A stretch of 64,000 nt of DNA from an uncultured virus (IMG/VR IMGVR_UViG_3300024999_000051) (Duplodnaviria > Heunggongvirae > Uroviricota > Caudoviricetes), in the IMG/VR virus record IMGVR_UViG_3300024999_000051; one strand, given 5' to 3'. Below, piece by piece: positions 1-64,000 of this stretch. The translations under genes and the position numbers were made by a program. The notes beneath the pieces are model-generated. The model ran no database searches, had not been told where the DNA came from, and saw only the letters and a program-made list of their open reading frames with translations. Every line of letters begins with the position of its first letter. The first letter of the stretch is position 1.

Positions 1-266
1 TACCATAACTATGATGATGTTGATGATCAATACAAAACCTAATATCTATATTAATTTTATCTCTTTCTTTAATCAACTCAACAAGTTTATTACAAATATT
101 ATTTTTACTCTTCATCTTGCCAATTCTCCCTCTCTAATATTATCCCAATCTAAAAATACCTTCTCTGCCCTTTCCCTACACTCAGGACAAAACCCTCTAC
201 CCATAACCAGTTTCACATCCTTTCGGTGTTTAATTTATGTAATGTTTTAAACCTTTCATGTGTTTT

Positions 267-296
267 ATTATAACATTATTTATTGATTTGTGTCAA
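267..296 (-). promoter_or_regulatory. sigmaA-type promoter
   Basis: TTGACA-N18-TATAAT with TG extension on minus strand. Confidence 0.6.
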
Positions 297-403
297 GCAT
301 TATTTTTCCAATCCAATAAAAAGATCATTTCAACCTATTTTGCCATTTCAGAAACCCTACTCCCATGCGGTTTACATGGTTTGTGCTTTTATGAATTACA
401 AAT

Positions 404-601
404 TTATTTATATAATATAGTTCGCTTATTTAATTTCTGACTAATTGATCTTAAAAACATTGCATTAATAATAAATACAAACACTAAAGCATCTAATGGT
501 TTATGATAATAAAATTCATTTACACATGCCATAATAAGTGAACCATATCCTAAAATTATCGTAATAATAACTTGAACCATGCTTTTTTCTGCTTTAGCCA
601 T
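404..601 (-). CDS. small membrane protein
   Basis: Two hydrophobic stretches; GGAG RBS; promoter upstream. Confidence 0.65.
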   Translation of the reverse strand: MAKAEKSMVQVIITIILGYGSLIMACVNEFYYHKPLDALVFVFIINAMFLRSISQKLNKRTILYK

Positions 602-639
602 TTATGTATCATCACTCCTAAATATTTATTTCTGTATTC

Positions 640-669
640 ATTATAGCATGTAATGAGTTGTAAAGTCAA
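640..669 (-). promoter_or_regulatory. sigmaA-type promoter
   Basis: TTGACT-N18-TATAAT, TG extension. Confidence 0.55.
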
Positions 670-735
670 ATAATTATTTATTATATTAATTAAACATAAT
701 TATTAAAATTTAATGTAAATAATAAACATAATTCT

Positions 736-996
736 TTAAGATTCATCAAAAGAACTACATATTTCATTATCATGATAAATTTCACGACCGTCAATACCGC
801 ATTCTTCGCCAATTCTTTGTATACAATCATAGCAAGTTTTAGGATTAATTACGTAATTTAATGAAGAATCAAATCCACTTGCATCAATTATGAATAATGT
901 ATCATCCTCAAAAACTATTTGAATTCTATCGCCACTATATTGTTTAGGTAATTTAATAAATTTAATGGTTTTGCCAACTAAGTCATTAATTTGCAT
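736..996 (-). CDS. hypothetical protein, Cys-rich C-terminus
   Basis: ORF with AAAGGAG RBS. Confidence 0.7.
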   Translation of the reverse strand: MQINDLVGKTIKFIKLPKQYSGDRIQIVFEDDTLFIIDASGFDSSLNYVINPKTCYDCIQRIGEECGIDGREIYHDNEICSSFDES

Positions 997-1036
997 TGTT
1001 AATTTTCTCCTTTCTAAATCCTACGAATTGAGTATT

Positions 1037-1294
1037 TCAAAGTAACTTACCTCTTATAGATGAATTAATTTCAGCAATATCTGTATTTTCTTCAAGACTG
1101 TCCATGATAATATCTTCTATTTTAATATTTATATTCTTTAAAATTTCTTCAACCAAATCAATTCTGCTAAATAGCTTCTGTTTTAACTCATCATTAATTT
1201 CTGTAAACAATTTAATATTAGTTTCGATAAATGTCTTACCTTTATACATTTCAATAACTGTTTTATTATGTGTTTTTGAATTTAACATAATCAT
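1037..1294 (-). CDS. hypothetical protein
   Basis: ORF with GAGG RBS. Confidence 0.6.
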   Translation of the reverse strand: MIMLNSKTHNKTVIEMYKGKTFIETNIKLFTEINDELKQKLFSRIDLVEEILKNINIKIEDIIMDSLEENTDIAEINSSIRGKLL

Positions 1295-1312
1295 TCGCCC
1301 TCTCTTATCTTG

Positions 1313-1623
1313 TTAATTATAATCATCACAATGATCATCTTCTGAAACTTCTTTTTTTTGTTTTAAAACACAAAATAATTGATCGAATCCATTAATTCCT
1401 CTTGTTGCAAGCATAGACCTTGAATGACCACATGTTAAACAATTCACTCCTTTACGTTCCTCGTAGTCAATTCCACTTTTTAACCCTTCGGTATATTCGT
1501 CAATCAAAGTATTAAATTGCTCTAACCAGTACCCATTTTGTAGACCACTTTGTAATTCTGAATATAATTTTTGATTTGGTTCAATTTATCCAAATCTGAC
1601 TTATAAGTTTCTAAGTTTTTCAT
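1313..1623 (-). pseudogene. frameshifted hypothetical protein, Cys-rich C-terminus
   Basis: ATG at 1623 with GGAG RBS; adding one A at ~1586 gives MKNLETYKSDLDKIEPNQKLYSEL... continuing into ORF 1313..1507. Confidence 0.6.
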
Positions 1624-1847
1624 AAATATTCTCCATTCTCAAATAAAATCCTCGTTTTAAAGTAATTTTTCTTCATATTTGTCAAATAAATCTAAAACCT
1701 TTTCTAATGTATAAACTTTAATATCTTTAAATTGGTATATTGAATCTTTAAAAGGTTTATTTGCTATCTCTTTTGCTTCTTTTAACATTTCTTCGATTTT
1801 TCCCTTTATTCCATTGATATCCATAAATCTAAACCTCTTTCTTTACT

Positions 1848-2107
1848 TTATTTACTGTTATTGTATATTCTAACTGCTATATCACCCAATTGATTATTCC
1901 ACCTTGTTGCTAAACAAGCTAACATGAAATTTGGTTTGTGACAAATACCGCGATCAGGACATTCCCGACGATATGTTTGACGACAAAACTCATCATCCAT
2001 AATACAGAAATCTGAATCATCCCATGCTTCTTTAGCAAGAGCCTTAACCCCTGCATTTGGAATATTGATTTTTTTACTTCATTAATAATACTTGTTGCAT
2101 CTTTCAT
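1848..2107 (-). pseudogene. frameshifted hypothetical protein
   Basis: -1 shift at A7 run (2069-2075) gives MKDATSIINEVKKINIPNAGVKALAKEAWDDSDFC... ending at 1848. Confidence 0.6.
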
Positions 2108-2151
2108 AAAAAAAATACACCTCTCCTAATCTTTAAAACTAGATGTTCATG

Positions 2152-2400
2152 TTATTTATATTTAAGAAATAAATTGTTATTAGTTTGTCTAATCAACGCC
2201 TCAACACATTTCTTTTCTTTTTCATTTAATTCTTTGTCCACAACTTTACATATATGTTTTCTAAATTCTGGCTTTAATATTGCAGTATCATGTACTCCAA
2301 ACTCATAACCACAATGTACACAATATGCTTCATGATATCTACCTTTATCATTACTAGGAACGAACTCACGAACTACTCCATCAATACATTTTAGTTTCAT
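2152..2400 (-). CDS. hypothetical Zn-binding protein
   Basis: GGAGG RBS before MKLKC; CxxC motif. Confidence 0.7.
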   Translation of the reverse strand: MKLKCIDGVVREFVPSNDKGRYHEAYCVHCGYEFGVHDTAILKPEFRKHICKVVDKELNEKEKKCVEALIRQTNNNLFLKYK

Positions 2401-2773
2401 AATATAACCTCCAAGCCCAATTAAAATTACTTTTTCATGTTCTAAACTTCTTTGTAATTTAAAATACACACCCAATCATTATTATACTTTTCTGATAACA
2501 CTTTTTCAATCTTTTGTATATCTTCATAATCAGTTATATTTTTATCCCAATCAAACATACAATTACCTACACCTTTTTCTTAATTACAGAAATTTTAATT
2601 ACTCATCATTACTACATTGACAATTATAATCAGGAGTATAGTCTCCACAATGATAACAAAAAGAATGTAATATATCTACTCGTTGTTCCTCAGATAGTTC
2701 TTTAACCATTTCAATGATCTCTCTTTGCTCTTGAGTGATAAATTCAAAATTTGTCAATTTAATTCCTCCAATT

Positions 2774-3028
2774 TCAATAACTTGAATACTTATACCTATC
2801 GTCCCTAATTAATTCGTTATTAATAAATCTAAAAACAGTGCTGTCTAAAGGATGAATTAATAATTGAAGCTTTATAACTTCTGTTGCTGTAAGATATTTC
2901 TTTTCAATATTATCATAAACATCTGCATTGTTTATAAAATTTGTTTGACTATTTCCCAAGCAATCTTTATCATATTCTTTCATTTCCATCGTTTTTATCA
3001 TTCCTTTCCGCTTATAACATAAAACCAC
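2774..3028 (-). CDS. hypothetical protein
   Basis: ORF; start probably internal after AAAGGA. Confidence 0.55.
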   Translation of the reverse strand: MVLCYKRKGMIKTMEMKEYDKDCLGNSQTNFINNADVYDNIEKKYLTATEVIKLQLLIHPLDSTVFRFINNELIRDDRYKYSSY

Positions 3029-3032
3029 ACTT

Positions 3033-3443
3033 TCATGCCAATTTTAAACAACTAAATAACCATGCACTGGCCCAAGAACCACTTTTACCATCTATCGTTA
3101 ATTTACAACATAAAGGTGAGTGACTGCTAACTTCTTCAACAATACCTATTTTACCAATATATTTGGAATCCATAGCATCAATTATTCTAACTTTGTCTCC
3201 AATTTTAAACATTTTAATACTATTTAATAAATCTCTTAGACTTGGTTGAACTTCAGCAGATTCAATCCAATCTAAATTAAATTGATCAAATTCTTCAAGT
3301 ATAAAAGCTCCATGTCCGTCTTGATGACTAATAGATATGTTATATTTTCTATATAATTGCTCTAGTTCCTTAAAAAAGTTATCAGTATTTACTTCCTTGT
3401 AAAGATTGTTTTCATCATATTCACCACAAACAAAATGTTTCAT
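3033..3443 (-). CDS. hypothetical protein with C-terminal KOW/SH3-like domain
   Basis: AAGGAGG RBS; FKIGDKVRII...YIGKIGIV motif. Confidence 0.7.
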   Translation of the reverse strand: MKHFVCGEYDENNLYKEVNTDNFFKELEQLYRKYNISISHQDGHGAFILEEFDQFNLDWIESAEVQPSLRDLLNSIKMFKIGDKVRIIDAMDSKYIGKIGIVEEVSSHSPLCCKLTIDGKSGSWASAWLFSCLKLA

Positions 3444-3683
3444 TAGACATCTCCCTCCTTTATTTACCATAAAAGAATAAATTTAATTTTACTCTACAAT
3501 TGTAATAATGTGTATTTTATCTCCTTGATAATGCGCTTTAATCAACCTATCCTTATATTCTCTTGCTTTTTCAATATCATTAAAATCATCACTCAAATTC
3601 CAATCACCGTTAATTCCTTTAAATATTACTCTAAACATTTTCTAGTCCTCCCTCATTATAAGATCAATCCAACTAGATAGACA

Positions 3684-3860
3684 TCACACCGGATGCCTAT
3701 CTGAAAATGTTCTCATCCAATTCCCTAATATCTCCCTTGCTTCAACTTCTGATAAATCAGAGAATGCTTCCACTAAATAAGGTGTTGCTCCAAACATATT
3801 AGTAACTCCACTTTCTCTAAGATTATCAAGAAACTCATAATACTTTTCATTCGCATCCAT
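3684..3860 (-). CDS. conserved phage hypothetical protein
   Basis: FLDNLRESGVTNMFGAxPYL motif; GAGG RBS. Confidence 0.75.
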   Translation of the reverse strand: MDANEKYYEFLDNLRESGVTNMFGATPYLVEAFSDLSEVEAREILGNWMRTFSDRHPV

Positions 3861-3928
3861 TAACAATTCCACCTCTCAAATTTCTCTTACCCTATTCTAC
3901 CATATCATCAATCAATACGTCAACCACT

Positions 3929-4123
3929 TTAATAAATTTTATTTTTACATTTAATATTCTTAGTATTTTTACCAAAAAGTTTAATTTCATATCTATTGTC
4001 ATTACAATGTTTTTCTACTTCTGGATAAGTAATAAATTCTTTTAATAATTCTTTTGTTTCAAGATCCTGCACCGCCCATAACCATTGGCCAGATTCATTT
4101 GTGAGAAGAACTTTTACATGCAT
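3929..4123 (-). CDS. hypothetical protein, paralog of 4147..4302
   Basis: AGGAGG RBS; TNExGQWxWAVQ. Confidence 0.7.
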   Translation of the reverse strand: MHVKVLLTNESGQWLWAVQDLETKELLKEFITYPEVEKHCNDNRYEIKLFGKNTKNIKCKNKIY

Positions 4124-4146
4124 AAAATAATTTCCTCCTTAAAACT

Positions 4147-4302
4147 CTAATCATTTTCTTTAACCATATAGCCGTTAATTTCACAATATTCTACAGCTAA
4201 TTCATTAGTCTCAAAAGCATTTAACCACATATCTGTTCCTGCAAATTGTACTGCCCATTGCCATTGCCCTGTTTCATTTGTGTGAATAATTTCTACTTGC
4301 AT
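4147..4302 (-). CDS. 51-aa hypothetical protein (below ORF-track cutoff)
   Basis: MQVEIIHTNETGQWQWAVQF; AAGGAG RBS. Confidence 0.7.
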   Translation of the reverse strand: MQVEIIHTNETGQWQWAVQFAGTDMWLNAFETNELAVEYCEINGYMVKEND

Positions 4303-4307
4303 AATAA

Positions 4308-4490
4308 TCACTCCTTCACAATCGCTAAAATAATATTCCCGATTACTTCAGTTTTATTCTCATTTCCTCTAATACAAACATCTAAGCATTTTGCTACTTT
4401 AATCACTTCTTTAATTTTTAATGGTTTTAATATTTGTTTTACTTCATTAGGATTATTTGAAATTTTAATGGTGTTAATAATATTTTGCAT
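4308..4490 (-). CDS. hypothetical small helical protein
   Basis: GAGGTG RBS. Confidence 0.6.
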   Translation of the reverse strand: MQNIINTIKISNNPNEVKQILKPLKIKEVIKVAKCLDVCIRGNENKTEVIGNIILAIVKE

Positions 4491-4577
4491 GATTTACACC
4501 TCACTCATGCCCTATTATACTTCTATTTACATAATTTTTCTACTACTAAATTCCAAACGAAATGCGTTTTTATGGGG

Positions 4578-4709
4578 CTACTTATTATCCTTGATTAATT
4601 CTTTTCTAAGCCACTCCTCGTATTCCTCACCGTCAATAAAATGAGGAGGGAGTTTACAATCTGTTTCTTCTACCTCTTTTAATAATTCTTCAAGATTTAA
4701 TAATGCCAT
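4578..4709 (-). CDS. 43-aa acidic protein, paralog of 25244..25384
   Basis: MALLNLEELLKEVEE...LPP...GEEYEEWLRK; GGGAG RBS. Confidence 0.7.
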   Translation of the reverse strand: MALLNLEELLKEVEETDCKLPPHFIDGEEYEEWLRKELIKDNK

Positions 4710-4874
4710 TTATTTCTCTCCCTTCAATTATCTATTTCAAACTATGTGGCAATAAATAAATAGAAACAAGAATATACGCCAATGTTGCAATGATTCCTCC
4801 ATATAAAAATGAAGCTAAATCAAATTTCTCCATAATCTAACCCCTTTCTAATCCCTTCGAACTGAACTTTCATC

Positions 4875-5240
4875 CTACCGATTCTTCTCAATTAATCTTT
4901 TAATTTCTAAAATATCATCTGATTTTTCTTTAATTGCCTCAATTTTCTTTATATATTTTTGAAGTTCAAACCATATTTTCTTTTCGGTAGTTTTAAGCAA
5001 ATCATATTCTTCCTTAGTCAATAATTCTTCTGGATTATCTGTTTTAACGTACCAATAAAAATCATAGCCATCAAATTCTCCACCATTAATAATTACTTCT
5101 ACACTTTCATTATCACATATATGAATTTGTGCTTTTAAAAATGGTTTTGTATTTCCAATTACAGTTTCATCTTCGTAGACTTCGATTGAATCTTTAATAT
5201 AAATCACCATACCATTTTTAACTTCATTCCATGATTTCAT
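4875..5240 (-). CDS. hypothetical protein
   Basis: GGAGGAG RBS. Confidence 0.7.
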   Translation of the reverse strand: MKSWNEVKNGMVIYIKDSIEVYEDETVIGNTKPFLKAQIHICDNESVEVIINGGEFDGYDFYWYVKTDNPEELLTKEEYDLLKTTEKKIWFELQKYIKKIEAIKEKSDDILEIKRLIEKNR

Positions 5241-5279
5241 AAAATTACTCCTCCTCCAATTTCAATTAAATCTTTTACT

Positions 5280-5717
5280 TTAAATAATATTAAACAATTT
5301 ATTCACAAGTTTCTCTCTTGCTTTTGCATATTTAGCAACTCTATCATAATCATTCTGAGTTGGGTTATTAATTCTATTTAAATCCATATTGTCCTCTAAA
5401 TCTGCTAATTTTACTTTTATTGCTTTATAATTTTTGCTAATTCGTTCAATATATTCATCGTAACTTTCATTATCTTTCCTAGACAATATATCAACAATTC
5501 GTGCTAATTCAAATGGAACACCATAAATAGAAACTAAATCATCTAGTGTTAAACCACAGTCCTCTATTACATCATGAAGTACAGCGATAATCCTTAAATC
5601 ATAATCTTTAAGTTTCATCATAACTCTTAAAGGATGTAATATATAAGGTTCCCCACCTTTGTCTAATTGTCCTTCGTGAGCTAATGATGCTATAGAAATT
5701 GCTTGTTCTAAATTCAT
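5280..5717 (-). CDS. HD-domain hydrolase (RelA/SpoT-type small alarmone hydrolase-like)
   Basis: AHxGQxDKxGxPYIxHP, LHDVIED and VKLADLxDN motifs. Confidence 0.85.
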   Translation of the reverse strand: MNLEQAISIASLAHEGQLDKGGEPYILHPLRVMMKLKDYDLRIIAVLHDVIEDCGLTLDDLVSIYGVPFELARIVDILSRKDNESYDEYIERISKNYKAIKVKLADLEDNMDLNRINNPTQNDYDRVAKYAKAREKLVNKLFNII

Positions 5718-5719
5718 TT

Positions 5720-5917
5720 TTATAAATCCTCCTTCGTCATAATTCTTTCCATTTTCTTAACAATTTCATCTTCAGAATAATTATCCATCAGATAATACAT
5801 TTCACTATCTAGTTGATTCAAAAACTTTTTCTTGTCTCTAATTTTAATTTCTCCCACTTTAATTAAGTTGTGCAACGCTACTACAGCATACGCTTGAGCT
5901 TCAGAATTAGTCATCAT
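5720..5917 (-). CDS. hypothetical protein
   Basis: AAAGGAG RBS. Confidence 0.65.
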   Translation of the reverse strand: MMTNSEAQAYAVVALHNLIKVGEIKIRDKKKFLNQLDSEMYYLMDNYSEDEIVKKMERIMTKEDL

Positions 5918-5940
5918 GATAAGAATTCTCCTTTAATTAC

Positions 5941-6123
5941 CTACTTTGTAATATATTCATGAGACAATACTAAACAGAAACCATCATTTTTATAACTATA
6001 TTCATCATAATCTTTTGAAGACAAACCTTTTTCTTCTAAACTTTTATTAAATTCTTCTTCAGTCATATTTTCTAATCTATGAATACATTTGTCTAAAATA
6101 TCCAATGATTCTTGCTTTGTCAT
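5941..6123 (-). CDS. hypothetical protein
   Basis: GGAGG RBS before MTKQ. Confidence 0.6.
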   Translation of the reverse strand: MTKQESLDILDKCIHRLENMTEEEFNKSLEEKGLSSKDYDEYSYKNDGFCLVLSHEYITK

Positions 6124-6142
6124 TAGATTAAAATTCCTCCCT

Positions 6143-6559
6143 TCATTCCCCCTTATTCCACATCTTAATTGCTTCATCTATATCTTTTCCTCTTAATCCT
6201 TGCTTCTGACATTCTGGACAAAATATATAGAAAAATCTTGATTCTTCATCAGCATCAACAACTAAATTACTATTACCACATAAGCAAGGTCTTGAAGGTT
6301 TGCTTAATATTTTCTCTAAATCACTGTCATAATTAATTTGGTTCTCACCAGTAACTAAATAATCAATTGTGACAGAAAATAAATCACTAAGGATACTAAT
6401 CTCATAAAAGGGCATATCGGCATTATCACCATTTTCATATTGAATAATTTTAAATATAGATATTCCGGTTAATGCAGATATTTTTTCTTGAGTGAGATTT
6501 AACTTTTCTCTTTGCTCTTTGATGATTCGTGCTAATAATTGTCCATTATAGTTATACAT
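6143..6559 (-). CDS. XRE HTH protein fused to a Lar-like Zn ribbon
   Basis: N-terminal REKLNLTQEKIS...YENG...FSVTIDYLV HTH; C-terminal PCxCG...CPEC...EAIKMWN. Confidence 0.75.
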   Translation of the reverse strand: MYNYNGQLLARIIKEQREKLNLTQEKISALTGISIFKIIQYENGDNADMPFYEISILSDLFSVTIDYLVTGENQINYDSDLEKILSKPSRPCLCGNSNLVVDADEESRFFYIFCPECQKQGLRGKDIDEAIKMWNKGE

Positions 6560-6661
6560 TTAAATTCCTCCTAGATTTTAATATGTTAACTAATTATATC
6601 CATTTAATGTTTTAAAATCAATAGGGGAATGTGATTTTTGGATAATTTTATTTTGGTATTA

Positions 6662-7069
6662 TTAATCCGACTTATTAACAGATTCATACATTTTACAAAG
6701 TGCTTGAAATTTTTCTACCATTTCTTTAAGCCGATTATAATCATTGACTGTCACTAATTGTGTCGGTTTATCATACATTTCTTCTCTGAATTTAACCATA
6801 ATAGGAAATTCAACTTTATCATCTAAATAATGAGAATAAAATCCATTTTGTATCCGACTATTTCTTGATAATGTTTCTAAAATATTTGCTTCTTCTTTAG
6901 AATTGAGTACACCATAACCAGTTTCCATAACACTACAATATCTATCAGTCATATTATTATTGAGATATATTTGACAGTCCCATTTTTCTGCATCATATTG
7001 ATTATCAAATTGCGTCCCATCAGTGGATTCATAAACTGTTTTAGGAATCATAATTTGTTTTTCTATCAT
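6662..7069 (-). CDS. hypothetical protein
   Basis: YESTDGTQF motif; AAGGAG RBS. Confidence 0.7.
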   Translation of the reverse strand: MIEKQIMIPKTVYESTDGTQFDNQYDAEKWDCQIYLNNNMTDRYCSVMETGYGVLNSKEEANILETLSRNSRIQNGFYSHYLDDKVEFPIMVKFREEMYDKPTQLVTVNDYNRLKEMVEKFQALCKMYESVNKSD

Positions 7070-7449
7070 TTTTAAATTTCTCCTTTTTAATTCAATTTTA
7101 AAAGTATGATTTTAACTTATATATCTTTGAAAATATCAATCATTTGTTCTTTGGATGCATGGTAAATTATAATGTCGTGTATACAAAGATGTTCAAAAAT
7201 TCTTTTTAATTTTCGATAATCACCATTTAATAGTTTGTTTATATATTCTGCAGTTTCCCAAGCATCATCAATTAAACTCATAATTACTCATTCCCATATG
7301 GCACATAATCTTTGACTGAGTGATAAATCCACTGTCCTTTTTCATAAAACAAAAACTTCGGATATCCATTACTATCTTCTAATATTCCATATACTAGTTT
7401 AGCCATTGAACCATCAATACAATGTTCTACATAACATTTTTCCATTACT

Positions 7450-8028
7450 TTAAACATGTTTCAACTTCCTTTCTACTTTTGGATTATTACCACTATGCAT
7501 AGCTAATTCTTTTACTCCAAAACTGCCATCTTTCTTAATTAGTCTATAATGAACTCCACTCCTGTATGTTTCTTTTGGAGGAAGAACTACGCCCTTCTTT
7601 CCATTTTTAAAAATTAAAATATCATTGATTCTAAAATTTCGATTCATAAGATATGTGATATAATTCATACACCATAGATTATCTTGCTCCATAAGTGTAT
7701 CTAGATAATATTTTAAATCAGATATATTAATATCATAATGTCTATAGAACATTGTCTTATCTTCATATTCAAAATAAATAGTAGCAGTATCATTGTATAC
7801 CATAGATTTTAAAACTTCATCAGTTTTTCTACAAATAACTATTCCAACATTTAAATTAGTGTTCATGATTTTTAACCAGTCTTTAGGATTTAGTTTTAGT
7901 AATTCTTTGTTAATTCCTTTAGTGGTATTTATTAAGATTTCCATAAGATTGTGATGCCTCCAATGCCTATCAAACGATTCTTTGAAGGGATAATTACATT
8001 TCAATATAATATCTTTCAATTTCATCAT
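7450..8028 (-). CDS. hypothetical protein
   Basis: 192-aa ORF. Confidence 0.7.
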   Translation of the reverse strand: MMKLKDIILKCNYPFKESFDRHWRHHNLMEILINTTKGINKELLKLNPKDWLKIMNTNLNVGIVICRKTDEVLKSMVYNDTATIYFEYEDKTMFYRHYDINISDLKYYLDTLMEQDNLWCMNYITYLMNRNFRINDILIFKNGKKGVVLPPKETYRSGVHYRLIKKDGSFGVKELAMHSGNNPKVERKLKHV

Positions 8029-8317
8029 CCCATTTTATTGTAGGTACGAATATAGCATTATCTGCTTTAATAGAAAATTCATAAACAAAAACTGATTCTT
8101 CTTTTTCGTGATATATAACCGCAATTATTCCTTCAATATTCCAAGATTTTCTAATATTATTACAAATACTTTTATAATATTCTTTAAAATTATTTCCTAG
8201 ATGGGTATCATTTGGATATTCTTTCGACATCTTTCTCATATATTTCGCCATCTTGATTCTTGGTATTAATTTTTCATCTTTAGACTTATAACAAGCATAA
8301 TGATAAAATCTTTCCAT
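7994..8317 (-). CDS. hypothetical protein
   Basis: AGGAGG RBS. Confidence 0.65.
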   Translation of the reverse strand: MERFYHYACYKSKDEKLIPRIKMAKYMRKMSKEYPNDTHLGNNFKEYYKSICNNIRKSWNIEGIIAVIYHEKEESVFVYEFSIKADNAIFVPTIKWDDEIERYYIEM

Positions 8318-8336
8318 AAATTAAATCCTCCTTTAA

Positions 8337-8513
8337 TTACGCTCTCATATTCCACATCTCAATTGCATCATCTTCTGTTTTCCCATCATGCCTATCTACC
8401 CATGCTCCTTCAGCACCACATGCCTGACATTCTACCCACATAGAACCCCAATCTCCTTCATCTCTAAATTCACCTTTACCTCCACAAAATGGACATGGTT
8501 TAATTTCTTTCAT
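8337..8513 (-). CDS. Lar-family restriction alleviation protein (58 aa, not in ORF track)
   Basis: MKEIKPCPFCGG...VECQACGA...AIEMWNMR; GGGAG RBS. Confidence 0.8.
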   Translation of the reverse strand: MKEIKPCPFCGGKGEFRDEGDWGSMWVECQACGAEGAWVDRHDGKTEDDAIEMWNMRA

Positions 8514-8535
8514 TTATATAACACTCCCTTACTAT

Positions 8536-9030
8536 TTACTTATACATTCCAACACGACTTTCTAAATCTTTTTCTGCATATTCTATTTCTTTCTTCGCAT
8601 TGTTAACAATTTTATCGAAAATCTTTTTCAAAGCAAATTTTTGAAGTTTATTCCATTCTTCATCAAATTGATTTCCTGAGTCAATTAAAATTTGCTCATT
8701 CTTTTTAAGTATTTTTCCAAACTCCGTCCATACCTCTTCAGCATTGATTTCATAATTACCCAACATAATATAATCCCAACCATGATCACCAGTCGAAAGA
8801 AACATATCTGCATTAATGAAATTACTTATAGTATTTACTTCACCATATTCTTTCAAAACATCTATGATATTTTTCTTTTGATTTTCAAGGCAAATTCCTA
8901 TACTGTCATCCGTTACATAGTGTAAAACATATGGATTAAGTTTTTGCTTCACTTCTGCAAGGTTTAAATTCCTATTGTAAATAGGACTCTTATATAAAAC
9001 ATCATCAATATCAAACGCTTTTAATTTCAT
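8536..9030 (-). CDS. hypothetical protein
   Basis: 164-aa ORF, AAGGA RBS. Confidence 0.7.
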   Translation of the reverse strand: MKLKAFDIDDVLYKSPIYNRNLNLAEVKQKLNPYVLHYVTDDSIGICLENQKKNIIDVLKEYGEVNTISNFINADMFLSTGDHGWDYIMLGNYEINAEEVWTEFGKILKKNEQILIDSGNQFDEEWNKLQKFALKKIFDKIVNNAKKEIEYAEKDLESRVGMYK

Positions 9031-9059
9031 TTATATACACACTTCCTTTATTTTTTTAT

Positions 9060-9297
9060 TTAGACAAATAGTTTTGTAATCTGCAAACACTTGAATTTCC
9101 ATTTATGACCACAATCACATTCTCCAAAAATTCCAATAACTCCTTCTGGATTCATATACCCTTCGTTGTGATTTATAAATCCATTTATTTGTTCCCAAGT
9201 TTGAGTAGAAACAAACAAATTTTTCATAAATTATGATATTTATCAACCTACACTTAGGACATTTTGCTTTGCTTTTTCTAATATCTGCTTCTTTCAT
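9060..9297 (-). pseudogene. Zn-ribbon protein disrupted by a 4-nt duplication
   Basis: CPKC in one frame and CDCGHKW in another; TTTG duplicated near 9209-9219. Confidence 0.65.
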
Positions 9298-9333
9298 AAT
9301 TACCTTCTTTCCTTTGCAAATAAAAACATTGCT

Positions 9334-9552
9334 TTATTCACCTTTTATAGTTGATTCAATATTCGTTATTATATCACGATTCAGTATAAAACGTTTAATA
9401 TCTTGATAAATTTTACTTCGACTAGTATAAGTAGTTTTACTTATACCTATCTCTTTTGCTAAAACCAACAATTCATTTTTTGATAATTTGTTTTCAGTTT
9501 CTAATTTTTCAATTTCACTTAATTTAGCATTTTCAAAATCCATTGTAAGCAC
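9334..9552 (-). CDS. hypothetical small helical protein
   Basis: AAAGGAG RBS. Confidence 0.6.
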   Translation of the reverse strand: MLTMDFENAKLSEIEKLETENKLSKNELLVLAKEIGISKTTYTSRSKIYQDIKRFILNRDIITNIESTIKGE

Positions 9553-9595
9553 TCCTTTAATTTTTAATAGAGATTAAAAGCGACATTTGTTTAGA

Positions 9596-9925
9596 TTATT
9601 CACCACAAATATTTAAAATCTTTTCAAGATCATCTATACTCAATTTAGAAAAATCAATTTCCTTACATTTAGTTACTAATCTTTTTTTCTTAAATTCAAG
9701 TAAAACTTCATCCGTTAACTGAGATAGAGAAGAATAACTCCATGTGCTTCCTGTCCTTTGGCTACCATCTGGATTAAATTGTTTTCCACTTTCAGTATTA
9801 ATAAATCCTTTAGGAGTAATTTTTACAACTGAGGTTATTGCTTTACCATAATTATTAGTTTCAATTACAACCTTATCTCCTGCTTTTAAATCTTGAATCC
9901 ATTTTTTATCATTCATTATGTACAC
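9596..9925 (-). CDS. KOW/SH3-like beta-barrel phage protein
   Basis: LKAGDKVVI...VVKITPKG...FNPDG. Confidence 0.7.
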   Translation of the reverse strand: MYIMNDKKWIQDLKAGDKVVIETNNYGKAITSVVKITPKGFINTESGKQFNPDGSQRTGSTWSYSSLSQLTDEVLLEFKKKRLVTKCKEIDFSKLSIDDLEKILNICGE

Positions 9926-9936
9926 ACTCCTCTTAA

Positions 9937-10161
9937 TTAAAAATGTTTTCTTCCTTCATAATATTCCTTTAATTCTTCATCCTTTAGCCATCTTTGAGGA
10001 ATACATCTACCAGACCAACCACCTAAATGTTTATCAATATGATTCTTTGCATCATTCAAGGTATTGAATTCAACATCATAATAATTTGTGATTTGCCACT
10101 TTTTATTGTCTTGCAATAATATCAATTCACCACGATACTGATAAAATCCAATACCTTTCAT
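9937..10161 (-). CDS. hypothetical protein
   Basis: AAGGAG RBS. Confidence 0.65.
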   Translation of the reverse strand: MKGIGFYQYRGELILLQDNKKWQITNYYDVEFNTLNDAKNHIDKHLGGWSGRCIPQRWLKDEELKEYYEGRKHF

Positions 10162-10489
10162 TATTGCAAATCTCTCCTTTCAAAAATATTTAGGAATTTA
10201 TTCTTCTTCCCAAATATGCAATGTTTTATGTTCTGCTTGCTGTGCAAAAGTGATGTGTGGGTTTCTTGGTGGTAGTATACCTTCTTTTTCCATAATGCTT
10301 AGTATAATGTCAATGCTTTCATAATCATTACCTGAGATATCTGATACCTTTTTAATCATATCACTTCTTTTCATATTTTTCCTCCTCTGATTTACTCCTT
10401 GATACTATTATACAGCCTACTAATCAGAAAATCAATAGACTGTATAAATATTATTTTTGTATTTTATATAATCCCAAGAATTCTGGAAT

Positions 10490-10726
10490 TTAAATGCTTT
10501 CAACTTGATCCGCTAATATTTCTGCTAACTCACACAAAACAACAATATTGTTTACTTCTCCTGATTGTAGTAATTTAAATAATTTATCATTTTTAAGTTT
10601 GGGATTATTTAATATATTAGCTTCTAGTGCTTTTCTTTTACAAGACAATTCACCATATTCAACAAGTTTTTGTTTTAATGTGTAATCTTTAAAATATAAG
10701 CTCATAAATAACAACTCCTTCAACAT
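10490..10726 (-). CDS. hypothetical protein
   Basis: ORF; likely start MSLY after AAGGAG. Confidence 0.55.
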   Translation of the reverse strand: MLKELLFMSLYFKDYTLKQKLVEYGELSCKRKALEANILNNPKLKNDKLFKLLQSGEVNNIVVLCELAEILADQVESI

Positions 10727-10741
10727 ATCAATTTTTGAAAT

Positions 10742-11296
10742 TTATCTATTTTTATATAATTCATTAAGTTTTTTGTTTAGCATTTTTATTTCAAGTGGGT
10801 TGCGTGAGTGTTTAATTTGTTTTTTTATACTGCTAATATTTTGAAAATTATCATCAACCATATTATTCCACTGTTGGCTTAATTCATCTAATACATTTTT
10901 CAAATTCTTCCCTTGATATTTAACATGCTCTTGATATCCGACAACCCCATCTCTTGTTTCTTTTAATCTTCCAACTAACTTTTTAAGTGCCTTGCCTACT
11001 TCTTCAGGAGAATATATTCTACCAAATTTCTTTCTAAGAATTATATATGCATAATCACCACTTGGTTGATTTGTAATCCATGTATATAGCAAATGAACTG
11101 TTTCAACTGCATCATTAAAAAGACTTGGTTTATCTTTTAGTAACTCTTCATTATCTAATGCAAATTGAAGACACTCAATACAATTTGGTATCCAATGATT
11201 CAATTCATGGAATTCAAGAGTATTTGTATTTTCAGGTAATGTTTTATTAAGTAAATCTATGTATAAACTTATTTGTTGTTTAAATTCTTCAGTTAT
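10742..11296 (-). CDS. hypothetical protein, probable ATA start
   Basis: Frame stays open 31 codons upstream of the track start, to an ATA preceded by AAAGGA. Confidence 0.6.
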   Translation of the reverse strand: MTEEFKQQISLYIDLLNKTLPENTNTLEFHELNHWIPNCIECLQFALDNEELLKDKPSLFNDAVETVHLLYTWITNQPSGDYAYIILRKKFGRIYSPEEVGKALKKLVGRLKETRDGVVGYQEHVKYQGKNLKNVLDELSQQWNNMVDDNFQNISSIKKQIKHSRNPLEIKMLNKKLNELYKNR

Positions 11297-11359
11297 TGTA
11301 ACCGCATCCTTTCTAATACCAAATAAAATAAAATAAAATTGTCTTTCAATTGAGGAAAT

Positions 11360-11713
11360 CTAAAAAGATTTATATTTCCACCATATTTTTATACCAAACA
11401 TAGGAAATGGAATAATATAAACTGCTTCATTTTTAGTATCAATAAATACTCCTACCCATAAATCATACCATCTGAAAAATGGTGTGATTTTTAATTTCCT
11501 TCCTTCTATATGTTGTAAATAATGAGCATAAAACATTTCAGGAAGAAATTGTTGTTTATAATCACAATATTTACAACATAAATGCAGAATATTATTTTCA
11601 TCAATATATTCTAAATCTAAATTTCCACATCCCTTACCACATGTCATAGGATGCACAGGAGCTTTATTCTGCCAATATTCAAATGCTTTTCTATATTTTC
11701 TTTTCCAAAACAT
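11360..11713 (-). CDS. hypothetical protein with Zn ribbon
   Basis: HPMTCG...CKYC; WYDLWVGVF motif. Confidence 0.7.
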   Translation of the reverse strand: MFWKRKYRKAFEYWQNKAPVHPMTCGKGCGNLDLEYIDENNILHLCCKYCDYKQQFLPEMFYAHYLQHIEGRKLKITPFFRWYDLWVGVFIDTKNEAVYIIPFPMFGIKIWWKYKSF

Positions 11714-12102
11714 TATTTATATTCTCTTTCTAACAATTCAATATTATCATACTTATTACCAATAACTTCACCTATATTATGAAAATTGGCCCTATATTTA
11801 AATGATGGCTCATTAATTGTCTCAAATGCCCATCTAAATTCTTTCCAAACAATAACACTTAGTTGTCCTAACCAATCTTTAAAAATATCACCTTCAAACA
11901 TTTCTTTACCTTTACCATCCTGATCTTTCCATCCAATATATTGACCAACTGTTTCGGGAATAACTCTATATTCTTCGTTTAAGCTAATTTTAATATAATG
12001 CCCTACTTCTCCTCTTTGTGGCATTTCGTCAGTGGAATAATAATCACCATACGCCCATTCGCCATCATCTATACATTTACCACGAAATATAATTTCTCTC
12101 AT
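11713..12102 (-). CDS. yopX: YopX family protein
   Basis: MREIIFRGK...ETVGQYIG..D..GKEMFEGDI...EVIGNKYDN. Confidence 0.9.
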   Translation of the reverse strand: MREIIFRGKCIDDGEWAYGDYYSTDEMPQRGEVGHYIKISLNEEYRVIPETVGQYIGWKDQDGKGKEMFEGDIFKDWLGQLSVIVWKEFRWAFETINEPSFKYRANFHNIGEVIGNKYDNIELLEREYK

Positions 12103-12124
12103 TTTATATATCCTCCTTTATTAA

Positions 12125-12463
12125 TTATTCTTTATTCTCAAACGCATACTCAATAGTTTCATCAAAACTAGTGCCACCATTATAATATCTCACTTCAAAA
12201 TTAACTGTTCCGTCTGTATTTTCACTAATATTAAAAATACTTCCATCTGGATCTAATGTTTTCTTTTCTACTATAGAATATATAATATCATCATGAATAA
12301 TATATTTATCATAATATTCATCTAACAGCATTAATTTATATGAATCATAATAATTAGCATCTAATTCTCTATTCATTAGTCTTTTACATTGTTCTTCTAA
12401 CGTTTCATTATAGTTTTTGATACACATTTTTAGAGTTCCTTTATAATAAACTACTTCACTCAT
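12125..12463 (-). CDS. conserved phage hypothetical protein
   Basis: GGAGG RBS; YYNGG motif. Confidence 0.7.
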   Translation of the reverse strand: MSEVVYYKGTLKMCIKNYNETLEEQCKRLMNRELDANYYDSYKLMLLDEYYDKYIIHDDIIYSIVEKKTLDPDGSIFNISENTDGTVNFEVRYYNGGTSFDETIEYAFENKE

Positions 12464-12466
12464 TAA

Positions 12467-12859
12467 CTAATTTCCTCCTTCTTCTAAAAAATCTAAATTC
12501 TCATATTTATTACCTAAAACTTGAAAATCATACATCTCATCTAATTTAATATATTTTGTACGCAAACATTTAGGAACATTATTATTGATTAATATTGCAT
12601 AAAAAGCACAATCAATAAATTCAACTATATAGTATTCACCTTTCCATCCAAATTGCTCAATAATATCTCCTTCATATACTTCATTTTTATTATTACTATT
12701 GTCACATAAACCTGAGAATTGCATAAATTCATAATTCGAATAATGCCCACTTCCCTCAAAATCATGAACTCCATTTTCCTCAAACCAATATAAATCATTA
12801 ATATATACCATTTCTTTATGTTTTATATCCCATGCTCTGAATTTAATTGATCTATTCAT
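12467..12859 (-). CDS. yopX: YopX family protein
   Basis: IKFRAWD...MQFSGL.D...EVYEGDII...VLGNKYEN. Confidence 0.9.
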   Translation of the reverse strand: MNRSIKFRAWDIKHKEMVYINDLYWFEENGVHDFEGSGHYSNYEFMQFSGLCDNSNNKNEVYEGDIIEQFGWKGEYYIVEFIDCAFYAILINNNVPKCLRTKYIKLDEMYDFQVLGNKYENLDFLEEGGN

Positions 12860-13242
12860 TACTTCTTCCTACCATTTCTTTTATCATCACATTCAATTCT
12901 AAACTCCTCAAAATCATCCATCCAGTTACCCTTACCATCATATAACTCAACAAATTTCTTAGCATCTTCAGCAAATTGAAAACTAAAACTAGACCAATAA
13001 ATTTCTCCATCATCTACAAAAGGCAAACTGCTTTTCGTAAAATCTCTCCAATAAAAATTACCATGCGAAATATCATCATATTCGACTCCTATATCATGAG
13101 ATGATTTATCTTTACCTTTTATAGTTTCTAATAAAACATAATAAGGAGTCTTGTCATTAATTTTATCCCAACCTAGATAATTATTAAATTGAATTTTATA
13201 GTAAACATCTGATGATAAATTTTTAATCCAACCATTACTCAT
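12859..13242 (-). CDS. hypothetical protein
   Basis: 127-aa ORF, AAGGA RBS. Confidence 0.7.
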   Translation of the reverse strand: MSNGWIKNLSSDVYYKIQFNNYLGWDKINDKTPYYVLLETIKGKDKSSHDIGVEYDDISHGNFYWRDFTKSSLPFVDDGEIYWSSFSFQFAEDAKKFVELYDGKGNWMDDFEEFRIECDDKRNGRKK

Positions 13243-13440
13243 TTTATTTCCTTCTTTCTTCTATTTTTAATATAATTACTTCAACAAATACTCAGCATAA
13301 TCTTTAACAAAACATTTATTTACTGTACAAGGTAATTCATATCCATCATCATATGAAGCATTTGCTATCCTATAAGGACACATATCTTCACAGAATTTAA
13401 TTACACTCATTTTTAGGGCATATTCTATGTCATGTAACAT

Positions 13441-13878
13441 TTAATCACCACCTTCAGTATACATAGAATAACCGAACTCTTCTAACACTTTAATTTTGTA
13501 TTCTTCAAGCCATTCTGATTTAATTTTAGTATTAAACAACAAATCAAGTATATCTTTATCATTCCAAGATTCTATCAGACCAATAGCATAATCAACAACC
13601 TCAACATCATCATGGTTTAATCCATATTTAACAATATCAAATGATATATCTTCTACCCAAGTCCTATCTACTTCACATCCAAGTAAATAAAAGAAATGAC
13701 TTACTACATGATTGCTTGTGTTTTCTTCTTTTATGTAATTCCAAGTTTCCCTAATCATTTCTGAAATCTCTTCAGGACTTTTCTTAGTATTAGTATATAA
13801 CATATTAATAGCATCACTATTATATCCAGATTCAAAACTTCGATATAACCCATGCCTAACTAGATTTGGCATATTCAT
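13441..13878 (-). CDS. hypothetical helical protein
   Basis: AAGGAG RBS before MNMPN. Confidence 0.7.
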   Translation of the reverse strand: MNMPNLVRHGLYRSFESGYNSDAINMLYTNTKKSPEEISEMIRETWNYIKEENTSNHVVSHFFYLLGCEVDRTWVEDISFDIVKYGLNHDDVEVVDYAIGLIESWNDKDILDLLFNTKIKSEWLEEYKIKVLEEFGYSMYTEGGD

Positions 13879-14023
13879 TATTTTTACTCTCCTTTTATTT
13901 CCCATTGCATGTTAATTCATGTTCGCAAAATACTATATAAACTTTAAATTGTTTACCACATTCTCCGCAAGTATATAATTCATCCATCTTTTTCACTCCC
14001 TTTCAAACATACAATTTAAAGTA

Positions 14024-14329
14024 TTACTTATCAAATAACCATCCAATATCAAACGAATATCTAAAACAAAACACTCTAATCAATCTAACCACTCCCCTAT
14101 TTACCGAAATACTTTTTCTCATAATTCCAATAGGAAATTTATTATCATCATCTTTATACCAATAATCACCTTCATCAACTGAAACAGATTTAACTAAAGC
14201 TAATCGACCAAATTTAGTCATATATTCTACATAGTCAGGGTAGAAAAATATTTGATATTCCTTACCTAAGAATTTTCTATAACTTCTATTTAGTGATATT
14301 CCTTCTTTAGACTTTATTTTAATGTTCAT
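14024..14329 (-). CDS. hypothetical protein
   Basis: ATGA overlap with upstream gene. Confidence 0.65.
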   Translation of the reverse strand: MNIKIKSKEGISLNRSYRKFLGKEYQIFFYPDYVEYMTKFGRLALVKSVSVDEGDYWYKDDDNKFPIGIMRKSISVNRGVVRLIRVFCFRYSFDIGWLFDK

Positions 14330-14802
14330 CTTATAATACCCTTCTCATCAACAATCATAACCTTAATAACTCTACCATCTTCCTTAAAATAACCATATTT
14401 AAACAAATCCCTAACACCAATACTCTCAACCACTAAACTCTCATCTGCTCTTAAAATATCTTCAATTTCATCAAATATCTGCTTTGTTGACTTCTTTGTG
14501 TGATATTGTAAAGCATAAGTATTTCTATCCATTGAAATAATATTTGCACACATATCTTCCTCTTGCACTCTAAAATCAGTAATATAAACATAATCCCAAT
14601 TTAGCAAATGATAATAAATATTATTCTTTAACTTTTTATATGCTTTCTTAACTTTTCTTTTTGTTTGTAAATCAGAACCATCATATTTCTTATAAACTAG
14701 GCGTAATGGATATAGGATTGTATCAAATGTTTTGATAATTATTTTGTCGATTACATTTTTGATATTTTGTTTTCTTGTGAATGATGACATATTTTTACTC
14801 AT
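14326..14802 (-). CDS. hypothetical protein
   Basis: GGAGG RBS, 158 aa. Confidence 0.7.
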   Translation of the reverse strand: MSKNMSSFTRKQNIKNVIDKIIIKTFDTILYPLRLVYKKYDGSDLQTKRKVKKAYKKLKNNIYYHLLNWDYVYITDFRVQEEDMCANIISMDRNTYALQYHTKKSTKQIFDEIEDILRADESLVVESIGVRDLFKYGYFKEDGRVIKVMIVDEKGIIR

Positions 14803-15525
14803 TTACTCAATTCCTCCTTCAATCTCAGCAACATTAAATCCTAATTCCTTCGCTTCATCAAAATCAAATCCTTCATCAGTATGCATAATAAAAATTTTTC
14901 CCCTTAGTCCTTCAGGTATCAATTCTACAAGCTTTCCCAATGACAAATGTACATTACCATCATAATCTGCTTTGCATGTATCTTGATACAAACAATTAAG
15001 TTCTCCACATTCTAAACCATATAAAATAGATTTAGGTATCTCATAGCTGTCTCCACTATAATAAGCATTTTCTTTTGTAACTATATTTAAAAGTAATATT
15101 CCAAATGAAGTTAATTCTCTAACATGTTTATTTAAAATAAAAAGTAATTGAATATTTAAGTTTTCAATCTCTGCAAATTGATTAATCGCACAATTATCAA
15201 ACTCACAATGTTTCTCTGTAACTCCCATAATCTCAAGCAATTCAATAAAATCACTGTTGACCGCATGGAATGTTGGCTTAATATTTTTAATGAAATAACA
15301 ATAGAATATTAAACTCCCTAGACTTCCCATATGATCTGGATGAGTATGAGTTACAGCAATATGGACTTCTGAGACATCTGATAATAGATTTAGAGATATG
15401 ATTCTATCAAAAGTTAATTCACCACAATCAATAAGTAATAGTGTATTGTTTTCTTTGATGTAGGCACTTGTGTTACCTAATTTTGTATTGAATGCTGAAC
15501 CTGTGCCTATGAATTTTAATTTCAT
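14803..15525 (-). CDS. MBL-fold metallo-hydrolase, Apyc1 (anti-Pycsar)/RNase Z-like
   Basis: GTGSAF, LLIDCG, THTHPDH, YYSGD, VHLS and IMH motifs. Confidence 0.85.
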   Translation of the reverse strand: MKLKFIGTGSAFNTKLGNTSAYIKENNTLLLIDCGELTFDRIISLNLLSDVSEVHIAVTHTHPDHMGSLGSLIFYCYFIKNIKPTFHAVNSDFIELLEIMGVTEKHCEFDNCAINQFAEIENLNIQLLFILNKHVRELTSFGILLLNIVTKENAYYSGDSYEIPKSILYGLECGELNCLYQDTCKADYDGNVHLSLGKLVELIPEGLRGKIFIMHTDEGFDFDEAKELGFNVAEIEGGIE

Positions 15526-15554
15526 TTATTTTTTACGCTCCTTTATAATTTATT

Positions 15555-15746
15555 TTATCTACATATAAATTCACTAGCCAACTTCCAACTATATACTTCT
15601 TTGATATTATTCATAATACATTCTGCTCTAATAGTATCTTGCAAATCTTTAATGGCAGTATCTCTTTCTTCCTCAGAAAAATTATATTTATCACTTTCTT
15701 CAAAATGAACATCAATTGTCATACGTATTGTTTTTACTTTAATCAC
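15555..15746 (-). CDS. hypothetical protein
   Basis: ORF with AGGAG RBS. Confidence 0.55.
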   Translation of the reverse strand: MIKVKTIRMTIDVHFEESDKYNFSEEERDTAIKDLQDTIRAECIMNNIKEVYSWKLASEFICR

Positions 15747-15790
15747 TCCTTTATTAGTTTATAGAAGAAAAACAATTAAAAGAATAAATC

Positions 15791-15817
15791 CCAAACTGAG
15801 CGATAGCGAATGTTTGG
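15791..15817. other. hairpin with GAGCGATAGCGA loop (pas/ssi-like)
   Basis: CCAAAC/GTTTGG stem; the loop recurs at 60751-60778. Confidence 0.55.
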
Positions 15818-15963
15818 AAGGTCAACGCTTTGTCCGATACATTGCTCTCGTTGTACCTCTTGCTTATAGTCCTTGCAGGAGGCTTTTCATTACAGTAATT
15901 TTGTTGTCACAAAATTCCTTCCATGGATTTATTTTTATAATTATTTTTTATTTATTTATTTTA

Positions 15964-16020
15964 TCTTTCGTCACCAATTACTATATAAATTAATATTATA
16001 TAGATATTCATGACGAAAGA
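15964..16020. repeat. 10-bp inverted repeat around a 37-bp AT-rich spacer
   Basis: TCTTTCGTCA...TGACGAAAGA, 6 nt from the stop of 16027..17763. Confidence 0.8.
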
Positions 16021-16026
16021 CTATAA

Positions 16027-17763
16027 TTATTTTTTAATATTAATATAATTTTCACGATTAATTTTTATTAATTCTATATTTAATGATCTTACTGTTTCTT
16101 GAACAATATCATTTTTCCATAATCTACTGAAATTTGTAGGTTTACATTCAATTTGTTCTAATAATACTTTAATAGGATATTGTTGATTAAAATCTAAAGA
16201 ATTAAGCAATGTGATAAATTTACTTGAAGCACTATTTTCTTTTCTTACCTTGCTATTATACTTCTTTTTATCTTCATTTAAAGCAAACCTTACAACATTA
16301 ACATCTTTCAATTGATTTATTATCATGTCAACAATATCAGGATCACCATTAATCAAATAAACATCTGCCTTATCATCGATATGTCCAGTGCCTCTATTTA
16401 TTCTCTTGATACCTTGATATATTCCACTTACAATATCTGTTTTTCTTAGACTTTCCAATGTGTCATTAAATATAAATCCCATATTATTATGTATTTTTTG
16501 AAACACAAATTCTTCTTCTGTAGGAATTTTCCCTGTATAGAGCATATACATAAACACATAATAAGGGGTTGGCATTACTGGAGTATGAATTATGAAACAT
16601 TTATTGAAATCGCCCCAATCATTTTTCCCTCTCATGTTTTGGAAATTACTATATTCAAGGTTTTCCAAATGCATAAGTTTTTCTCCATAATGAACTTTTA
16701 TATGAGAAATATCCTCCTCTAAACCAAGCAATAAAATATTATCATTTTCTGAACATTCATTAATAATTAATTCTACAATATCTTTATAAAAGTTTTTATT
16801 TGTATGTTTTGCTGATAATGTACTATTTGTATTAGATAAATGTATTGTCCAATTATTATGAGGAAATATTCTATCTGCTGATTCTAATTTGAATTGTTCT
16901 CCTAATTTATATAGTTCATGAAATTTTGCTGATGCGTCGAGCAATATATTATTGTCTAAGAAGAAATATTTCATTTCAGCATCATATGTATAAAGTATTT
17001 TATTACTTACTAATACTTTTGAATTGTTGAAGTATTTTTTCAATATGTCTAATTTTTTAAGCAAATCAGCTTTATTTGTTTTTATACCATGTCTAAAAAA
17101 TAAAGAATAAATATAATTATCTGTGAATAAACATTTACTTACATATTTCTTTAATAATTCAATTCTTCCTTCTGCTTTAGAATCTATAAATTCAAAATAT
17201 CTTAGAGATTTATCATTACAATTATCTTTTCTTTCTAATATACCAAACATTATTTTATTAAACAATATTTCTAAGTCAACATATATACTATTTTCTTCAT
17301 CTATATATTTTAGTTCTCTAAGAGTTTTTCTCAGCCTATCAATATCTCTGTCTCCAAGTGAGTCCATTTCTACCATATTAAGTTCTTCATCGATGATTAA
17401 ATTTGTTCTACCTTCTATGTAATATTTACGTTTATTAAACAAATCTTTACATAATATCTTATACATTGAATGAGTAATAATTAATACCTCATATTTTACA
17501 AGATCCTTCTCATATTTTTCTTTATTGTCCGAGTTTTCATCCTTTGCCATATTAGGTTTGAATTTATTTAATTCATCTGCAATATGTTTTCCTTCTGCGA
17601 TAAATTTTGTAACTATAAGTGTCTTAACTGGTTTACCTGATTCACTTGTTTTTGCAGATAATTCTTTTAATGTATCTATAATTGTATAAGTTTTACCAAT
17701 GGCTGCCTCGTTCATAAATACATTGAATAATTGCTCTAATTTAGGGAATATACCATTATTCAT
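16027..17763 (-). CDS. divergent SF2 (DEAD-like) helicase-fold protein, possible replication protein
   Basis: AxxGKT Walker A, LIITH, LIIDE Walker B, LLDASA, RGKNDW, YQGIKRINR. Confidence 0.7.
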   Translation of the reverse strand: MNNGIFPKLEQLFNVFMNEAAIGKTYTIIDTLKELSAKTSESGKPVKTLIVTKFIAEGKHIADELNKFKPNMAKDENSDNKEKYEKDLVKYEVLIITHSMYKILCKDLFNKRKYYIEGRTNLIIDEELNMVEMDSLGDRDIDRLRKTLRELKYIDEENSIYVDLEILFNKIMFGILERKDNCNDKSLRYFEFIDSKAEGRIELLKKYVSKCLFTDNYIYSLFFRHGIKTNKADLLKKLDILKKYFNNSKVLVSNKILYTYDAEMKYFFLDNNILLDASAKFHELYKLGEQFKLESADRIFPHNNWTIHLSNTNSTLSAKHTNKNFYKDIVELIINECSENDNILLLGLEEDISHIKVHYGEKLMHLENLEYSNFQNMRGKNDWGDFNKCFIIHTPVMPTPYYVFMYMLYTGKIPTEEEFVFQKIHNNMGFIFNDTLESLRKTDIVSGIYQGIKRINRGTGHIDDKADVYLINGDPDIVDMIINQLKDVNVVRFALNEDKKKYNSKVRKENSASSKFITLLNSLDFNQQYPIKVLLEQIECKPTNFSRLWKNDIVQETVRSLNIELIKINRENYINIKK

Positions 17764-18037
17764 TATTTGGTTTCTCAGAGGGATTAATTGCTGTTGAGAT
17801 TGTTCGTGTAGAATTTGTAGGATTGATTTGTTTATTGTTTAAATTGGCATTACTGTTGAGAGTCCTCCATTCTTTATATTCATTTATAGCATCTTGTAAA
17901 ATTTGTGAATTGGTAAATAAGAAGACATTGCGATTCTCGTCTTCTCTAGATGGTTGTGTTTCAATTAGTCTAAAATTTTTAAATAACATTAAATATCCTG
18001 CTAATTTTTGAGATTTACAGATAAATATACTGTACAT
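17756..18037 (-). CDS. DUF5659-like protein
   Basis: SQKLAGYLM..FRL....P......NVFLF.NS..L..AINEY. Confidence 0.7.
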   Translation of the reverse strand: MYSIFICKSQKLAGYLMLFKNFRLIETQPSREDENRNVFLFTNSQILQDAINEYKEWRTLNSNANLNNKQINPTNSTRTISTAINPSEKPNNE

Positions 18038-18190
18038 ATGTATTACCCCTTTGTTTAATTTCATTTTTCACATCAGTATAATTGACAACTTTGGTGATTT
18101 TAATATTTTATTTTCACACTATGTAAACCCATACACAATTAATTTCTTGCTCATGTCTAGCTCCTCTCACCTATATTCTTACCACATATA

Positions 18191-18219
18191 ATTATATCAT
18201 TTCACTAACCTTATGTCAA
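18191..18219 (-). promoter_or_regulatory. consensus sigmaA promoter
   Basis: TTGACA-N17-TATAAT with TG extension. Confidence 0.8.
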
Positions 18220-18261
18220 GCAATTTTATTTATATATTTAAATTAATTTTCATTCTAAATC

Positions 18262-18825
18262 TCATCTGGGGTTAATAACAATAATCTCTTTCCCAATCTT
18301 CTTAGCATAATTCACAGCATTAGCAGTACCACCTTTGCTACCATTCCATACAGCAATAACAATATCTGAATTATTAACCATGAATTTGTTCCTAATCATC
18401 ATTTTTGCAGGATGATATTCTCCTACAGCAACACCTTTAAAATCATATCCTTCAACAGTATCAACAAATGTTAAAATATCTGCATGTTGTTTTTGTAATT
18501 CATATCTGTCAACATCTCGTTCATACCATTTACTTGCTTGTTTTTCAAAAGGAATTGCTAATTCTAATTCAATTTTACATGCTTTATACTCTTTTGCTTC
18601 TTGTTTTAGTTCTTCGCAAATAGAGAAGGATAGTTGATCGACTCCAATTGCTCCTCCAAAGATAAATTTAATATCTTTTTCATTTTGATTATCAATAATA
18701 TCATTAATTACTTCAACTATCTTATTTCTTAATATTCCTCTAAGTTTTTGATAAGAGAATGATTCTAAGTCATATCCTCTCTTAAGTTTGTCAGGTCTGT
18801 GACCAGTAAAACAAATTGTTTTCAT
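18262..18825 (-). CDS. SLOG family (YspA/DUF1273-like) protein
   Basis: CFTGHRP, GGAIGVDQ, RNKFMV..SD.VIAVWNG..GGTANAV. Confidence 0.9.
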   Translation of the reverse strand: MKTICFTGHRPDKLKRGYDLESFSYQKLRGILRNKIVEVINDIIDNQNEKDIKFIFGGAIGVDQLSFSICEELKQEAKEYKACKIELELAIPFEKQASKWYERDVDRYELQKQHADILTFVDTVEGYDFKGVAVGEYHPAKMMIRNKFMVNNSDIVIAVWNGSKGGTANAVNYAKKIGKEIIVINPR

Positions 18826-18848
18826 TTTGCAATCTCTCCTTTCCCCCT

Positions 18849-19145
18849 CTATTCTTCTGATGTTTCAAATTCTGGCATTTCAAAAACAACTAAACATTGG
18901 CACTCATGAGCAGGTTGATAATCAATTATCTCTTTTTGAATATCATTTAAAACCTCCAATGCTCTTTCCTTTGTTTCATATGTACCTAAATAATACCATA
19001 CACCACTATTCTTTCCCATTATTGCAGTATTAAGATTGTCGTTTACAATTCTTCTGCATTGCAATTTAATTTGTTCAATTCCAGTGTATAATGTAAATCC
19101 ATTTGAATCCATAAGAGTTTCTTTGTCTTGTGATCTAATCCACAT
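18849..19145 (-). CDS. conserved phage hypothetical protein
   Basis: MWIRSQDK...LGTYETKERALEVL. Confidence 0.75.
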   Translation of the reverse strand: MWIRSQDKETLMDSNGFTLYTGIEQIKLQCRRIVNDNLNTAIMGKNSGVWYYLGTYETKERALEVLNDIQKEIIDYQPAHECQCLVVFEMPEFETSEE

Positions 19146-19350
19146 ATTAATCTCTCCTTCTTCTATTCAATATTTATTTGCCTTCATAATCTGGATGAAG
19201 TATTATTTCATACTTAACTTTTAAATAATCTTGAACTCCACAAAGTTCTCCGTTTCTCCAAAATGTATTATACTTATCAGGTTTCTTAATTTCATTTGTC
19301 AAAGCGTTAACAATATAGATTTGTATTTCGTACATATTTCTCACCGCCTC

Positions 19351-19554
19351 TCAATCATATAATCCCTTAACATATTCTTTAATTTGCAATCTAGTGAATC
19401 CTAATTTGTGTAGTTTATTTAAAATTACTTTAGCATTGTGTAAATTAAATATTATAGCATCTTCATGAAGTGGTGTTAATGATGGCATACCATTATCATA
19501 ATCTCCTTCATAATATTCATTGAGAAAATTATATATCACATATTGTTTAATCAT
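19351..19554 (-). CDS. hypothetical protein
   Basis: AAGGAGG RBS. Confidence 0.65.
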   Translation of the reverse strand: MIKQYVIYNFLNEYYEGDYDNGMPSLTPLHEDAIIFNLHNAKVILNKLHKLGFTRLQIKEYVKGLYD

Positions 19555-19747
19555 TGGTTAAGCCTCCTTTTTATTATACCAATTTGGAATATTAAAAGTC
19601 TTTCCACATGATTCGCAAAAATTAATTCTACCACTCATTCCAACTAAAACAGCATATGTATCAAGTTCATCATCAATTTCTTCACCGCAATTAAAACATT
19701 TATCAAGCATTTTATTTATTACCTCCTTTACATACCTTCCCTTAATA

Positions 19748-19776
19748 ATTATACCATAATCCTAAATTAATTGCAA
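19748..19776 (-). promoter_or_regulatory. sigmaA-type promoter
   Basis: TTGCAA-N17-TATAAT, TG extension. Confidence 0.6.
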
Positions 19777-19800
19777 ATAATTATTTTAGGATTTATAATA

Positions 19801-20022
19801 TTAATCTCTTCCCCTTATCATTTCACTATGTTCACCTGCACAACCACCAGAACAATATCCTCCATAATATTTATCCTCTTCTTCAGTTATCTTTAAGCCA
19901 CATAATTTACAGTGTTGATTATGTGATTTTTCATATCTGTTTTCACAAATTCCATCACAACATCCATTATAGTAATTGTTTTGTAATTTGGTTAGTTCTT
20001 GATTGCAATATTTACAGTTCAT
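19801..20022 (-). CDS. Cys-rich protein with two CxxC...CxxxC repeats
   Basis: CKYC...CDGIC and CKLC...CSGGC. Confidence 0.65.
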   Translation of the reverse strand: MNCKYCNQELTKLQNNYYNGCCDGICENRYEKSHNQHCKLCGLKITEEEDKYYGGYCSGGCAGEHSEMIRGRD

Positions 20023-20066
20023 TTATGGTATTTTCCTTTCTTTTTGGACTCTATAAAACAATGCTT

Positions 20067-20983
20067 TTATGTTACTAGTTCAACCGGATTGATATCAACC
20101 CATTCTTGTACATCTTTTTTCTTAACGCCTCTATGTATACACTTTATCATATTTCTCATTTCATCAACTGTCCAAAGTTCCCAATGGAATTTATTATTAT
20201 CTTCATTCTTTTTTCTAACAATCCTATACGGAGTTTTATTTTCTATGTATTCTTTATATCCCTCTGTAGTCCACCATATTATTTTATCAAGTCTTTCTTG
20301 ACTAAAAATTTCTGATTTCTGTACCATTCTTCCATATCAGACACATTTTTACCACTATTACAATGTTGGCACGATGGGATAGCATTCCTTAAATCATTAT
20401 AACCTTCATCATCTACATGTTCTTTGTGAAGATTCATAATTATTTCTTTATTGTTTCTTGTCATAAAATGTTTTTCGGCATGCAGTCCACAATATGCACA
20501 TGTATTTTCAAATACTTTTAGGCAATCCCTCCATTCAGATTCGGTTATATCGTGAATTCTATGCATTTTAGAATATACCCTACATTTCTCAGGATGATCT
20601 TTTCTCCATTCCGATTGATAATCTTTTTGTTCATCTTTATGGTCAACTAACCATTCGGCATGATATTCCTTATAATATATTTTATTTAAATCTCTTTCCG
20701 CTTTCTTTTTTGATTTAATATCTCCTGCTTCATCTTTAAAATATCTTTCCCTGACTTTTTGAATGCCACATCTTTTACACTCAGGATGTAAGTGGTCTGT
20801 TTTATTTTTGTCATTGTGATAAAAATAATCTAGTGTAGCTGGAAACCAAACATCTTCTTCTGGAAAATAAATATGGTGTTTATTACAGAATTTATGATCC
20901 ATCCCATTAATCGTTTTATGCTCTTGATTAAATTTTTCTTGTCTTTTTCTATCAATTGTCGCCTGTTGTTTTACTGATGCCAA
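20067..20983 (-). pseudogene. HNH endonuclease split by a 1-nt frameshift
   Basis: CAYCG...HKEH...N.IPSCxxCN; the C-terminus matching paralog 50515..51168 continues in another frame at 20304-20308. Confidence 0.8.
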
Positions 20984-20986
20984 TTA

Positions 20987-21325
20987 TTATTTTCCTCCTT
21001 TCTCACTCTTTACTTCCTCAACCAATACACCTTTTTCATAAACATCAATACCGTCTGGACTCCATACCTGAAAATTCCTTCTAAACACTTTCATCCATTC
21101 CAATCTCATATTAGACAACCATAATTTTTGATTTATACGAGCATTAACGAATGAATATGTTTTATCTTTTGCCATCATTGCATTTAGAATTATTTTTTGA
21201 TATGGGAGAAGTTTAATATTTGGATTAAAATCTTCAACAAGTGCTACTGGATTATTATCATAATAATCTTTAAATTTTGCGTATCTTTCTTTGAAGTTTA
21301 GATTATCTTGATCTTTATCATTCAT
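20987..21325 (-). CDS. hypothetical protein resembling a terminase/helicase N-terminal fragment
   Basis: YYDNNPVALVED...IKLLPYQKIIL. Confidence 0.55.
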   Translation of the reverse strand: MNDKDQDNLNFKERYAKFKDYYDNNPVALVEDFNPNIKLLPYQKIILNAMMAKDKTYSFVNARINQKLWLSNMRLEWMKVFRRNFQVWSPDGIDVYEKGVLVEEVKSEKGGK

Positions 21326-21341
21326 AGAAACAACCTTCTTC

Positions 21342-21764
21342 CTATTCAATTATAATTTTATATTTTCTTGGAGAGAATGGACTTCCCAAACCATAACTTC
21401 CATTCTCATATCTTCTTCCCCAATATAAATCATTCGTTTTTGAATTTTCCACAATTCCAATTGTTGTTACGTTGTTTATGACAACGCTTTTGAAAGTTTC
21501 TTTATCTATCAATGTAATTTTCATATCTCCCTTATTTACTGGTTGTTCTTGTTTAATAATTTCGAACACAGATACATCTCCTGTGATATTTCCATTTAAA
21601 TCTATTTCTATAGGCACTTGTAATTTTTGCACCATTTTATCTTTAGAATTTACATCTATATTACAGTGTGGACATTTAATGTATCCATTATCAGGCATTT
21701 CATAATAAACCTTATTGCAAAAGTTACAACAAACCTTTTGTATAATAAATTCAGTATGAGACAT
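21342..21764 (-). CDS. Zn-ribbon protein
   Basis: CNFC...CPHC. Confidence 0.65.
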   Translation of the reverse strand: MSHTEFIIQKVCCNFCNKVYYEMPDNGYIKCPHCNIDVNSKDKMVQKLQVPIEIDLNGNITGDVSVFEIIKQEQPVNKGDMKITLIDKETFKSVVINNVTTIGIVENSKTNDLYWGRRYENGSYGLGSPFSPRKYKIIIE

Positions 21765-21785
21765 GAATAATCCCTTCTTTCTAAT

Positions 21786-22181
21786 TTAATTACTCAAATA
21801 CTCTTTTATCAAAATCCACAATGCATCACATGATTCCATTCCATAAATTTTACCTCTAACTCTTTCATCGAGTAATCTTAAAGTACAATCTATACAACTA
21901 CAACCTAATAATATCTCAATCATTTGACCAATATTTAGTAATGGCAAACAATTGCATTTTGGAAATACATATTCACCTTCTAAGTCGGATACCTCTTCAA
22001 CAAAATTAGGATCATTATTATATAATCCTTTAATAACAACTTCGCTTGTAGTAAGTTTTTCATAATATTTATAAGTGTAAGCAACATAATCATATTGTTT
22101 TGGATGCCACAAATCTCTTAGGTTGTTTTGTTGTCCTAGTGATAATTCTTGTAACTGATCAATATTAATTCTTTGTTTCAT
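21786..22181 (-). CDS. conserved phage hypothetical protein
   Basis: LPLLNIGQMIEIL, CDALW; GGAGG RBS. Confidence 0.75.
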   Translation of the reverse strand: MKQRINIDQLQELSLGQQNNLRDLWHPKQYDYVAYTYKYYEKLTTSEVVIKGLYNNDPNFVEEVSDLEGEYVFPKCNCLPLLNIGQMIEILLGCSCIDCTLRLLDERVRGKIYGMESCDALWILIKEYLSN

Positions 22182-22682
22182 TGTTTATTCCTCCTCTTCT
22201 AACAATCCCAATAAATTTTCTTCTGTTAGTTTAATTTCATTAAGATATGGTTCTCCATCATTGCTCCATATAACTCCTATCACTTCATGTAAATATTCAA
22301 AATCGCTCTCTTTGAAATTATATTTATACATTATTTACTTCTTTCACTCTCCTCAACTTATCATATTCCTTTTCAGTAATCTCAACAACTTTATAGCATT
22401 TAGACAATAAATGATCTTCCAAATATTGTTTATCTTTATAACAAATACTACAAAATCCTGTGATATTATCTGATTCATCTAATTCTTTAAAGTATTTGTG
22501 CATTATCTATTCCTCCCTACAAGGTTTATTTACTTCCCAGACTAATCCACAATTGCAATGTAATTTATCACTTTTACTTCCATTTAATATCACACCATTG
22601 ATTGTAGCACCGCAATTACATATTAATGAGAATGAATATGCTCTGCCTTTCTTATACCAATAATCTAAACTGCTACTGTACA

Positions 22683-22958
22683 TTAATTATTCCTCCTATC
22701 CAAATATTGCTTGGCTTGTTCTGGATACTTATTAATCAAAATTTTCAATGTCATTAAATCATCCTCTTCAGTAAATATTTCAACTGAGTCACTCAATAAA
22801 AACGTAGTTTCTCCTGTATCTAATTTAACTTCAATCAACCAATGTTTTTCTTCTGGAAAATATTCATCAACATATGTCACTGTAAATAGCTCTCCTCCTA
22901 CTAGATCACCATCATAATTTTCATTGCCTATGAATTTACCTCTTTGTCCTTTTCTCAT
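22683..22958 (-). CDS. hypothetical protein
   Basis: AAGGAGG RBS. Confidence 0.7.
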   Translation of the reverse strand: MRKGQRGKFIGNENYDGDLVGGELFTVTYVDEYFPEEKHWLIEVKLDTGETTFLLSDSVEIFTEEDDLMTLKILINKYPEQAKQYLDRRNN

Positions 22959-23009
22959 TTTATATTCCTCCTTATATTTTATCCTTCGAATGTTGGATTT
23001 TCTGGGATA

Positions 23010-23354
23010 TTAAAAATAATTCCTGTTAATATAAACTATTTCGCACTTTTTATCTAATAAAAATTTCTCAGCGCACCAAGCATCATTCAGTTTCATTCCT
23101 TGACGCTTTTGAGAGTTTGAAATTTTATTCATTTCATCTAATAAGTATTCTGGCACTTCATATATAGAAGTTTTGAAACTAGACTTACTTTTAGCAGTTT
23201 CTAAATCGGCATATGTAGTAATTTTATAGGTAATACTATCAAATGCTCCTGCGTCTGCATTTACAAACTTTGTAGGAGCAACTGCAACTGAAATGTTTGC
23301 TATTATAAATAAAATTATTAATCCAATTATTAATCCAATTATTACATAGATCAT
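23010..23354 (-). CDS. membrane-anchored protein
   Basis: N-terminal hydrophobic helix; AAGGAG RBS. Confidence 0.7.
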   Translation of the reverse strand: MIYVIIGLIIGLIILFIIANISVAVAPTKFVNADAGAFDSITYKITTYADLETAKSKSSFKTSIYEVPEYLLDEMNKISNSQKRQGMKLNDAWCAEKFLLDKKCEIVYINRNYF

Positions 23355-23403
23355 TTTATTTATCTCCTTTTCTTAAATCAAATAAAAGTCGAAATTTATC
23401 TGC

Positions 23404-23760
23404 TTAATATTCATTCATTAACCTAATTTCATTTTCTGCAATATCTCTCATACTCTGCATTTCACTTTCAGACAATGTATTACCATCAATATCTATTGAC
23501 TGTATTTCAATATCATCAAATGAATAATCATTAGTTGTGTATCCGCAGTATCCAAATGCAGTCCTTCCTTGTTCAATATTAACTGAAAATCCCATATAAT
23601 CAATCCATTTTGGTTCATGAACCGTAATAAATTGTCTATTAAAATTAATAGATACAATCTTGTACGGAGTACCTTCTCCCATATCAAATCCACCATAATC
23701 AAAACTATTATGTTTGTCAAATTTTGGTTTAATAAACGCTTTGATTTTTAAATTGTTCAT
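23404..23760 (-). CDS. hypothetical protein
   Basis: GGGTGG RBS before MNNLK. Confidence 0.65.
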   Translation of the reverse strand: MNNLKIKAFIKPKFDKHNSFDYGGFDMGEGTPYKIVSINFNRQFITVHEPKWIDYMGFSVNIEQGRTAFGYCGYTTNDYSFDDIEIQSIDIDGNTLSESEMQSMRDIAENEIRLMNEY

Positions 23761-23821
23761 AAATTTACCACCCTTTCTAATTCTTTTATAATTCATATCA
23801 AAGATGTCTTTTAAGTTATTA

Positions 23822-24115
23822 TCAACTAAACATAGTATCTGGACTAATTTCGCATATACTCATTGCCACATACCCTTCAGGAACCCAAGGTTGCTCTCTT
23901 AGACAATGAGTAACAATTCTCCAGCAACTTCTACCTGTATATTCTTGAGCAACAGGATCAAATTCTTTTAGGATTAAAGTATCTTCAACTTTGTAATTAC
24001 GGTCATCTTTCCTAATATCTACTGTTTTACGTTTTAATTTGTTTGGTTTTATTACTGCATTGAAAAGTTCAGGCCAAGTTTTAAGTTCATGGAATTTATT
24101 TTCTTGTTCATTCAT
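23822..24115 (-). CDS. ASCH/PUA-like DUF3850 protein
   Basis: HELKTWPE.F.....K..DIRKDDRNYKVED.LILKEF...YTGR...GYVAMSI. Confidence 0.85.
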   Translation of the reverse strand: MNEQENKFHELKTWPELFNAVIKPNKLKRKTVDIRKDDRNYKVEDTLILKEFDPVAQEYTGRSCWRIVTHCLREQPWVPEGYVAMSICEISPDTMFS

Positions 24116-24154
24116 CTTATTTTCATCCTTTCTTACGTGGGGTTATTATTAATT

Positions 24155-24355
24155 TTAAAATACCATTATTTTAATAACTTCTTCACATTCTTCTAATGAA
24201 CAACTTTTATCTTCCAACCAATCATACAAATTTTTTTCTTCATTGAACTTATAAGTTAAAAATACGCCATCTGGTCTTTCAACTACTGAATATTTATGAT
24301 CTTTAGAATAATAAATTTTACATCCATCATCTTCTATGCTATCAAAAATAAACAT
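24155..24355 (-). CDS. hypothetical protein
   Basis: AAGGAG RBS. Confidence 0.6.
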   Translation of the reverse strand: MFIFDSIEDDGCKIYYSKDHKYSVVERPDGVFLTYKFNEEKNLYDWLEDKSCSLEECEEVIKIMVF

Positions 24356-24373
24356 GATATTACAACTCCTTTC

Positions 24374-24640
24374 TTACTTAATCCCATTCAATATCTTACT
24401 TAACTTCTTATCATAAAATACAGCCATTTGTTCTCTTAACTTTTCCTTGAATTCTACCTTGATTTCTTTTACAACTTCTGAAAATGCATCATTAATCTTT
24501 TCCTCTATTTCATTTGGATCAAATAGATATACACCCATGTCCTCTAATTCTGTTTTGAAATGTTCCTTGATAATTTCAATAAAAGCATTTTTCATTTCTT
24601 CTTTGTCTTGAGCGTCAAATATTTTCATAATATTATCCAT
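24374..24640 (-). CDS. hypothetical helical protein
   Basis: AAGGA RBS. Confidence 0.65.
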   Translation of the reverse strand: MDNIMKIFDAQDKEEMKNAFIEIIKEHFKTELEDMGVYLFDPNEIEEKINDAFSEVVKEIKVEFKEKLREQMAVFYDKKLSKILNGIK

Positions 24641-24664
24641 TTATAATTCCTTCTTTCAGTCTTA

Positions 24665-24853
24665 TTACATGCTTAATTCCATTTCAGATATCAATCTATT
24701 GGTATGAGTTAAGGTTTCGCTGATTGATGCCTTACAACCACCTTCTGGGCTGTTAGGTAACATTTCTGTTAGGTATTTAATGTATGCTTCAAGAGCATTA
24801 TAGATGATATTTTTCTCTTGTTTGGAAACTTCTAATGTCGTTGTGATTTTCAT
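24665..24853 (-). CDS. hypothetical protein, paralog of 25059..25247
   Basis: MKIT...KQEK...SPEG...TNRL.SEMELS. Confidence 0.75.
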   Translation of the reverse strand: MKITTTLEVSKQEKNIIYNALEAYIKYLTEMLPNSPEGGCKASISETLTHTNRLISEMELSM

Positions 24854-25058
24854 TTATTTTTTCTCTCCTCTTTTAATTATTTTAATCCACGTATTATATC
24901 ATTATACTGATGTAATAATTCTACCGCATTGGTTAAAGTCCTTAATTTGCCAATGTCATCCATTGAAACACTTCTTGCATAATCTTTTTTAATTTCAAGT
25001 AAATAAATGATAGTTTCTTGGATTAATAATTCTGTTTCAGTCATTTATTTATGCTCCT

Positions 25059-25247
25059 TTATAAGCTTAATTCCATCTCGGATAATAGACGATTGGTGTT
25101 TGTTAGGGTTGTAGTAATCAATGTCTTAGAAGTTCCTTCAGGACTGTCTGAGAGCATTTTGGTAAGATAAGTAATGTAGACATTTAGAGCATCATAGAAT
25201 ATAGTCTTCTCTTGTTTATTTGTTTCCATAATTGATGTAATTTTCAT
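25059..25247 (-). CDS. hypothetical protein, paralog of 24665..24853
   Basis: Same 62-aa family; GGAGG RBS. Confidence 0.75.
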   Translation of the reverse strand: MKITSIMETNKQEKTIFYDALNVYITYLTKMLSDSPEGTSKTLITTTLTNTNRLLSEMELSL

Positions 25248-25384
25248 TTAGATTGTTCCTCCTCAGATTTATCTTTTCTTAACCATTCTTCATATTCTTC
25301 ACCACTTATACAATTAGGTGGAAGTTCCCAAAATCCTTCTTCCTCAATCTCTTTTAATATTTCTTCAAAAGTTAATAATGTCAT
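25244..25384 (-). CDS. 46-aa acidic protein, paralog of 4578..4709
   Basis: MTLLTFEEILKEIEE...LPP...GEEYEEWLRK; AAGGAG RBS. Confidence 0.7.
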   Translation of the reverse strand: MTLLTFEEILKEIEEEGFWELPPNCISGEEYEEWLRKDKSEEEQSK

Positions 25385-25680
25385 TTTACATCTCCTTCAT
25401 TCTCTTGTTTTTCTAAATGCTTCATTTTTTAAATCCTGATGGCATAAAACTGACTTTTGAATTGTACTAATCACTCAAAATGTTCGCAATTAAATTGTAA
25501 TATAATATCATCCTTAATTTGCTGATATAATTTAGCTGATAAATATGCTTTAAGCGTTAATATCGCTTCTCCGCAATTACATTCTTTCATAGCTTTGCAA
25601 TTAAAACAATTATTCATAATTTATTCTCCTTCCATCTTATAAAGTTGCTGTTTTATGGTATGATTTACAAACAACATCCC

Positions 25681-26304
25681 TCAATCATCTTCATCTTTAT
25701 TGTCTAATACTTTAATCTCTGTCTCAACAACTACTTTGAGAACTTCAATATTCAACATTTTGCATAATAAATAGATTATGTATCCATCCTGTAATATATT
25801 GTTCTTATCAACAACAATATTTCCATTAAACTTTTTATGAAGTTTATAATATTCTAATTTCTCATGTATTTTATCTAAAGAAGGAATAAATTTCTTGAAA
25901 TCTTCCTGTATAATAATATCTTCAATTCTCACAAAAGTTTTTTCTTTGTTTAATTCATCACACCTACGCTGTGCCTCTTCTTTAGATGTAAATAAATTGT
26001 CTTCTGCTCTATTTAACATAGAAAGTCCACAATATCCCTTATATTTTACCGTGATACCACCGTTAGAATTAATACTAATCTTAGTCGTAGAAATTTTATA
26101 CGGTTCATCGCAAACAATATTAACATTTTTCTCTGACTTAAATTTTCCTACTCCCATACACTCAGGGCATTTCATATCTTTACCATTATACTTTATTTTT
26201 CCAGTTCCTTCACATATATTACAAATCATTTCGACTTTTGTTTGTTTTGTGGTGTAAAGAATATCATTACTGTTGAATTTTACCTGGATTTCTAATAAAT
26301 TCAT
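25681..26304 (-). CDS. DnaJ-type Zn-finger protein with a ParB/Srx-like C-terminal domain
   Basis: CxxCxGxG twice; IVVDKNNILQDGY.YL resembles the ParB IDGxxR motif. Confidence 0.65.
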   Translation of the reverse strand: MNLLEIQVKFNSNDILYTTKQTKVEMICNICEGTGKIKYNGKDMKCPECMGVGKFKSEKNVNIVCDEPYKISTTKISINSNGGITVKYKGYCGLSMLNRAEDNLFTSKEEAQRRCDELNKEKTFVRIEDIIIQEDFKKFIPSLDKIHEKLEYYKLHKKFNGNIVVDKNNILQDGYIIYLLCKMLNIEVLKVVVETEIKVLDNKDEDD

Positions 26305-26385
26305 TTTTATTTTCTCCTTTTAACGTCTTGCCCTTTATCAAGTACGTTTAATATCAATTAAAATCGTGCTTTTAATTGAGCCTAC

Positions 26386-26994
26386 TTAATATTTACCATC
26401 TAAATAAGTATCTATTAAATATTGATTATAACCTTGCCACAATTTCAAACACTTCTTAACTTTATCTAAATCAAAATCATTAATAGGCACTGATAAGACA
26501 AACCAATTATCATAATCATTTCCACCATGACTTACTTTCATTTGATATCCATAAGTTTTTACATTACTTAAAAACTCTTCATATATACTTCTCTCTTTTT
26601 CTTTGTCTAATATTTTAACATCATCAGCTAACATCTTATAATCAATAAGCCAGTCCATTAATGTAAGATTGTTTTTCTTTGCTCGTTTGGTTGGAATAGT
26701 TAAAAAATATTCTCTTCTTTTTAAATCTAAATCACATTTAACCTCAGATCCTTCTTTTCTTAATCCATCTCCGCAGGAACAGATATTTTCTTCTACAAAA
26801 CTTCTTAGATGAGATGGAATATATTTGTACTCTTCTTTATCATATTTACTGTAAAATTCTTCTCCATTTATGAATACGTCCATTGAACTGCCGACAATAT
26901 CAAAAACAATACCTTTTTCTGTCTCTAGAATATTAACTCTAATAATTTCACCATTACTTTCAGTTGAAAAGGTGCTTAATAATTTATCTTTCAT
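26386..26994 (-). CDS. hypothetical protein
   Basis: 202 aa, AGGAGG RBS. Confidence 0.75.
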   Translation of the reverse strand: MKDKLLSTFSTESNGEIIRVNILETEKGIVFDIVGSSMDVFINGEEFYSKYDKEEYKYIPSHLRSFVEENICSCGDGLRKEGSEVKCDLDLKRREYFLTIPTKRAKKNNLTLMDWLIDYKMLADDVKILDKEKERSIYEEFLSNVKTYGYQMKVSHGGNDYDNWFVLSVPINDFDLDKVKKCLKLWQGYNQYLIDTYLDGKY

Positions 26995-27028
26995 GATTTC
27001 TTCCTCCTTTTATTCCTAGTAAATGATT

Positions 27029-27229
27029 TTAAATCTCTTTTGCAGTTTTAATTGCAAGTTCAATACTTCGATATCCTTCGAACACATTAAAAAATTCTAC
27101 TTTGTTTTCAGTGTGATCATATTTCTCAACTACAAAGTAACCATCACCATCTAAATAAATTTGATTCTTGCCAACTTTAACCGATTCGCCATTTAACAAT
27201 TTTACTAAGTCTTCTTTACGCATTTCCAA
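27029..27229 (-). CDS. hypothetical protein
   Basis: AAGGAG RBS. Confidence 0.6.
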   Translation of the reverse strand: MEMRKEDLVKLLNGESVKVGKNQIYLDGDGYFVVEKYDHTENKVEFFNVFEGYRSIELAIKTAKEI

Positions 27230-27241
27230 ACTCCTTCCAAC

Positions 27242-27430
27242 CTAATGTATTACACGTTCAAATCTATTCCTTTCTGGACAATTATGATCACGATCTTTGT
27301 TTAATGAATAATCATATTCAATATAATCCAGAAAATCTTTAAATTTTCCTGCTAATTTGTCATAGTAAACCATAACATAATTATGCTTTTTTAGTACATC
27401 GAAAAGTTTCTTAATATCTGAATCTATCAT
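27242..27430 (-). CDS. hypothetical protein
   Basis: GGAGG RBS. Confidence 0.6.
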   Translation of the reverse strand: MIDSDIKKLFDVLKKHNYVMVYYDKLAGKFKDFLDYIEYDYSLNKDRDHNCPERNRFERVIH

Positions 27431-27524
27431 TGTTGAATTCCTCCATTCATTTTAATTTAAAATTAACTTATCTCCACTATCCTTAACCATTACATTTCTA
27501 AAGTCAACTCACATTGATTCAATA

Positions 27525-27791
27525 TTACTTATTAATCTGTTCATCTGTCCAGTCTGTCTGATAATAACCTGCCAATTCACCTTCCTCTTCCACTTCATAA
27601 ATTATACTCCATTCGATTAGTTTTTGTATTTCCAATTCAATGTTTTCAAGAATCCAATTTGTCATTGTTTTAGAAGAAATGGAATACATTAAGATTTTTT
27701 CAAAGGAATTTAAAATATCTTGGCGTGTAGTATAATTAATTTCCCTTACAATTTTGACGATTGTTTGTTGTACGTCATTTTGTAATTTCAT
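27525..27791 (-). CDS. hypothetical protein
   Basis: AAGGA RBS. Confidence 0.6.
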   Translation of the reverse strand: MKLQNDVQQTIVKIVREINYTTRQDILNSFEKILMYSISSKTMTNWILENIELEIQKLIEWSIIYEVEEEGELAGYYQTDWTDEQINK

Positions 27792-27838
27792 GGTTTATTC
27801 ATCCTTTCGAAAGTAATATGAAGTTAGACATTCGACTG

Positions 27839-28186
27839 TTATGATATTTCTAACTTATAACTCTTGCGAGCATCAAATCTTTTTAATCCTTCTAAATTAA
27901 AAGACTCTCCATCTTTTGTAATAATTTGTTCATCTGATATATTTACTATTTCTGTTAAAATATACCCATGAAATCCTTTAAAATATTTGACCTTTTGCCC
28001 TACAGAAAACTTATTAATTTGTTTAATTTGCTCGTTATATTGAATCGCAAGTTTATCTCTAAGATCATGAATTGTTTTAGAAATTTCTTTTTCTGTTCCT
28101 AGATACATTTCTTCTACATCTTTCAGATAATCCAATATGTCTTTTGCTTCTTTGCAAGATACTGAATAAGTGATATTGTTAGTCAT
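27839..28186 (-). CDS. hypothetical protein, C-terminal KOW-like barrel
   Basis: FSVGQKVKY...GESFNLEG; GGGGAG RBS. Confidence 0.65.
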   Translation of the reverse strand: MTNNITYSVSCKEAKDILDYLKDVEEMYLGTEKEISKTIHDLRDKLAIQYNEQIKQINKFSVGQKVKYFKGFHGYILTEIVNISDEQIITKDGESFNLEGLKRFDARKSYKLEIS

Positions 28187-28215
28187 TCTATATCTCCCCT
28201 TTCAATTCCTCTAAA

Positions 28216-28437
28216 TTAATTGGTGTAAAACACATCACCTTTTGTTACTAAACTTTCAGTTCGCCTACAAATATAGTCAATCATTTTTTGAGAATCTACA
28301 CACTTATACATTTTACGAGTCATGTCAGGCATGTATTTTCTGATTATTGATTTTAGTTCATCTACTGAAATGCTTTTGAGTTCATTTATAAGATTTTCTT
28401 CAGTTCCTTCTCTTAATATTTGAATAGGGTTTAACAC
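28216..28437 (-). CDS. hypothetical helical protein
   Basis: AAGGAG RBS, GTG start. Confidence 0.65.
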   Translation of the reverse strand: MLNPIQILREGTEENLINELKSISVDELKSIIRKYMPDMTRKMYKCVDSQKMIDYICRRTESLVTKGDVFYTN

Positions 28438-28454
28438 TTTAAATTGTCTCCTTT

Positions 28455-28721
28455 CTAATCCATCAAATCCTCAATCTTAACCCCTAACACATTAACCAAC
28501 CTTAAAGCATTTTCAAAACTAATATTGGTCTTCTTACTAACTTTTCGATATTGATAGATCGTCTCAATACTTAATCCAGTTTTATCAGCTAACCCCTGAC
28601 CATTCCTATGATATTCTGAGTTATCAATAATTCTAACTAAATTACGTTTTATGACAGTAGAATCAGTTTGATTATATTTTGCTATGAGTGATTCTAAATC
28701 CTTCTGCTGAATGTGATTCAT
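28455..28721 (-). CDS. XRE-like HTH DNA-binding protein
   Basis: LADKTGLSIETIYQY...ISFENALRLVNVLGV. Confidence 0.8.
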   Translation of the reverse strand: MNHIQQKDLESLIAKYNQTDSTVIKRNLVRIIDNSEYHRNGQGLADKTGLSIETIYQYRKVSKKTNISFENALRLVNVLGVKIEDLMD

Positions 28722-28773
28722 TTTTCTATGTACTCACCTGCTTTCTGACTGATTTGTTTTACTTCTTGTGTAT

Positions 28774-28802
28774 ATTATATATCATGGTAATTGGTATTGC
28801 AA
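28774..28802 (-). promoter_or_regulatory. sigmaA-type promoter
   Basis: TTGCAA-N17-TATAAT. Confidence 0.6.
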
Positions 28803-28883
28803 CCCCAATTTGATTAAAATAAAAAATATTATTTTTATGTTGTTGGATTTAAAATTACGGTTTTAATTGATTATAGTTTAAGA

Positions 28884-28912
28884 GAAGCAGGAGGTTTTAA
28901 GTCCTGCTTTTT
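28884..28912. terminator. intrinsic terminator
   Basis: AAGCAGGA/TCCTGCTT stem with A/T flanks. Confidence 0.6.
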
Positions 28913-28929
28913 TATGTAATTATTATGTA

Positions 28930-29881
28930 TTATCTTGCTGTATTTGAAGTATATTCTTCAGTTTCAATTGTTTTATATGCTTCAGAACAAAGTTCCCACT
29001 TCCCGTTCTTATCAATAATATCCAAATAATTAACCTTACCCCTTAATGTGCTTTTTGCATATGGTTCTTTACCTTCTGCCACTCTCCCTTCATTGATTTT
29101 ATCCCATTCATTTTTACATCTAGCATACACATCAAAACTTCCCAATAATTTCATTTTAGCAAACAATGCATTATATGCTTTTGAAATTTCTCTCCCATAG
29201 TATTTATTTGCAAGGATTTTAATCTTATCATTAAAATTAGTTCTATCACAAACAAACATTTGTTGTCCTTTGATCAGTTCTGTATCGGCCTTAACTCCTT
29301 CTATTTCATCTTGTAGTTTTTTTAATTCAACCGATTGTTTATATAGGGTTAAGTTCAGTTACCTTAGAATTATAAGCAAATTGCATTAACATATCATTAG
29401 GATTATTAGTTAAAGTTTGTTTTAAATTATATATTGTGAGTGTAAGATTTCTTTCTGTTTCATCTTCAATAAGCATGATATTATTTTCTGTGGAGTCAAA
29501 TTTACCTGTTCTTTGGATTTGAGAAATTATTGCTTTTACTTTTTTCTTGAATTGTTTGGCTTGGGGTAATTTTGAATTATAGATCAAATCAAATACTCCA
29601 TCTTCATTTATAAATTTAGTACCTCTTTGTCCCAATGTGATTTGATATGTATTGAGTTCTAATTTCAATACCATTTCGGTACTGAGTTTTTCTTTAGTAA
29701 TTATGTAAATATCTTCTTCGTCGCAATGTCTTTCAATATCTCTATTTTGATTGGCATAGCCTAATATTGAAACACATTGGATTCCATTAAGTAACATTGT
29801 TCCTTCAAACTTAAAATTTACATCATCTTTGGTTAAAATTTCTAATTCTTTACCTTCAAAAATTGTTAATTCATTACTCAT
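28930..29881 (-). pseudogene. BRO-N antirepressor, apparently split by a 1-nt insertion
   Basis: LGYAN...FINEDGVFDLI..SKLPQAKQFK...IQRTG; deleting one C at 29346-29348 joins it to ORF 28930..29259. Confidence 0.7.
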
Positions 29882-30171
29882 ATTTATACATTACCATCCT
29901 TCTTATTATTTATTTTATTATTTTATTGCTATTTATGTATTTTAACTCATTATCTTACAATCATGTATATCACCACATCCTTAACTTAACATTAATAATT
30001 TTATTTAAATCTCCATTGATAATAAAATTGACTATCTCCTTTATCATTTATAATTTCATAGTGCCTCATTTTATCATCTGAAGATATGACTTCATAAACC
30101 TTACCGATAGTTAAGCTTAAATTTGGTTCATTGTTTATACATGTAACAGTTTGCATATATCAATAACCCTC

Positions 30172-30489
30172 CTATTTCCTACTTATATTAATCACTAAAT
30201 TGTCATTCTCAATAAACTCAATCTCCGTTCCACAATCCCATCTCTTTTTGATTGCTTCGATAATTATATCTTTCTTAACACAAGCATCTCCACAGGGAAT
30301 AAAAATATTATCTTTCTTCCAATGATTTTCAAAATTAAATATTAATAATTTATCATTACTTTTGTTACCCTCATCATCAAGATATATACATCTGTAGAAC
30401 ATTGTTATATTTTGATCTGTTAACAATTTTACAATGAATACATCACCATCTTAAACATAATCTTTAGAATTATAAATCATAACTGCCAT
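30172..30489 (-). pseudogene. hypothetical protein with in-frame TAA at 30451-30453
   Basis: AGGAGG RBS then MAVMIYNSKDYV*DGDVFIVKLL, in frame with ORF 30172..30426. Confidence 0.65.
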
Positions 30490-30550
30490 TTTAATATTCC
30501 TCCTTTAAATAACTTCAAAGTATTATTTCAAACTTTTAAAATCATGATTG

Positions 30551-30850
30551 CTAGTTTCCCAAATATTTTACTTTTGGTATTTCAACATAAGATTCAATAA
30601 TATCCCATTTATTAAGCCTACCATCTGTTAAATTTATTTCTGACTTCCAATCATTACTATAATTTGAACGTATTCTAGAAAAATAAGTAGTACGCATTAT
30701 TTTATTATAATCATTCGTCATATAATCAAAGGCATCGGTATAATAATGAAAACTATTTACATACAAAATGTTTTCATTATTTAAACGGATTAAACAATAT
30801 ATTTTATATCGTTCTGTTTCCAATAAAATTCTCCTCTCTTTTACTTTCAA
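30551..30850 (-). CDS. hypothetical protein
   Basis: ORF in operon. Confidence 0.6.
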   Translation of the reverse strand: MKVKERRILLETERYKIYCLIRLNNENILYVNSFHYYTDAFDYMTNDYNKIMRTTYFSRIRSNYSNDWKSEINLTDGRLNKWDIIESYVEIPKVKYLGN

Positions 30851-31059
30851 ATTGATTCAAGTTTCATGTAACTTCCTTCTGGTTTAATCCAATATTTCTT
30901 CTTGTCACCATATTTTTGCTTTACTAATTCTACTGCTTCAAATAGCGTGTCTGCTTCTACTTCAACATAACAATCTAAATTACTTGGCGAACCATCCATC
31001 CAAGTATAACCAGATAATTGTGATTTCTTCATTGTTACTTTTACCATAAATATATTCAT
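30847..31059 (-). CDS. hypothetical protein
   Basis: AAGGAG RBS. Confidence 0.65.
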   Translation of the reverse strand: MNIFMVKVTMKKSQLSGYTWMDGSPSNLDCYVEVEADTLFEAVELVKQKYGDKKKYWIKPEGSYMKLESI

Positions 31060-31060
31060 A

Positions 31061-31249
31061 TTAAAACTCTCCTTTAAAATATTGTTTAGTATTTTTAACT
31101 AACTCATTAATGGTATTTAAAGTATGCGTTACAGTAAGTCTAACATTTTCATCTTTTGAATCATTCCAAATACTTTTCCATTCTGCAATATTGTTTTCGA
31201 TGTACTCTAGTTTTTCAAGAACATCCTTCTTTCGTACTAGGCCAAACAT
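31061..31249 (-). CDS. hypothetical protein
   Basis: GGAGG RBS. Confidence 0.6.
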   Translation of the reverse strand: MFGLVRKKDVLEKLEYIENNIAEWKSIWNDSKDENVRLTVTHTLNTINELVKNTKQYFKGEF

Positions 31250-31536
31250 AAAGATTCCTCCTTTTTATCAGAAACGTCTCTAATAAAGCAATCGTTGCAA
31301 CCATCAAATAATGGAATCTTTAATTCTTTTGATAATTTATAACATTGAAAAATAGCCTCATCTTTTGATAATCCAGATACTAAAATATTTAAATCTTTTC
31401 CAATTTCATCTCCGAAAGGATTGATACTATAATCTATCCTTTTACCATTTTGAGTGTTGAACGTTTCAATATACCACTTTCTATTGACTTTTTTATTGCT
31501 AGTAAGTGGTGCAAAATAATCCATTTTAAAATTCAT
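31237..31536 (-). CDS. hypothetical protein
   Basis: AGGAGG RBS. Confidence 0.65.
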   Translation of the reverse strand: MNFKMDYFAPLTSNKKVNRKWYIETFNTQNGKRIDYSINPFGDEIGKDLNILVSGLSKDEAIFQCYKLSKELKIPLFDGCNDCFIRDVSDKKEESLCLA

Positions 31537-31558
31537 TTATATACCTCCTATTAATTCA

Positions 31559-31810
31559 TCAATTCTTAATATTCCTGAAATTAACCATAACCTGATATTG
31601 TAAAGGATATCTTCTTTGCATATGACATCCTTCGCCAAAACCAATAAATTTTGAATCCATTTTACCATCTAGCACCAACTGGCAAGAAGTTGTTTTGTCT
31701 TCGTGTTTTATAAGATACTTACAATTTCCCTTTTTCTTCTTGTCAGTTCTTCTTCCTTTTGAACAAAGAGATAGTGAACAACATATCCCACAACGGGTAC
31801 AAGGTTTCAT
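31559..31810 (-). CDS. YkgJ-like cysteine-cluster protein
   Basis: CTRCGICC...CKYL...C. Confidence 0.65.
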   Translation of the reverse strand: MKPCTRCGICCSLSLCSKGRRTDKKKKGNCKYLIKHEDKTTSCQLVLDGKMDSKFIGFGEGCHMQRRYPLQYQVMVNFRNIKN

Positions 31811-31861
31811 GATTAATTCACCTCTGATTCATTATACCATAAGTTACATGTTTTCTAGGAT

Positions 31862-32485
31862 TTAATTTGGTGGAAGTAAAAGACCACTACCATCCTCATC
31901 ATATCCAAGATAATCGTTATCCCAAGGAATATAATCATAACCCTCATCTTCAATTTCTTCATCAGAAACACAATCGTCTCTGTCATAGTAATCATATTCA
32001 AAATCATCTGCAAACTCTTCCATCATTGCTTCTTGTTCGCGATCATAATCTTCATTTCTTGTAAGACTAAATCCTTCAAACCAATCATATCCAATTGAAT
32101 GTATTTTACCATTTTTGTCTAAGCATCTTAGAATATTTACTTCTGGAGCATTACCTATAATAACGTATTTTTTGGTTTTATCAAAAATAGCAGAGGTATG
32201 TTGGAATATCATTTTAGGATTATTCTTTTTGTAGTAGCGCATTAACTTGTTATATTTAGCTTTTAAGTAATCAGGGTCTAATTGTAAATGAGCAATGTCT
32301 GTTGGGAATACTCCTTTTGTTTCAATACTTTGTACTTCTGCAAGAGGGGACGCATTAATTCTTTCTTGGAGTTTTAATACTTTGACTTTCGTTGTTCCAT
32401 TATGAATGCCTGATAATGTATTTAAAACATCCCAATGATAAATTCTTCCTACTTTAATTTCATTAAGTTTGTTATTGATTTTCAT
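31862..32485 (-). CDS. hypothetical protein with acidic tail
   Basis: AAGGAG RBS; D/E/Y-rich C-terminus. Confidence 0.75.
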   Translation of the reverse strand: MKINNKLNEIKVGRIYHWDVLNTLSGIHNGTTKVKVLKLQERINASPLAEVQSIETKGVFPTDIAHLQLDPDYLKAKYNKLMRYYKKNNPKMIFQHTSAIFDKTKKYVIIGNAPEVNILRCLDKNGKIHSIGYDWFEGFSLTRNEDYDREQEAMMEEFADDFEYDYYDRDDCVSDEEIEDEGYDYIPWDNDYLGYDEDGSGLLLPPN

Positions 32486-32534
32486 ATATAAACACTCCTT
32501 TTAATTTTTATTTTTAGCAATTAAAATATCAGCT

Positions 32535-32768
32535 TTAATCTAACCAACCAAACTTTTCTCTTTTCCCCATAATTGATTCATAATTATTTAAAAAATATAA
32601 ACAAGACTCCTTACTTCCTTCAGATAATATCTCAGATGGCTTAGACAATGTTGGAGAAGTCATCATTCCAATATACTTATATTCACCATCCTTATGGTCA
32701 AAGGAATAATTCAATGGTGCTTTATGAGTCGATTTAACTACCACCCAATTTCCTGAACGTTTAGGCAT
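32535..32768 (-). CDS. hypothetical protein
   Basis: AAGGAG RBS. Confidence 0.65.
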   Translation of the reverse strand: MPKRSGNWVVVKSTHKAPLNYSFDHKDGEYKYIGMMTSPTLSKPSEILSEGSKESCLYFLNNYESIMGKREKFGWLD

Positions 32769-32795
32769 ATGTATATTTCTCCTTTTTTAACATTG

Positions 32796-33227
32796 TTATG
32801 CAGACATAACTTCATTAGCAAGAATTAAGTCGATTTGTCTATAATTCTGACTAACAATTACTTTCATCAACTCATCGTCTAACTTTGTAATCTCTGACAC
32901 TACATTTTGTTTATATTTATTTAGCCAATTAATTATCATGTCATAAATTATATCTGTTGATATATTTTCAACATTGTCCAAACTAATTCTATCGATTTGC
33001 CATCTTTTATTTATTTCTTCTCTAAATTTCCTAATGATGATTCGAGCATCAAACCCATTTTCTTTTTTACTGCACCAAATATCAAACCAAAAAGATCCAA
33101 TCTTAATTTCTTGTTTTGCACGAGTTAATGGCATGTGTCTTCCATAACTTCTCGTATAAGAATTACCATATTCCCATTGAATTTTATCATTTGAAATTAA
33201 ATATTTACCGATAATATTTTCTTGCAT
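32796..33227 (-). CDS. hypothetical protein
   Basis: GGAGG RBS. Confidence 0.7.
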   Translation of the reverse strand: MQENIIGKYLISNDKIQWEYGNSYTRSYGRHMPLTRAKQEIKIGSFWFDIWCSKKENGFDARIIIRKFREEINKRWQIDRISLDNVENISTDIIYDMIINWLNKYKQNVVSEITKLDDELMKVIVSQNYRQIDLILANEVMSA

Positions 33228-33310
33228 AATATGTATTCCTCCCAATTAATTATATTTACCTTATTAACAATAGTGTATCATAATCAATAAATAAAATCAA
33301 TAGAAAATAG

Positions 33311-33339
33311 AAAAGACAGAGAATTTATTTTTCTCTGTC
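33311..33339 (-). terminator. intrinsic terminator
   Basis: GACAGAGAA/TTCTCTGTC stem, U tract on minus strand. Confidence 0.65.
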
Positions 33340-33346
33340 GTAATAA

Positions 33347-33592
33347 TTAAACATACATCCTTGGCTCTGTGGTACTCCAATATTCAGTACCACCTTGTCT
33401 CATATTTTTAAATTTCTTATCTATCGTTTTAGTGTAACCTATAGAACTACATGGTGTTTTTATGTCATCTTTCTGAATATAAAGTTTTTCGATTTCTTCG
33501 GGAGACAATGTATAAGTTTTTACTTCACTTTTTTGAATATTGTTCCAGTTATTCCTTTTGTTAAAAATATTAAACATCATTATGACACTCAT
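33347..33592 (-). CDS. hypothetical protein
   Basis: VKTYTLSPEEI motif; AAGGA RBS. Confidence 0.6.
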   Translation of the reverse strand: MSVIMMFNIFNKRNNWNNIQKSEVKTYTLSPEEIEKLYIQKDDIKTPCSSIGYTKTIDKKFKNMRQGGTEYWSTTEPRMYV

Positions 33593-33600
33593 TTCCTTTC

Positions 33601-33843
33601 TTAATCACGATATTCTTTCTTCATTTGAATAAAATCATCAGGGTTAACAACCTCTTGCCTATCACTAAATCTTAAATCATATCCTTTACTTTGCAATTTA
33701 GAAAACTGTTTCATGGCAGATTTAAGATCGTCTGATAAATGAAAAGAATATCCTTCGTTCTCGACAATAACAAGCAATCCTTTTTCTAAATTACCATCAA
33801 TTCCATATCCTTCAGCATAGTTAATTATCGCTATTTTACCCAT
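33601..33843 (-). CDS. hypothetical protein
   Basis: AAGGAGG RBS. Confidence 0.65.
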   Translation of the reverse strand: MGKIAIINYAEGYGIDGNLEKGLLVIVENEGYSFHLSDDLKSAMKQFSKLQSKGYDLRFSDRQEVVNPDDFIQMKKEYRD

Positions 33844-33942
33844 ATGACATATAACCTCCTTAATTATATTTTGCTTCTCATGACTCCATAGAGGGATTTA
33901 AACCTGTCAGAATAGGCTTAAATCCTCTTAGGATTTATGTTA

Positions 33943-34215
33943 TTAACATTCAACTATTTCAAATTCAACTAAAGCAATCTCATTTGTGTTTATTAACACA
34001 TCTTTGCCTGATGAAACTTTAAGAGATATAGTTCCTATTAATTCATCTTTATAAATACTTTCGATCAGTTCTTTAAGTTGTTCTGCTCCTTGTTCTGCCT
34101 CTTCCTTTGTTAATGCTTGTGGTGTAAAATTTGTATATTTCCTCTCTTTGCCACTTTTTAGAACAATACTAATAATTAATAAATATGGTTTCATGTTAAT
34201 TTCCTTCTTTCTCAA
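33943..34215 (-). CDS. hypothetical protein
   Basis: ORF; likely start MKPY. Confidence 0.6.
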   Translation of the reverse strand: MRKKEINMKPYLLIISIVLKSGKERKYTNFTPQALTKEEAEQGAEQLKELIESIYKDELIGTISLKVSSGKDVLINTNEIALVEFEIVEC

Positions 34216-34245
34216 TTTTAAAATTAATCCAATGAACGAGTGAAT

Positions 34246-34446
34246 TTATCGTACTCCTCGTCTTGATTTCCAATTTTCTAAACAAATATACCTTTTTTCA
34301 TCTGGTAGTTCATATTTATTGTCTTTAATTTTTTTAGCTTTCAAATGATTTAACGCATAATTTTCAAATATTTCAAAATCTGAAATGTAAAACCCTTCTC
34401 CTAAATATTCATTACTTTTTATACTATAAAAATGAACTGCTAACAT
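34246..34446 (-). CDS. hypothetical protein
   Basis: AAGGAG RBS. Confidence 0.6.
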   Translation of the reverse strand: MLAVHFYSIKSNEYLGEGFYISDFEIFENYALNHLKAKKIKDNKYELPDEKRYICLENWKSRRGVR

Positions 34447-34491
34447 TTTACATCATTTCTCCTTCTCAATTTTAATATATTTCATGACTTT

Positions 34492-35217
34492 TTAAGCTGA
34501 AATTCCATCTCTGATTCCTCTAAATAATTTCCAAAAATCTGATCTATCTTTTTTGGATTTTGTTCTTAACGCATAATAGTTTTCTATTAAATTACCCCTT
34601 CTGTCATAAGCCTGATTATCAATGTATAAACTAGTATCACCAAAATCTTTTACTGCTGTTTCGTAAATTGAAAGTTGATCTGCACCAAAATTCGTTAATA
34701 AATTTTCTTCATGATATTCATCCCAATCTGATATTAATTCATCCATTTCATCTTGCCAAAGTTTATCATCCAATGCCTTGCTATTACCAACTAAATGTAA
34801 ATATATTACTTCAAAATTGTACTTCATATAATTAAGTTTTTCAAGTGTACTGATATTTACATAATTGTTTTTCACATAGCGTTCTGACCAATACGATCCA
34901 TCAACAAACATAACATTTTCAGAACCATTAAAGAAGTTTTTGTAAAATATTCTGCCATTCAAATATGAGCCATCTGTACAGATTTGAAGTTTGTTTAATA
35001 GTTTAGTATCTCCAAGGATTTTATTAAACAATTTCTTGTCTGCTTCACTTACGCTGTTGTTTTTGATAAATGACAAGATTCTTTTGACCATTTGCTTCTT
35101 AGAAAGTTTAAAGCAGTTCTTTTGCAAAAATGATACTTTTTCTTCATTTGTTAAATTTCTACCCATTCCTGTTTTGTCCCCAATTGCAGGCACTAAATTC
35201 TTTTTCATTATGTACAC
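34492..35217 (-). CDS. hypothetical protein
   Basis: 241 aa, AAGGAG RBS. Confidence 0.75.
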   Translation of the reverse strand: MYIMKKNLVPAIGDKTGMGRNLTNEEKVSFLQKNCFKLSKKQMVKRILSFIKNNSVSEADKKLFNKILGDTKLLNKLQICTDGSYLNGRIFYKNFFNGSENVMFVDGSYWSERYVKNNYVNISTLEKLNYMKYNFEVIYLHLVGNSKALDDKLWQDEMDELISDWDEYHEENLLTNFGADQLSIYETAVKDFGDTSLYIDNQAYDRRGNLIENYYALRTKSKKDRSDFWKLFRGIRDGISA

Positions 35218-35234
35218 ACTCCTTTTTATTTAAT

Positions 35235-35441
35235 TTATCGTCCTATAAGATAACTAAAAATCTTTTCTAATCTCACTTCAATGTTAGCCTGTTGTCTTTC
35301 TGTTAATCCATATTGTTCTCTTAATATGTCACTAACATATGGTTTTTCAAGTTCAATAAAAGCAGGATCATGAATTATATCAGATATAAATTTAATAGCT
35401 TCTTCTGGTTTAAGGTTTGGTATAATAAATTCACACTCCAT
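35235..35441 (-). CDS. hypothetical protein
   Basis: ORF. Confidence 0.55.
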   Translation of the reverse strand: MECEFIIPNLKPEEAIKFISDIIHDPAFIELEKPYVSDILREQYGLTERQQANIEVRLEKIFSYLIGR

Positions 35442-35671
35442 TCAATGTTATATTTTATTCCATATCCATAATTAATTCAGGCATATTTACATAGATTCTT
35501 TCTAGTGCATCATCCCAATTTATATTATTAGAAGGATTAAAGATAATCCCTCTAATAATATTTTGCAGTGATTCATCTTTAATTTGTTTCAAAACTTCTT
35601 TGCTTAATAACATTTGAATTTCTTGTTTTTCCATTTTTAAAAACTCCTCTCAAATTTCAATTAATAGTATT

Positions 35672-36565
35672 TTAAAATAGTTTTTCTTTTTTCTTTTTTA
35701 GAATCACAGGTTTTGCACTAGGAATAGTAATTACATTAGATTCTTCGGGAAACTCTTTATTAAAACAATCATTGCAAACATCTCTGATATTAGATTCATC
35801 ATAATAACTTATCCAATTATTACACTCAACACAATAAAAGAAGTTGCTCACAAAATCATAATTACTGTAAATATTTTTCTTTTCAATATACTCAAATGGT
35901 TCATTAGGTAACTGGTCTAACATAATCCTAACCCTTTCAATTACATCATTGAGTTCATTGATGTTTAAATACTCTTCCTTTGTATGAGCGTTATAATAAC
36001 CTGTTGAAAGGTTTACTCCGGCAATTCCCCACTCAGGACAAATTACAGATATATCTGAAAAAGATCCATAATTTTCAATAAAACCAAATTTCTCAATATA
36101 GTCTACAAAATCTGGATTATCGCAACGATAAAATACTGCATCATTTGAACCTTTTCTATCAAACTCAATAAGCATATTGACAGGAGGAATTTCTTTAATT
36201 TCTTCAATTACTTTATATGCCCCCAAACCTCCTACTTCTTCTTGAGTTGTGAATATTATATATGGCTTTTGTTCTGCTGTTATAAGTTGCAGTATGGCCC
36301 ATACTCCTGCTCTGTCATCAGCACCTATACCTTGTGGACTCCATATAACGTTCTGTTTTTGATCATGGAAGATATGAGTAGGTAACGATAAATGAACTGT
36401 GTCTAGGTGTGCCACAAGCATTACAGGAATATTCCCTTCAGCATAAATATAATCTTTTGTCTTTGTGATATTTTTATATCCATATTCTTTAGAAGATAAT
36501 AATCTAGATAGATATTTGAGAAGTTTCTTTTCTGACATCTTAAATAGTTTTTCTAAGTTTTCCAT
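35672..36565 (-). CDS. M28/M20-clan Zn peptidase with C-terminal Zn ribbon
   Basis: AHLDTVH, GADDRAG, EEVGGLG, DRKG, SDIS, NLSTGYYNAHT. Confidence 0.9.
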   Translation of the reverse strand: MENLEKLFKMSEKKLLKYLSRLLSSKEYGYKNITKTKDYIYAEGNIPVMLVAHLDTVHLSLPTHIFHDQKQNVIWSPQGIGADDRAGVWAILQLITAEQKPYIIFTTQEEVGGLGAYKVIEEIKEIPPVNMLIEFDRKGSNDAVFYRCDNPDFVDYIEKFGFIENYGSFSDISVICPEWGIAGVNLSTGYYNAHTKEEYLNINELNDVIERVRIMLDQLPNEPFEYIEKKNIYSNYDFVSNFFYCVECNNWISYYDESNIRDVCNDCFNKEFPEESNVITIPSAKPVILKKKKEKLF

Positions 36566-37944
36566 TATGCTGACATCTCCTCTTCAATATCTATTTTATC
36601 ATAACATGTTACACAGTAACTATAACCATCATAGTCCAATTTGTTATGACTTTTAACATATATTCCACAATCTTCGCATTTAATATAATATCTTCCTAGA
36701 CAACTATTACAAACAAAATTCTCATTTAACATTACTCCATTTGATATTCTTTCCCAATCTCCACATTCCTTGCACCGAACAAAGTTTTGTTCCCAACAGG
36801 AATTGCAGTAATTATTTCTATTGTGATAGTGACTTTCATCTTCACCATGATACAATATTTTACCACAATCTGCACAAATGTGAAAAGCACCTCGACATTT
36901 TTTACAAAGCAATTCATCTGATGTATCTAAATTTTTATCCCCACAAACAGGACAAACTGGAATATTACCAACAATTATATTAGGATTACTACCTCCTTCT
37001 ACCATTTTTAGTCGCACATATTCTCTCTCAATGTTATTTAAGATATCATTATAATGAAAAGGATTGTTGATATCTTCCATCATGGCAAAAATTCTATTTC
37101 TATTTTTTGTTATAGTATATTTATCTCCTATTCCTACAAAGTTTGAAAATTGATTGCCCATTAATTCTCTAGCAACTTTTGCTGCATTTTCATTATCACT
37201 AGGATATTGTCTTGAAAAAATGGCTGATAAAGTATTAATGTCGATATAAACAACTTGCCTCCATTTTTTGGTATTATGCATGAACTTTATATCGTTAAAA
37301 TCATATTCAACATCATTTTCTGACTTTACATATGCAATTACAGAACAACTGTCTGTCATATATGAAAGCATACCTGTTCTGTATTCTCCTGATGGCCTAT
37401 GACATGATCTCCAATCACTTTTATTTAACGACATTGTAAGATAATCTAAAGGATCTATAGACATGACTAAAATTCCTTCAAATTTTAATTGTTGTAAGAA
37501 CATTGAAAACTTAATAGAAAAATATTCTCGTAGAGTTTTTGTCTTTCCGTTTATTTGAGTATAGTCAGGAATATCATCAATAAGACTGGTAAGATATTTT
37601 GATAATTTTTAATTTTTTATGTAATTTCTTATATTTAATCTATCCTTTAGACATTTATTGCTTTTTAACTCTTCTGCTGTTAAATCCCTCAATAAATCAT
37701 CAAAGGAGCAAGATGTATAATGATCATTTTCTGATATAAAACTTCTGAACAGTTGACGAATATAATCATCTGATAATGATCCTGAAAATTTTCTTTCAAT
37801 AGTTAAAGAATCATTAAAAAGTTCAAATATGTCTTTTTTATTTTTTGCCCACTGAGAAATTAAAGGGTTAATATTTACCTGTTCTTTCCCAGTAAAAGCA
37901 CGAAACATTGTTTCAATTTTCTCTTGATTGATTGCATTTAACAT
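36565..37944 (-). pseudogene. conserved phage protein with tandem CxxC repeats, interrupted by in-frame TAA at 37609-37611
   Basis: ORFs 37609..37944 and 36565..37503 share a frame with 35 open codons between; SIDPLDYLTMS...WRSCH...SYMTD core. Confidence 0.75.
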
Positions 37945-38023
37945 TTAAACACACTCTCCTCTTTTTATACATTAATTTTATTTTTGGTATACAGTACAAG
38001 CAATTCTTCCTTTCTTGGGATAA

Positions 38024-38227
38024 TCAATACTTCTTTTTAACAAATAATTCACTTGCAAGTCTAACAACCTCTTCATTCGTCAAGAAAATAGTAATAGTTT
38101 TCTTACTTATAGAATCATATTGCTTTAATGATATCCCACCTTTTAGGATTTTAGCAAAAGTACAATCCTTATCTGAGTTTTCAATTTCTCCTTCAAGTAC
38201 GATATAATTTTCATTCATATGTATCAC
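38024..38227 (-). CDS. hypothetical protein
   Basis: AAGGAG RBS. Confidence 0.6.
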   Translation of the reverse strand: MIHMNENYIVLEGEIENSDKDCTFAKILKGGISLKQYDSISKKTITIFLTNEEVVRLASELFVKKKY

Positions 38228-38538
38228 TCCTTCGATATTTATTTCTTGGTTACATTATATTCGAAATTGTGATAAATTACAATAGATTTTGTGGTAAATA
38301 TAAAAATAAAGTTGCAATAAATACGGCTTGTTGTTATACAAGAATTGAGGTTTTAGATTAACCATTCCAATCTGAACATTCATTAATATTGAATATAAAT
38401 TTAAGTTTATGCCCTTTGGTGCAGGATTTATATTCTACATGATCACAGCATAAATTAAGGCAACACCAACAAGAATGTTTGATTTCCATTTTAATCATCC
38501 TTCCTATCTACCAAATAAAAATAACATTTCATGGTAAA

Positions 38539-38781
38539 TTACTCCCAACTAATATTGTTAATTTGTTCAATTAATTGAAGTTTTAAACTTTTTAATTCCA
38601 TTTCAACTTCTTTAGTTACAATATTGATTATGTCTGGATTACCTTTGACGATATCATTCTCTAGAATTTTCCTTTTTGATTCAATTAGACTATTGAACTT
38701 TTCTAGATTAGTCCCAATACCTATTAAATTTTTATCCTCAGTTGAAAAACTGAAATATGCTGTCCACACCATATGTATCAC
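38539..38781 (-). CDS. hypothetical protein
   Basis: AGGAG RBS. Confidence 0.6.
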   Translation of the reverse strand: MIHMVWTAYFSFSTEDKNLIGIGTNLEKFNSLIESKRKILENDIVKGNPDIINIVTKEVEMELKSLKLQLIEQINNISWE

Positions 38782-38792
38782 GCTCCTAATTC

Positions 38793-39233
38793 TTAAAATG
38801 ATATTTGATCAATCAATGAATGTAGTGTATTTTTACATGTTATAAGTTTTTCATTAGCATCTTTTTCAAACATTAATGTCATTTTCTCATTAAAATGAAT
38901 ATTGTTTTCAAATGATTTGAGTGCTTTAGTAAAATCTTGTGTATATAATTCTACTTCCAATAACTTATATTTAATTTGTTGAAGTATTGATTGCTCTTTT
39001 GATATATAAAGTATAGATTCTAATATTTTTTTCTGTTCATTGATATCCTTAGAAATAAACTGAATTATCTTGTTCAGAACATTATCATCTATTGTTTTAT
39101 AATCTCCTTTCTCTAATTTAGTGACATATGCATTAGACCTTCCAATTTCAGTAGCAATATCCGTGGCAGTAACGTTTTTAGACAACCGGAAATCTTTTAA
39201 TAATTGACAGTTCTTAATGTTTAAATTAATCAT
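38793..39233 (-). CDS. XRE HTH transcriptional regulator
   Basis: LKDFRLSKNVTATDIATEIGRSNAYVTKLEKG. Confidence 0.85.
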   Translation of the reverse strand: MINLNIKNCQLLKDFRLSKNVTATDIATEIGRSNAYVTKLEKGDYKTIDDNVLNKIIQFISKDINEQKKILESILYISKEQSILQQIKYKLLEVELYTQDFTKALKSFENNIHFNEKMTLMFEKDANEKLITCKNTLHSLIDQISF

Positions 39234-39359
39234 AATATGTATACCTCCAATAATTCATTATTTTTTAATCAATGCTCCCATATAAACCCACAATGCCATA
39301 GCCATGACTGTTATACATCCTACTGTTATAGCGACATGGGCTTAAATCACTAGCATAGA

Positions 39360-39551
39360 TTAAACTGTATCTAAATATTTTCTAATCCGTTCATGTCCTT
39401 TATTGATTGTTATACAATCTTCATGAACTATACAATTTACTCCAATGTTTTCAAGTATATCCTCAATATAGTTGGCTTTAGATTTATTAGTACATTGACA
39501 ATAACCTTGAACATATAAATTAGATAGCATTAAAACTGTATTGTTTGACAT
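39360..39551 (-). CDS. hypothetical protein
   Basis: AAGGA RBS. Confidence 0.55.
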   Translation of the reverse strand: MSNNTVLMLSNLYVQGYCQCTNKSKANYIEDILENIGVNCIVHEDCITINKGHERIRKYLDTV

Positions 39552-39584
39552 CTAAACCATTCCTTTCTTTGCTCTAAATAAAAT

Positions 39585-39833
39585 TTACTTTTCCTCTGAT
39601 TCAATAGACCACATATCATAGTTTAAACTTTCCAAAACTGTATCCCTCAGTAAATAATGCTTATATCCATTTATATTGATGTATAAAAGGTCTTTTACTT
39701 CGTCCTTTGATGGATTATCCAATATTGTACTAGTCCATTTAATTTCACCTTTATCTGAGACTGCTTTCATTTCTTGGTTTTTCCATAGAATTTGAATTAC
39801 CTCAAATAAATTTAAATTAGTTAAATATTTCAT
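39585..39833 (-). CDS. hypothetical protein
   Basis: AAGGGTG RBS. Confidence 0.6.
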   Translation of the reverse strand: MKYLTNLNLFEVIQILWKNQEMKAVSDKGEIKWTSTILDNPSKDEVKDLLYININGYKHYLLRDTVLESLNYDMWSIESEEK

Positions 39834-40058
39834 AATTAATCACCCTTTCTAATTCAAACTTGCTTTCATTCGGTTTCGATTAAGACATAACTTTCATCTT
39901 CAATACAAATATCTTCAACTGTTACCAATTTGCCATTTAACATAATTAATACTTCAATTGATAAACTGTCAGCCTCTTCGCACATTTCGTTAACCTTTTT
40001 CCGTAATTCTCTTAAATCCATTTTAAAAACTCCTTTCCGTTAAGTTAATAGTTTGATC

Positions 40059-40508
40059 CTAGACATAAAATCCATGAACGGCATATTCACCTAACTTTAA
40101 CTTTGCTTTCTCCTTGGCATACTCATGAACATCTTCTACATTATCAAAACTTACTGCATAAGTAAAATCTGATCCAACTGGGCAACCATCCCCTTCAACA
40201 CATTTACCATAAATATAATCACCATAGCAATTATCTGTTAGTAAACTAATCATATACCTGTATGATTTACCAAAATCATTTCCGAATAATATCTTGCATT
40301 CTTCATACGAAAAAGGTTCTTCAATAAATACATTGCCATTATCAATAGTAACACAATATTCATTATCATCTAAAGGGAGAACGCATTCTAATTTGTTCTC
40401 TATGATTGCAATATCTCCTACTACAATATCTTGGAATATATTAAAAGACGAATCATGGTTTTTCCAATTGATATCTTTAACATTCACAATAGGTAACTTA
40501 ATTGACAT
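40059..40508 (-). CDS. hypothetical acidic protein
   Basis: 149 aa, AAGGA RBS. Confidence 0.7.
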   Translation of the reverse strand: MSIKLPIVNVKDINWKNHDSSFNIFQDIVVGDIAIIENKLECVLPLDDNEYCVTIDNGNVFIEEPFSYEECKILFGNDFGKSYRYMISLLTDNCYGDYIYGKCVEGDGCPVGSDFTYAVSFDNVEDVHEYAKEKAKLKLGEYAVHGFYV

Positions 40509-40615
40509 TTCTAATTCCTTCTTTCACTTAAATTTAAGCCCATTACAAGGGCTTTAGCATAAATACCTCTGTAACATTTTTAGCGTGTTGTTATATTAAA
40601 TCTGACATATACAAA

Positions 40616-40882
40616 TTATACACTAATTAGTACATTAATTCCAATCTTTTCAACTTGTTTATCAGTAAATAAGTATTCTAGAACTTTCCTTCTATTCTTG
40701 CCATAAGTAAACAGATGCGTCTTAATGAACGCCTTCTGTCCTCTCTTGACTACATAATCTTTCGCTCTCCATCCTTCAAAGGTATTGAGGTTATTGCCAT
40801 TATAATGAAATCCTTTCATTAATGCTTCTTGGGCAATTATTTCTTGATTAGCTTTTTGAATATTGATACTAGTAATTAACAT
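40616..40882 (-). CDS. ArdC-N-like ssDNA-binding domain protein
   Basis: TFxGWxxxxYxVKRGQKA...LFTxxQV. Confidence 0.7.
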   Translation of the reverse strand: MLITSINIQKANQEIIAQEALMKGFHYNGNNLNTFEGWRAKDYVVKRGQKAFIKTHLFTYGKNRRKVLEYLFTDKQVEKIGINVLISV

Positions 40883-40998
40883 TTATACAATCCTCCTTAA
40901 TATTTTGATTAACTTATATCCCTTAATTTTTACATGGCATAATATAGTCTGTTATAAATTATATTCGCATTATACCATGTATCCATAAGTTATACAAA

Positions 40999-41289
40999 TT
41001 AAGCTGCAACTTTTGATTTCTTTGTTTTAGTTTTCTTTTGAGAAGATACTAAAACGATTTCAGACAATGGAAGGATTTTAGTGACCGTCCGGTTATTCCA
41101 TATTTTTAATTTAATTTCTGCATATGGGACAGGATCTAAGTCGGAATAGTAAGCAATATTAATTATTTCTCCCTTGTAAGGTCTTAGGGAGTGCCCTGTG
41201 CCAGTGTAAATAATTTCTTTGCCTAGATATAGGGAGTTTAGAATTGAAGCAGAATGGGTTAAGTTTTTGATGTTTTTAGGTTTTTGCAT
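40999..41289 (-). CDS. hypothetical protein
   Basis: AAGG RBS. Confidence 0.6.
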   Translation of the reverse strand: MQKPKNIKNLTHSASILNSLYLGKEIIYTGTGHSLRPYKGEIINIAYYSDLDPVPYAEIKLKIWNNRTVTKILPLSEIVLVSSQKKTKTKKSKVAA

Positions 41290-41603
41290 TTGATTAACCT
41301 TCTTTCATTAATTTTATTTTAGGATTTAGTGTTAGGTGTTAAGATAGAATATGTAAGTTTATTTAGAAATATGAACAATGAACATATCGAACCCTTGAAA
41401 GGTAAATGGGATTGAATGATTATCGCATAAGGTTTTGTATTCCTTGAGCAGTTTTAAATTTATCGCCATTGTTTTTCCTCCTTTGGTTTTATTTTAGGAA
41501 TATGGTTAAGGTTTACAACCTTTGGTCAACTCTTATATACGATTTGTTATACAAGAATTGAGCAAAGAGCATAAGCTCTTCATAATGGAAGGAAGTGGTA
41601 CTT

Positions 41604-41942
41604 TTATGCTACCTTAGAATATTTACTAAAAAACTTTTCATAATCTGCATACTTTTTATTTTTTGTCCCTAATCCTTTGTTCATAGCCTTTGACATATCC
41701 CTGTCAGCTAAAAAATCAAGATATTCCATAATCCATTTATAATCTTCTATCTCACTGAATCTTTTAACTCCCTTCTGTTTTATAATTTCATTTCTAACGT
41801 CTTGCCAAAATCCATCAAATGATTTTATATATGTTTGCATTTGCTCACAACTCGTAAAACGTGGTAATTGTTCAATGAGATAATCTTTTAATATTTCTCC
41901 ATCACGTTCTGCCTGAAGATAATCAAATTGTAATATTTTCAT
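41604..41942 (-). CDS. hypothetical protein
   Basis: GGAGG RBS. Confidence 0.7.
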   Translation of the reverse strand: MKILQFDYLQAERDGEILKDYLIEQLPRFTSCEQMQTYIKSFDGFWQDVRNEIIKQKGVKRFSEIEDYKWIMEYLDFLADRDMSKAMNKGLGTKNKKYADYEKFFSKYSKVA

Positions 41943-42060
41943 ACATTGTTAACCTCCAATTAATTATTTTAGGCTTTAATTGCCTTTGTAAATATCCCTG
42001 AAGCATATATTTGAATCTGTTATGCTCAAAACAGGACATTTACAAAGGGAATTAATATCC

Positions 42061-42411
42061 CTATGATTGATTAAGTTCTTTTAACCTTGTTTCCATTCTT
42101 GATTTCTCATTTTCAATTTCAAGAATAGCATTGTTATATTTATTAAGTTCATACTGCTTTCTAGTATCAATATGACTCAATCTTTCATTAAGTTCTTTTA
42201 CTTCTCTGTCGATAAAATACTTTGGTTCAGCATAAATCGAATAACCCATACCACCGCCACCACGACTTAGTTTACTGTCTGGAACATCACAAATAACAAC
42301 TTTGTAACCTTTTGATTTATACTCTTTTGCTTGCTCCTTAATGGTGTCTTTATTTCGCTCATAAGAACCTGTATATCTGTATCCCTTTTCCATTGCTTGA
42401 TTTTCTTTCAT
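42061..42411 (-). CDS. hypothetical protein, coiled-coil C-terminus
   Basis: AAGGTGG RBS. Confidence 0.7.
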   Translation of the reverse strand: MKENQAMEKGYRYTGSYERNKDTIKEQAKEYKSKGYKVVICDVPDSKLSRGGGGMGYSIYAEPKYFIDREVKELNERLSHIDTRKQYELNKYNNAILEIENEKSRMETRLKELNQS

Positions 42412-42531
42412 AATTATTCCACCTTTCATTTACTTAATATTTGATCAAAGTCTTTTAAACTCTCCAATCTCTGCAAGTGTGCTATTATGTTGTTATTGCT
42501 AGTTTAGAGGTTTTAAAGGGCTTTGATAGCC

Positions 42532-42765
42532 CTATTTACTCACTAATTTTTCATCAATATCTTTCTGATTTAATTCAGGATGTTCATGTATAATTACTTT
42601 TCCAACTTGTTCCCAATCAACATCAGACAGTGAGAATATTAGACTTCTTAGAATCGCTTCATTCCCTTTGTTGAGTTGTGGAACGATATATTTACTAATA
42701 TAGATTTTTGCTTGCTCTGCGGTCATGGTTAATTCATTAGTCATTTTTAACACACTCCATTTCAA
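42532..42765 (-). CDS. hypothetical protein
   Basis: ORF; likely start MTNE after GGAG. Confidence 0.6.
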   Translation of the reverse strand: MKWSVLKMTNELTMTAEQAKIYISKYIVPQLNKGNEAILRSLIFSLSDVDWEQVGKVIIHEHPELNQKDIDEKLVSK

Positions 42766-43206
42766 TTATTCCCAATCAATTTCAATACATTCACATTTGG
42801 GATTCTCAATCCCTTCAGAAGTCTCCAAATAGTAAAGATAATCTGTTATTGCTTGTTCGCGCGTTACGCCGTTAACTTGCGCTTGATATCCTGAAATAAT
42901 GTTTCCTTTTTTGTCGATTTGATTAAGTTCCCAATTCTTAACCTCATCTTGACAATATTCTTTGTTCACCATGTCGCAAAATTCCTGCAAACTCATTTCT
43001 TGATTTTTACTTTGATAGAATACATTATCGTATGTTATTTGCCCTTCATCTAATATTTGAATTACATGAGTTCCCATAGATACTGCGTTGTATCCTCCAG
43101 AATTTACCCAAACTTCAACTTTCCCTGCAGATTGAACAACATAAATTGCTCCACCATGTTTTAGCAATTCCTTCTTAGCATCTTGGAGTTTTTTGACTGT
43201 CAACAT
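42766..43206 (-). CDS. hypothetical protein
   Basis: 146 aa, AAGGA RBS. Confidence 0.7.
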   Translation of the reverse strand: MLTVKKLQDAKKELLKHGGAIYVVQSAGKVEVWVNSGGYNAVSMGTHVIQILDEGQITYDNVFYQSKNQEMSLQEFCDMVNKEYCQDEVKNWELNQIDKKGNIISGYQAQVNGVTREQAITDYLYYLETSEGIENPKCECIEIDWE

Positions 43207-43300
43207 AATATATTCCTTCTTTCTAATTAATTTTCTGACCTCAAGCCGTAACCCAAAATTGTTATACTTGTTTTTGGATTACGTGGCCTCAATTCAGAAA

Positions 43301-43528
43301 TTAAAACATTCCATCCATGAACCATACGTGATTTACTTTTAACCCACAATCTCTGATAAAATCATTCCAAGTATCATAAATTTTTAAGATACTTTGAGCT
43401 TGCTTAATATCCTTGATGCGTGGGGTTTTGTTATGCTCTGCATGATAATCTAATGCAATTTGCTTATAGATAACTTTTCTTTCCTCAATTTGTTCTGGTG
43501 TTAATGGTTTTCTGCCTCTTTTAGTCAT
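43301..43528 (-). CDS. protein with a homing-endonuclease-associated repeat-like domain
   Basis: HNKTP...YDTWNDFIRDCGL pattern. Confidence 0.55.
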   Translation of the reverse strand: MTKRGRKPLTPEQIEERKVIYKQIALDYHAEHNKTPRIKDIKQAQSILKIYDTWNDFIRDCGLKVNHVWFMDGMF

Positions 43529-43529
43529 G

Positions 43530-43736
43530 TTAGATGTAACACACAAAGCGTTCCATGTCTCCATCTAATGTTAAAACTACTTTGTAAATAATATCGCCTT
43601 GAGAAGTAAATTGACCTGATTCTTTTAGTTCAAGGATTTCTTCAGGGTGGATTTGAATTTCTACTAATGATTCTCTGATATAGTTTTCATCTTCCTCAGT
43701 TACATTTAGATTTTCAATCATTAATTCTTGATTCAT
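43530..43736 (-). CDS. hypothetical acidic protein
   Basis: AAAGGAG RBS. Confidence 0.65.
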   Translation of the reverse strand: MNQELMIENLNVTEEDENYIRESLVEIQIHPEEILELKESGQFTSQGDIIYKVVLTLDGDMERFVCYI

Positions 43737-43780
43737 TTTTAAAACTCCTTTAACCTTGCTCCCTTAGAGCTAACAGGTTT

Positions 43781-43852
43781 ATTTTAGGCAGGACTTGGAA
43801 CACTGCCTTGCACATTACTACAGTTTTTAGGCTGTAGTCCTCTGTTAACAAT
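43781..43852 (-). ncRNA. twister ribozyme candidate (P5-type permutation)
   Basis: ACA-GAG-GA-P1(CUACAG/CUGUAG)-UAA-UGU-GC...P4(GGCAG/CUGCC) with loop UUCCAAGU; P2 and T1 complementary. Confidence 0.6.
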
Positions 43853-44127
43853 TAGTTAAGCTCTAAAATATATGGATTATTGGAGTCATATTCGTCTGAC
43901 CATTCGCTAACATCTTCTGGATCAACATCTTTAATTTTGTCAAATGCTAGAATGTATTGTGATTGCTCTCCATCTTTTTCAAGATGATAATAACTAAGAT
44001 TTAATACTCCATCATCGATATATTCAGGGTCTTGGTTATGATTTACAGTGTAGATTTTACCATTAATTCTGAATGTGTTAGAATCAATTTCCTCGAATTT
44101 TACTTTGCTTGCAATGTAATTGTTCAT
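43852..44127 (-). CDS. hypothetical acidic protein
   Basis: AAGGAAGG RBS. Confidence 0.7.
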   Translation of the reverse strand: MNNYIASKVKFEEIDSNTFRINGKIYTVNHNQDPEYIDDGVLNLSYYHLEKDGEQSQYILAFDKIKDVDPEDVSEWSDEYDSNNPYILELN

Positions 44128-44299
44128 TGTTTTGACCTTCCTTTCTTAATGAATTTTGAAATTCCCTGCTTGAAATTTTGAGTTGTGTTATACAGATTAT
44201 ACCATTTTGGTATTGGAAATGTAAGGTTTAATTGATTGAAAATCCTTTACACCAATATTATATATTATTTTTGTATTAGTGTAAAGCGTTTAGGCATCA

Positions 44300-44530
44300 T
44301 CAAAATAAATTATTTAATGCTCTTTCAATATACCATTTAGGCCACAATTTAGACATCCATTCTTTTCCTACTTCAGCACATTGTAACCTAATTAAATTAC
44401 ATTCAATTGCAATTGGTTTGGCATAGAATCTCATGGTGTGGCCGTTATAGCCATCTGGAAGGGTTATAATTTTTCTTTCAGGTTCTACCACTGAGCAAGT
44501 ACCATCGCTATGTACAGCTAATTTAATCAT
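44300..44530 (-). CDS. hypothetical protein
   Basis: AAGGAG RBS. Confidence 0.65.
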   Translation of the reverse strand: MIKLAVHSDGTCSVVEPERKIITLPDGYNGHTMRFYAKPIAIECNLIRLQCAEVGKEWMSKLWPKWYIERALNNLF

Positions 44531-44699
44531 AAGTTACACTCTCCTTCTAGTTTATCTATTTTGATAAACTCTAAACATCCTGCAATCACTAGATGTGAAC
44601 TGTTATAAAGATTGCAGGATATCTAGGCATTATCAAATAATTATATTAAGGGTATTTTCTAGGGATACCCTCGAACCCTTGTAGTATGACTGTTATAGT

Positions 44700-47153
44700 T
44701 TATACAGCCTTTTGCATGGTCTCAGTGTCTTTATTAATGACAATTATATTTGATCTAACTTGTGTCATCTCAAAAGTTCCTGACTCTAATTCTTCTACAA
44801 TTTCACCATTCAAATTCTCGAACCATTGACGGAATTCTTTTGATGATTTGTCATTGGCAAAAGTCCAATGTGGTGAAGTAATAGCAATGAGTTTCCCGCC
44901 AGTTTTTAGTAAATCATAAGCATGTTTAATATGGGACTGTTCTGTGCTGAATGGGGGATTCATAATGATACTGTCGTAATAATTGTTATTTTCATACTTC
45001 AAGAAGTCAGAACCAACAACATTAAAACCTTTGAGAGTTAATAATTCAGAATAAGAATACATTTGTTCACAGACATCAACATTATCAACAAATTTTTTGA
45101 TTTGGTCTGCAATATTTCCGATTCCGGCTGAAGGTTCTAGAACTCTGCTGTTATGGGATATATCGGCTAATTCAATCATTTGAAGAGCAATATTCGAAGG
45201 AGTAAAAAAGGTATCTCCACCTTGCGTGAATTTTAGGCTTCTTTCCAACTCTTTTATTTTTTGTTGAGTTGGATCAATTGAACTTTTGACAGTGCGATAA
45301 TTGAAGTATTCCCTTAGATATTCCCTTAACTCTTCGACTGATTCTATACCCATTCTTGACAATCTTCTACGCTCCTCAATTGCAGTTTCAAAGTATTGAT
45401 TCTTCAGAACATCAGTATTTTTGTAAATCTTATCAAGTTCAGCATCATAATCTGAAATATCAATTAGTGGGTCATGATGTGGATCTTTTTGTTTTAGTTT
45501 TGCATTGTCAATTAGTTTTTGCAATCTGTTTGCAATAAGTTTGAATCCTTCAGTGTTTCTAATGTCATTGATAATAGATTGAAGTTGACGTAAATAAATA
45601 GTGCTTGAGGGAATCTCTGCGAACCTAATAATGTCTGCTGTTATTGGAGAATTATACCATACATTATAATCAATATTTTCGACTGATTTATATCTCCAGT
45701 TTGCACGATTAAGAATACTTTCCAATGTGTCAACTTGTGCCCTAGAATCAATTCCACCAATGAAAGTCAATTCACCTGATTCAATGGCATTTGCAACATT
45801 GCGTAAAACTCCTTGCATTTGTTCCATTGTATCTGCTTGTTGCTCCTGTCCTGCTGCCTCTCTAGCTCGTTTAGCTGTATTGGTCAATCTGTCTGCTCTT
45901 TTGTTGTCAATTGTGCTTTGCATGTTGTCAGCTACTTTGCGTAGTTTGTCGCTGTTATTGCTAAAATAGGTTTGTTCTGGTTGTTCTCCTTGGTTTTCTT
46001 CAGACTGTTCTCCTAACAATTTAGATGTTGGGTCATACTTGAAAATGTGACCTTTTTTGAATCTTGAATAATAACCGCTAATTAATTTCATTTGTGAATC
46101 ATGAATTCTCCATTCATCTTTACTAAGTGTATTTATGAGTTTTACAACCCATAGAGGAGAATTGTCGCGTGTGTCAACGTCTGCTGTTATAGCGTACATG
46201 TCATTTGATCCGGTAACTGTTGCAAGTGCTTTTTCTTTTCGCTCCTGTTGTTCTTTTTCTCTCTTTTCTTTTTGAGAGATTGAATAAATATGATCAAAAC
46301 GCTGTTGTTCTTCAATGGTCAAATTTTTGTCCTTGCGATAATATTTGACATTCTGGAAATCCTCTAGGGTTTGGGGATTTGTAATCCCTTCAATTAATTC
46401 CTTTCTTTGTACTGTTCTTTCTTCTTTCTCTGCTTTGTTTTTGGTATATTGTGCCTTAATCATTTCATCAGTGGCAGAATTAAGAATCTTTTCTAATGCT
46501 CTTCTTCTTGCTCCTTTAATGTCGTTGAAGTCCATAATGTGAGAAAAAGAATCTTGAACATGATACACAAGAGCTTCTACCATGTTGCCGTAACATTCAT
46601 TAGTTAATTCCGCTTTAGTATTTGCACGTTTCCTTTTATGTTTTTCTGAATTGTTCAGCATGTCAAGGATTACAATTTTTACAGAATCAACATTTTCAAT
46701 TAGGTATGTATAATAGACTCTTAGTTCTTCTGCGGTGCCTTCGCCTGTTTTGAATTTGGTTTGCATTGTATCAAGATAGTTTTTAGTTTCGATTTTTTGA
46801 ACGTCTTGGATTTTATTTTCTGCTTTCGCTCCTAGTGCATTGGTTGCTTCATAGTTTTTATTTAAGTCAATATGTAGGCCATACCATAAATTAGAGTGAA
46901 AATGCAAATGGATTAAAACCAAACCTTTTTCTACTTTGTAGAGTCGAACGTCAATAGAGTCATATTCCTTATTAAACCATTCAACAGGATTTTCGATCAA
47001 AGTCCCTTTGTGGACTTCTCGGCCATCGTAGGAATAGGCAAGTTCAATTTTGTCAAATTCTCCTGCGTTTACGATGTTTTTAATAGTAGTTTTGGAAAGT
47101 CTTTGCGAACCTTTAGCAATGTTGGTTTTTAAAGTTTGAAGAGATTTAGACAT
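44700..47153 (-). CDS. large polyvalent-type protein with C-terminal N6-adenine-type methyltransferase
   Basis: FFTP, VLEPSAGIGNIA, DFL, IIMNPPF, LLKTGGKL; internal GYYSRFKKGHIF..DP domain. Confidence 0.85.
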   Translation of the reverse strand: MSKSLQTLKTNIAKGSQRLSKTTIKNIVNAGEFDKIELAYSYDGREVHKGTLIENPVEWFNKEYDSIDVRLYKVEKGLVLIHLHFHSNLWYGLHIDLNKNYEATNALGAKAENKIQDVQKIETKNYLDTMQTKFKTGEGTAEELRVYYTYLIENVDSVKIVILDMLNNSEKHKRKRANTKAELTNECYGNMVEALVYHVQDSFSHIMDFNDIKGARRRALEKILNSATDEMIKAQYTKNKAEKEERTVQRKELIEGITNPQTLEDFQNVKYYRKDKNLTIEEQQRFDHIYSISQKEKREKEQQERKEKALATVTGSNDMYAITADVDTRDNSPLWVVKLINTLSKDEWRIHDSQMKLISGYYSRFKKGHIFKYDPTSKLLGEQSEENQGEQPEQTYFSNNSDKLRKVADNMQSTIDNKRADRLTNTAKRAREAAGQEQQADTMEQMQGVLRNVANAIESGELTFIGGIDSRAQVDTLESILNRANWRYKSVENIDYNVWYNSPITADIIRFAEIPSSTIYLRQLQSIINDIRNTEGFKLIANRLQKLIDNAKLKQKDPHHDPLIDISDYDAELDKIYKNTDVLKNQYFETAIEERRRLSRMGIESVEELREYLREYFNYRTVKSSIDPTQQKIKELERSLKFTQGGDTFFTPSNIALQMIELADISHNSRVLEPSAGIGNIADQIKKFVDNVDVCEQMYSYSELLTLKGFNVVGSDFLKYENNNYYDSIIMNPPFSTEQSHIKHAYDLLKTGGKLIAITSPHWTFANDKSSKEFRQWFENLNGEIVEELESGTFEMTQVRSNIIVINKDTETMQKAV

Positions 47154-47240
47154 TTTAAAAGCACTTCCTTTCTTAAATCGGCACTAGGCAGGTAACACTT
47201 TTGTTATTGCGTTAACCGCCCACAAGCGACACAAGAAGGG

Positions 47241-47807
47241 TTATATAGAACTTATAAATAGTTCATCGAAATTTTGTTTGTGACTATTCCAATGTATAAG
47301 ACTATACAATTCTGAAAAATTCATGGTTAACATTTTTTCAGTAGGTTTAATAAGAAATCTACTGATTTTTTCAACGTGCCAAGGTTCAAAGAATTTTAAA
47401 AGATTTATTTTGCATGATGTAATAACCTGCAATGTGTTCATTTCCGTTATGTCTAATTCATTTAGAATGTGGCGGTCTGTTTTATTCTCCCTTCCTGCAA
47501 TATGATAAGATTCAATGAAGGAATTGTCAATAATTATTTTATGACTCATAACCTCATTAATTCTTTTTTCAATGTCTGAAAAGTTTTCTTTTCCGTCTTC
47601 CGTTTTTGGATAATCATCTTTATACAATGCGGTTTCAGAATGATTTTCATAGTAAGTTTCGCCATTCCATTTCTTAGGAATTTCCCAACATCCAGTAAGT
47701 TTTAAATATCCCCTTTTATGATCATACTCTGCATAATAGTTTTTCGGCAATCCTTGGAGAATTAATAAACCTGCTGACCCATGACGCTTAAAATGTGTTT
47801 TAATCAT
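47241..47807 (-). CDS. hypothetical protein
   Basis: 188 aa, AAAGGAG RBS. Confidence 0.7.
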   Translation of the reverse strand: MIKTHFKRHGSAGLLILQGLPKNYYAEYDHKRGYLKLTGCWEIPKKWNGETYYENHSETALYKDDYPKTEDGKENFSDIEKRINEVMSHKIIIDNSFIESYHIAGRENKTDRHILNELDITEMNTLQVITSCKINLLKFFEPWHVEKISRFLIKPTEKMLTMNFSELYSLIHWNSHKQNFDELFISSI

Positions 47808-47913
47808 TATGTAACACGCTCCTTTAAATTTTAGTTTAGAGTCTTAAATATTCTCCAAGCCGTAATATTTATATTTACATTATATCACGACTTAGAGAAT
47901 AATTAAAGCTTAT

Positions 47914-47946
47914 AGAGCAAGAAATAAAAATAATTTATCTTGCTCT
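47914..47946. terminator. possible terminator hairpin
   Basis: AGAGCAAGA/TCTTGCTCT. Confidence 0.5.
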
Positions 47947-47974
47947 ATCATATAAAAGTTTGGTTTTATTTGGA

Positions 47975-48280
47975 TTATTGTAATACCCATTCAGAACTGT
48001 AATCTTTTTTGAGGTCTTTATTTAAACCTTCAATTAAAAATGATACAAAGTTAACTTCATTAGAAAAATCTCTTATATCATTTGCTTTGATATACAGAGA
48101 AGGAAAATGTAATTGAAAACTACACATACCTCTTACTGAATTGAAGCTAATCTGTAAATCAAATTTGAAAGGCTGGTTGTAAGGAATATCAAATAATGGA
48201 ATACCATCAAAACTTTTATTGATAATCTCCATTCCTGTTTGGGTTTTGATCTCCATTAACGCTTTGTCGATTTTATTCAT
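47975..48280 (-). CDS. hypothetical protein
   Basis: GAGGAG RBS. Confidence 0.7.
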   Translation of the reverse strand: MNKIDKALMEIKTQTGMEIINKSFDGIPLFDIPYNQPFKFDLQISFNSVRGMCSFQLHFPSLYIKANDIRDFSNEVNFVSFLIEGLNKDLKKDYSSEWVLQ

Positions 48281-48363
48281 TCAAAACACTCTCCTCTTAA
48301 TTTTAGTTTACGGCTAAACACTAAGACATTATACCTAAGTGCTTAGTCTGTACTAAAATTATC

Positions 48364-48564
48364 TTACAAATGTAATTCGTCTATAACTTCTGAAATTGCA
48401 ATTTCTCCCCACCTAATGCAGTGGTTTAAAGTAAAATGTTCTTCATGAAGATCATATACTATTTGCTGTGCTTCTGGGGATAACTCGCTGTGCAATGTCA
48501 CTAGCTCACTAAATTTCCTGTGGATTTCATTTAGAATGTTTTGATCATTGTCATTTGTTTTCAT
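48364..48564 (-). CDS. hypothetical protein
   Basis: AAGGAG RBS. Confidence 0.65.
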   Translation of the reverse strand: MKTNDNDQNILNEIHRKFSELVTLHSELSPEAQQIVYDLHEEHFTLNHCIRWGEIAISEVIDELHL

Positions 48565-49134
48565 AAGTATGCACGCTCCTTTGATTTATTCTAGGCCATT
48601 GTTATAGGTATTGTCCACAATTGCCTTTTAAGTTCATACATTTGATATAGATATTATACTCTATTTTGTACGAACTTAAAAGAGAATTAAGGCTAATTCT
48701 CTAAATAATTATTTTTTAGTTTTAGTTTAGATAATTCCTAATACTTTGATACTGCGCCATCCATATTTCTGCATCTTCTTTAGTTTGAGGTACACCAAAT
48801 AATTTAAAGTCTGCTTGTAAAAATCCGTCTGCATGTAGTTTTTGAATAAATTCTAGTGCCATAAATTTTCCTCCTTTAGTTTAAAGAATGAATATGGTCA
48901 TAAGCTTCAATATAGGTATTAAAATAGGATAGTATTTCTTTAAAATCTTTGTTTTTAGATTCTTGCTCATGCTCCTTTTTTGTTGTAAGAACATATTCTT
49001 TTGAATTGTCGCTGTATACTCTTGTTATTGCAACAAAACAATTATTTGACATAATACTTCACTCCTTTGAATTTTTCCGACTAGACAAAGAACTTTTTAA
49101 TTTTCTTTGTCTAATAATAAAACTCTTTGGAGGA

Positions 49135-50388
49135 TTAAGCAACATTATTGACAATGTTTAGGATAGCTTGGGTTTCTTCTTGGAATTCTTGATCCTGTTC
49201 TTGTTCATCATTGATAGTTTGTTCTAACTGTTCTTCTTGATTTTCTTCGCTGAATGATTCTGGGGTCACTGTTATAGCAGGTTCAAGGTTTTCACTTTGT
49301 TGAGGTTGTTCCCATTGCTCCTCAGTGATTTCCTCTTGTTCCTGTTCAACTTCTTCTGGCTGAATATCTTCAACCAATAATTCTCTTTCCACAACTCCGC
49401 AAATATTCAGCATTCCCTTAACACGACTTTTAACATTTTCCTTTTTGACATTGCCGGAGCCTGTATATTTTTTATATTCGTCTGCAGGAAGTGCTTTAGG
49501 GATATAGGTCAGAAGTTTTTTAGTGGCCTCTGATTTATTGGTAGCATTTGCAAACATATAAGCAAGAACAGGAATATTTATTTTAGCAAGGAATTTTAGA
49601 ATCTTTTTGTCTTCTACATTTTGAAATGCTTCTACAATATCTGTGAATGCCTGTTCAGCAATTGCCAAAACATTAGAATTTATTTCTTTGTTATGGAAAA
49701 ATTCTTCAACATCTTTTGTGGTAAAGCTTGCGAAGTCTTGACCAGAGATTAAAACAATTGCTTGTAAAATTGTCATTTCCCTGTCAGACTTTTTCACAGC
49801 AGTAGCAGAGTATTTTGCAAAATCCTTAAATAATTTGTGTTCATTAATCACTTTTTGGATAAATTCTTGAACGTTTCTCTTTGCTACAACAAATGCAAGA
49901 TGCTCTCTAGAGCATTGTTTGCCATTGTTAAGGCGATAAAATAGGTCTCTGACTATTTCCTCCTCGTCTTCATCTTCTTCAAGCTCTAAAGCCTTAATAC
50001 TGAGTTGACAGGACTTAATTTGGTCTTGTGCTTCAATCGGCAATTCTGAAAACTTTTTACCTGAAATATTAACCATTTCGCCAGTTGTTTCAATTTTGAC
50101 AGACTCTAATGTGGTTAGCGTCCATTCATCCTTTAGAAATGAGGAAAGGATAGTTAGTCTCTGTTTTCCATCAATGGTGTCGTATGTATTGCTGTTATGC
50201 TCATTTTTGGACTGAATGAACCAAATGTCTGGGAGATAGATTCTAAAAAGAGAATCGACTAATAGTGATTTGTTTTCGATTGTCCATTGATCTGCTGGAC
50301 GCTGAAGAGGATTATCAAAAGTTACGGTTCCTTTTTGAATCATGCTGCACACTTGACGAACATTCCAAGGTAAAGATTTCTTTTCCAT
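49135..50388 (-). CDS. DUF262 (GmrS/ParB-like) domain protein with E/Q-rich tail
   Basis: QR...W...KSLLVDSL, IDGKQRLT, FYRLNNGK. Confidence 0.85.
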   Translation of the reverse strand: MEKKSLPWNVRQVCSMIQKGTVTFDNPLQRPADQWTIENKSLLVDSLFRIYLPDIWFIQSKNEHNSNTYDTIDGKQRLTILSSFLKDEWTLTTLESVKIETTGEMVNISGKKFSELPIEAQDQIKSCQLSIKALELEEDEDEEEIVRDLFYRLNNGKQCSREHLAFVVAKRNVQEFIQKVINEHKLFKDFAKYSATAVKKSDREMTILQAIVLISGQDFASFTTKDVEEFFHNKEINSNVLAIAEQAFTDIVEAFQNVEDKKILKFLAKINIPVLAYMFANATNKSEATKKLLTYIPKALPADEYKKYTGSGNVKKENVKSRVKGMLNICGVVERELLVEDIQPEEVEQEQEEITEEQWEQPQQSENLEPAITVTPESFSEENQEEQLEQTINDEQEQDQEFQEETQAILNIVNNVA

Positions 50389-50422
50389 TTTTACAACACT
50401 CCTTTAAATTAATTCCTTTTCT

Positions 50423-50504
50423 AATTAACCTGCCATCTTCAGTATGTAGCGGTTAACCTACATAGACAAGGGATTATTTTGTTTCCCTTGTTTCGGCTTT
50501 AATT
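50423..50504 (-). ncRNA. type II hammerhead ribozyme
   Basis: GCC-GAAA-CAAGGGA/UCCCUUG-UC-UAUGUAG/CUACAUA-CUGAAGA-U-GGC; GUC triplet at 50467-50465. Confidence 0.88.
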
Positions 50505-50514
50505 AATTATACAA

Positions 50515-51168
50515 TCATACCAATACCGCATCCTTTCTAGGTTTAAGATATTGTTTATAATCTTCAGTGCACCATTTTATTATTTTATTATATCTTGATT
50601 TTGTAAAATTGGGGTTATGTATATTATACCACTCCTCAAATATTGCAGTATGTTTTGAACTATTACAACTTTTACATGCAGGGATACAATTTTCTAAACC
50701 ATTACTACCATCATGTATTTTATGTTCTTTGTGAAAATCTCCTAAAATCATTTTACCTGCATACTGTACCCAATGATCTTCTAATGGCATTCCACAGTAA
50801 GCACATTTATAATTAAAATATTTTTTACATGCTTCCCATTCTTTTTCAGATATATCATGATTGTCATGTTGTTGGCTGTATCCTTGACATTTATCAGGAT
50901 TATTTCTTTGCCAACCCAAATAATAACCAGACTTTCTTTGTTTTACACCTTCTTCGAACCTAAATTTAATTCTCTTTTCTGTTTTTGCATATTCAATTTT
51001 TTGTTTTGCATAGGATTCTGGATTGTCTTTCATCCATTTTATACTTCTATTTCCTACACATTTTTTACATTCGCGCCTATAATAGATAGTGCCATCTTTT
51101 CTGAATTGAGAATAATATTCTGATAGTTCTTTATCTTGTTCGCAAGTTGGGCAAATTTTAGATTCCAA
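50515..51168 (-). CDS. HNH endonuclease
   Basis: N-terminal CxxC..CxxC; CAYCG...HKEH...NCIPACKSCNSSK. Confidence 0.85.
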   Translation of the reverse strand: MESKICPTCEQDKELSEYYSQFRKDGTIYYRRECKKCVGNRSIKWMKDNPESYAKQKIEYAKTEKRIKFRFEEGVKQRKSGYYLGWQRNNPDKCQGYSQQHDNHDISEKEWEACKKYFNYKCAYCGMPLEDHWVQYAGKMILGDFHKEHKIHDGSNGLENCIPACKSCNSSKHTAIFEEWYNIHNPNFTKSRYNKIIKWCTEDYKQYLKPRKDAVLV

Positions 51169-51394
51169 TTAATTATTTCCTTCTTTCTTTGTTATTTTAT
51201 TTACTTATTTAGTGTTTATCTCTACCCTCCTTAACTTAATTTAGAGCATATGCTCTATACCATTATAATACTTCGTGCGAACAAAATCAAATAAATTTAT
51301 TTTGGTATTTAGTCTACGAATATACACTAAGATTTGTTATAACCTCAGTGTATAATGCTAAACTAAAATCCATTTAAATGTCTTTTTTATTGGG

Positions 51395-51655
51395 TTAGGT
51401 TATTGAGGTAATATCCCACGAATAAACTTGAATTCTTTTCCCTTCTGCGGTCACTAGATTATAAACGATTGCGTCAGATTGATGACTAAAAAATACATGA
51501 AGACATTTTCCTTCTACTGGAGTAGATTCCCATGTCCTTAAATTAACTTTATTTGCTTTGACATATTTCCCAATGTTTTGTTTTTGGTGGTTTGCGCTCT
51601 CATTCATTGCGTTATCAATTGCTGCATTTTTACTTGCCATTGAAGAAAAATCCAT
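51395..51655 (-). CDS. hypothetical protein
   Basis: AAGGAG RBS. Confidence 0.65.
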   Translation of the reverse strand: MDFSSMASKNAAIDNAMNESANHQKQNIGKYVKANKVNLRTWESTPVEGKCLHVFFSHQSDAIVYNLVTAEGKRIQVYSWDITSIT

Positions 51656-51739
51656 TTAATCCAACTCCTTTTAAGTTTTCACGCAAACACGCTATGCATT
51701 GTTATTATCACAGCGCATTAATTCAAAAACTTTTTAGGA

Positions 51740-51994
51740 TTATAAAATAACTCCAATTTGGCATACTTGATATGTTACACGTAAATTTTCATGTAAATTT
51801 AATGCTTCAAGCCACATTGTAGGATCAATGTCTTTTTCTTGACATTTTTTAATATTTCTTCTAAATACATTTGATTCGTCTTGATTCAAGCATGATTCCA
51901 TTTGAGATTCTGCGAACTCCTTAGTACCAGTGGTAGCCTGTTGAATATCCATTTTACCAGTGTTAAAAACCTTGACAATTGCATACATATTCAT
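51740..51994 (-). CDS. hypothetical protein, first gene after the long leader
   Basis: AGAGG RBS before MNMYA. Confidence 0.65.
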   Translation of the reverse strand: MNMYAIVKVFNTGKMDIQQATTGTKEFAESQMESCLNQDESNVFRRNIKKCQEKDIDPTMWLEALNLHENLRVTYQVCQIGVIL

Positions 51995-52014
51995 AATTCT
52001 AACCTCTTTCATTC

Positions 52015-52885
52015 TTAATTTTGCCCAAGGTCTAAACTCATTTGTTATAAGTTCACACCTTAAGTTTAATTAATCCCTTCAGCCTGTAGTATAGATAATT
52101 TAACCACTAACCATTACCACAAGCCAGTTATAACGCTCACACAATTAAAGTTAAGTTATGTTAAACCTTAATATTAGATAATTCAGTTTTGGTTGCAATA
52201 ACCTCCGGTGAATTATCTAAAAGATTAAAGTAAATGATAATTAACTATACGACCATGTGATTGTTATTGATAGGCAAGCAATTTACACTTCACTATTTTA
52301 CTAAGTCCGTAGAAATAATAAGCAAGTGTTATGCAAATATAGTGCAATTGTTATGATTAAATTGTAATAATGATAGAGTGAAGGGATTTGGTAGAATGTT
52401 TATCCTTTCCTCTATCCTTTATAAATTCTAACATATTTTGTATTCCGTGTATCTCTATTTTCTTTTGGCGGTCATGAATCATCATTCGATCATGGGAAGC
52501 TTTCAAGAAAATTTTAATATAGAGGGAATATCCCATATGCTAGAATTTAGAAGGGATAGAGAATTGGATAAATGAAAGAGAGATTTATACTAGCCCATAT
52601 CGCACTCGAATTTTTTACCACGTTCTTGATTATAACCCTCAGAGGATATTCTAAAAGAATACTCTAATGTATGTTATTTGACAAGTGTTGGCTGGCTAGC
52701 CTCTTAATTCAATTTTCAAAGAACGTCTCAACTCTTTTTCAAGAATTCGCACTAGGTTGTTTTCCTAGTCACGCCACAAGATACTTTGTGGTTGTTGGCC
52801 CTCCTTATGTATATTATTTTTAGGTTCAAGTGAACATTTGACTTTGCTAGTGGTTCAAGAGGTTGTTGTTTGTTTCCCTCTTATG
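52015..52885 (-). ncRNA. ~0.9-kb structured non-coding leader RNA
   Basis: No ORF of 60 aa or more; many hairpins including a ~175-nt rod (52399-52572); boxA; repeated AUAAC(A). Confidence 0.65.
52713..52724 (-). promoter_or_regulatory. rrn-type boxA antitermination motif
   Basis: GTTCTTTGAAAA on minus strand, after three short hairpins, ~160 nt from the predicted TSS. Confidence 0.7.
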
Positions 52886-52891
52886 TTCCCT

Positions 52892-52920
52892 ATTTTATAT
52901 TAATGAACTAAATAAGTCAA
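52892..52920 (-). promoter_or_regulatory. sigmaA-type promoter of the leader
   Basis: TTGACT-N17-TAAAAT. Confidence 0.7.
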
Positions 52921-53001
52921 GGAAAACTTTTATATATTACTTGTTTATGGAGTCCTATTTTATTGTAGATATTTTATAAACAATTTAAAACTTCTGAAGA
53001 C

Positions 53002-53034
53002 AAAAAGACTAAGTATTTATACTTAGTCTTTTTG
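53002..53034. terminator. bidirectional intrinsic terminator
   Basis: AAAAAGACTAAGTA/TACTTAGTCTTTTT. Confidence 0.8.
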
Positions 53035-53045
53035 TCTTTTGTTTA

Positions 53046-54101
53046 TTACTTTGCTGGTGCTAATAAATCATTTCCTTTAAATCCTTTTTTAACCCTCTCG
53101 TACCATGTCACCTTACTTATTCCTGCAATTGAACACCATTCATCTACCATACGACTAACCCCATTTATTTCTATATACTTTCTCCTTCCTACTCTTGTTC
53201 TAGGTTTTAATAAATCATTTATATTCCATCCATAAGCTATTCTATTTATAATTATTTCTCTTGTTAGACCTGAAATTTCGGCCCATTCAGTAATCGTATG
53301 TATTTCTCCATTAATTTCTACATGTTTTGTTTCTCTTGGCTCAAGATCCTTAATTAACTCATTTCCTTCTAATCCTTTATGATATCTATCTTGTATTACA
53401 TAATATGGTATATTATATTCCTCTGATAATTCTTTCATAGTTTTTATTTCTCCTTCCATGTTTATTTTTATAAAATGCTGATCTTCTAAAATATCCTTGC
53501 CTTTCTCTGATCTATTCTTTATAGTATAAGATTTAATTCCAGTTTCTTCGCTCCATTGCGTTAATGGTTTTATTTCATTGTCATACTCAATATAAATAGT
53601 ATTTGTTTTATTATTTTGTTGTTCTTTATGCGTTGCCCATCTACAATTGTCTGGTTCGTAATTTCCATCGTTTTCAATCCTATCAATTGTTAAATTGTCT
53701 TCATAACCGTTATTTAAAGCCCATGTATAGAATTTTTTACTATCTTTTAACCATTCATCACAAACAGTAATTCCCTTTCCTCCGTAGTATTTATAACCAT
53801 TAGTTTTAGGGTTATAGCATCTACCTTTCATGTTTGAATAAGTTTGCTGTAATCTTTCTGGGATTTTGTTTTTAGGTTTTTTGGGTTTATTGTATTTTTT
53901 ACTATTTTTACTCAAACATTTTTTACATAGTCCATTTAAGCCGTCTTTAGTATTTGTTGGATTTTTATTAAAATATTTATCATTACAAGGAAACCAAGGA
54001 CTTTCTTCAGGAAAATAGATATAATGTTTATTACATAACTTTTCTAATTCTCCATTATCGTTTAATCTGTGATTTTCTTCATAAGGTACTAATTTTGGCA
54101 T
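53046..54101 (-). CDS. HNH homing endonuclease with C-terminal HTH-like repeats
   Basis: MKGRCYNP...YGGKGITVCDEW...LTIDRIENDGNYEPDNCRWAT; repeated INGE..T..EW units. Confidence 0.85.
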   Translation of the reverse strand: MPKLVPYEENHRLNDNGELEKLCNKHYIYFPEESPWFPCNDKYFNKNPTNTKDGLNGLCKKCLSKNSKKYNKPKKPKNKIPERLQQTYSNMKGRCYNPKTNGYKYYGGKGITVCDEWLKDSKKFYTWALNNGYEDNLTIDRIENDGNYEPDNCRWATHKEQQNNKTNTIYIEYDNEIKPLTQWSEETGIKSYTIKNRSEKGKDILEDQHFIKINMEGEIKTMKELSEEYNIPYYVIQDRYHKGLEGNELIKDLEPRETKHVEINGEIHTITEWAEISGLTREIIINRIAYGWNINDLLKPRTRVGRRKYIEINGVSRMVDEWCSIAGISKVTWYERVKKGFKGNDLLAPAK

Positions 54102-54402
54102 TAATTATTTCCTCTTTCTTTTTATAATTTATTTATTAATCCACCATCAATAATAACCTATTTATGTATAACCAAAAATATTAATCAAAATCTCCTATCT
54201 CCTTTCATAAAATTATTTTTGTATCTAGGGTACTCTTAAGTATAACATACTTAAAATAATATTGTACACTCTCAAATAACCATGTTTTAACCTGTTTACA
54301 GTCGTTTATATGGTATTATCTATTGATTGCTACCATATACACAGTATTACTATATATTTAATATTATTTTTAGATTTGCATTGATCTCCAGCCACAATTA
54401 AC

Positions 54403-54486
54403 CCTATTTTGATTCTGAGACGTTTAAATCAACGCTAGGTAGGATTATACTAGGCAATACAATCTAAAGGCAAGAAGGGCCATTTC
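54403..54486. repeat. degenerate ~85-bp spacer element, copy A
   Basis: TATTTTGATTcTG....GTTTAAA...TAG...GGATTATA...AGGGCCATT, aligns with copy B. Confidence 0.6.
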
Positions 54487-54550
54487 TGTCTGTGTGTTTT
54501 GAGGGTGCGAAGGATTAAAAAAGGGAAAATGAGTTATCCGGCTGAATGAG

Positions 54551-54584
54551 CAAAGAAAAAGACTAGAATTTTATTTCTAGTCTT
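54551..54584 (-). terminator. intrinsic terminator
   Basis: AAGACTAGAA/TTCTAGTCTT plus U tract. Confidence 0.75.
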
Positions 54585-54778
54585 TAGATATTTCTATTTA
54601 GATTTTTAAAAATTTCTTTTCGTTCCGGCAAGATGAGCGATTTAAGATATTCTATTCTTTTATTTTCCGAAGGATTATCTTCTACAAATAACTCTGCTTG
54701 TTCTATCATAATTGATATACGCTTTTTTAATTCTCTCCATTTTTTGTTCAATTGCTTTTCTGTTTTCATGTGCGCCAA
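54584..54778 (-). CDS. hypothetical basic protein
   Basis: Own promoter, AAGGAG RBS and terminator. Confidence 0.65.
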   Translation of the reverse strand: MAHMKTEKQLNKKWRELKKRISIMIEQAELFVEDNPSENKRIEYLKSLILPERKEIFKNLNRNI

Positions 54779-54809
54779 CTCCTTAAAATTTATTTATGTA
54801 ATGTCTATA

Positions 54810-54838
54810 ATTATATAGATTTTTAGCAGTTAAGTCAA
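54810..54838 (-). promoter_or_regulatory. sigmaA promoter
   Basis: TTGACT-N17-TATAAT. Confidence 0.75.
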
Positions 54839-54887
54839 TAATTATATTAGGATTTGCAAAAAGAAAAAGATGCTAAAATATAGCATC

Positions 54888-55367
54888 TTAATAATCAAAC
54901 TTATCTATAATTATTACGTCCTCATAAGATTTTAACTCTGTACCACATTTCCCCATTCTGTCATGATATTGTAGTATAGAAAACAATCCCTTTAACTTTT
55001 CAGTAACATTCTTGTTCGTGCCTTTGAAACCATCAAATGTTAGATAATACCAACCGTCCCATTCCCCGAAATATAACTCTATGAAATGAGATATATGAGT
55101 TTTTGAAGCATCGATTCCCATTTCCCACGTTTTGCCTTTTCTCTGCTTGAATAATTCAAATTCCTTCAATGCCTTTTCCGTTTTCAGACTGGAGAAGATA
55201 GCTATATTAAATTCTCTTACTTCTTTTTCTTCCTTGTATGTAGTTGTTTTGGCTCCGCATACTGAACATACGCCAGTATTTTGTTTGTCGCTTGATCCAT
55301 GCTTTTCGCAAACAGAATATTTTCTTTTGCCATCGTTAGTGACAATGGACATTTCTTTGATTTGCAT
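54888..55367 (-). CDS. hypothetical Zn-binding protein
   Basis: CEKH...CSVC; AAGGAG RBS. Confidence 0.7.
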   Translation of the reverse strand: MQIKEMSIVTNDGKRKYSVCEKHGSSDKQNTGVCSVCGAKTTTYKEEKEVREFNIAIFSSLKTEKALKEFELFKQRKGKTWEMGIDASKTHISHFIELYFGEWDGWYYLTFDGFKGTNKNVTEKLKGLFSILQYHDRMGKCGTELKSYEDVIIIDKFDY

Positions 55368-55422
55368 TTTATTTTGCTCCTTTCAATTTACCAGAATTTA
55401 ATAGGATAAATAAGATAATTAC

Positions 55423-55451
55423 ATTGTATAGAATAATAAAGGTAATGTCAA
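55423..55451 (-). promoter_or_regulatory. sigmaA promoter
   Basis: TTGACA-N17-TACAAT. Confidence 0.7.
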
Positions 55452-55480
55452 TATTATTTTAGTATTTATGGGCATTATAC

Positions 55481-55568
55481 CTATATTTTGATTATGGCAG
55501 GTTTAAAACGTGTTAGAGGGGAATTGTATATGGATATAGGTTATGAGGGCTTAAAGAGGGCATTGTGT
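55481..55568. repeat. degenerate ~85-bp spacer element, copy B
   Basis: TATTTTGATTaTG....GTTTAAA...TAG..GGGAATTGTA...GCTTAAAGAGGGCATTGTG. Confidence 0.6.
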
Positions 55569-55624
55569 GCGTGGTGTTTGGGTTAGTGACAACAGGAATG
55601 AGAATTTTATATATTTTATATTTA

Positions 55625-55661
55625 GACAAAAAGAAAGACTAGGTTTGTGGCCTAGTCTTTA
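55625..55661 (-). terminator. intrinsic terminator
   Basis: AAAGACTAGG/CCTAGTCTTT plus U tract. Confidence 0.75.
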
Positions 55662-55669
55662 GTATCCTT

Positions 55670-56836
55670 TCAAGCAATTTTACACCTAGTTAAAATAGTC
55701 TGCTTCGCTCCTGCATATTCCGAATGGTCTTTTATTCTTCCTTTAATTTTAACAACTTCACCTTGATCCGCTCTTACTGAATTTGAGGACTTCCATACAA
55801 AAATATTTCCATTTTGATCTAAGAATTTATGAATATAGGATGTTCCCCATTCGGTATCAAAAGAATATGAATTCATATAGGTTAATTCAGTTTGAATTTT
55901 TTCACTGACTTCTCCAACATAATTAGAATCTTTTTTACCTTCATTTTCCTTTGCTCTTTTGATATCCTTTTCAATTTCCTTTTGATAAGCTACATAAGCA
56001 TAGGCCACAATTCCGTTTATTTTGGTGTACTCATTACTAAGATATACTTTGATATTGTTTTGGAATGTTTCATATTCTTTGAACTCTTTGCTTTTGAAGT
56101 AGGTTATAACTTCATTCGCCATTACTTCATATTTTTCATTTTTGCCAGATTTTTTGGTTAGATCCCAAGCTCCGTTTTTAGTTTCTTCCTTTTTGTACCC
56201 TTCTGAGTTAATCAAGTTTAGACAATTTGTAAGATAATCAAGAGTTTTTAAATACTTAGATTGTTTTCCGAGGTTGTCATAATCCATTGCAGGTTCTTCA
56301 ATACAAATGTCGTGTATGTCTTGATAATTGCCTATGATGCTTAGTCCGTCAATCCCTGTATACTCTTTTATGCAAGTGCTGCCAACTTGGATAATTTCAT
56401 TTTCTGAATTAATCAGAAGGACTGTTTTGTTTCTCTTTCTGTCAGAATTGCAATGTTGACAGTGACTTTTTACTGTTCGATATTCAACAGGGATAGAAGC
56501 ATTTTCCTTGATAACGTGTATAATATTTTCGTTTGAGCCTTCAACCGCATTATGTTCAATTACTGCCAGAACTTCATATTCGCCTAATTTTAGTGATTCC
56601 ATTTCGAAAGTGTAGGAAGTAACATCTACAACAACCGTTCCGCAATCTTTAGGGCTGAATTGCCAAGATGGTATATTATCGCGGTTGACATAATCAATTA
56701 CTCTAACCTCTTCGACTGATTCACCTAATTTCTCGAAAGACCATTTAAGATTATTTTTATCAAGTTTTTTGGTGATCCGCTTAATTTTCTTTTCGAGTTC
56801 GGCGAAATCTGAAGTAAAGCATTTGTAAACTTTCAT
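55670..56836 (-). CDS. conserved phage protein with Zn finger and C-terminal OB-fold-like domain
   Basis: CQHC..R.R...VGSTC..Y.G; YVGEV...KG.IKDH..Y.G.KQT.LTRCK; AAGGAGG RBS. Confidence 0.75.
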   Translation of the reverse strand: MKVYKCFTSDFAELEKKIKRITKKLDKNNLKWSFEKLGESVEEVRVIDYVNRDNIPSWQFSPKDCGTVVVDVTSYTFEMESLKLGEYEVLAVIEHNAVEGSNENIIHVIKENASIPVEYRTVKSHCQHCNSDRKRNKTVLLINSENEIIQVGSTCIKEYTGIDGLSIIGNYQDIHDICIEEPAMDYDNLGKQSKYLKTLDYLTNCLNLINSEGYKKEETKNGAWDLTKKSGKNEKYEVMANEVITYFKSKEFKEYETFQNNIKVYLSNEYTKINGIVAYAYVAYQKEIEKDIKRAKENEGKKDSNYVGEVSEKIQTELTYMNSYSFDTEWGTSYIHKFLDQNGNIFVWKSSNSVRADQGEVVKIKGRIKDHSEYAGAKQTILTRCKIA

Positions 56837-56924
56837 TTGATTGACCTCCTTTAATATGTATCTGATATTTATATTATAGCACAGAATCAATAAAAATAGT
56901 CATGTCTGATAAATTTATTTTTAC

Positions 56925-57010
56925 ATCTAAAGAGGTTTAAAGGGTTATGTTTTGCTAGTGGTGCAATTATATAAAGTATAGAGTTCTGACTGCTTACAGT
57001 GCAATTGTGA
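56925..57010. repeat. degenerate ~85-bp spacer element, copy C
   Basis: GAGGTTTAAA...GCTAG...CAATTATA...GCTTACAGTGCAATTGTG. Confidence 0.5.
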
Positions 57011-57059
57011 GCGTGTAGGAGGATTTTAGGGCAAAGAAAAAGAACTAATTGCTTAGTTC

Positions 57060-57266
57060 TTAGTTATTCTGCACAATATATTTTATGTTTCTTTTCTCAA
57101 GTGACTTTTTAAGATTTTCAAAAACTCCATAATCTGTATAATATTTATCTCCTAGTTGCACAATTGCCGATTTGAATTTTTTACCTTGCTCAGTGTATGT
57201 TTTCACTTGTAAAATGTCATTAGGTGTTACTTTAGACACTAGAGTCTCAAAGGTTAATTTTCTCAT
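57060..57266 (-). CDS. hypothetical protein
   Basis: AAGGA RBS; terminator 57032-57061 at its end. Confidence 0.65.
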   Translation of the reverse strand: MRKLTFETLVSKVTPNDILQVKTYTEQGKKFKSAIVQLGDKYYTDYGVFENLKKSLEKRNIKYIVQNN

Positions 57267-57434
57267 TTTTGCTCATTCCTTTCTTTTGCGTTCTTTTCTG
57301 CTTCCTGCTCACTGGCGTATGAAGCAAAGGCGAATCCTATTTTATAATCAGTATGAAAGATGCAGTAAGATCCTGATTCCTCATCATAGTCCACGAAATA
57401 TTTTCCCATTGCAAGTTGTTCTTTTTCGGTCATT

Positions 57435-57896
57435 TTATTTAACTCCTTTCATCCCGATCATTTTTTCAAAATATCCTGCTGCTTGAGAGTTCGCGCCATC
57501 AAATTTATATGCAATTGTGCCAATTATACAAGAGTCTAAGGAATCATATGATCTGGAAATGTTTTGATAATTAATATAAGCATGAAAGGCGATAACCTTT
57601 TTCCCTTCATTTTTAAGGTCATAATCATTAATATATTCAAAAATTAAGTATTCGCCTATGGTGTGAACCTTGATAACCTCTCCCCACGTAAAATCCTGTT
57701 TCATATACTCAATTCTTTCCTCATGATTTGCCTCAAACATATTGACATTAACATCGTCTTCAGTTACGACTTCAAAATCATCATAGGAGCGAACATATAC
57801 GCCAGCAGGGATAAATAATAATTTTTCGTCACCTTTGATTATTTTTCCTAGTTTGTTGTTGTGCTTAACAATTGCACCAACTATTGATTTTTTCAT
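57435..57896 (-). CDS. hypothetical protein
   Basis: AAGGGGA RBS. Confidence 0.75.
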   Translation of the reverse strand: MKKSIVGAIVKHNNKLGKIIKGDEKLLFIPAGVYVRSYDDFEVVTEDDVNVNMFEANHEERIEYMKQDFTWGEVIKVHTIGEYLIFEYINDYDLKNEGKKVIAFHAYINYQNISRSYDSLDSCIIGTIAYKFDGANSQAAGYFEKMIGMKGVK

Positions 57897-58061
57897 AATA
57901 TGTATTCCCCTTTCAATTCCCTAAAATTTGATTTGATTAATAATATCATAGAATTAAGCAAAATAGAAGATGGTCAGAATATTTATTTTTATAGATATTG
58001 TGGCTCCGATATTATCCAGAATAAGCTATAGGTTTCACGGGACAAAAGAAAAAGAAGGTTA

Positions 58062-58298
58062 TTAGCCTTCTTGCACTACTTTAAATTGACTTGCTATGCC
58101 TATTTTACCCATTCCTAAATTCCATTGGTAGTCTTCTATTTGTTCTAGTTCTGAAAGATATAATTTAGAATAATTAAAAATGATATAAGGGTTTTTCTTT
58201 CCGTTCACTTTTACCATATGTTCTGTGCAACCGTGTTTCCCATACGGTTTATTGCTTATTACCTGTACACGGTTTGAGCTATCTGTTTTTAATTCCAT
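58062..58298 (-). CDS. hypothetical protein
   Basis: AGGAGG RBS; terminator 58043-58072. Confidence 0.65.
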   Translation of the reverse strand: MELKTDSSNRVQVISNKPYGKHGCTEHMVKVNGKKNPYIIFNYSKLYLSELEQIEDYQWNLGMGKIGIASQFKVVQEG

Positions 58299-58429
58299 TA
58301 TGTATTCCTCCTAAAATTTGATCATAATGAATTATAGCATATAAATAATAAAGTGTAAAGTAATAAATAATAAATTACATCCCGATAAAATGGGCATTTG
58401 AAGTAAAAGAAAAAGAAGGTTAAAACCTT

Positions 58430-58615
58430 CTATAAAATTTCTTTGAGTTTATTTCTACAATTGATACATAAATTAATTTTAATAGTAATTAATAACTCTT
58501 TTTCTGTATCAATTGTATTATCTGTTTTAATTATTAATTCTTTTATGTCGTTTTCATTGTAGTAATAACCACAATTTTGACACAATTGCATTTTACCATT
58601 ATTTAATTTAATCAT
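58430..58615 (-). CDS. small Zn-binding protein
   Basis: CQNC...CINC; terminator 58405-58431. Confidence 0.65.
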   Translation of the reverse strand: MIKLNNGKMQLCQNCGYYYNENDIKELIIKTDNTIDTEKELLITIKINLCINCRNKLKEIL

Positions 58616-58791
58616 TTTTCAACTCTCCTTTAACTTTTTAATTTTTTAGAATCCTTTTTGATTAAATCCGATTCCTTTTTTATATTTTTACTGCAACAAT
58701 GTGGACACCATGTTGCATATTTTAATACGCCAAATTTATTATTGCAATCTAGACAAAAATAGGTGATTGTATACATTTTAATTCTTCTCCT

Positions 58792-59031
58792 TTATTGTAA
58801 ATATAAAATTATAAAATTATCTTCTCTTACTTCTTCGATAAATAATGAATATATGGTGTAATTGTCTTCGTCTTTAAAACCTTTATTCTTTGTTTCTTTT
58901 AGAGGATAATCAAATAAATACATTATAGTCGTTCCATGAGTGCCGAATTTGACAAAGCATTTATATAGAGTTTTCATTTTAAATTTATTATTGATTAATA
59001 TTTTCCGTTTTACTTTTTCAATTGAATACAT
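58792..59031 (-). CDS. hypothetical protein
   Basis: AAGGAGG RBS. Confidence 0.65.
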   Translation of the reverse strand: MYSIEKVKRKILINNKFKMKTLYKCFVKFGTHGTTIMYLFDYPLKETKNKGFKDEDNYTIYSLFIEEVREDNFIILYLQ

Positions 59032-59094
59032 TTCTATTCACCTCCTTAAAATTAATACAAAGAATAAATAGGACTAGTTTTCTAGTCCTTAATT

Positions 59095-59439
59095 TTACTT
59101 AATTACTTGATAATATCTAAAATTGTATTCCTTATATTTACATGCGCTATCCGTATTCCGTTTACCTTTATAATATCCTAATTCCTCTTTAGTTGTCCAT
59201 GTTTTTGCGTATTGATGACTAACAATAATTTTCAGAGAATCAATGACCTTTTGTTTGATATTCGTTCCTTGGTCTTTCAATTCTTCTGCCCAAGACTCCA
59301 TTTTAGATATGTAATTATTATAGTTTGATCCATTTTGACTTCCGCAATATTTTTCAGTGATTGCATCGATAATTTCCGTAGTTGTCATAGGTTTATTAGC
59401 TTCTTTGAGAATAAAATAGATTTCGCGTTCGAAGGTCAT
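59095..59439 (-). CDS. putative winged-helix protein
   Basis: IYFILKEANKPMTTTEIIDAI (HARE-HTH-like); AAGGAGG RBS. Confidence 0.6.
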   Translation of the reverse strand: MTFEREIYFILKEANKPMTTTEIIDAITEKYCGSQNGSNYNNYISKMESWAEELKDQGTNIKQKVIDSLKIIVSHQYAKTWTTKEELGYYKGKRNTDSACKYKEYNFRYYQVIK

Positions 59440-59468
59440 AATTTGAACCTCCTTTAATTTTTAGGAAT

Positions 59469-59607
59469 GAATACTGCTGAATTATCTTAGTTTTCGCCTT
59501 ATGGGTATTCGTTAGATTATTTCCCATTCTCCCTCGCCTGTCAGTCCGTTCTGATTTCTCAGCGTCTTTTCCGTCTGTAGGAGATTCCATGCGTTCAGCT
59601 AATATTC
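59469..59607 (-). ncRNA. structured 5' leader RNA candidate
   Basis: Closing stem GAAUAUUAGCUGAA/UUCAGCAGUAUUC; inner UCUCC/GGAGA, CUGA-GAAA-UCAG, AUGGG/CCCAU. Confidence 0.55.
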
Positions 59608-59621
59608 AGTTCCTAATTAGT

Positions 59622-59649
59622 ATTATACGCTTATTTTAGGTAATGTCAA
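59622..59649 (-). promoter_or_regulatory. sigmaA promoter
   Basis: TTGACA-N16-TATAAT. Confidence 0.7.
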
Positions 59650-59830
59650 CTAGTTTAATAAAATTATTTTACACTTCACACAATAGAATAAAACAAGAGA
59701 TTTAATTTATTTGGGAGAATTATGTGTAAAAGGATTTATAAGAGCTTACAGGCAATCATGGAAGGTCTGAGAGGGATTATATAGGGATAGAATAAAGAGC
59801 ATAGACAAAAGCAAAACAAAAGAGAATCAA

Positions 59831-60127
59831 TTAAGATTCTCTAATATCTTCTGCCAAATAATTTAATCCTTCAATTGGTTCAATACCTGCTTCAGAAAAT
59901 TTTATATACCTATGCGTAATATGTATTCCTTGTTCAATCCAGATTAAAAATTGATTTCTTTTAATTTCCTCCTCTAGTCTGGTATAAACTAGACCACGGC
60001 TGACAGGTAAATTATTTTTGCAGTATTCCTCGATTTCCTGAATTTTGTTTTTGATCAATTGTTTTTCGTTTTGGATGTCTAAATGGACTTGATCCCAATA
60101 GGCAATACGCTCAGGGGATATTGACAT
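59831..60127 (-). CDS. hypothetical protein
   Basis: GAGGGA RBS. Confidence 0.65.
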   Translation of the reverse strand: MSISPERIAYWDQVHLDIQNEKQLIKNKIQEIEEYCKNNLPVSRGLVYTRLEEEIKRNQFLIWIEQGIHITHRYIKFSEAGIEPIEGLNYLAEDIRES

Positions 60128-60172
60128 TATGTATTCCCTCTTTTCTTTTTGCTAATTTGAATTGATTACAAT

Positions 60173-60204
60173 AAAAAACCTATGATTTATATTATCATAG
60201 GTTT
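60173..60204 (-). terminator. intrinsic terminator
   Basis: AAACCTATGAT/ATCATAGGTTT plus U tract. Confidence 0.7.
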
Positions 60205-60246
60205 AGTGGTTTGGTAAAATATTATTTTAACATTTACAATAAGATA

Positions 60247-60588
60247 TTATAAATTATTTTCAGCATCATCTAGTAATCCAAGGTCAATAATTTTATCATC
60301 TTGAATTATGTTTAGAGTTGAATTGCTATCGACTGAGCAAGAAAACCATTTGTTTGTAACATTGTCAGTTGTGAGGACTGTGAAGGTATCGCCATTTTCA
60401 TTTTGGATAATTGTATGATAAGTTGAATCTGATGGATTGTAGGTGGATTGTGTGGCTAGTGCTATCATTGTGTATGATGTGTCGGATCCAGGTTTGATTG
60501 ATGGATTTGCTGAAGTTGTTAGGATTGAGGATGTAAGGAGAGTTAAGGAAAGGGTTAGGATTGAGAGGATTGGAATTAATTTTTTCAT
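60247..60588 (-). CDS. secreted protein
   Basis: MKK plus hydrophobic core plus TSA cleavage-like site. Confidence 0.7.
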   Translation of the reverse strand: MKKLIPILSILTLSLTLLTSSILTTSANPSIKPGSDTSYTMIALATQSTYNPSDSTYHTIIQNENGDTFTVLTTDNVTNKWFSCSVDSNSTLNIIQDDKIIDLGLLDDAENNL

Positions 60589-60750
60589 TTGTTTGGCCTT
60601 CTTTCTTTTTATATTTTTTGGTTTTAGATATGTATTTGATATTGATTAGAATTATATAGGATAGTGAATAGGATGTAAACATTTATTTTATAATTTATGG
60701 ATATAGAAGGGATAAGAAAAAAAGAAAAAATTATTAGAAGTATATATTCA

Positions 60751-60778
60751 GTCATTGAGCGAATAGCGAAATGCTGAC
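60751..60778. other. hairpin with GAGCGAATAGCGA loop (pas/ssi-like)
   Basis: GTCA..TGAC and CAT/ATG stems; same loop as 15791-15817. Confidence 0.55.
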
Positions 60779-60832
60779 ATACGTTCCTAAATCACTGTAT
60801 TTATTGAGGATTTTAAAATAATAAAGAAAAGA

Positions 60833-60902
60833 AAAAGTTTAAAGTTTTGTTGTCCCCTTTATTACTTATTATATTAAGGGCATTTCAAAACTTTAAACTT
60901 TT
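60833..60902. repeat. 17-bp inverted repeat around a 36-bp spacer
   Basis: AAAAGTTTAAAGTTTTG...CAAAACTTTAAACTTTT, 5 nt from the stop of 60908..62152. Confidence 0.85.
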
Positions 60903-60907
60903 ATTTA

Positions 60908-62152
60908 TTAATCCATTTCATCTAATAATTGTTGCAATATATCATCTATAGATTTTTCTTCTATCATTTCTAATTTAATTCGTTTTACTATTTCTTTAAT
61001 GTTTACAGCACCTTTAATTATTAAATTATTTCCTAATTGAATATTATCATTTAAATAATTTTCTTTTGATCTTCTAAGAGTTCTTTGTCCTTTAGTATCA
61101 TTTTTCATTTTTCCAATGATCTTAGACTTTTCTTCGATAGCTCTATTATGTCTATTTTCTGCATTTATGTTAGTTCTATCTATTACCTCACTATTCAATA
61201 TTATTTTACTTGCTATCTTTTCATCCTCACTTAGTTCAAATTCGCCAAAAATATCATTTACAGCCACTTTAATATGTTTTTCATTGAATAAGATTTTATA
61301 TGACTTATAGTAAAAAGCAATATTCAACTTTTTAAGTATAATATCATCTATTTTATTCTTAAATGTTTCCCATAACCCTAATTTAATAACTTTTTGTTTA
61401 CTGTCACAACCTAATTCGTTCATTATATCCTTTTCAGTTTCTAGGATAAATGCTTTTTCTTTATTTGTTCCTTCCCTATAATTTAGTTTAATTTCATCAT
61501 TTGCATAATATTTATAATCAATTTGTTCTTCGTCATATTGGTCTATGTATTTTCTTTTTATTACCTCGGTTCCATCGCGCATTATTTCAGCCATTGGGAT
61601 AGCTTCAGCTATAGTAATCTCTCTAGACCATGTTGCAAGTGATTGATTTTCTAGACTTTTAAGGGCTTGCTGCAAGTTTCTTTCTAACATGTCATCATTT
61701 AAGTCATACCACTCTTCTACGGTTTCTTTATCTATATTCATAAATTTAGATAATTTTAATATTCTTCTTTTACAATAGACGTAATTGTCATTTATCATAT
61801 GGAATTCTTTTAATAATTGATTTTTAGATAAGAACACCATGCCAAAACCTTGTTTAGTATTTCCTCCTTGAAACAATAAATCTAGTATCAAGTTTTCTAT
61901 AATTTTAGTATATTCTGTGACATTGTTAGCTCCTCCTCTTGTCTCTATTTTTTCTAATGGGTTATTATATATTTCGTCTATAATAAATTTATTTCCAGAT
62001 TTATGATATTTGAAAAATCTTTCAAATTCTTTTAGTTGATATTTCTTAGATCCACCTACAGCCATTTTTTCATCTAGGACAGCACATAATTCTTTGTAGT
62101 TTTTGATTATGTTAGATGTTAAGATATATTCTCTAAGTTTAGGTATGTTCAT
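60908..62152 (-). CDS. hypothetical protein, candidate replication/DNA-binding protein
   Basis: 414 aa, AAGGAG RBS; KNYKELC..L...G.SK..QL N-terminus; origin-like elements downstream. Confidence 0.7.
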   Translation of the reverse strand: MNIPKLREYILTSNIIKNYKELCAVLDEKMAVGGSKKYQLKEFERFFKYHKSGNKFIIDEIYNNPLEKIETRGGANNVTEYTKIIENLILDLLFQGGNTKQGFGMVFLSKNQLLKEFHMINDNYVYCKRRILKLSKFMNIDKETVEEWYDLNDDMLERNLQQALKSLENQSLATWSREITIAEAIPMAEIMRDGTEVIKRKYIDQYDEEQIDYKYYANDEIKLNYREGTNKEKAFILETEKDIMNELGCDSKQKVIKLGLWETFKNKIDDIILKKLNIAFYYKSYKILFNEKHIKVAVNDIFGEFELSEDEKIASKIILNSEVIDRTNINAENRHNRAIEEKSKIIGKMKNDTKGQRTLRRSKENYLNDNIQLGNNLIIKGAVNIKEIVKRIKLEMIEEKSIDDILQQLLDEMD

Positions 62153-62182
62153 TTTTGTTTTGCTCCTTCTTATTTTATTTAA

Positions 62183-62223
62183 TAAATTTCTTAAGGGTTT
62201 ATATTAAACCCTTAAGAAATTTA
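62183..62223. repeat. perfect 19-bp inverted repeat, 3-nt loop
   Basis: TAAATTTCTTAAGGGTTTA-TAT-TAAACCCTTAAGAAATTTA. Confidence 0.9.
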
Positions 62224-62233
62224 ATTTGTATAG

Positions 62234-62752
62234 TTACATCATTTCGTTTTCAGTGCAATCATTTAATATTTTAAATATATAATCAGTTTTATTTTTCATC
62301 TCATTGTTTATTATCCTTCCTATAATACTTCTATAAATTCCTAGTGCTTCACTAGCTTTATTCATACTATTATATACGGTTTTTTCTTTACTATATTTAT
62401 GTACCACTTCTATTTTATGTACATCTTCATGCAATTGGTTCTGTTCGTCTCTTGTAATAAATTTACATGTATCAATTGAATATATTTTTATATCTTTATT
62501 TAATAAGTCTTTATCTAAACTATAAATATGATCTTTATCTTCAATCCATCTATTATAGTTTTCTAGTGTCTGTATATCTTTATAGAACGTGTATTCATTC
62601 AACCAATCATTAGATACAGTAACACCGGAGCCACCATAGTATTCGTATTTATCCTTTAGAGGGTTATAACATCTATTAAGCATGTTTCTCCATAATGTTT
62701 TTACCTTTTGTGGAATGTTTTCCTTTGATGATTTCCCAAATTTACAATACAA
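62234..62752 (-). CDS. HNH-like homing endonuclease with NUMOD1-like C-terminus
   Basis: WRNMLNRCYNP...YGGSGVTV...W...LDKD...YS..TC.F; YNSMNKASEALGI. Confidence 0.8.
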   Translation of the reverse strand: MYCKFGKSSKENIPQKVKTLWRNMLNRCYNPLKDKYEYYGGSGVTVSNDWLNEYTFYKDIQTLENYNRWIEDKDHIYSLDKDLLNKDIKIYSIDTCKFITRDEQNQLHEDVHKIEVVHKYSKEKTVYNSMNKASEALGIYRSIIGRIINNEMKNKTDYIFKILNDCTENEMM

Positions 62753-62922
62753 TATTTATCATTACTCCTTTATTATTTTATTTTTATATTAAATGAATGG
62801 ATAGAATTAATCACGCTATGTATGGCCGGATCTATAGATAGTAATAGCAAAAATTATAATTATTATAATAGTTCGCTCAACTTCTTTCTTTAATAAATTA
62901 TTTTATATTTGCACCACTTATC

Positions 62923-62951
62923 ATTATATCATTTTGGGAAAGGTATGTCAA
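62923..62951 (-). promoter_or_regulatory. consensus sigmaA promoter
   Basis: TTGACA-N17-TATAAT with TG extension. Confidence 0.8.
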
Positions 62952-64000
62952 TTATTATTTTATGGTTTGTTTTTGGTGTGATATGCGCCAGGATTGATTG
63001 TAAGAGGGTTTAAGGGATTAGTTGTGGGATGCTGTAGGTGTTTAGATATTAGGTCGTAGTTGTTTTGTGTCAAGTAATTTTACTTTACAGTGTTTATTAT
63101 TATATTATGATATGTTTATAATAGATTATTATAAGTTTAGTATATTCTCATATAATAGTATTAGTATATGATTAATTTATAACTATATTATAAATGCTTA
63201 TGATTATATGTTCATATTAGATTATTACAATATTAGATTATTATCATATAGTAATATTGAATTGTGTCTGAATTGTGAATCCTTTAGATAAGTAAAGTAG
63301 TAAGTGTTCAAGGATTTCTGCAATGTTATGCAAAACGATATTGATACGTATTTGATGCGCATAGTAAGTAATCAACATCAAGGCCCAATAATATCATCAT
63401 TCACCCACATTTTCCCGATCAATTCAATTCGACATTTCATTACCGAGTGCAGCCGGATCAATGCCAGGACATTATCTGTATTCTATCCTCTTCTATCCAT
63501 TATCATTCCCTTTCAATTTCCTCTCTAAATTTGCCCTTCTAAGCTCTCCAAACATCCCGACCGACACATTATAACCCTCAATAATCCTCGAATGTAACAC
63601 ATCCCTCTTTTGTCACATTCAGAAAATAGTAACAATCCGCTTGTATCAAGGGTTTCAGGGTTTGTGTGTTAGGCCGGATTGATTTGTTTCAGTTGGTCAT
63701 AAGTATAGACTATAGACAATTTTCTATGCCATGCTTCACTATGCAATATTCATGCCAATTATCTAGGTATAGGGGCATAGATTACAAATTATGTTTCGAC
63801 ATGGTTCGACATTATGTGCAGAGTACTTCTTGTTCCATCGAAAAGTTGAAAATCGAATTGGAATAAAACTAAAAATTAAAATCATTAAATCTCACCAATC
63901 TCCCTTCGTATTTTCTTCGCAAAAACATAATCAACACAACAATTTCCACTCATATAAATCAATATTCAAAATCACAAAACTCATCAAAAGTTAAATAAAT

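Follow-up and report, generated by a model that had tools for sequence, protein, structure and literature searches.

Nut sites of phage lambda combine a boxA word with a boxB hairpin bound by the N protein, one site per arm, and boxA also takes part in antitermination of rRNA operons. The early operons of T7 and SP82/SPO1 contain intercistronic hairpins recognised by RNase III; these sites are set by a double-stranded stem with an internal loop and share no word in the apical loop. The promoter-early stem-loop (PeSL) cassettes in the hyperplastic regions of T4-type phages share sequence and act via homologous recombination. Phage intergenic regions also contain clusters of twister, pistol and hammerhead ribozymes, and the literature gives their purpose as undetermined (PMC6765202).

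The window analysed here, a 64,000-nt stretch of DNA from an uncultured virus, a large phage (IMGVR_UViG_3300024999_000051), contains an uncatalogued pattern that nothing known accounts for. The hexamer ATAACA (TGTTAT on the plus strand) is a real, strand-specific signal, displayed single-stranded and restricted to a 14-kb block of variable accessory genes, largely of the anti-defence type. A literature search on the word gave nothing useful. Between 38.2 and 53.0 kb there are 37 mRNA-sense copies against 12.7 expected (z 7.5; none of 300 shuffles reaches 37). The 25 intergenic gaps of this zone (3467 nt) hold 21 mRNA-sense copies against 2.64 expected (z 11.1; the maximum among 500 dinucleotide shuffles is 9) and a single copy in the opposite orientation. 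ATAACA is the most enriched hexamer of these gaps, above the ribosome-binding site. Within the zone genes the word is written via synonymous codons, with 15 copies against 4.3 in synonymous-codon shuffles (z 6.0). By the same measure it is depleted in the right-arm genes outside the zone (3 against 13.9), where the opposite orientation occurs about as expected (17 against 19.8); the entire right arm outside the zone has 7 copies against 36.7 under a first-order Markov model. Both strands of the whole window together contain 81 matches against 88.8 expected, and thus there is no overall excess.

All 21 plus-strand TGTTAT starts listed in the earlier note are present, although the list omits the intergenic copy at 51190 and 15-16 intragenic ones. 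One listed copy, 38332, falls inside a small ORF in our gene calls. The enrichment and strand bias in 38-53 kb are stronger than it had claimed. The folds of its example hairpins are reproduced, the apical loop holding the word, and the combination of hairpin and motif is indeed absent from the rest of the window, as the 47 non-zone gaps contain one copy and none in a loop. The head of the operon, the zone and its motif-bearing gaps are the following.

52892..52920, minus strand: sigma-70-like promoter (TTGACT, 17 nt, TAAAAT) ahead of the zone leader, by consensus match
52713..52724, minus strand: boxA-like leader word GTTCTTTGAAAA; the first zone motif follows 47 nt downstream
38332..52677, minus strand: ATAACA zone, 37 mRNA-sense copies and 2 opposite
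52013..52356, minus strand: long gap with four copies (52349, 52327, 52262, 52043), by reading of the sequence
51656..51739, minus strand: two-tier intercistronic hairpin, apical loop of 12 nt including ATAACA (51700-51705), fold -22.8 kcal/mol
51169..51394, minus strand: gap with a two-tier hairpin whose loop is ATAACA (51335-51340), -28.2 kcal/mol sense against -16.3 antisense
48565..48721, minus strand: gap with a terminator-like hairpin, a -10-like TATAAT and then an ATAACA hairpin (48600), by eye; the scan lists a promoter-like site at 48617-48588
47154..47240, minus strand: two-tier hairpin abutting the methyltransferase gene upstream, ATAACA (47202-47207) in the loop, -27.9 kcal/mol
44531..44699, minus strand: gap with an 18-19-bp hairpin carrying ATAACA in its loop (44601), -25.4 kcal/mol, and a further copy directly 3' of the stop codon (44691)
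44128..44299, minus strand: gap with a terminator-like hairpin, TGGTATAAT and then ATAACA (44186), by eye and by the scan for promoter-like sites
43207..43300, minus strand: 28-bp two-tier hairpin with ATAACA (43260) in the loop, -26.0 kcal/mol
42430..42531, minus strand: predicted hairpin with ATAACA (42491) in the loop
41943..42060, minus strand: hairpin of about 22 bp, its loop having ATAACA (42018) on the 5' edge, -26.7 kcal/mol
41290..41603, minus strand: gap with a hairpin carrying ATAACA (41545), -23.7 kcal/mol
40883..40998, minus strand: predicted hairpin with TGGTATAAT in the 5' arm and ATAACA (40950) in the loop
40509..40615, minus strand: gap with ATAACA (40589), weak local fold
39234..39359, minus strand: gap with copies 39324 and 39309, 15 nt apart, in one predicted hairpin region

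Apical loops hold the copies at 51700, 51335, 47202, 44601, 43260, 42491, 42018, 41545, 40950 and 39309, with folds from -15 to -28 kcal/mol. In the gap 51169..51394 the second copy, 51190, is immediately 5' of the ribosome-binding site. In the long gap 52013..52356 an insertion of about 205 nt relative to three relatives begins exactly after copy 52327. The leader word GTTCTTTGAAAA presumably resembles the boxA of rRNA operons. The same class of word is found 369-428 nt upstream of the zone in four relatives (L001, L013, L023, L042), with no antisense matches, in agreement with the boxA invoked in the earlier note. In most loci the upstream flanks (about 4-7 kb) contain no or one copy of ATAACA.

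Several hairpins recur. That at 51656..51739 is found 3' of the homologous gene in L001, a diverged copy of the hairpin at 47154..47240 lies between other genes in L001, and the module at 48565..48721 recurs beside different genes in L001-L003. The slot just upstream of the methyltransferase gene is occupied by a plain ATAACA hairpin in the window, by a twister in L001 and L003, and by a terminator-plus-promoter module in L002, so that the proposed interchangeability of modules is upheld. The suggestion of one 14-kb transcript is not borne out as worded: by eye, several gaps have a terminator-like hairpin and then a -10-like sequence, and the scan lists promoter-like sites at 51290, 48617, 44285 and 44225. 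Two motif-less gaps had been said to hold ribozymes; this does not stand as worded, since one has a sub-threshold match and the other a layout that Rfam does not recognise.

43789..43846, minus strand: twister-P5-like ribozyme in a motif-less gap, 32.7 bits (E 0.0016; gathering score 37.6)
50436..50494, minus strand: motif-less gap with a putative hammerhead-like layout (GAAA, stem III, GUC, stem I, CUGAAGA; open stem II), by regular expression and fold

A sequence similar to the former in L017 (3963-4030) scores 43.4 bits. The latter is the sole instance (one sense, none antisense) in all DNA examined, with no Rfam match at E<=10 and no counterpart in the relatives. Above the gathering score there are 17 Rfam matches, all on the sense strand: 13 twister-P5 and 4 pistol, corresponding to 12 distinct twisters and 3 distinct pistols. 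ATAACA is present in the P1 loop of 8 of the 12 distinct twisters. In all four pistol rows (three distinct sequences) it lies between the ribozyme and the ribosome-binding site, and pistols also carry it in a loop. Since variable loops of bona fide twister and pistol ribozymes contain the word, it is separate from cutting. Thus the idea of the motif as an alternative to a ribozyme, or as a cutting unit, fails. The general picture of the earlier note is partly supported: the strand-specific signal, the boxA-like leader and the swapping modules survive, but not this idea.

Conserved genes of the zone include the following.

44700..47153, minus strand: 817-aa N6-adenine methyltransferase-type protein, five internal ATAACA
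49135..50388, minus strand: 417-aa protein of the GmrSD_N/DUF262 type, ranking second in conservation among the zone genes (15 loci)
40999..41289, minus strand: conserved 96-aa protein, a small beta-barrel ending in a basic tail (13 loci)
40616..40882, minus strand: 88-aa standalone ArdC-N-like protein of the single-stranded-DNA-binding type (12 loci)

The methyltransferase gene is the only one common to all relatives, and in 10 of 14 relatives its ATAACA count is at least as high as the largest of 300 synonymous shuffles. The barrel protein, which has no significant structural match, is possibly a nucleic-acid binder. Pfam ArdcN is matched by 13 of 17 members of the 88-aa family (best E 2.9e-4), though not by the window copy itself, and the top Foldseek match, ArdC 6sna_F, is not significant (E 0.11). 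This family appears to be the best-supported nucleic-acid binder of the zone. No protein binding the word was identified.

Related phages have the same kind of zone, of 12-16 kb and with sharp edges, at about 40 metagenomic loci. ATAACA outnumbers TGTTAT on the sense strand in 42 of 42 loci (39 distinct records after removal of three duplicates), including relatives whose methyltransferase is only 55-68% identical. Gene content among relatives is mosaic, contigs often break inside the zone, and the word is found at only two independent breakpoints of homology. Among 279 non-redundant zone gaps, predicted hairpin loops hold 112 of 264 copies (baseline 8.9%, z 19), which makes ATAACA the top loop-enriched hexamer; the 47 non-zone and 46 left-arm gaps have no comparable word. 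The ratio of loops to unpaired linkers is 121:26 for the copies and 1629:2200 for control windows (odds ratio 6.3). The mRNA-sense strand folds better than the antisense strand at 59 of 76 sites (mean -17.2 against -13.3 kcal/mol, p 1.3e-8). Single stem mismatches are of the G.T type in 112 cases and of the A.C type in 48, but both base composition and the energy model confound this comparison (G.G 85, C.C 2). The position in the loop is not fixed, with a median of 2 nt from either stem and loop sizes of 3-41 nt. About half of the non-redundant copies (383 of 793) are intragenic. They have no special local fold (local MFE -10.2 against -9.9 in controls) and share the flanking context of the intergenic copies, the extended form being C-(T/A)-ATAACA-(A/G).

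Outside the zone, avoidance goes with the DNA strand rather than with the transcript. In the leftward-transcribed structural-gene arms of three relatives, which may be homologous and hence not independent, ATAACA on the strand of the zone (UGUUAU in mRNA sense) is seen 5, 2 and 0 times against 16.4, 7.3 and 5.0 expected, in sum 7 against 28.7, and TGTTAT is the fifth most depleted of 1865 hexamers. Sense AUAACA in the same arms is not depleted (18, 17 and 9 against 22.0, 14.4 and 11.2; in sum 44 against 47.6). The left arm of G001 contains terminase, portal and tail genes. As the avoidance holds even where genes run in the opposite direction, it is not predicted by a purely RNA-level reading.

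We tentatively prefer to see ATAACA as an RNA site of the nut/boxB kind, iterated along a boxA-led operon in which hairpins and ribozymes would provide punctuation. The word would be required single-stranded and in one orientation, and would mark the 12-16 kb block downstream of a host-type promoter and a boxA-like leader. We infer that it is read on RNA rather than on DNA: AUAACA on nascent or finished RNA would be a repeated binding site for a trans-acting factor, so that the lambda nut logic, boxA and a hairpin presenting boxB in its loop, would be repeated about three times per kb. Once bound, the factor would hold polymerase or message in a special state over the whole of a long operon rich in hairpins and internal terminators. 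In structured intergenic RNA the word would be placed in hairpin loops or free ribozyme loops, and in genes it would be accommodated by synonymous codons. Intergenic cutting would be a separate job, done by the bona fide twisters and pistols, and the long two-tier hairpins would probably serve as RNase III-type sites. Were the signal an RNA one linked to the polymerase, avoidance of the word at any place where transcription could continue rightward would to some extent be understandable. This reading is supported by the enrichment, the conservation, the loop display, the folding of the sense strand, the ribozyme context and the boxA-led operon start. It is weakened by the confounded G.T comparison, by the presumptive likeness to boxA and by the negative outcome for a binding protein, and opposed by the intragenic copies, which lack a special fold, and by the variable loop position, unlike boxB or MS2-type operators.

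Nearly as likely, though doubtful in itself, is that the word is read on DNA, as a polar word of one strand, either in single-stranded form in hairpin loops or by a machine tracking the genome in one direction. The reader could be a packaging or ejection apparatus, a helicase-nuclease, rolling-circle replication, or a strand-specific nickase or methyltransferase. The word would set the accessory block apart as a DNA domain of its own and be excluded from that strand elsewhere; the block could correspond to a long terminal repeat or to a host-takeover region that enters first. The top-strand avoidance in both arms regardless of gene direction, with the opposite orientation at expectation, argues for reading on DNA and against an RNA site, which explains the left arm only if rightward transcripts enter it. 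So do the flanking context common to gene and intergenic copies, and an array in G001 that looks like a DNA site, with four copies spaced by 14, 8 and 14 nt between a terminator and a promoter and a fifth in the promoter spacer. The best-supported zone binder is of a single-stranded-DNA type, and the zone also has the methyltransferase common to all relatives. The numerous contig breaks within the zone, its size and its small early genes agree with a DNA domain too, the latter two resembling the SPO1 terminal redundancy (13,185 bp with a 24-gene host-takeover module, according to PMC10531801). However, a tracker of double-stranded DNA gives no reason for the loop preference. The hairpins have about three G.U pairs each (226 in 76), good in RNA and weak in DNA, and the zone starts directly after a promoter and boxA-like leader, as a transcription unit does. 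Chi and KOPS are enriched genome-wide and not in one block. Tailed phages of this kind are not known to have a stage with a genome-wide single-stranded top strand.

Other readings on nucleic acid are less probable. AUAACA is unlikely to be a processing or turnover target, on whose loops a sequence-specific endoribonuclease or a stabilising protein would act, timing message decay or protecting 3'-terminal hairpins by the logic of T4 RegB/GGAG or of a MazF-type ACA cutter. The single-stranded display, zone enrichment with depletion in the outer right-arm genes, and the 45 of 115 loop-bearing hairpins with at least 20 bp, suited to RNase III-type cleavage, are consistent with it. Moreover, if twister cleaves where we presume from its general fold, the P1 hairpin with its AUAACA loop would become the 3' end of the upstream message. 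But the late structural-gene messages do not avoid AUAACA, so the avoidance cannot be an escape from such a nuclease; a loop cutter would duplicate the job of the ribozyme bearing the loop, no nuclease candidate was found, and the contigs of three relatives (32-42% complete) contain no RNase III domain. It is quite improbable that the word serves translation, as an A/CA-rich enhancer without structure or as a standby site for ribosomes, displayed 5' of every ribosome-binding site. Intergenic copies do peak 40-70 nt 5' of the next start codon, in distant relatives and pistols they adjoin the ribosome-binding site or fall between it and the start codon, and the word resembles ACA enhancer motifs of enterobacterial mRNAs, which raise translation without strict positioning according to PMC3879156. 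Nevertheless, the intragenic enrichment, confinement to one block and strand-wide avoidance are left unexplained, and the twister copy ends up on the upstream cleavage product. Least of all would we expect that a polymerase or sigma factor specific to the phage uses the word as a minimal promoter or -10-like element which the hairpin pre-melts, as in N4 hairpin promoters or AR9 AACA-type promoters. The word is upstream of most zone genes and is similar to -10 elements of the TATAA type (50% of intergenic copies have T at -1), and jumbo-phage polymerases have minimal promoters of 4-8 nt (PMC7598289). Yet the AR9 pattern AACA-N6-T-A/G is not followed (the positions concerned have T in 33% and A or G in 48%), it is the non-template strand that folds better, half of the copies are intragenic, and promoters act in either orientation, whereas the opposite orientation is not avoided outside the zone.

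Among described systems, Chi (RecBCD/AddAB) and KOPS/SRS (FtsK/SpoIIIE) are likewise short asymmetric words skewed by DNA strand and not by gene direction. However, they are over-represented along entire replichores and flip at origin and terminus, whereas ATAACA is limited to one block, avoided elsewhere and favours hairpin loops. Like GGAG, the target of T4 RegB, it is a short, accessible single-stranded RNA word concentrated in one class of phage transcripts, but RegB sites are in ribosome-binding sites, and here late messages do not avoid the word and no nuclease was identified. Like PeSL cassettes and integron attC, the zone has stem-loop modules between small variable genes of mosaic content; the hairpin arms, unlike PeSLs, are unrelated, and attC has conserved core sites at the hairpin base and folds on the bottom strand, in contrast to the loop position of ATAACA and the folding of the sense strand in the zone. 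As in phage ribozyme clusters, type-P5 twisters and pistols above Rfam thresholds are found in these gaps on the sense strand. Here their variable loops bear ATAACA, whereas neither Rfam nor the accessible part of PMC6765202 describes a shared loop word or a non-catalytic hairpin in the same slots. The RNase III sites of T7 and SP82/SPO1 are similar in their long, often two-tier hairpins reaching from stop codon to ribosome-binding site in an early operon, but cleavage here is putative and fewer than half of the loop-bearing hairpins reach 20 bp. Compared with lambda nut, there are dozens of copies per operon, the loop position, loop size and distance from boxA vary, intragenic copies have no hairpins, no N-like protein was found, and the avoidance reaches the oppositely transcribed arm. 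The likeness to nut and to rRNA antitermination is in the boxA-like word heading a long operon, and to nut also in hairpin loops that present a short A-rich word on nascent RNA in a polar, operon-specific manner.

The gaps between the minus-strand accessory genes at 38.2-53.0 kb of the window (the zone) are enriched in the hexamer ATAACA (mRNA sense; TGTTAT on the plus strand). The 25 gaps (3467 nt) contain 21 copies, compared with 2.64 expected and at most 9 in any of 500 dinucleotide-preserving shuffles (z 11.1). This is the top enriched hexamer of the zone gaps, above AAGGAG (12 vs. 1.24). All 21 sites listed in the earlier note, which had placed about 20 AUAACA motifs mostly in intergenic hairpins, are present. 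The strand bias and the confinement to the zone claimed there were also observed: the opposite orientation occurs once in the 25 gaps, and a single copy, not in a loop, was found among the 47 gaps elsewhere in the window. Over the whole zone there are 37 copies against 12.7 expected from dinucleotide shuffles. The zone genes contain 15 copies, with 4.3 expected under synonymous-codon shuffling (z 6.0; none of the 300 shuffles reaches 15), and in the methyltransferase ORF the count equals or exceeds the maximum of 300 synonymous shuffles in 10 of 14 relatives. Chance or composition as the cause of the enrichment is ruled out by the dinucleotide shuffles, Markov models of orders 1-3 and the synonymous-codon shuffles. 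With an order-4 model the zone excess is reduced to 37 vs. 28.9, as it already resides in the 5-mers.

The window is AT-rich (27-33% G+C), and 133 of its 152 ORFs, called by a greedy procedure, are on the minus strand, the majority being small and unannotated. The recognisable genes are of phage type and encode HNH endonucleases, a Lar-like protein, anti-repressors, an Apyc1-like hydrolase and a large methyltransferase. The Apyc1-like protein, of metallo-beta-lactamase fold (14803-15525; Pfam Anti-Pycsar_Apyc1, E 3.2e-11, under the curated cut-off), is encoded in the motif-poor part, as is a small DUF3850 (PUA/ASCH-like) protein (23822-24115). No tRNAs were found in the window. No sequenced phage gave a megablast match to it, and protein matches are distant only. 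Relatives were gathered via the 817-aa methyltransferase (55-92% identity to that of the window), yielding three viral contigs and 39 metagenome loci, three of which duplicate the viral ones. Protein searches also led to contigs of 178-251 kb. Genes for terminase, portal and tail proteins are present on the relatives' contigs, which at 53-66 kb are estimated to be 32-42% complete; thus the source of the window is a large uncultured phage.

Sense ATAACA outnumbers TGTTAT in every relative locus (e.g. 30:2, 39:6, 38:4, 40:0 and 41:0). The zones of the relatives are 12-16 kb long, with 2-5 copies per kb and sharp edges, and upstream flanks of about 4-7 kb contain no copy or one copy in most loci. 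The gene content is mosaic, and intergenic modules reappear beside different genes. Only four zone genes recur widely: those of the methyltransferase (32 loci), a GmrSD_N-type protein (15), a 96-aa protein (13) and an 88-aa protein (12). Two homology breakpoints coincide exactly with the 3' end of a copy of the word: at 52327-52332 the window has an insertion of about 205 nt relative to three loci (L001-L003), and 49270-49275 marks a mosaic joint within the GmrSD-type gene. Integron-like or cassette recombination at the word was rejected, as 10 of 88 block ends lie within 3 nt of its 3' end but represent just two independent events, which may be chance, and none of the 88 block starts does.

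Across the loci, 793 non-redundant copies (410 intergenic and 383 in genes) define the extended form C-(T/A)-ATAACA-(A/G), with G nearly excluded at position -1. The flanking context is identical for intergenic and genic copies; a purine follows 88% of the former and 78% of the latter. Adjacent copies show no helical phasing, frequent spacings being 6, 9, 14-15, 17 and 30 nt. The late promoter of the AR9 non-virion polymerase has the consensus AACA-6 nt-T-A/G, as given in PMC7598289; in our set the required T is found in 33% of intergenic and 22% of genic copies, with no enrichment, and this type of promoter was rejected.

Two small clusters exist in addition to the zones. In relative G003 (locus L048) the first right-arm gene (contig positions 16472-18394; 640 aa), which has no homologue in the window, contains eight copies in its second half. 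In relative G001 (locus L045) four copies spaced by 14, 8 and 14 nt occupy 46703-46799 of the contig, between a terminator and a TTGACA/TAATAT promoter, and a fifth lies in the spacer of this sigma-70-like promoter; the layout is like that of an operator array. Upstream of the zone in L013 (3510-5264) there are seven sense-strand TGTTAT, two of which (4495 and 4796) have the extended -10 promoter sequence TGTTATAAT. Therefore an ordinary cause accounts for some of the TGTTAT counts where early regions are rich in promoters. A collection-wide scan for three close copies retrieved mostly unrelated contigs, with a strand-biased spread in 7 of 80 loci, six of them co-oriented with coding. These six IMG/VR contigs (L058, L071, L073, L078, L082 and L120) have a strand bias of at least 4:1 over at least eight 500-nt bins, and one has 40% G+C. 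No ribozymes were found in the strand-biased loci, including all six.

In distant relatives, a conserved element consisting of ATAACAG, GCAG, TTTAAAGGTT, CTGC and (N)ATAACAAAAACCTT follows the methyltransferase stop codon. Its positions are:

L031, 2995-3040 and ~3560: post-methyltransferase element
L032, ~2590-2640: post-methyltransferase element
L034, 1650-1700: post-methyltransferase element

By eye, this sequence can be drawn as a putative H-type pseudoknot with the second ATAACA in loop 3.

In local folds the word occupies the apical loop of a strong hairpin in about half of the window gaps, and several of these hairpins are two-tier and extend across the gap between stop codon and ribosome-binding site. 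Hairpins of the window include those at 51656-51739 and 47154-47240. ATAACA is the top loop-enriched hexamer of 279 non-redundant zone gaps, as 112 of 264 copies fall in predicted hairpin loops against a baseline of 8.9% (z 19), and it favours loops over unpaired linkers with an odds ratio of 6.3. The loops have a median of 12 nt (3-41 nt), with a variable place of the word, and the stems have a median of 15 bp (at least 20 bp in 45 and at most 10 bp in 30 of 115 hairpins). The mRNA-sense strand folds better than its complement at 59 of 76 sites (mean -17.2 vs. -13.3 kcal/mol). Single mismatches are of the G.T type in 112 cases and of the A.C type in 48, but both the energy model and the base composition confound this comparison (G.G 85 vs. 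C.C 2). Genic copies have no special local fold. Integron attC sites were rejected as a model: the sole shared word is in the loop and not in core sites at the hairpin base, and it is the sense strand, not the bottom one, that folds better. No integrase family match was found among the window proteins.

At gathering scores Rfam yields no known RNA family for the hairpin in the window, and at E<=5 only a twister match and spurious microRNA models. A literature search for AUAACA in phages produced no relevant paper. Thus the combination of hairpin and word is absent from Rfam, and we found no paper describing it.

Two gaps of the window contain candidate ribozymes:

43789-43846, minus strand: twister-P5-like element (RF02684, 32.7 bits, E 0.0016, below the gathering score of 37.6)
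50436-50494, minus strand: hammerhead-like element with all core letters in type-II order and 7-bp stems I and III

In the relatives there are 13 twister-P5 matches above the threshold (42.5-58.6 bits), all on the sense strand, and an element of L017 similar to the window copy scores 43.4 bits. The hammerhead was defined by the conserved core CUGANGA, GAAA and NUH flanked by three stems; the element in the window has an extra U ahead of a 3-bp stem II. It gave no Rfam match at E<=10 in a search with 146 nt, and no second copy was found in any DNA examined. Pistol ribozymes (RF02679, gathering score 34.5 bits) were found by Rfam on the sense strand of relatives only (L003, L011, L025 and L026; 52.9-62.6 bits), with none in the window.

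Of 12 distinct twisters, 8 have ATAACA in the P1 loop and three have the one-letter variants ATAATA, ATAACG and ATAGCA; immediately upstream of the remaining one lie two copies. In pistols the word is found in a loop and a second time, frequently as a pair, in the stretch that separates the ribozyme from the ribosome-binding site. The earlier note regarded ribozymes as processing units interchangeable with the motif hairpins. Exchange does take place in the slot directly upstream of the methyltransferase gene, which is filled by a plain hairpin in the window, a twister in L001 and L003, and a terminator-plus-promoter module in L002. However, the word is carried by the ribozymes in their loops and therefore is not an alternative to them: the interchangeable thing is the punctuation module, not the word. 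The reason for clusters of self-cleaving ribozymes between genes of certain phage regions has been an open question since the discovery of twister (PMC6765202). The locus supplies a missing piece, as the same gaps and the free loops of the ribozymes carry a common six-letter word dispensable for cutting. Some factor thus seems to address the ribozyme-rich block as one unit.

Just ahead of the first zone copy lie two candidate signals:

52892-52920, minus strand: candidate sigma-70-like promoter ahead of the zone leader
52713-52724, minus strand: boxA-like word GTTCTTTGAAAA, 47 nt before the first zone copy

The leader word may be akin to the boxA of rRNA operons; a literature search on it gave no usable source. 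Words of the class G[CT]TCTTTGAAAA are present in the leaders of the window and four relatives, on the sense strand only. In the relatives (L001, L013, L023 and L042) they are 369-428 nt upstream of the zone, with no antisense occurrences. At the downstream edge of the zone no terminator was found, either in the window or in L013. Upstream of the zone, every strongly promoted gene is closed by a terminator with the common stem word AAAGACTAG...CTAGTCTTT (55634-55660, 54558-54585 and 52996-53039), and a long C-rich spacer (300-500 nt) separates each terminator from the next promoter.

Outside the zone the word is avoided. The remaining window genes contain 3 copies against 13.9 under synonymous-codon shuffling (z -3.4), and ATAACA is the third to fifth most depleted of 4096 hexamers under Markov models of orders 1-3. 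This depletion is partly common to other TAA-containing hexamers (ATAAGA 19 vs. 62.7), but the word stays depleted in the codon shuffle (3 vs. 13.9). Three IMG/VR contigs, taken whole, have a left arm transcribed the opposite way, which in G001 holds terminase, portal, virion and tail genes. In the left arms, which may be homologous and hence are not three independent tests, the mRNA-sense TGTTAT, that is, ATAACA on the zone strand, is depleted (5 vs. 16.4, 2 vs. 7.3 and 0 vs. 5.0; in sum 7 vs. 28.7), whereas the mRNA-sense ATAACA is at expectation (18 vs. 22.0, 17 vs. 14.4 and 9 vs. 11.2; in sum 44 vs. 47.6). TGTTAT ranks fifth among the most depleted of 1865 hexamers in the left arm. Thus the avoidance follows the DNA strand and not the message, and there is no avoidance of AUAACA in late messages. 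Inside the zones of L011 and L026 there are no opposite-strand genes that could serve as a natural inversion test. Two further words are depleted: AGATCT does not occur at all, with 13.5 copies expected in the window outside the zone and 11.6 in the left-arm genes of G001, and the depletion of TTAACA in left-arm messages is strong (7 vs. 25.1). In both cases the usual avoidance of palindromic restriction sites (AGATCT and GTTAAC) seems to be at work.

Two small zone proteins are candidate readers of ATAACA. The 96-aa protein (40999-41289) is predicted to be a small beta-barrel with a basic tail (pLDDT 74.8). Nearly all of its 17 aligned members end in K-K-S-K-(V/L/I)-A-A, an ending that resembles the ssrA-type degradation tag and may point to a protein with a short life. 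Of the 88-aa family, 13 of 17 members have a match to Pfam ArdcN (best E 2.9e-4), with none for the copy in the window. ArdC-N is a single-stranded-DNA-binding domain. The top Foldseek match of the 88-aa model is ArdC, at a non-significant E of 0.11, and fold searches with both proteins gave no structural match at E<=0.001. The zone further encodes a 146-aa HTH protein (38793-39233). Another 18 small zone proteins have no Pfam match at a useful E-value, and no N-like protein was recognised among the zone or window proteins.

The loop display, the G.U-rich stems, the placement in ribozyme loops, the zone start with a promoter and a boxA-like word, and the operon-sized confinement point to a word read on single-stranded sense-strand nucleic acid, most naturally RNA. 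The most coherent RNA model is that of an iterated nut/boxB-like site, where AUAACA copies would maintain a special state of the transcript or of its boxA-modified polymerase. We put this forward tentatively, with less than even confidence. It could at least explain why the rightward-reading strand is kept free of the word elsewhere. Against any RNA model, the weightiest single finding is the strand-bound avoidance in the oppositely transcribed arm, which argues for a polar word of DNA; either a directional machine would read it, or it would be read on top-strand DNA in single-stranded form. The G001 array upstream of a promoter points the same way, and reading on a single-stranded top strand would keep the logic of the loops. 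We consider such a DNA-level word slightly less probable than the RNA reading, and likewise hold it with less than even confidence. The same confidence applies to its stronger form, a domain code that sets the variable host-takeover and anti-defence block apart from a chromosome purged of the word on that strand. If this is true, the RNA hairpins and ribozyme loops would be, secondarily, places to write and present the word. The marked block may be a long terminal repeat or the first-entering DNA, similar to the leading region of a plasmid.

Other functions are less probable. It is improbable that AUAACA is a handle for processing or turnover. A role as a translation enhancer is very improbable, and a promoter element is the least probable of all.

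RNase III sites of the T7/SP82 type comprise roughly two turns of RNA helix (~20 bp) and frequently an internal loop. The stems here have a median of 15 bp and reach 20 bp in 45 of 115 cases. No RNase III gene was found on the three relatives' contigs, fragments estimated to be 32-42% complete.

The zone holds variable genes of anti-defence type, encoding the methyltransferase, an ArdC-N-like protein and a GmrSD-type protein. Therefore the word may govern when or whether counter-defence genes are expressed, or the treatment of that DNA. The pattern is unusual in that a single block has some three copies per kb, the word is nearly missing from that strand elsewhere, and gene direction has no influence. 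It also carries a warning for motif hunting, as loop placement alone suggested an RNA signal, and the polarity of the DNA strand was exposed only by the oppositely transcribed arm of the relatives.

Among known systems, the lambda nut site has a single boxB hairpin with a fixed loop geometry near boxA, bound by an N-type protein. The ATAACA hairpins differ from it, as there are dozens of copies, with loops of 3-41 nt and a variable position of the word in the loop. As in words of the Chi and KOPS type, the skew of ATAACA is tied to the DNA strand and is independent of gene direction. However, those words are over-represented along the whole genome or replichore, whereas the excess of ATAACA is limited to the zone of 12-16 kb and two small clusters, with depletion elsewhere. 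In size and content, the zone appears comparable to the 13,185-bp terminal redundancy of SPO1 with its host-takeover module (PMC10531801).

Follow-up and report, generated by a model that had tools for sequence, protein, structure and literature searches.

A predicted type II hammerhead ribozyme among the gene leaders of a variable early operon in a probable SPbeta-like phage

In the window, by which we mean the whole 64,000-nucleotide stretch of uncultured-virus DNA that was analysed, the gap between an HNH endonuclease gene and a DUF262 gene holds what is, judged by its sequence, a real type II hammerhead ribozyme (50497-50425, minus strand), for which self-cleavage is predicted. We propose, with a probability of roughly 0.6, that this ribozyme is active and belongs to a set of gene leaders that replace one another in an SPbeta-like phage's variable early operon, where it would cut a long mRNA into gene-sized pieces. 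Its fold, its family, its position, its mobility and the sharing of its slot with other leaders are observed.

A type II hammerhead ahead of the DUF262 gene

The ribozyme is made up of the following elements, to which we add a neighbouring arm that could interfere with it:

50425-50497, minus strand: type II hammerhead ribozyme including its pseudoknot tail (sequence, fold, own covariance model)
50495-50497, minus strand: 5' arm of stem II, GCC, pairing with GGC at 50434-50432 (invariant in 34 of 34 relatives)
50494-50492, minus strand: GAA core strand (sequence)
50466-50491, minus strand: stem III, 8 bp including A15.1-U16.1 (50491-50484 with 50473-50466; sequence)
50464-50465, minus strand: predicted scissile bond after GUC, C17 being 50465 (hammerhead rule)
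50443-50464, minus strand: stem I, 7 bp (50464-50458 with 50449-50443), with loop I at 50457-50450 (sequence, fold)
50435-50442, minus strand: CUGAAGA core (50442-50436) and inserted U (50435)
50425-50430, minus strand: pseudoknot tail GGUUAA, pairing with loop I at 50456-50451 (family covariation)
50501-50509, minus strand: AU-only arm, not conserved, able to compete for the pseudoknot tail (minimum free energy fold, duplex energies)

The core is complete, with CUGAAGA at 50442-50436, GAAA at 50494-50491 and the NUH triplet GUC at 50467-50465 next to the A15.1-U16.1 pair, and it is surrounded by three helices, of which stem II is closed by G10.1-C11.1. Stem I and stem III are closed and stem II is open, which is the type II topology. 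The minimum free energy fold is a three-way junction (z -3.9, equalled by 0 of 200 shuffles), the core alone gives z -3.0 (2 of 200 shuffles equal), and the stem II arm has a predicted pair probability of 0.98-0.99. This is the sole descriptor match of any topology within the 64-kb window, and when the window was copied 150 times by an order-3 Markov model, the scan turned up 26 loose matches but none with equally long stems, which excludes a chance origin. In hammerheads the scissile bond lies directly 3' of the last base of the NUH triplet, here GUC, and the 3' product is predicted to start with a 5'-OH at 50464, 76 nt ahead of the DUF262 ATG. The sequence-only reading had placed a type II hammerhead between the HNH and DUF262 genes, and every element stands on the minus strand where it was put; the cut at 50465|50464 and the 76-nt DUF262 leader hold as well on sequence, fold and covariance model. 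Loop III (50483-50474) is 10 nt long and A-rich, and promoter-like sites near the ribozyme occur at chance level (20 vs 15.3, sd 3.7).

To place this copy in a family, we scanned viral contigs with a pattern and obtained at least 119 loci with 122 distinct matches, 102 of which had both stem III and stem I, and the remaining 20 were set aside. Among the matches listed, the base inserted after CUGANGA is U in 97 of the 102 folding matches, a figure that applies to forms with one inserted base, since the pattern fixed one and the frequency of insertion-free forms lies outside its reach; the base 3' of GGC is A in 93 of 102. The extra base, taken at first for a variant, is thus present but is no rarity, and we found no mention of a base after A9 in the sections of PMC3088659 that were consulted. 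One 112-kb record (L027-L033) has a type II hammerhead in each gene gap along about 10 kb, at least 12 altogether.

The 3' tail and loop I can form at least 4 bp in 79 of 102 relatives, against a mean of 36 and a maximum of 48 in 1000 shuffles, and in a 34-sequence alignment this pseudoknot is 90% paired, with 4 of its 5 pairs changed on both sides. In the window copy the family register gives a pseudoknot of 6 bp (50456-50451 with 50430-50425). The AAUUAA/UUAAUU extension of stem II that had been read from the sequence is there, but it uses the same tail as the pseudoknot, and it is the pseudoknot that is conserved: as a family feature, the stem II extension was rejected, with a mean of 2.27 bp against 2.34 in shuffles, and it is missing in the related copy at L127. 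The partner of the tail in the window hammerhead is most likely loop I, not the AU arm that would lengthen stem II. The duplex energies are -4.1 kcal/mol for the pseudoknot and -3.3/-3.4 kcal/mol for the AU-arm extension, so that the AU arm may compete for the tail in this copy. For type II hammerheads a pseudoknot is reported and described as needed for fast cleavage (Perreault et al. 2011, PMC3088659). In one subgroup of hammerheads (L010, L025, L035, L036, L077, L084, L094) loop I is tiny and the tail is complementary to the CUGACG core as well as to an upstream CUGAC, which could give an alternative fold.

The check proposed with the sequence-only reading, a search with the Rfam Hammerhead_II model, did not bear it out, as the window gave no hammerhead match at gathering (37 bits) or E-value thresholds. 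Yet 16 of 20 signature-bearing loci that were scanned match that model (RF02276), and a covariance model that was trained on 34 phage relatives (many of which match RF02276) and not on the window scores the window copy at 60.6 bits (E 3.7e-15). The window copy is the most AU-rich member, with 42% GC against a family minimum of 53%, which is probably why Rfam misses it. It shares with RF02276 ribozymes the opening in stem II, a short stem II, the pseudoknot between loop I and the 3' tail, and an intergenic place among small phage genes directly ahead of a Shine-Dalgarno (SD) sequence, and differs in its AU-rich stems and 10-nt loop III, which probably bring it below Rfam detection. By sequence, this copy is in itself a new example of a common, RF02276-like kind of phage ribozyme.

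Interchangeable leaders in the DUF262 slot and along the operon

The surroundings of the ribozyme contain these features:

49135-50388, minus strand: DUF262/GmrSD_N-domain gene, 417 aa (Pfam PF03235)
50399-50419, minus strand: junction at which the leftover SD of the ribozyme module (50419-50414) is joined to the end of the DUF262 leader and its SD (50405-50399) (comparison with L127 and type A leaders)
50515-51168, minus strand: HNH endonuclease gene, 217 aa, an optional module in relatives (homologue comparison)
43789-43846, minus strand: twister type P5 ribozyme between two small genes (Rfam scan, 32.7 bits)
40900-52100, minus strand: long intergenic hairpins, most with an AUAACA(A/G) loop, ahead of the SD of successive genes (gap folding)
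52892-52920, minus strand: promoter-like site TTGACT-17-TAAAAT (by eye)
39000-53000, minus strand: region dense in oriented ATAACA, with 35 copies on the operon strand and 1 on the other (hexamer counts)

The source of the window is most likely an SPbeta-like phage whose host is an anaerobic Firmicute, given the gene content of a complete relative (MrpR, DndB, DnaE, HU, PhoH, NrdD and AgrB, together with homologues of SPbeta yonO, yonF, yopQ and yopR) and a 53% relative in a Clostridium metagenome-assembled genome that was found by the DUF262 alignment query; a single-protein DUF262 query of the viral and genome collections had given no match. Features of the SPbeta-like phages (PMC10516654 and bioRxiv 2023.04.27.537455) are MrpR, a DndB-like YopQ, YonO and an enrichment of MazF sites; the related records share gene homologues with these phages and have a variable operon in matching position. 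No similar DNA was found among annotated phages.

The DUF262 family occurs in all 14 records compared, and relatives of the gene are encoded at 19 metagenome loci, 17 of them at 77-96% identity. At none of these 17 close loci does the ribozyme stand directly upstream of DUF262; at all 17 the slot holds a long hairpin that ends at a similar SD (by eye, 11 of type A, 5 of type B and 1 of type C), while the upstream gene differs in most of them. Very few assemblies supplied the 17 loci, and some are duplicates of one another (L121/L122, L127/L129, L132/L133), so that they are not independent. In contrast to what is known of RF02276 hammerheads, non-catalytic hairpins thus hold the orthologous slot. 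The same ribozyme was found at L127 and L129, with identical core and pseudoknot and a different loop III only (there AUAACAUUAAG, which contains AUAACA), and there it lies between two unrelated genes, with its own SD, ahead of a 126-aa gene that is followed by a type A hairpin and then by DUF262. By sequence comparison, the hammerhead is tied to neither of its neighbour genes. It seems that a deletion or recombination took away the usual hairpin and so brought the window copy next to DUF262: the window joins the SD stub of the ribozyme to the end of the DUF262 leader, as such an event would. Among records at a greater distance, several DUF262 genes have leaders without any hairpin or ribozyme element, so that processing is not essential for this gene.

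The slot is one of many. A one-strand run of small genes is headed, by eye, by the promoter-like site and a long non-coding leader, a terminator-like palindrome (53045-52995) precedes that site, and 52920-52892 is the probable, putative start of the operon. From about 52100 to 40900 there are 16 gaps longer than 35 nt and each folds, by eye, as a hairpin or ribozyme; some of the hairpins overlap promoter-like words. In relatives, 174 intergenic gaps fall into 91 clusters, and many leader families recur ahead of different genes, the type A hairpin travelling with its downstream gene. It is on the coding strand that the hairpins fold (blind scoring gave 69 G-U and 19 A-C), and they are 17-34 bp long in 37 families; a conserved TCG word in their 3' arms was considered and dropped (11 of 37 vs 8.0 expected, not enriched). 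The window twister-P5 (E 0.0012) is under the gathering score of 37.6, and homologous modules in relatives exceed it. Among 21 related virus records pistol occurs in 11 (10 above cut-off), twister-P5 in 4 and three twister-sisters in a single one (G021), and twister-P1, twister-P3 and Hammerhead_3 were found in 0 of the 21, with the controls silent. Hammerheads of types I and II were found in addition, and leader slots in related records hold hammerhead I/II, twister-P5, pistol and twister-sister ribozymes.

Several other features of the operon were noted. About 660 nt of non-coding leader (window ~53050-52390, minus strand) are 92% identical in G004, with a 313-nt part in G001, are better conserved than the surrounding genes and have no Rfam match. 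Antitermination through a boxA-like word near 52723 is unsupported, the word being kept only in L130 among the exact-pattern matches. A junction word, TAACCC...AAAAGACATTT, recurs after stop codons (window 51400-51372, minus strand, and L123, L126, L128, L132) and precedes different leaders. The operon also encodes an 817-aa protein with a C-terminal N6-methyltransferase domain (44700-47153, minus strand), with homologues in G009 and G010, and a skipping-rope RNA lies beside a tRNA in the relative G001 (L141, 9994-10073, minus strand).

A proposed role in cutting the early mRNA

We hypothesise that the operon is transcribed as one polycistronic mRNA of about 12 kb and that the ribozyme cuts it after C50465 during transcription. 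The last part of the HNH-side piece would be the stem III hairpin, carrying a 2',3'-cyclic phosphate, and the DUF262 mRNA would start at a base-paired 5'-OH end, 76 nt ahead of the ATG. The outcome would be gene-sized mRNAs, and in sister phages host RNase III probably cuts the long hairpins of the same slot; the cut would probably be constitutive and specific to neither HNH nor DUF262. Precedents for parts of this scheme exist: prophage type II hammerheads cleave and were proposed to yield gene-sized mRNAs, and hammerhead clusters flank single prophage genes, according to the sections of PMC3088659 that treat them, and type II hammerheads near phage-like genes are reported in PMC8782182 to cleave in vivo in D. 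vulgaris. A review describes the processing of polycistronic transcripts by phage ribozymes as suggested, not established (PMC6765202).

The equivalence of hairpin and ribozyme is likewise what we infer, in the case of RNase III from the shape of the hairpins and by analogy. They are long duplexes on the transcribed strand, as RNase III sites are. Their 17-34 bp fall within the 10-36 bp given for B. subtilis RNase III duplexes. The T7 early region is a precedent for RNase III processing of phage early mRNA. The RNase III sites in early mRNA of the B. subtilis phage SP82, as cited in PMC4838370, are likewise long imperfect coding-strand hairpins between early genes, near the next SD. In contrast to the SP82 and T7 sites, the hairpins here alternate with ribozymes, share the AUAACA loop and are candidate processing sites. 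With the DUF1874 motif and attC-like structures (discussed in PMC5737381) they have in common that a structured element stands in consecutive gaps of a shuffled gene array, but here there are many unrelated stems with one loop word and ribozymes mixed in, and Rfam gave no match to the DUF1874 motif.

The cut could also serve to lower or to switch expression. The 5'-OH product might be degraded, as in glmS (precedent described in PMC6765202), which would damp DUF262; or a ribosome at the HNH stop codon (50517-50515) might mask the AU arm (50509-50501) so that the pseudoknot forms, and cutting would then depend on upstream translation. The competing arm does appear in the nested minimum free energy fold, close in energy to the pseudoknot, the upstream stop codon at L127 abuts stem II, and a nested model predicts that the SD opens after the cut (GGAG unpaired at ~0.7 vs 0.15-0.4). 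The arm is not conserved, however, no ligand domain is present, and the 3' product is base-paired from its first nucleotide. By the rules of RNase J1 a base-paired 5' start should protect an RNA, and the 3' product should therefore be protected. We consider damping or switching unlikely, if the best placed of the alternatives to mRNA cutting by interchangeable leaders.

The leader mosaic itself raises a slightly less probable alternative, in which recombination at microhomologies of SDs and stop codons shuffles the leaders, hairpins work at the DNA level as attC-like or recombination sites and the cut has no selected effect. The mosaic is indeed cassette-like, with breakpoints at stop codons and SDs, a related hammerhead at L179 looks decayed, the shared loop word behaves as a signal of DNA orientation, and motifs of consecutive gaps have been likened to attC (in the portion of PMC5737381 concerned). 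Integron attC elements have RYYYAAC...GTTRRRY cores, cross over at their far end and move together with the upstream gene. By eye, many elements begin at a TAAC stop junction, but a closing GTT core was not seen, and neither were chimeric hairpin arms or the attC GTT crossover pattern. Ribozymes of four classes occupy the slot repeatedly and have intact cores, and the window and L127 differ in loop III while sharing the same core and pseudoknot, which argues against a cut that selection ignores.

The sequence-only reading had the cut uncouple DUF262 from the HNH mRNA. Such uncoupling is mechanically expected of any cut at this place, but it is not specific to the pair, and control directed at separating DUF262 from the nuclease mRNA is improbable. 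The ribozyme does lie between both genes with no terminator-like site between them, and contig joints exist that skip the stretch of HNH plus ribozyme; yet the identical ribozyme type flanks other genes at L127/L129, at L135 an HNH gene reaches DUF262 through a plain hairpin, and HNH homologues elsewhere have different downstream elements. Least probable of all is a misfolded or inactive relic, a reading suggested by the AU-rich stems, the 3-bp stem II, the competing arm, a centroid fold of the core that lacks stem II and the 4 of 18 consensus hammerheads that were inactive when assayed by Perreault et al. (PMC3088659), but contradicted by an unchanged core, perfect stems, an available full 6-bp pseudoknot and a sequence identical in the assembly of another study (run X6, 50373-50551, 0 differences).

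An oriented hexamer in the operon and its possible reader

The homologues of the window hammerhead carry a clade-specific word in loop III, which would be a separate layer of information, an oriented signal packed wherever the sequence is free. In the hairpin loops of L120-L138, the coding strand has 83 distinct cases of AUAACA(A/G) and the other strand 2, which puts the word at the top of 30 permutations. Counted by eye, 16 of 32 distinct clade ribozymes have the word in a free loop (hammerhead 6 of 8; twister-P5 5 of 9, one AUAACG included; pistol 4 of 12; twister-sister 1 of 3), against 0 of 102 unrelated hammerheads. Looser collection scans for a hammerhead with ATAACA or with a control word gave, among the matches listed, 0 of 119 and 0 of 118 that fold as hammerheads, which says nothing for or against this association. 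Both window ribozymes are without the word and, by sequence comparison, the window hammerhead is a copy that has lost it from loop III. The word also fills coding sequence, and ATAACA or TAACAG is among the top three over-represented operon hexamers in 11 of 14 records. The loops are the part of each leader that is free of constraint, and probably carry the word for that reason.

We compared its strand bias with a synonymous-codon shuffle in nine pooled records that were picked for strong signal and are related, so that the counts are not independent; G005, G006, G007, G013 and G018 were left outside the pool, and G018 is without depletion. Observed and expected counts of ATAACA were 164 and 47 in operon genes, 57 and 122 in other same-strand genes and 37 and 108 antisense to opposite-strand genes, and on the other DNA strand the word was neutral (175/186 and 132/130). 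Among the 4096 hexamers it comes first in operon enrichment and also in orientation-specific avoidance elsewhere; the operon limits were drawn by eye from motif density, which inflates the enrichment and not the avoidance outside. The bias therefore follows the DNA strand whatever the gene direction, as an oriented signal would. Variants of the word exist (GTAACA/TAACAG in G013, GAACAG in G007, a Brevibacillus prophage), and in G001 a G-poor, C/A-rich strand at 31300-33250 (L142), near the divergence of late and early genes, holds 17 further copies. A search of the literature, in RNA spelling, for AUAACA with hairpin and phage gave nothing relevant by title or abstract among the matches listed.

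A second hexamer served as internal control for the strand test. TACATA, described in the literature as the EndoA site, has rank 1 of 4096 in mRNA-sense enrichment, heads the mRNA-sense hexamers outside the operon and is enriched on mRNA-sense strands in SPbeta as in the clade; UACAU is reported to be enriched in phi3T/SPbeta transcripts. A MazF target should show a bias that follows mRNA sense, and TACATA does so while ATAACA does not. SPbeta itself lacks the ATAACA block, and no equivalent oriented word stood out in it; SPBRE, a 15-bp repressor site, is distinct from the hexamer. In difference from SPbeta, 10 of 13 clade records encode their own MazF-like proteins. MazF/EndoA-like genes lie between the early operon and mrpR (G001 114-119 kb, G002 6.8-9.8 and 155.9 kb, G004 105-110 kb, and G005, G006, G007, G008, G013, G016 and G021), and in some cases have a long N-terminal extension.

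As to what reads the word, we come close to an even bet on a process that tracks along DNA, such as entry, packaging, replication or Chi-like recombination. A loading site for a transcription complex is a possible but clearly weaker candidate, another role is unlikely, and a target of an RNase or RNA-binding protein is the least likely of these. That the word is cut by the phage's MazF-like RNase was rejected, as its bias is not mRNA-sense and it occurs also in MrpR/DndB genes; so was a tag left 5' of the cut, since the G021 twister-sisters carry AUAACA 3' of it. An ArdC-N-like protein of 88 aa (window 40882-40616, minus strand, within or beside the operon; the family binds single-stranded DNA) was considered as reader and dropped, being encoded in 8 of 14 records and absent from the word-bearing G005, G008 and G013. 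Chi and KOPS/SRS are oriented short DNA signals. ATAACA is likewise short, asymmetric, biased in orientation and under genome-wide selection, but is confined to one block of 12-20 kb and avoided in that orientation elsewhere. A combined reading, which we hold tentatively and with the odds against it, is that in a clade of SPbeta-like phages with anaerobic Firmicute hosts a shuffled library of leaders (five ribozyme architectures and some 20-35 hairpin families, interchangeable) goes with an oriented hexamer that would be an undescribed one-way signal read by a DNA-tracking protein (which might also act in a Chi-like recombination that drives the shuffling of genes) or by the transcription complex, the ribozymes being stand-ins for RNase III.

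These observations bear on low-GC phages generally, in which Rfam overlooks AU-rich hammerheads and twisters, so that ribozyme counts are underestimated. Why phages retain self-cleaving ribozymes between small early genes is called open in the review that treats them (PMC6765202, in the part concerned), and the DUF262 slot, where the same SD and gene stand behind a hammerhead in one phage and behind a plain hairpin in sister phages, amounts to a swap experiment done by nature, which could be rebuilt in a laboratory Firmicute to test the ribozyme as substitute for RNase III. If the combined reading is true, the swap shows directly that phage ribozymes take the place of RNase III sites independently of the host. 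As a statistical signal the oriented hexamer is strong and controlled, and it may indicate a step in the SPbeta-like phage life cycle that has yet to be described.

Follow-up and report, generated by a model that had tools for sequence, protein, structure and literature searches.

A 0.9-kb untranslated leader lies on the minus strand of a 64,000-nucleotide stretch of DNA from an uncultured virus of the Caudoviricetes (the window), and on balance we favor the view that it uses rRNA-type Nus-factor antitermination, or RNA chaperoning of the same kind, to carry a long, untranslated, modular phage early-operon leader. The sequence features, their folds, their conservation, and their covariation are demonstrated here, and transcription, Nus binding, read-through, and any role of the rod and core are inferred. 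Comparison of 55 related metagenome loci reveals that the leader is a mosaic and not one RNA unit, assembled from a sigma70-like promoter with short hairpins and a boxA, an optional rod-shaped hairpin, optional small genes, and a core of ~230 nt reaching as far as the ribosome-binding site of the first gene, which varies. Both the rod and the core are conserved RNA modules that appear in no catalogue, and the covariation support for the rod is good. All features named in a sequence-only reading of the window were confirmed, none lying more than a few bases from its stated position.

Antitermination by boxA and Nus factors is a textbook mechanism of rRNA operons and also of lambdoid phages, in which the N protein takes part. 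If large, non-lambdoid, uncultured phages do head their early operons with a boxA of the full rrn type, N-free hijacking of the transcription apparatus for host rRNA would be a wider phage strategy, and it would be explained how phages afford kilobase-long untranslated structured leaders. Searches of the openly available full-text literature listed no paper on leaders of this kind in non-lambdoid phages.

The boxA and its promoter-proximal setting

More than 60 kb of the window is a series of small genes on one strand, some with typical phage accessory domains, YopX, Bro-N, and HTH among them. DNA comparison with a phage collection, in both near and distant mode, gave no match, and phage protein matches occurred only at or below ~28% identity, to large myoviruses. 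Homing endonuclease genes flank both sides of the leader. The upstream gene encodes an HNH endonuclease (53046-54101, minus strand like all features below; phrog_3377, E 7e-70), and its intrinsic terminator is the 5' boundary of the unit; this terminator, previously placed near 53002-53034, is a 20-bp stem with a T-run at 52996-53039. An intron tied to the flanking HNH endonucleases was rejected because no intron model matched and because the loci L001 and L002 have no HNH gene at this position, yet retain the leader. On the minus strand of the window between 51995 and 53045, no conserved ORF is present. The region had been described as the largest ORF-free gap, which holds only when a 59-aa ORF within the rod (52357-52536) is discounted; this sole ORF matches no family and is disrupted in 21 of the 26 homologues of the rod, so that a hidden protein gene was rejected.

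The promoter proposed in the sequence-only reading, TTGACT-N17-TAAAAT, is predicted at 52892-52920 as a sigma70-like site with 10 of 12 consensus matches, and the predicted transcript start is at ~52885. Four short hairpins follow between 52882 and 52730, all of them noticed beforehand: AAGAGG/CCUCUU near the 5' end (52882-52857), CCACAA/UUGUGG (52791-52774), ACUAGG/CCUAGU (52769-52751), and AAUUCUU/AAGAGUU (52747-52730), which ends 5 nt before the boxA. These hairpins were read from the sequence and are present in the MFE folds, and they give no covariation test because their stems are nearly invariant in close relatives. The remainder of the 5' domain (52581-52706) forms nested hairpins with a long-range closing pairing of the GGCUAGCC...GGGCUAG type. 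Identity across the 5' domain is 86-92% in L008 and L019.

The rrn-type boxA word GUUCUUUGAAAA was found where it had been reported, at 52724-52713, and with its UUGAAU extension it spans 52707-52724 and is unique in the 64 kb. In the window alone, the 12-mer is not significant (one match versus 1.3 expected with no more than one mismatch), and its significance is drawn from the relatives. Of 41 distinct relatives, 30 carry the motif G[ACU]UCUUUGA[AC]AA upstream on the sense strand, whereas it occurs 0 times on the antisense strand and 0 times on either strand of ~69 kb downstream; the relatives are kin, and these counts represent non-independent events. Variants include GAUCUUUGAAAA, GCUCUUUGAAAA, and similar words, and the flanks fall into at least five mutually unalignable contexts. 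The remaining 11 of the 41 relatives have no such motif up to 2 kb upstream, four of them carrying only degraded look-alikes such as AATCTTTTAAAA. Fourteen relatives were examined for the spacing between promoter and boxA, and a promoter-like site, predicted and not mapped, lies 52-203 nt upstream of the boxA in 13 of the 13 with sufficient upstream sequence. Visual inspection of context types placed the end of a hairpin 5-25 nt ahead of the boxA; the sequence of this hairpin is not conserved between types, and neither a boxC nor a sequence-conserved boxB was recognised near the boxA. The distance from the boxA to the first conserved ribosome-binding site is 338-1922 nt, with a median of 960 nt.

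The B. subtilis boxA consensus AUGAUCUUUGAAA is reported to bind NusB by NMR (PMC13753749). L008 contains this exact consensus, and the boxA of the window agrees with it at 11 of 13 positions, the consensus being that of B. subtilis and perhaps not that of the host. The 18-mer GCTCTTTGAAAACTGAAT, a phage version of the word, also recurs in bacteria, on over 120 contigs. Of 20 such bacterial loci that were checked, seven have the identical 18-mer beside rRNA genes, six of them 38-313 nt upstream of the 16S 5' end and one in the 16S-23S spacer; the other 13 loci have no rRNA within 700 nt. Because the 18-mer is spread over many phyla, the host is not deducible from the boxA flank. The consensus, the position on the strand predicted to be transcribed, early after the promoter, and the conservation amid diverged surroundings all suggest that this element is an rrn-type boxA. 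The earlier proposal that a phage leader borrows rRNA antitermination thereby gains comparative support, from a conserved, strand-specific, promoter-proximal boxA and an rrn-identical 18-mer, which make such a function plausible.

The rod and core modules

The whole stretch folds with an MFE of -238.4 kcal/mol, compared with -170 for shuffles (z -7.8), whereas a coding control of equal length gives z +0.18. By part, z is -3.8 for the 5' domain (52885-52581), -7.0 for the rod, and -6.5 for the core plus its insertion. The antisense strand also folds better than its shuffles (z -5.4), but the sense fold exceeds the antisense fold by 26 kcal/mol, and many pairs of the consensus folds are mostly G-U and unable to form on the other strand. 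The word AUAACA, of which at least five copies had been noted, occurs five times in the leader versus ~0.8 expected, and ~1% of same-strand windows of 906 nt reach five. Two 80-nt stretches of the leader have a C/G ratio of 2.7-2.8 versus 0.63 genome-wide on the same strand, a Rho-site-like composition; no inference is drawn from them because they coincide with one rod arm and the core 5' half.

The remark that the leader belongs to no assignable RNA family held up in the Rfam comparison. Covariance models gave 0 matches in the 64 kb at gathering score and only far-sub-threshold hairpin look-alikes at E up to 10, and the sole match in 12 relatives was one sub-threshold GP20-b outside the modules. 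The leader thus has no covariance-model match to ROOL, GOLLD, OLE, HEARO, 6S, group I or II introns, or riboswitches, and a tRNA/tmRNA search of the window found none.

The rod (52399-52572), already recognised as such in the sequence-only reading, is an imperfect hairpin of ~174 nt with the apical loop C-GAAUGAU-G and an MFE of -56.5 kcal/mol. It is an inverted repeat whose arms (52399-52467 and 52504-52572) are 72% complementary, and its lower part contains ~34 near-continuous pairs. All 26 homologues fold as rods and belong to three sequence types. Both sides have changed in 29 of 63 pairs (8-17 in slid controls), the both-side-changed cells number 105 versus 51.8 in shuffles, and the covariation score is 0.240 versus 0.152; each of these values is reached by 0 of 500 shuffles, in an alignment whose rows are kin, whose consensus derives from their own folds, and in which the middles of type II rods are misaligned. 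The GAAUGAU loop is retained in 27 of 28 rods collected by a profile search that did not require it. Its near-continuous double-stranded RNA extends over about two turns or more, which makes the rod a predicted candidate for cleavage of the RNase III type. Its distance to the core junction is variable, and it is found with or without such a junction adjoining it.

The 5' half of the core (52327-52400) comprises the junction AACAUUCUA, the 5' arm of helix P1 (AAUCCCUUCA, 52388-52379), and the block CAUUAUUACAAUUUAAUCAUAACAAUU, as defined by alignments A1 and A2. The 3' half (51995-52122), defined by alignment A2, the consensus fold, and pair counts, contains the P1 3' arm CUGAAGGGAUU (52082-52072), a hairpin of ~40 nt with AUAACA in its loop (52063-52024), and, after AGAAUG, the Shine-Dalgarno sequence AAAGAGG (52009-52003). 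Conservation in this half extends to the start codon, beyond which the gene varies between relatives. A 27-nt core block is identical to that of the window on five viral contigs, and L008 and L019 each differ from it. In a viral scan with 16 hits, seven (L009, L012, L013, L017, L018, L020, and L021) were excluded as chance, having no other similarity.

Inside helix P1, the window carries a lineage-specific insertion of ~205 nt (52123-52326) that is absent from L001 and L002 and stands in for the apical hairpin of ~100 nt found in typical cores. It is common to the window and L047 at ~88% identity, and L024 has a different insert at the same place. The 12-bp stem pointed out earlier at 52174-52220 is present within this insertion, both as read from the sequence and in the fold. 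Of 43 distinct cores, 34 enclose 82-105 nt within P1 and nine enclose 240-296 nt. Typical cores have a promoter-like TTGTAA-N17-TATACT between the P1 arms, which, if active, would yield a transcript without the P1 5' arm. These internal hexamers are lost in L047 and L024, and the window loses the -35, while P1 is retained throughout.

Alignment A2 consists of 33 of the 34 typical distinct cores, excluding L046, which has an internal deletion; cores with insertions or cut ends are likewise excluded. Its mean column identity is 87%. In this alignment, whose 3' blocks were set by the search pattern, pairing holds in 97.6% of cells, both-side changes occur in 4 of 60 pairs (52 of 500 shuffles reach this), and eight cells have changed on both sides (1 of 500). 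The variable P1 pair is C-G in 24, U-G in nine, U-A in six, C-A in three, and C-U in one of the 43 distinct cores. Covariation among homologues, suggested in the sequence-only reading as a check of the structure, is thus strong in the rod and weak in the core. A pairing of AUUCUACC with the spacer between Shine-Dalgarno sequence and start in the window was dropped, as it is not conserved in relatives. A cassette repeated within the 64 kb was likewise rejected, since the conserved 3' blocks, the rod, and the core (by nhmmer) are each single-copy.

The first gene of the unit (51740-51994) encodes 84 aa from its likely start and has no Pfam or PHROG match. Its start is most likely 51994 rather than the ORF-listed 52012 because the upstream ATG runs directly into a stop in relatives. 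Homologues have 87% identity in L001 and 64% in L002, and unrelated genes replace it in L003, L005, L006, L008, and L019.

Mosaic architecture, proposed mechanism, and alternatives

The 5' boxA domain, the rod, the core, and the 205-nt insertion are separable modules whose combinations vary. In L019, the 5' domain is fused straight to the core with the rod absent; L005 has a core without the rod or the 5' domain of the window type; and in L008, a gene of 91 aa lies between rod and core. Mosaic junctions lie at the repeated word AAAACATTCTA, found on either side of the inserted gene in L008. In 21 of 30 boxA-bearing relatives, the leader includes small genes that have a Shine-Dalgarno-like sequence ahead of them.

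From this architecture, we infer a course of transcription in which host RNA polymerase would start the RNA at the sigma70-type promoter (52920-52892) and expose the boxA (52724-52707) ~160 nt into it. The boxA may recruit host NusB-S10 and, via them, NusG, NusA, and partners. If the E. coli rrn complex is a guide, the polymerase would become resistant to termination, above all to Rho, over ~900 nt of ribosome-free RNA, and the RNA 5' end would be kept near the exit channel, aiding long-range helices as in rRNA operons. Two folded modules would then be transcribed, namely, the rod with its GAAUGAU loop and the core, a self-closing fold whose 3' end is the ribosome-binding site of the next gene, whatever that gene is. 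The modules would most likely be cis-acting, both in processing or stability, for example, if the rod is cut by a double-strand-specific RNase, and as a 5' UTR setting translation of the first gene. Counting against antitermination, there is no obvious intrinsic terminator downstream to bypass: none was found between the leader and the downstream genes, and 36-53 kb of downstream sequence has only two weak terminator-like sites on the sense strand, no more than in shuffles. Intrinsic terminators downstream were therefore rejected as targets of the boxA.

It is unlikely, though worth weighing, that the rod, the core, or both are trans-acting RNAs cut from a boxA-led precursor in the manner of rRNA or tRNA and binding a host or phage factor, such as a protein recognising the GAAUGAU or AUAACA loops, or RNA polymerase as 6S RNA does. 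The retention of the rod loop across three sequence types while the stem covaries fits such a role, as do the six-fold enrichment of AUAACA at or in core hairpin loops, the occurrence of the rod with or without an adjacent core junction and at differing distances, and the 87% column identity of the core nucleotides beside a neighboring protein at 64-87% identity in L001 and L002. However, neither module has a terminator or other defined 3' end, nothing in Rfam (6S included) matches at E up to 10, the rod fold has no obvious large central bubble, no rod lies between boxA and core in 12 of 30 boxA-bearing relatives, and a core running into a ribosome-binding site fits a cis-acting UTR. In a fuller version, which we consider decidedly unlikely, the phage copies the logic of an rRNA operon: a host promoter and the boxA would load the rrn antitermination and chaperone complex, this complex would fold a precursor, and the closing helices (rod, core P0/P1) would be cut by double-strand RNases to release stable trans-acting phage RNAs of a new kind, which would work through their GAAUGAU and AUAACA loops, perhaps as a sink for some host factor in RNA binding or defense. 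In the same version, GAAUG of the loop, CAUUC of the junction, and AGAAUG beside the ribosome-binding site could compete for pairing and so act as a switch on the first gene.

The sequence-only reading had offered a large ncRNA as its other option, and a single folded unit of the whole ~0.9 kb, of the ROOL, GOLLD, or OLE kind, is a disfavored and very unlikely explanation. Structure is very strong along the full length, the 5' domain and the core are each closed by predicted long-range helices, and the location in a phage is one that GOLLD and ROOL often have. However, the modules combine without constraint (L019, L005, and L008), small genes interrupt the leader in most boxA-bearing relatives, and there is neither an Rfam match nor a 3' terminator.

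Equally improbable is a boxA that serves Nus-dependent repression or attenuation, on the model of the E. coli suhB leader, in place of read-through. A Nat Commun 2017 paper (PMC5725501) describes BoxA-dependent repression of suhB and a putative boxA upstream of many non-rRNA genes, and the core does end at a ribosome-binding site. However, that study took boxA words within 50 bp of the start codon, whereas here the boxA is 338-1922 nt from the first conserved ribosome-binding site; its position near the promoter is rrn-like, and the following genes differ between relatives. About as improbable is the idea that the conserved parts function at the DNA level (as an origin of replication, a hotspot for recombination, or protein-binding inverted repeats and operators around an internal promoter), for which the antisense fold, the junctions at AAAACATTCTA, the TTGTAA-N17-TATACT of typical cores, and the flanking homing endonuclease genes might speak, but the helices persist through compensatory changes and intermediate G-U pairs that are meaningful only in the sense RNA, the sense strand folds better, the boxA is strand-specific (30 to 0), and insertion-bearing cores lose the promoter-like hexamers (in the window, the -35) and keep P1.

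Comparison with known systems

The preferred reading, antitermination or chaperoning led by an rrn-type boxA, has its closest counterpart in the bacterial rrn leader and spacer, where a complex of NusB-S10, NusA, NusG, SuhB, and S4 forms. The boxA word is the same, and so is its position, on the sense strand 52-203 nt after a predicted sigma70-like promoter and, in the context types inspected, behind a hairpin. Likewise, both continue from the boxA into a long, untranslated, structured RNA with long-range closing helices. Unlike rrn operons, the phage leader precedes small protein genes and has no recognised boxC or sequence-conserved boxB.

In the pL leader of phage lambda, the early promoter is followed by the boxA and boxB of nutL, a large RNase III-sensitive hairpin, and the ribosome-binding site of the first early gene, N, and host Nus factors are used. 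The phage leader described here has the same order of parts, and by analogy it may rely on host Nus factors as well. However, its boxA is of the full rrn type whereas that of lambda is shortened, its hairpin is far longer (174 nt) and optional, and its first gene varies. Moreover, Pfam and PHROG scans of 14 neighboring proteins found no antiterminator family, N-like ones included, a search that short arginine-rich N-like proteins would escape.

GOLLD, ROOL, and 6S RNA resemble the leader in size range, in rod-like or ornate structure, and in phage setting, many copies of GOLLD and ROOL being located in phages. Unlike these RNAs, the leader is modular, has no terminator of its own, and matches no covariance model at E up to 10.

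The boxA is also found upstream of suhB and of CRISPR operons in gammaproteobacteria, as PMC13753749 describes, and PMC5725501 argues that BoxA regulation reaches beyond rRNA. In the suhB leader and the CRISPR arrays, the boxA is placed for the escape of a ribosome-free transcript from Rho, and its placement in the phage leader is alike. Whereas those elements are chromosomal, gammaproteobacterial, and of the consensus GYTCTTTAANA, the boxA of the phage leader is of the GNUCUUUGAAAA type and stands ahead of novel RNA modules.

Setting and folding of the untranslated stretch

The window is AT-rich phage DNA with small genes, almost all on the minus strand, and carries phage accessory or early-type domains (HNH endonucleases, GmrSD-like, a large DNA methyltransferase, YopX, Bro-N, and HTH). 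Two sub-threshold Pfam matches were also seen, to anti-Pycsar Apyc1 (14803-15525; 43.6 bits, below the cut-off of 50) and to a phage ProQ C-terminal-like RNA-chaperone domain (9596-9925; 24.9 against 27). DNA searches of the named-phage collection, in both near and distant modes, found nothing, and protein matches there lay at or below ~28% identity.

Two HNH endonuclease genes (53046-54101 and 50515-51168) lie on either side of the leader unit. The upstream gene, which ends in a terminator at 52996-53039, is missing at the same site in the related loci L001 and L002 and is present in L008 at 86% DNA identity, so that it appears from these comparisons to behave like a free-standing mobile homing endonuclease. 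Its terminator has relatives between other transcription units (55634-55660 and 54558-54585), all with AAAGACTAG...CTAGTCTTT-type arms, and this hairpin family could provide recombination sites for a mosaic structure. Another ORF-poor gap, 482 nt long (54102-54583), contains promoter-like sites, and its flanks are 84-87% identical to L005 and L019.

Between the HNH gene with its terminator and the next gene, a conserved ORF is absent over ~1.05 kb. The downstream gene most likely starts at 51994, because the predicted ATG at 52012 meets an immediate stop in relatives. The lone ORF of the stretch, 59 aa inside the rod hairpin, is broken in 21 of 26 rod homologues and has no family match; once it is discounted, this gap exceeds all others in the window, as the sequence-only reading had claimed. 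The elements described in that reading were likewise found in place: the promoter-like site (52920-52892), the boxA-like word GUUCUUUGAAAA (52724-52713), the rod (52399-52572), a 12-bp stem (52220-52174), four short hairpins, and five copies of AUAACA. The sense strand of 52900-52015 folds with an MFE of -238.4 kcal/mol against a shuffle mean of -170.2 (z = -7.8), compared with z = -5.4 for the opposite strand and +0.18 for a coding control of equal length in sense. By module, the sense z values are -3.8 for the 5' domain (52885-52581), -7.0 for the rod, and -6.5 for the core with its insertion. The Rfam scan proposed in the same reading returned no family at gathering score and only generic hairpin look-alikes at E up to 10, with no entry for either the rod or the core.

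Modular arrangement among relatives

Relatives were collected with the downstream protein (two IMG/VR loci), a 27-nt invariant block (five loci), a 3' pattern (16 loci, of which 9 were related and 7 were chance matches), and a two-block pattern spanning the ribosome-binding region. The last search yielded 55 metagenome loci, none identical to the window, which together with the window make 46 distinct cores. Pairwise comparisons did not bear out the earlier proposal of one large ncRNA; instead, separable modules occur in varying combinations. L008 carries the HNH gene, a window-type 5' domain, a rod, a 91-aa gene, and a core in that order, while L019 has the 5' domain fused straight to the core without a rod, L005 has a core behind different upstream sequence, and L007 has a diverged type of rod. 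In the window, 52326-52123 is a 205-nt insertion within a core helix, matched at ~88% in L047, and L024 has a different insert at the same site. The gene after the core varies among relatives, while nucleotide conservation extends up to the start codon. Both rod and core are present once in the window.

The 91-aa gene, which has its own Shine-Dalgarno sequence and no assigned function, lies between rod and core in L025/L008 (~1941-2327), L006, L030, L032, and others, and in L008 the word AAAACATTCTA stands on both of its flanks. An 86-aa ORF recurs in many leaders. The upstream part of L043 (815-864) has a sub-threshold Rfam GP20-b match (29.8 bits against 36.2, E = 0.013).

Pairing in the rod and the core

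All 26 rod homologues, which fall into three sequence types, fold individually into a long hairpin of -34 to -66 kcal/mol. We derived the rod consensus from these individual folds and counted pairs on the rod alignment, A4. In this alignment 80.2% of cells are paired against 73.4% in shuffles, a percentage lowered by mid-rod misalignment of the type II rods. Changes on both sides were found for 29 of 63 pairs (reached by 0 of 500 shuffles; slid controls, 8-17), with 105 doubly changed cells against 51.8 in shuffles and a covariation score of 0.240 against 0.152 in shuffles, in counts whose rows are kin and whose consensus was taken from the same sequences. The pair adjoining the loop-closing C-G is G-C in 12 rods, U-A in 7, A-U in 4, and C-G in 3, and is never broken. 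Because the rods were first gathered by their apex word, we searched again with a profile that did not require it. Among the 28 true distinct rods found, the loop is CGAAUGAUG in 25 and UGAAUGAUG in 2, and a different loop is present in one (L056).

For the typical cores (alignment A2, n = 33), RNAalifold predicted four nested parts: a 5-bp outer pairing of CAUUC with GAAUG immediately 5' of the Shine-Dalgarno sequence, helix P1 of 13 bp, a long and imperfect hairpin that P1 encloses, and a second hairpin 5' of the ribosome-binding site. Pairing reaches 97.6% of cells and variation is scarce; the invariance of the 3' blocks is uninformative because the search pattern fixed them. Four pairs changed on both sides (reached by 52 of 500 shuffles), and eight cells carry double changes (reached by 1 of 500). 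The single variable P1 position is C-G in 24 of 43 distinct cores, U-G in 9, U-A in 6, C-A in 3, and C-U in 1. Many consensus pairs are mainly G-U, which points to the sense RNA as the relevant strand for the predicted pairing.

Between the P1 arms of typical cores lies a promoter-like TTGTAA-N17-TATACT (e.g., L042:1816-2047; A2 columns ~112-140); across its variants the -10 hexamer retains T1, A2, and T6, and an internal promoter is a possibility. L047 and L024 lack the hexamers, the window lacks the -35, and P1 is retained in all three. The junction word CAUUC, found after many rods and before most cores, is complementary to both the rod-loop GAAUG and the AGAAUG adjoining the ribosome-binding site. 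As a lead, this triad may represent competing pairings or mere marks of recombination junctions.

boxA and comparison with bacterial leaders

The significance of boxA rests on the relatives, since the 12-mer has no significance in the window by itself (1 match, 1.3 expected). Among the 41 distinct loci whose upstream sequence extends 1500 nt or more, G[ACT]TCTTTGA[AC]AA occurs in sense upstream of the core in 30, never in antisense in these upstream regions, and on neither strand in ~69 kb of downstream sequence. The word is followed by YURAAU and is found in at least five mutually unalignable flanking contexts, in each of which a hairpin precedes it by a few bases. We examined 14 representatives for a preceding promoter; L040 was too short, and all 13 others have a promoter-like site (9-12 of 12 consensus matches) 52-203 nt upstream of boxA. 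The word is missing in 11 loci (L028, L029, L032, L044, L046, L048, L058, L064, L067, L068, and L078), four of which have degraded look-alikes, and a boxA may be present farther upstream than the 2 kb examined. In the 30 boxA-bearing loci, the ribosome-binding site follows boxA by 338-1922 nt (median 960). A rod intervenes between boxA and core in 18, and the boxA-core span of nine, including the window, is free of sense ORFs of at least 55 aa with a Shine-Dalgarno-like sequence.

The phage 18-mer GCTCTTTGAAAACTGAAT is also present in at least 120 bacterial contigs from many phyla. Rfam scans of 20 such loci placed it 38-313 nt upstream of the 16S 5' end in six and in the 16S-23S spacer in one, and found no rRNA within 700 nt in 13. 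Two of these 13 have a pemK RNA motif nearby; in L104 (443-536) and L126 (865-943), from Clostridia-type genomes, the motif scores above the gathering threshold with the exact 18-mer ~150 nt upstream. The arrangement suggests that boxA also precedes this cis-regulatory RNA.

Taken together, the best-supported reading is that of an rrn-like leader, in which host polymerase would initiate at the predicted sigma70-type promoter, nascent boxA would recruit NusB-S10 and partner factors, and the modified polymerase would traverse ~900 nt of folded, ribosome-free RNA and then the early genes. An RNA-chaperone role in the leader and RNase III processing of the rod may also be involved. Against the rrn-like reading counts the lack of evident intrinsic terminators downstream of the leader. 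A full-text search, with coverage outside subscription journals, found no published account of rrn-type boxA leaders in non-lambdoid phages, and the rod and core are RNA modules not listed in Rfam. The rrn-like reading draws on what is established about the rrn antitermination complex and about boxA elements that precede other untranslated RNAs (PMC13753749, PMC5725501). The former paper (2026, mBio) gives the Bacillus subtilis rrn boxA consensus as AUGAUCUUUGAAA, located just 3' of a small 5' hairpin and bound by NusB as seen by NMR; this 13-mer is exact in L008 and matches the window at 11 of 13 positions.
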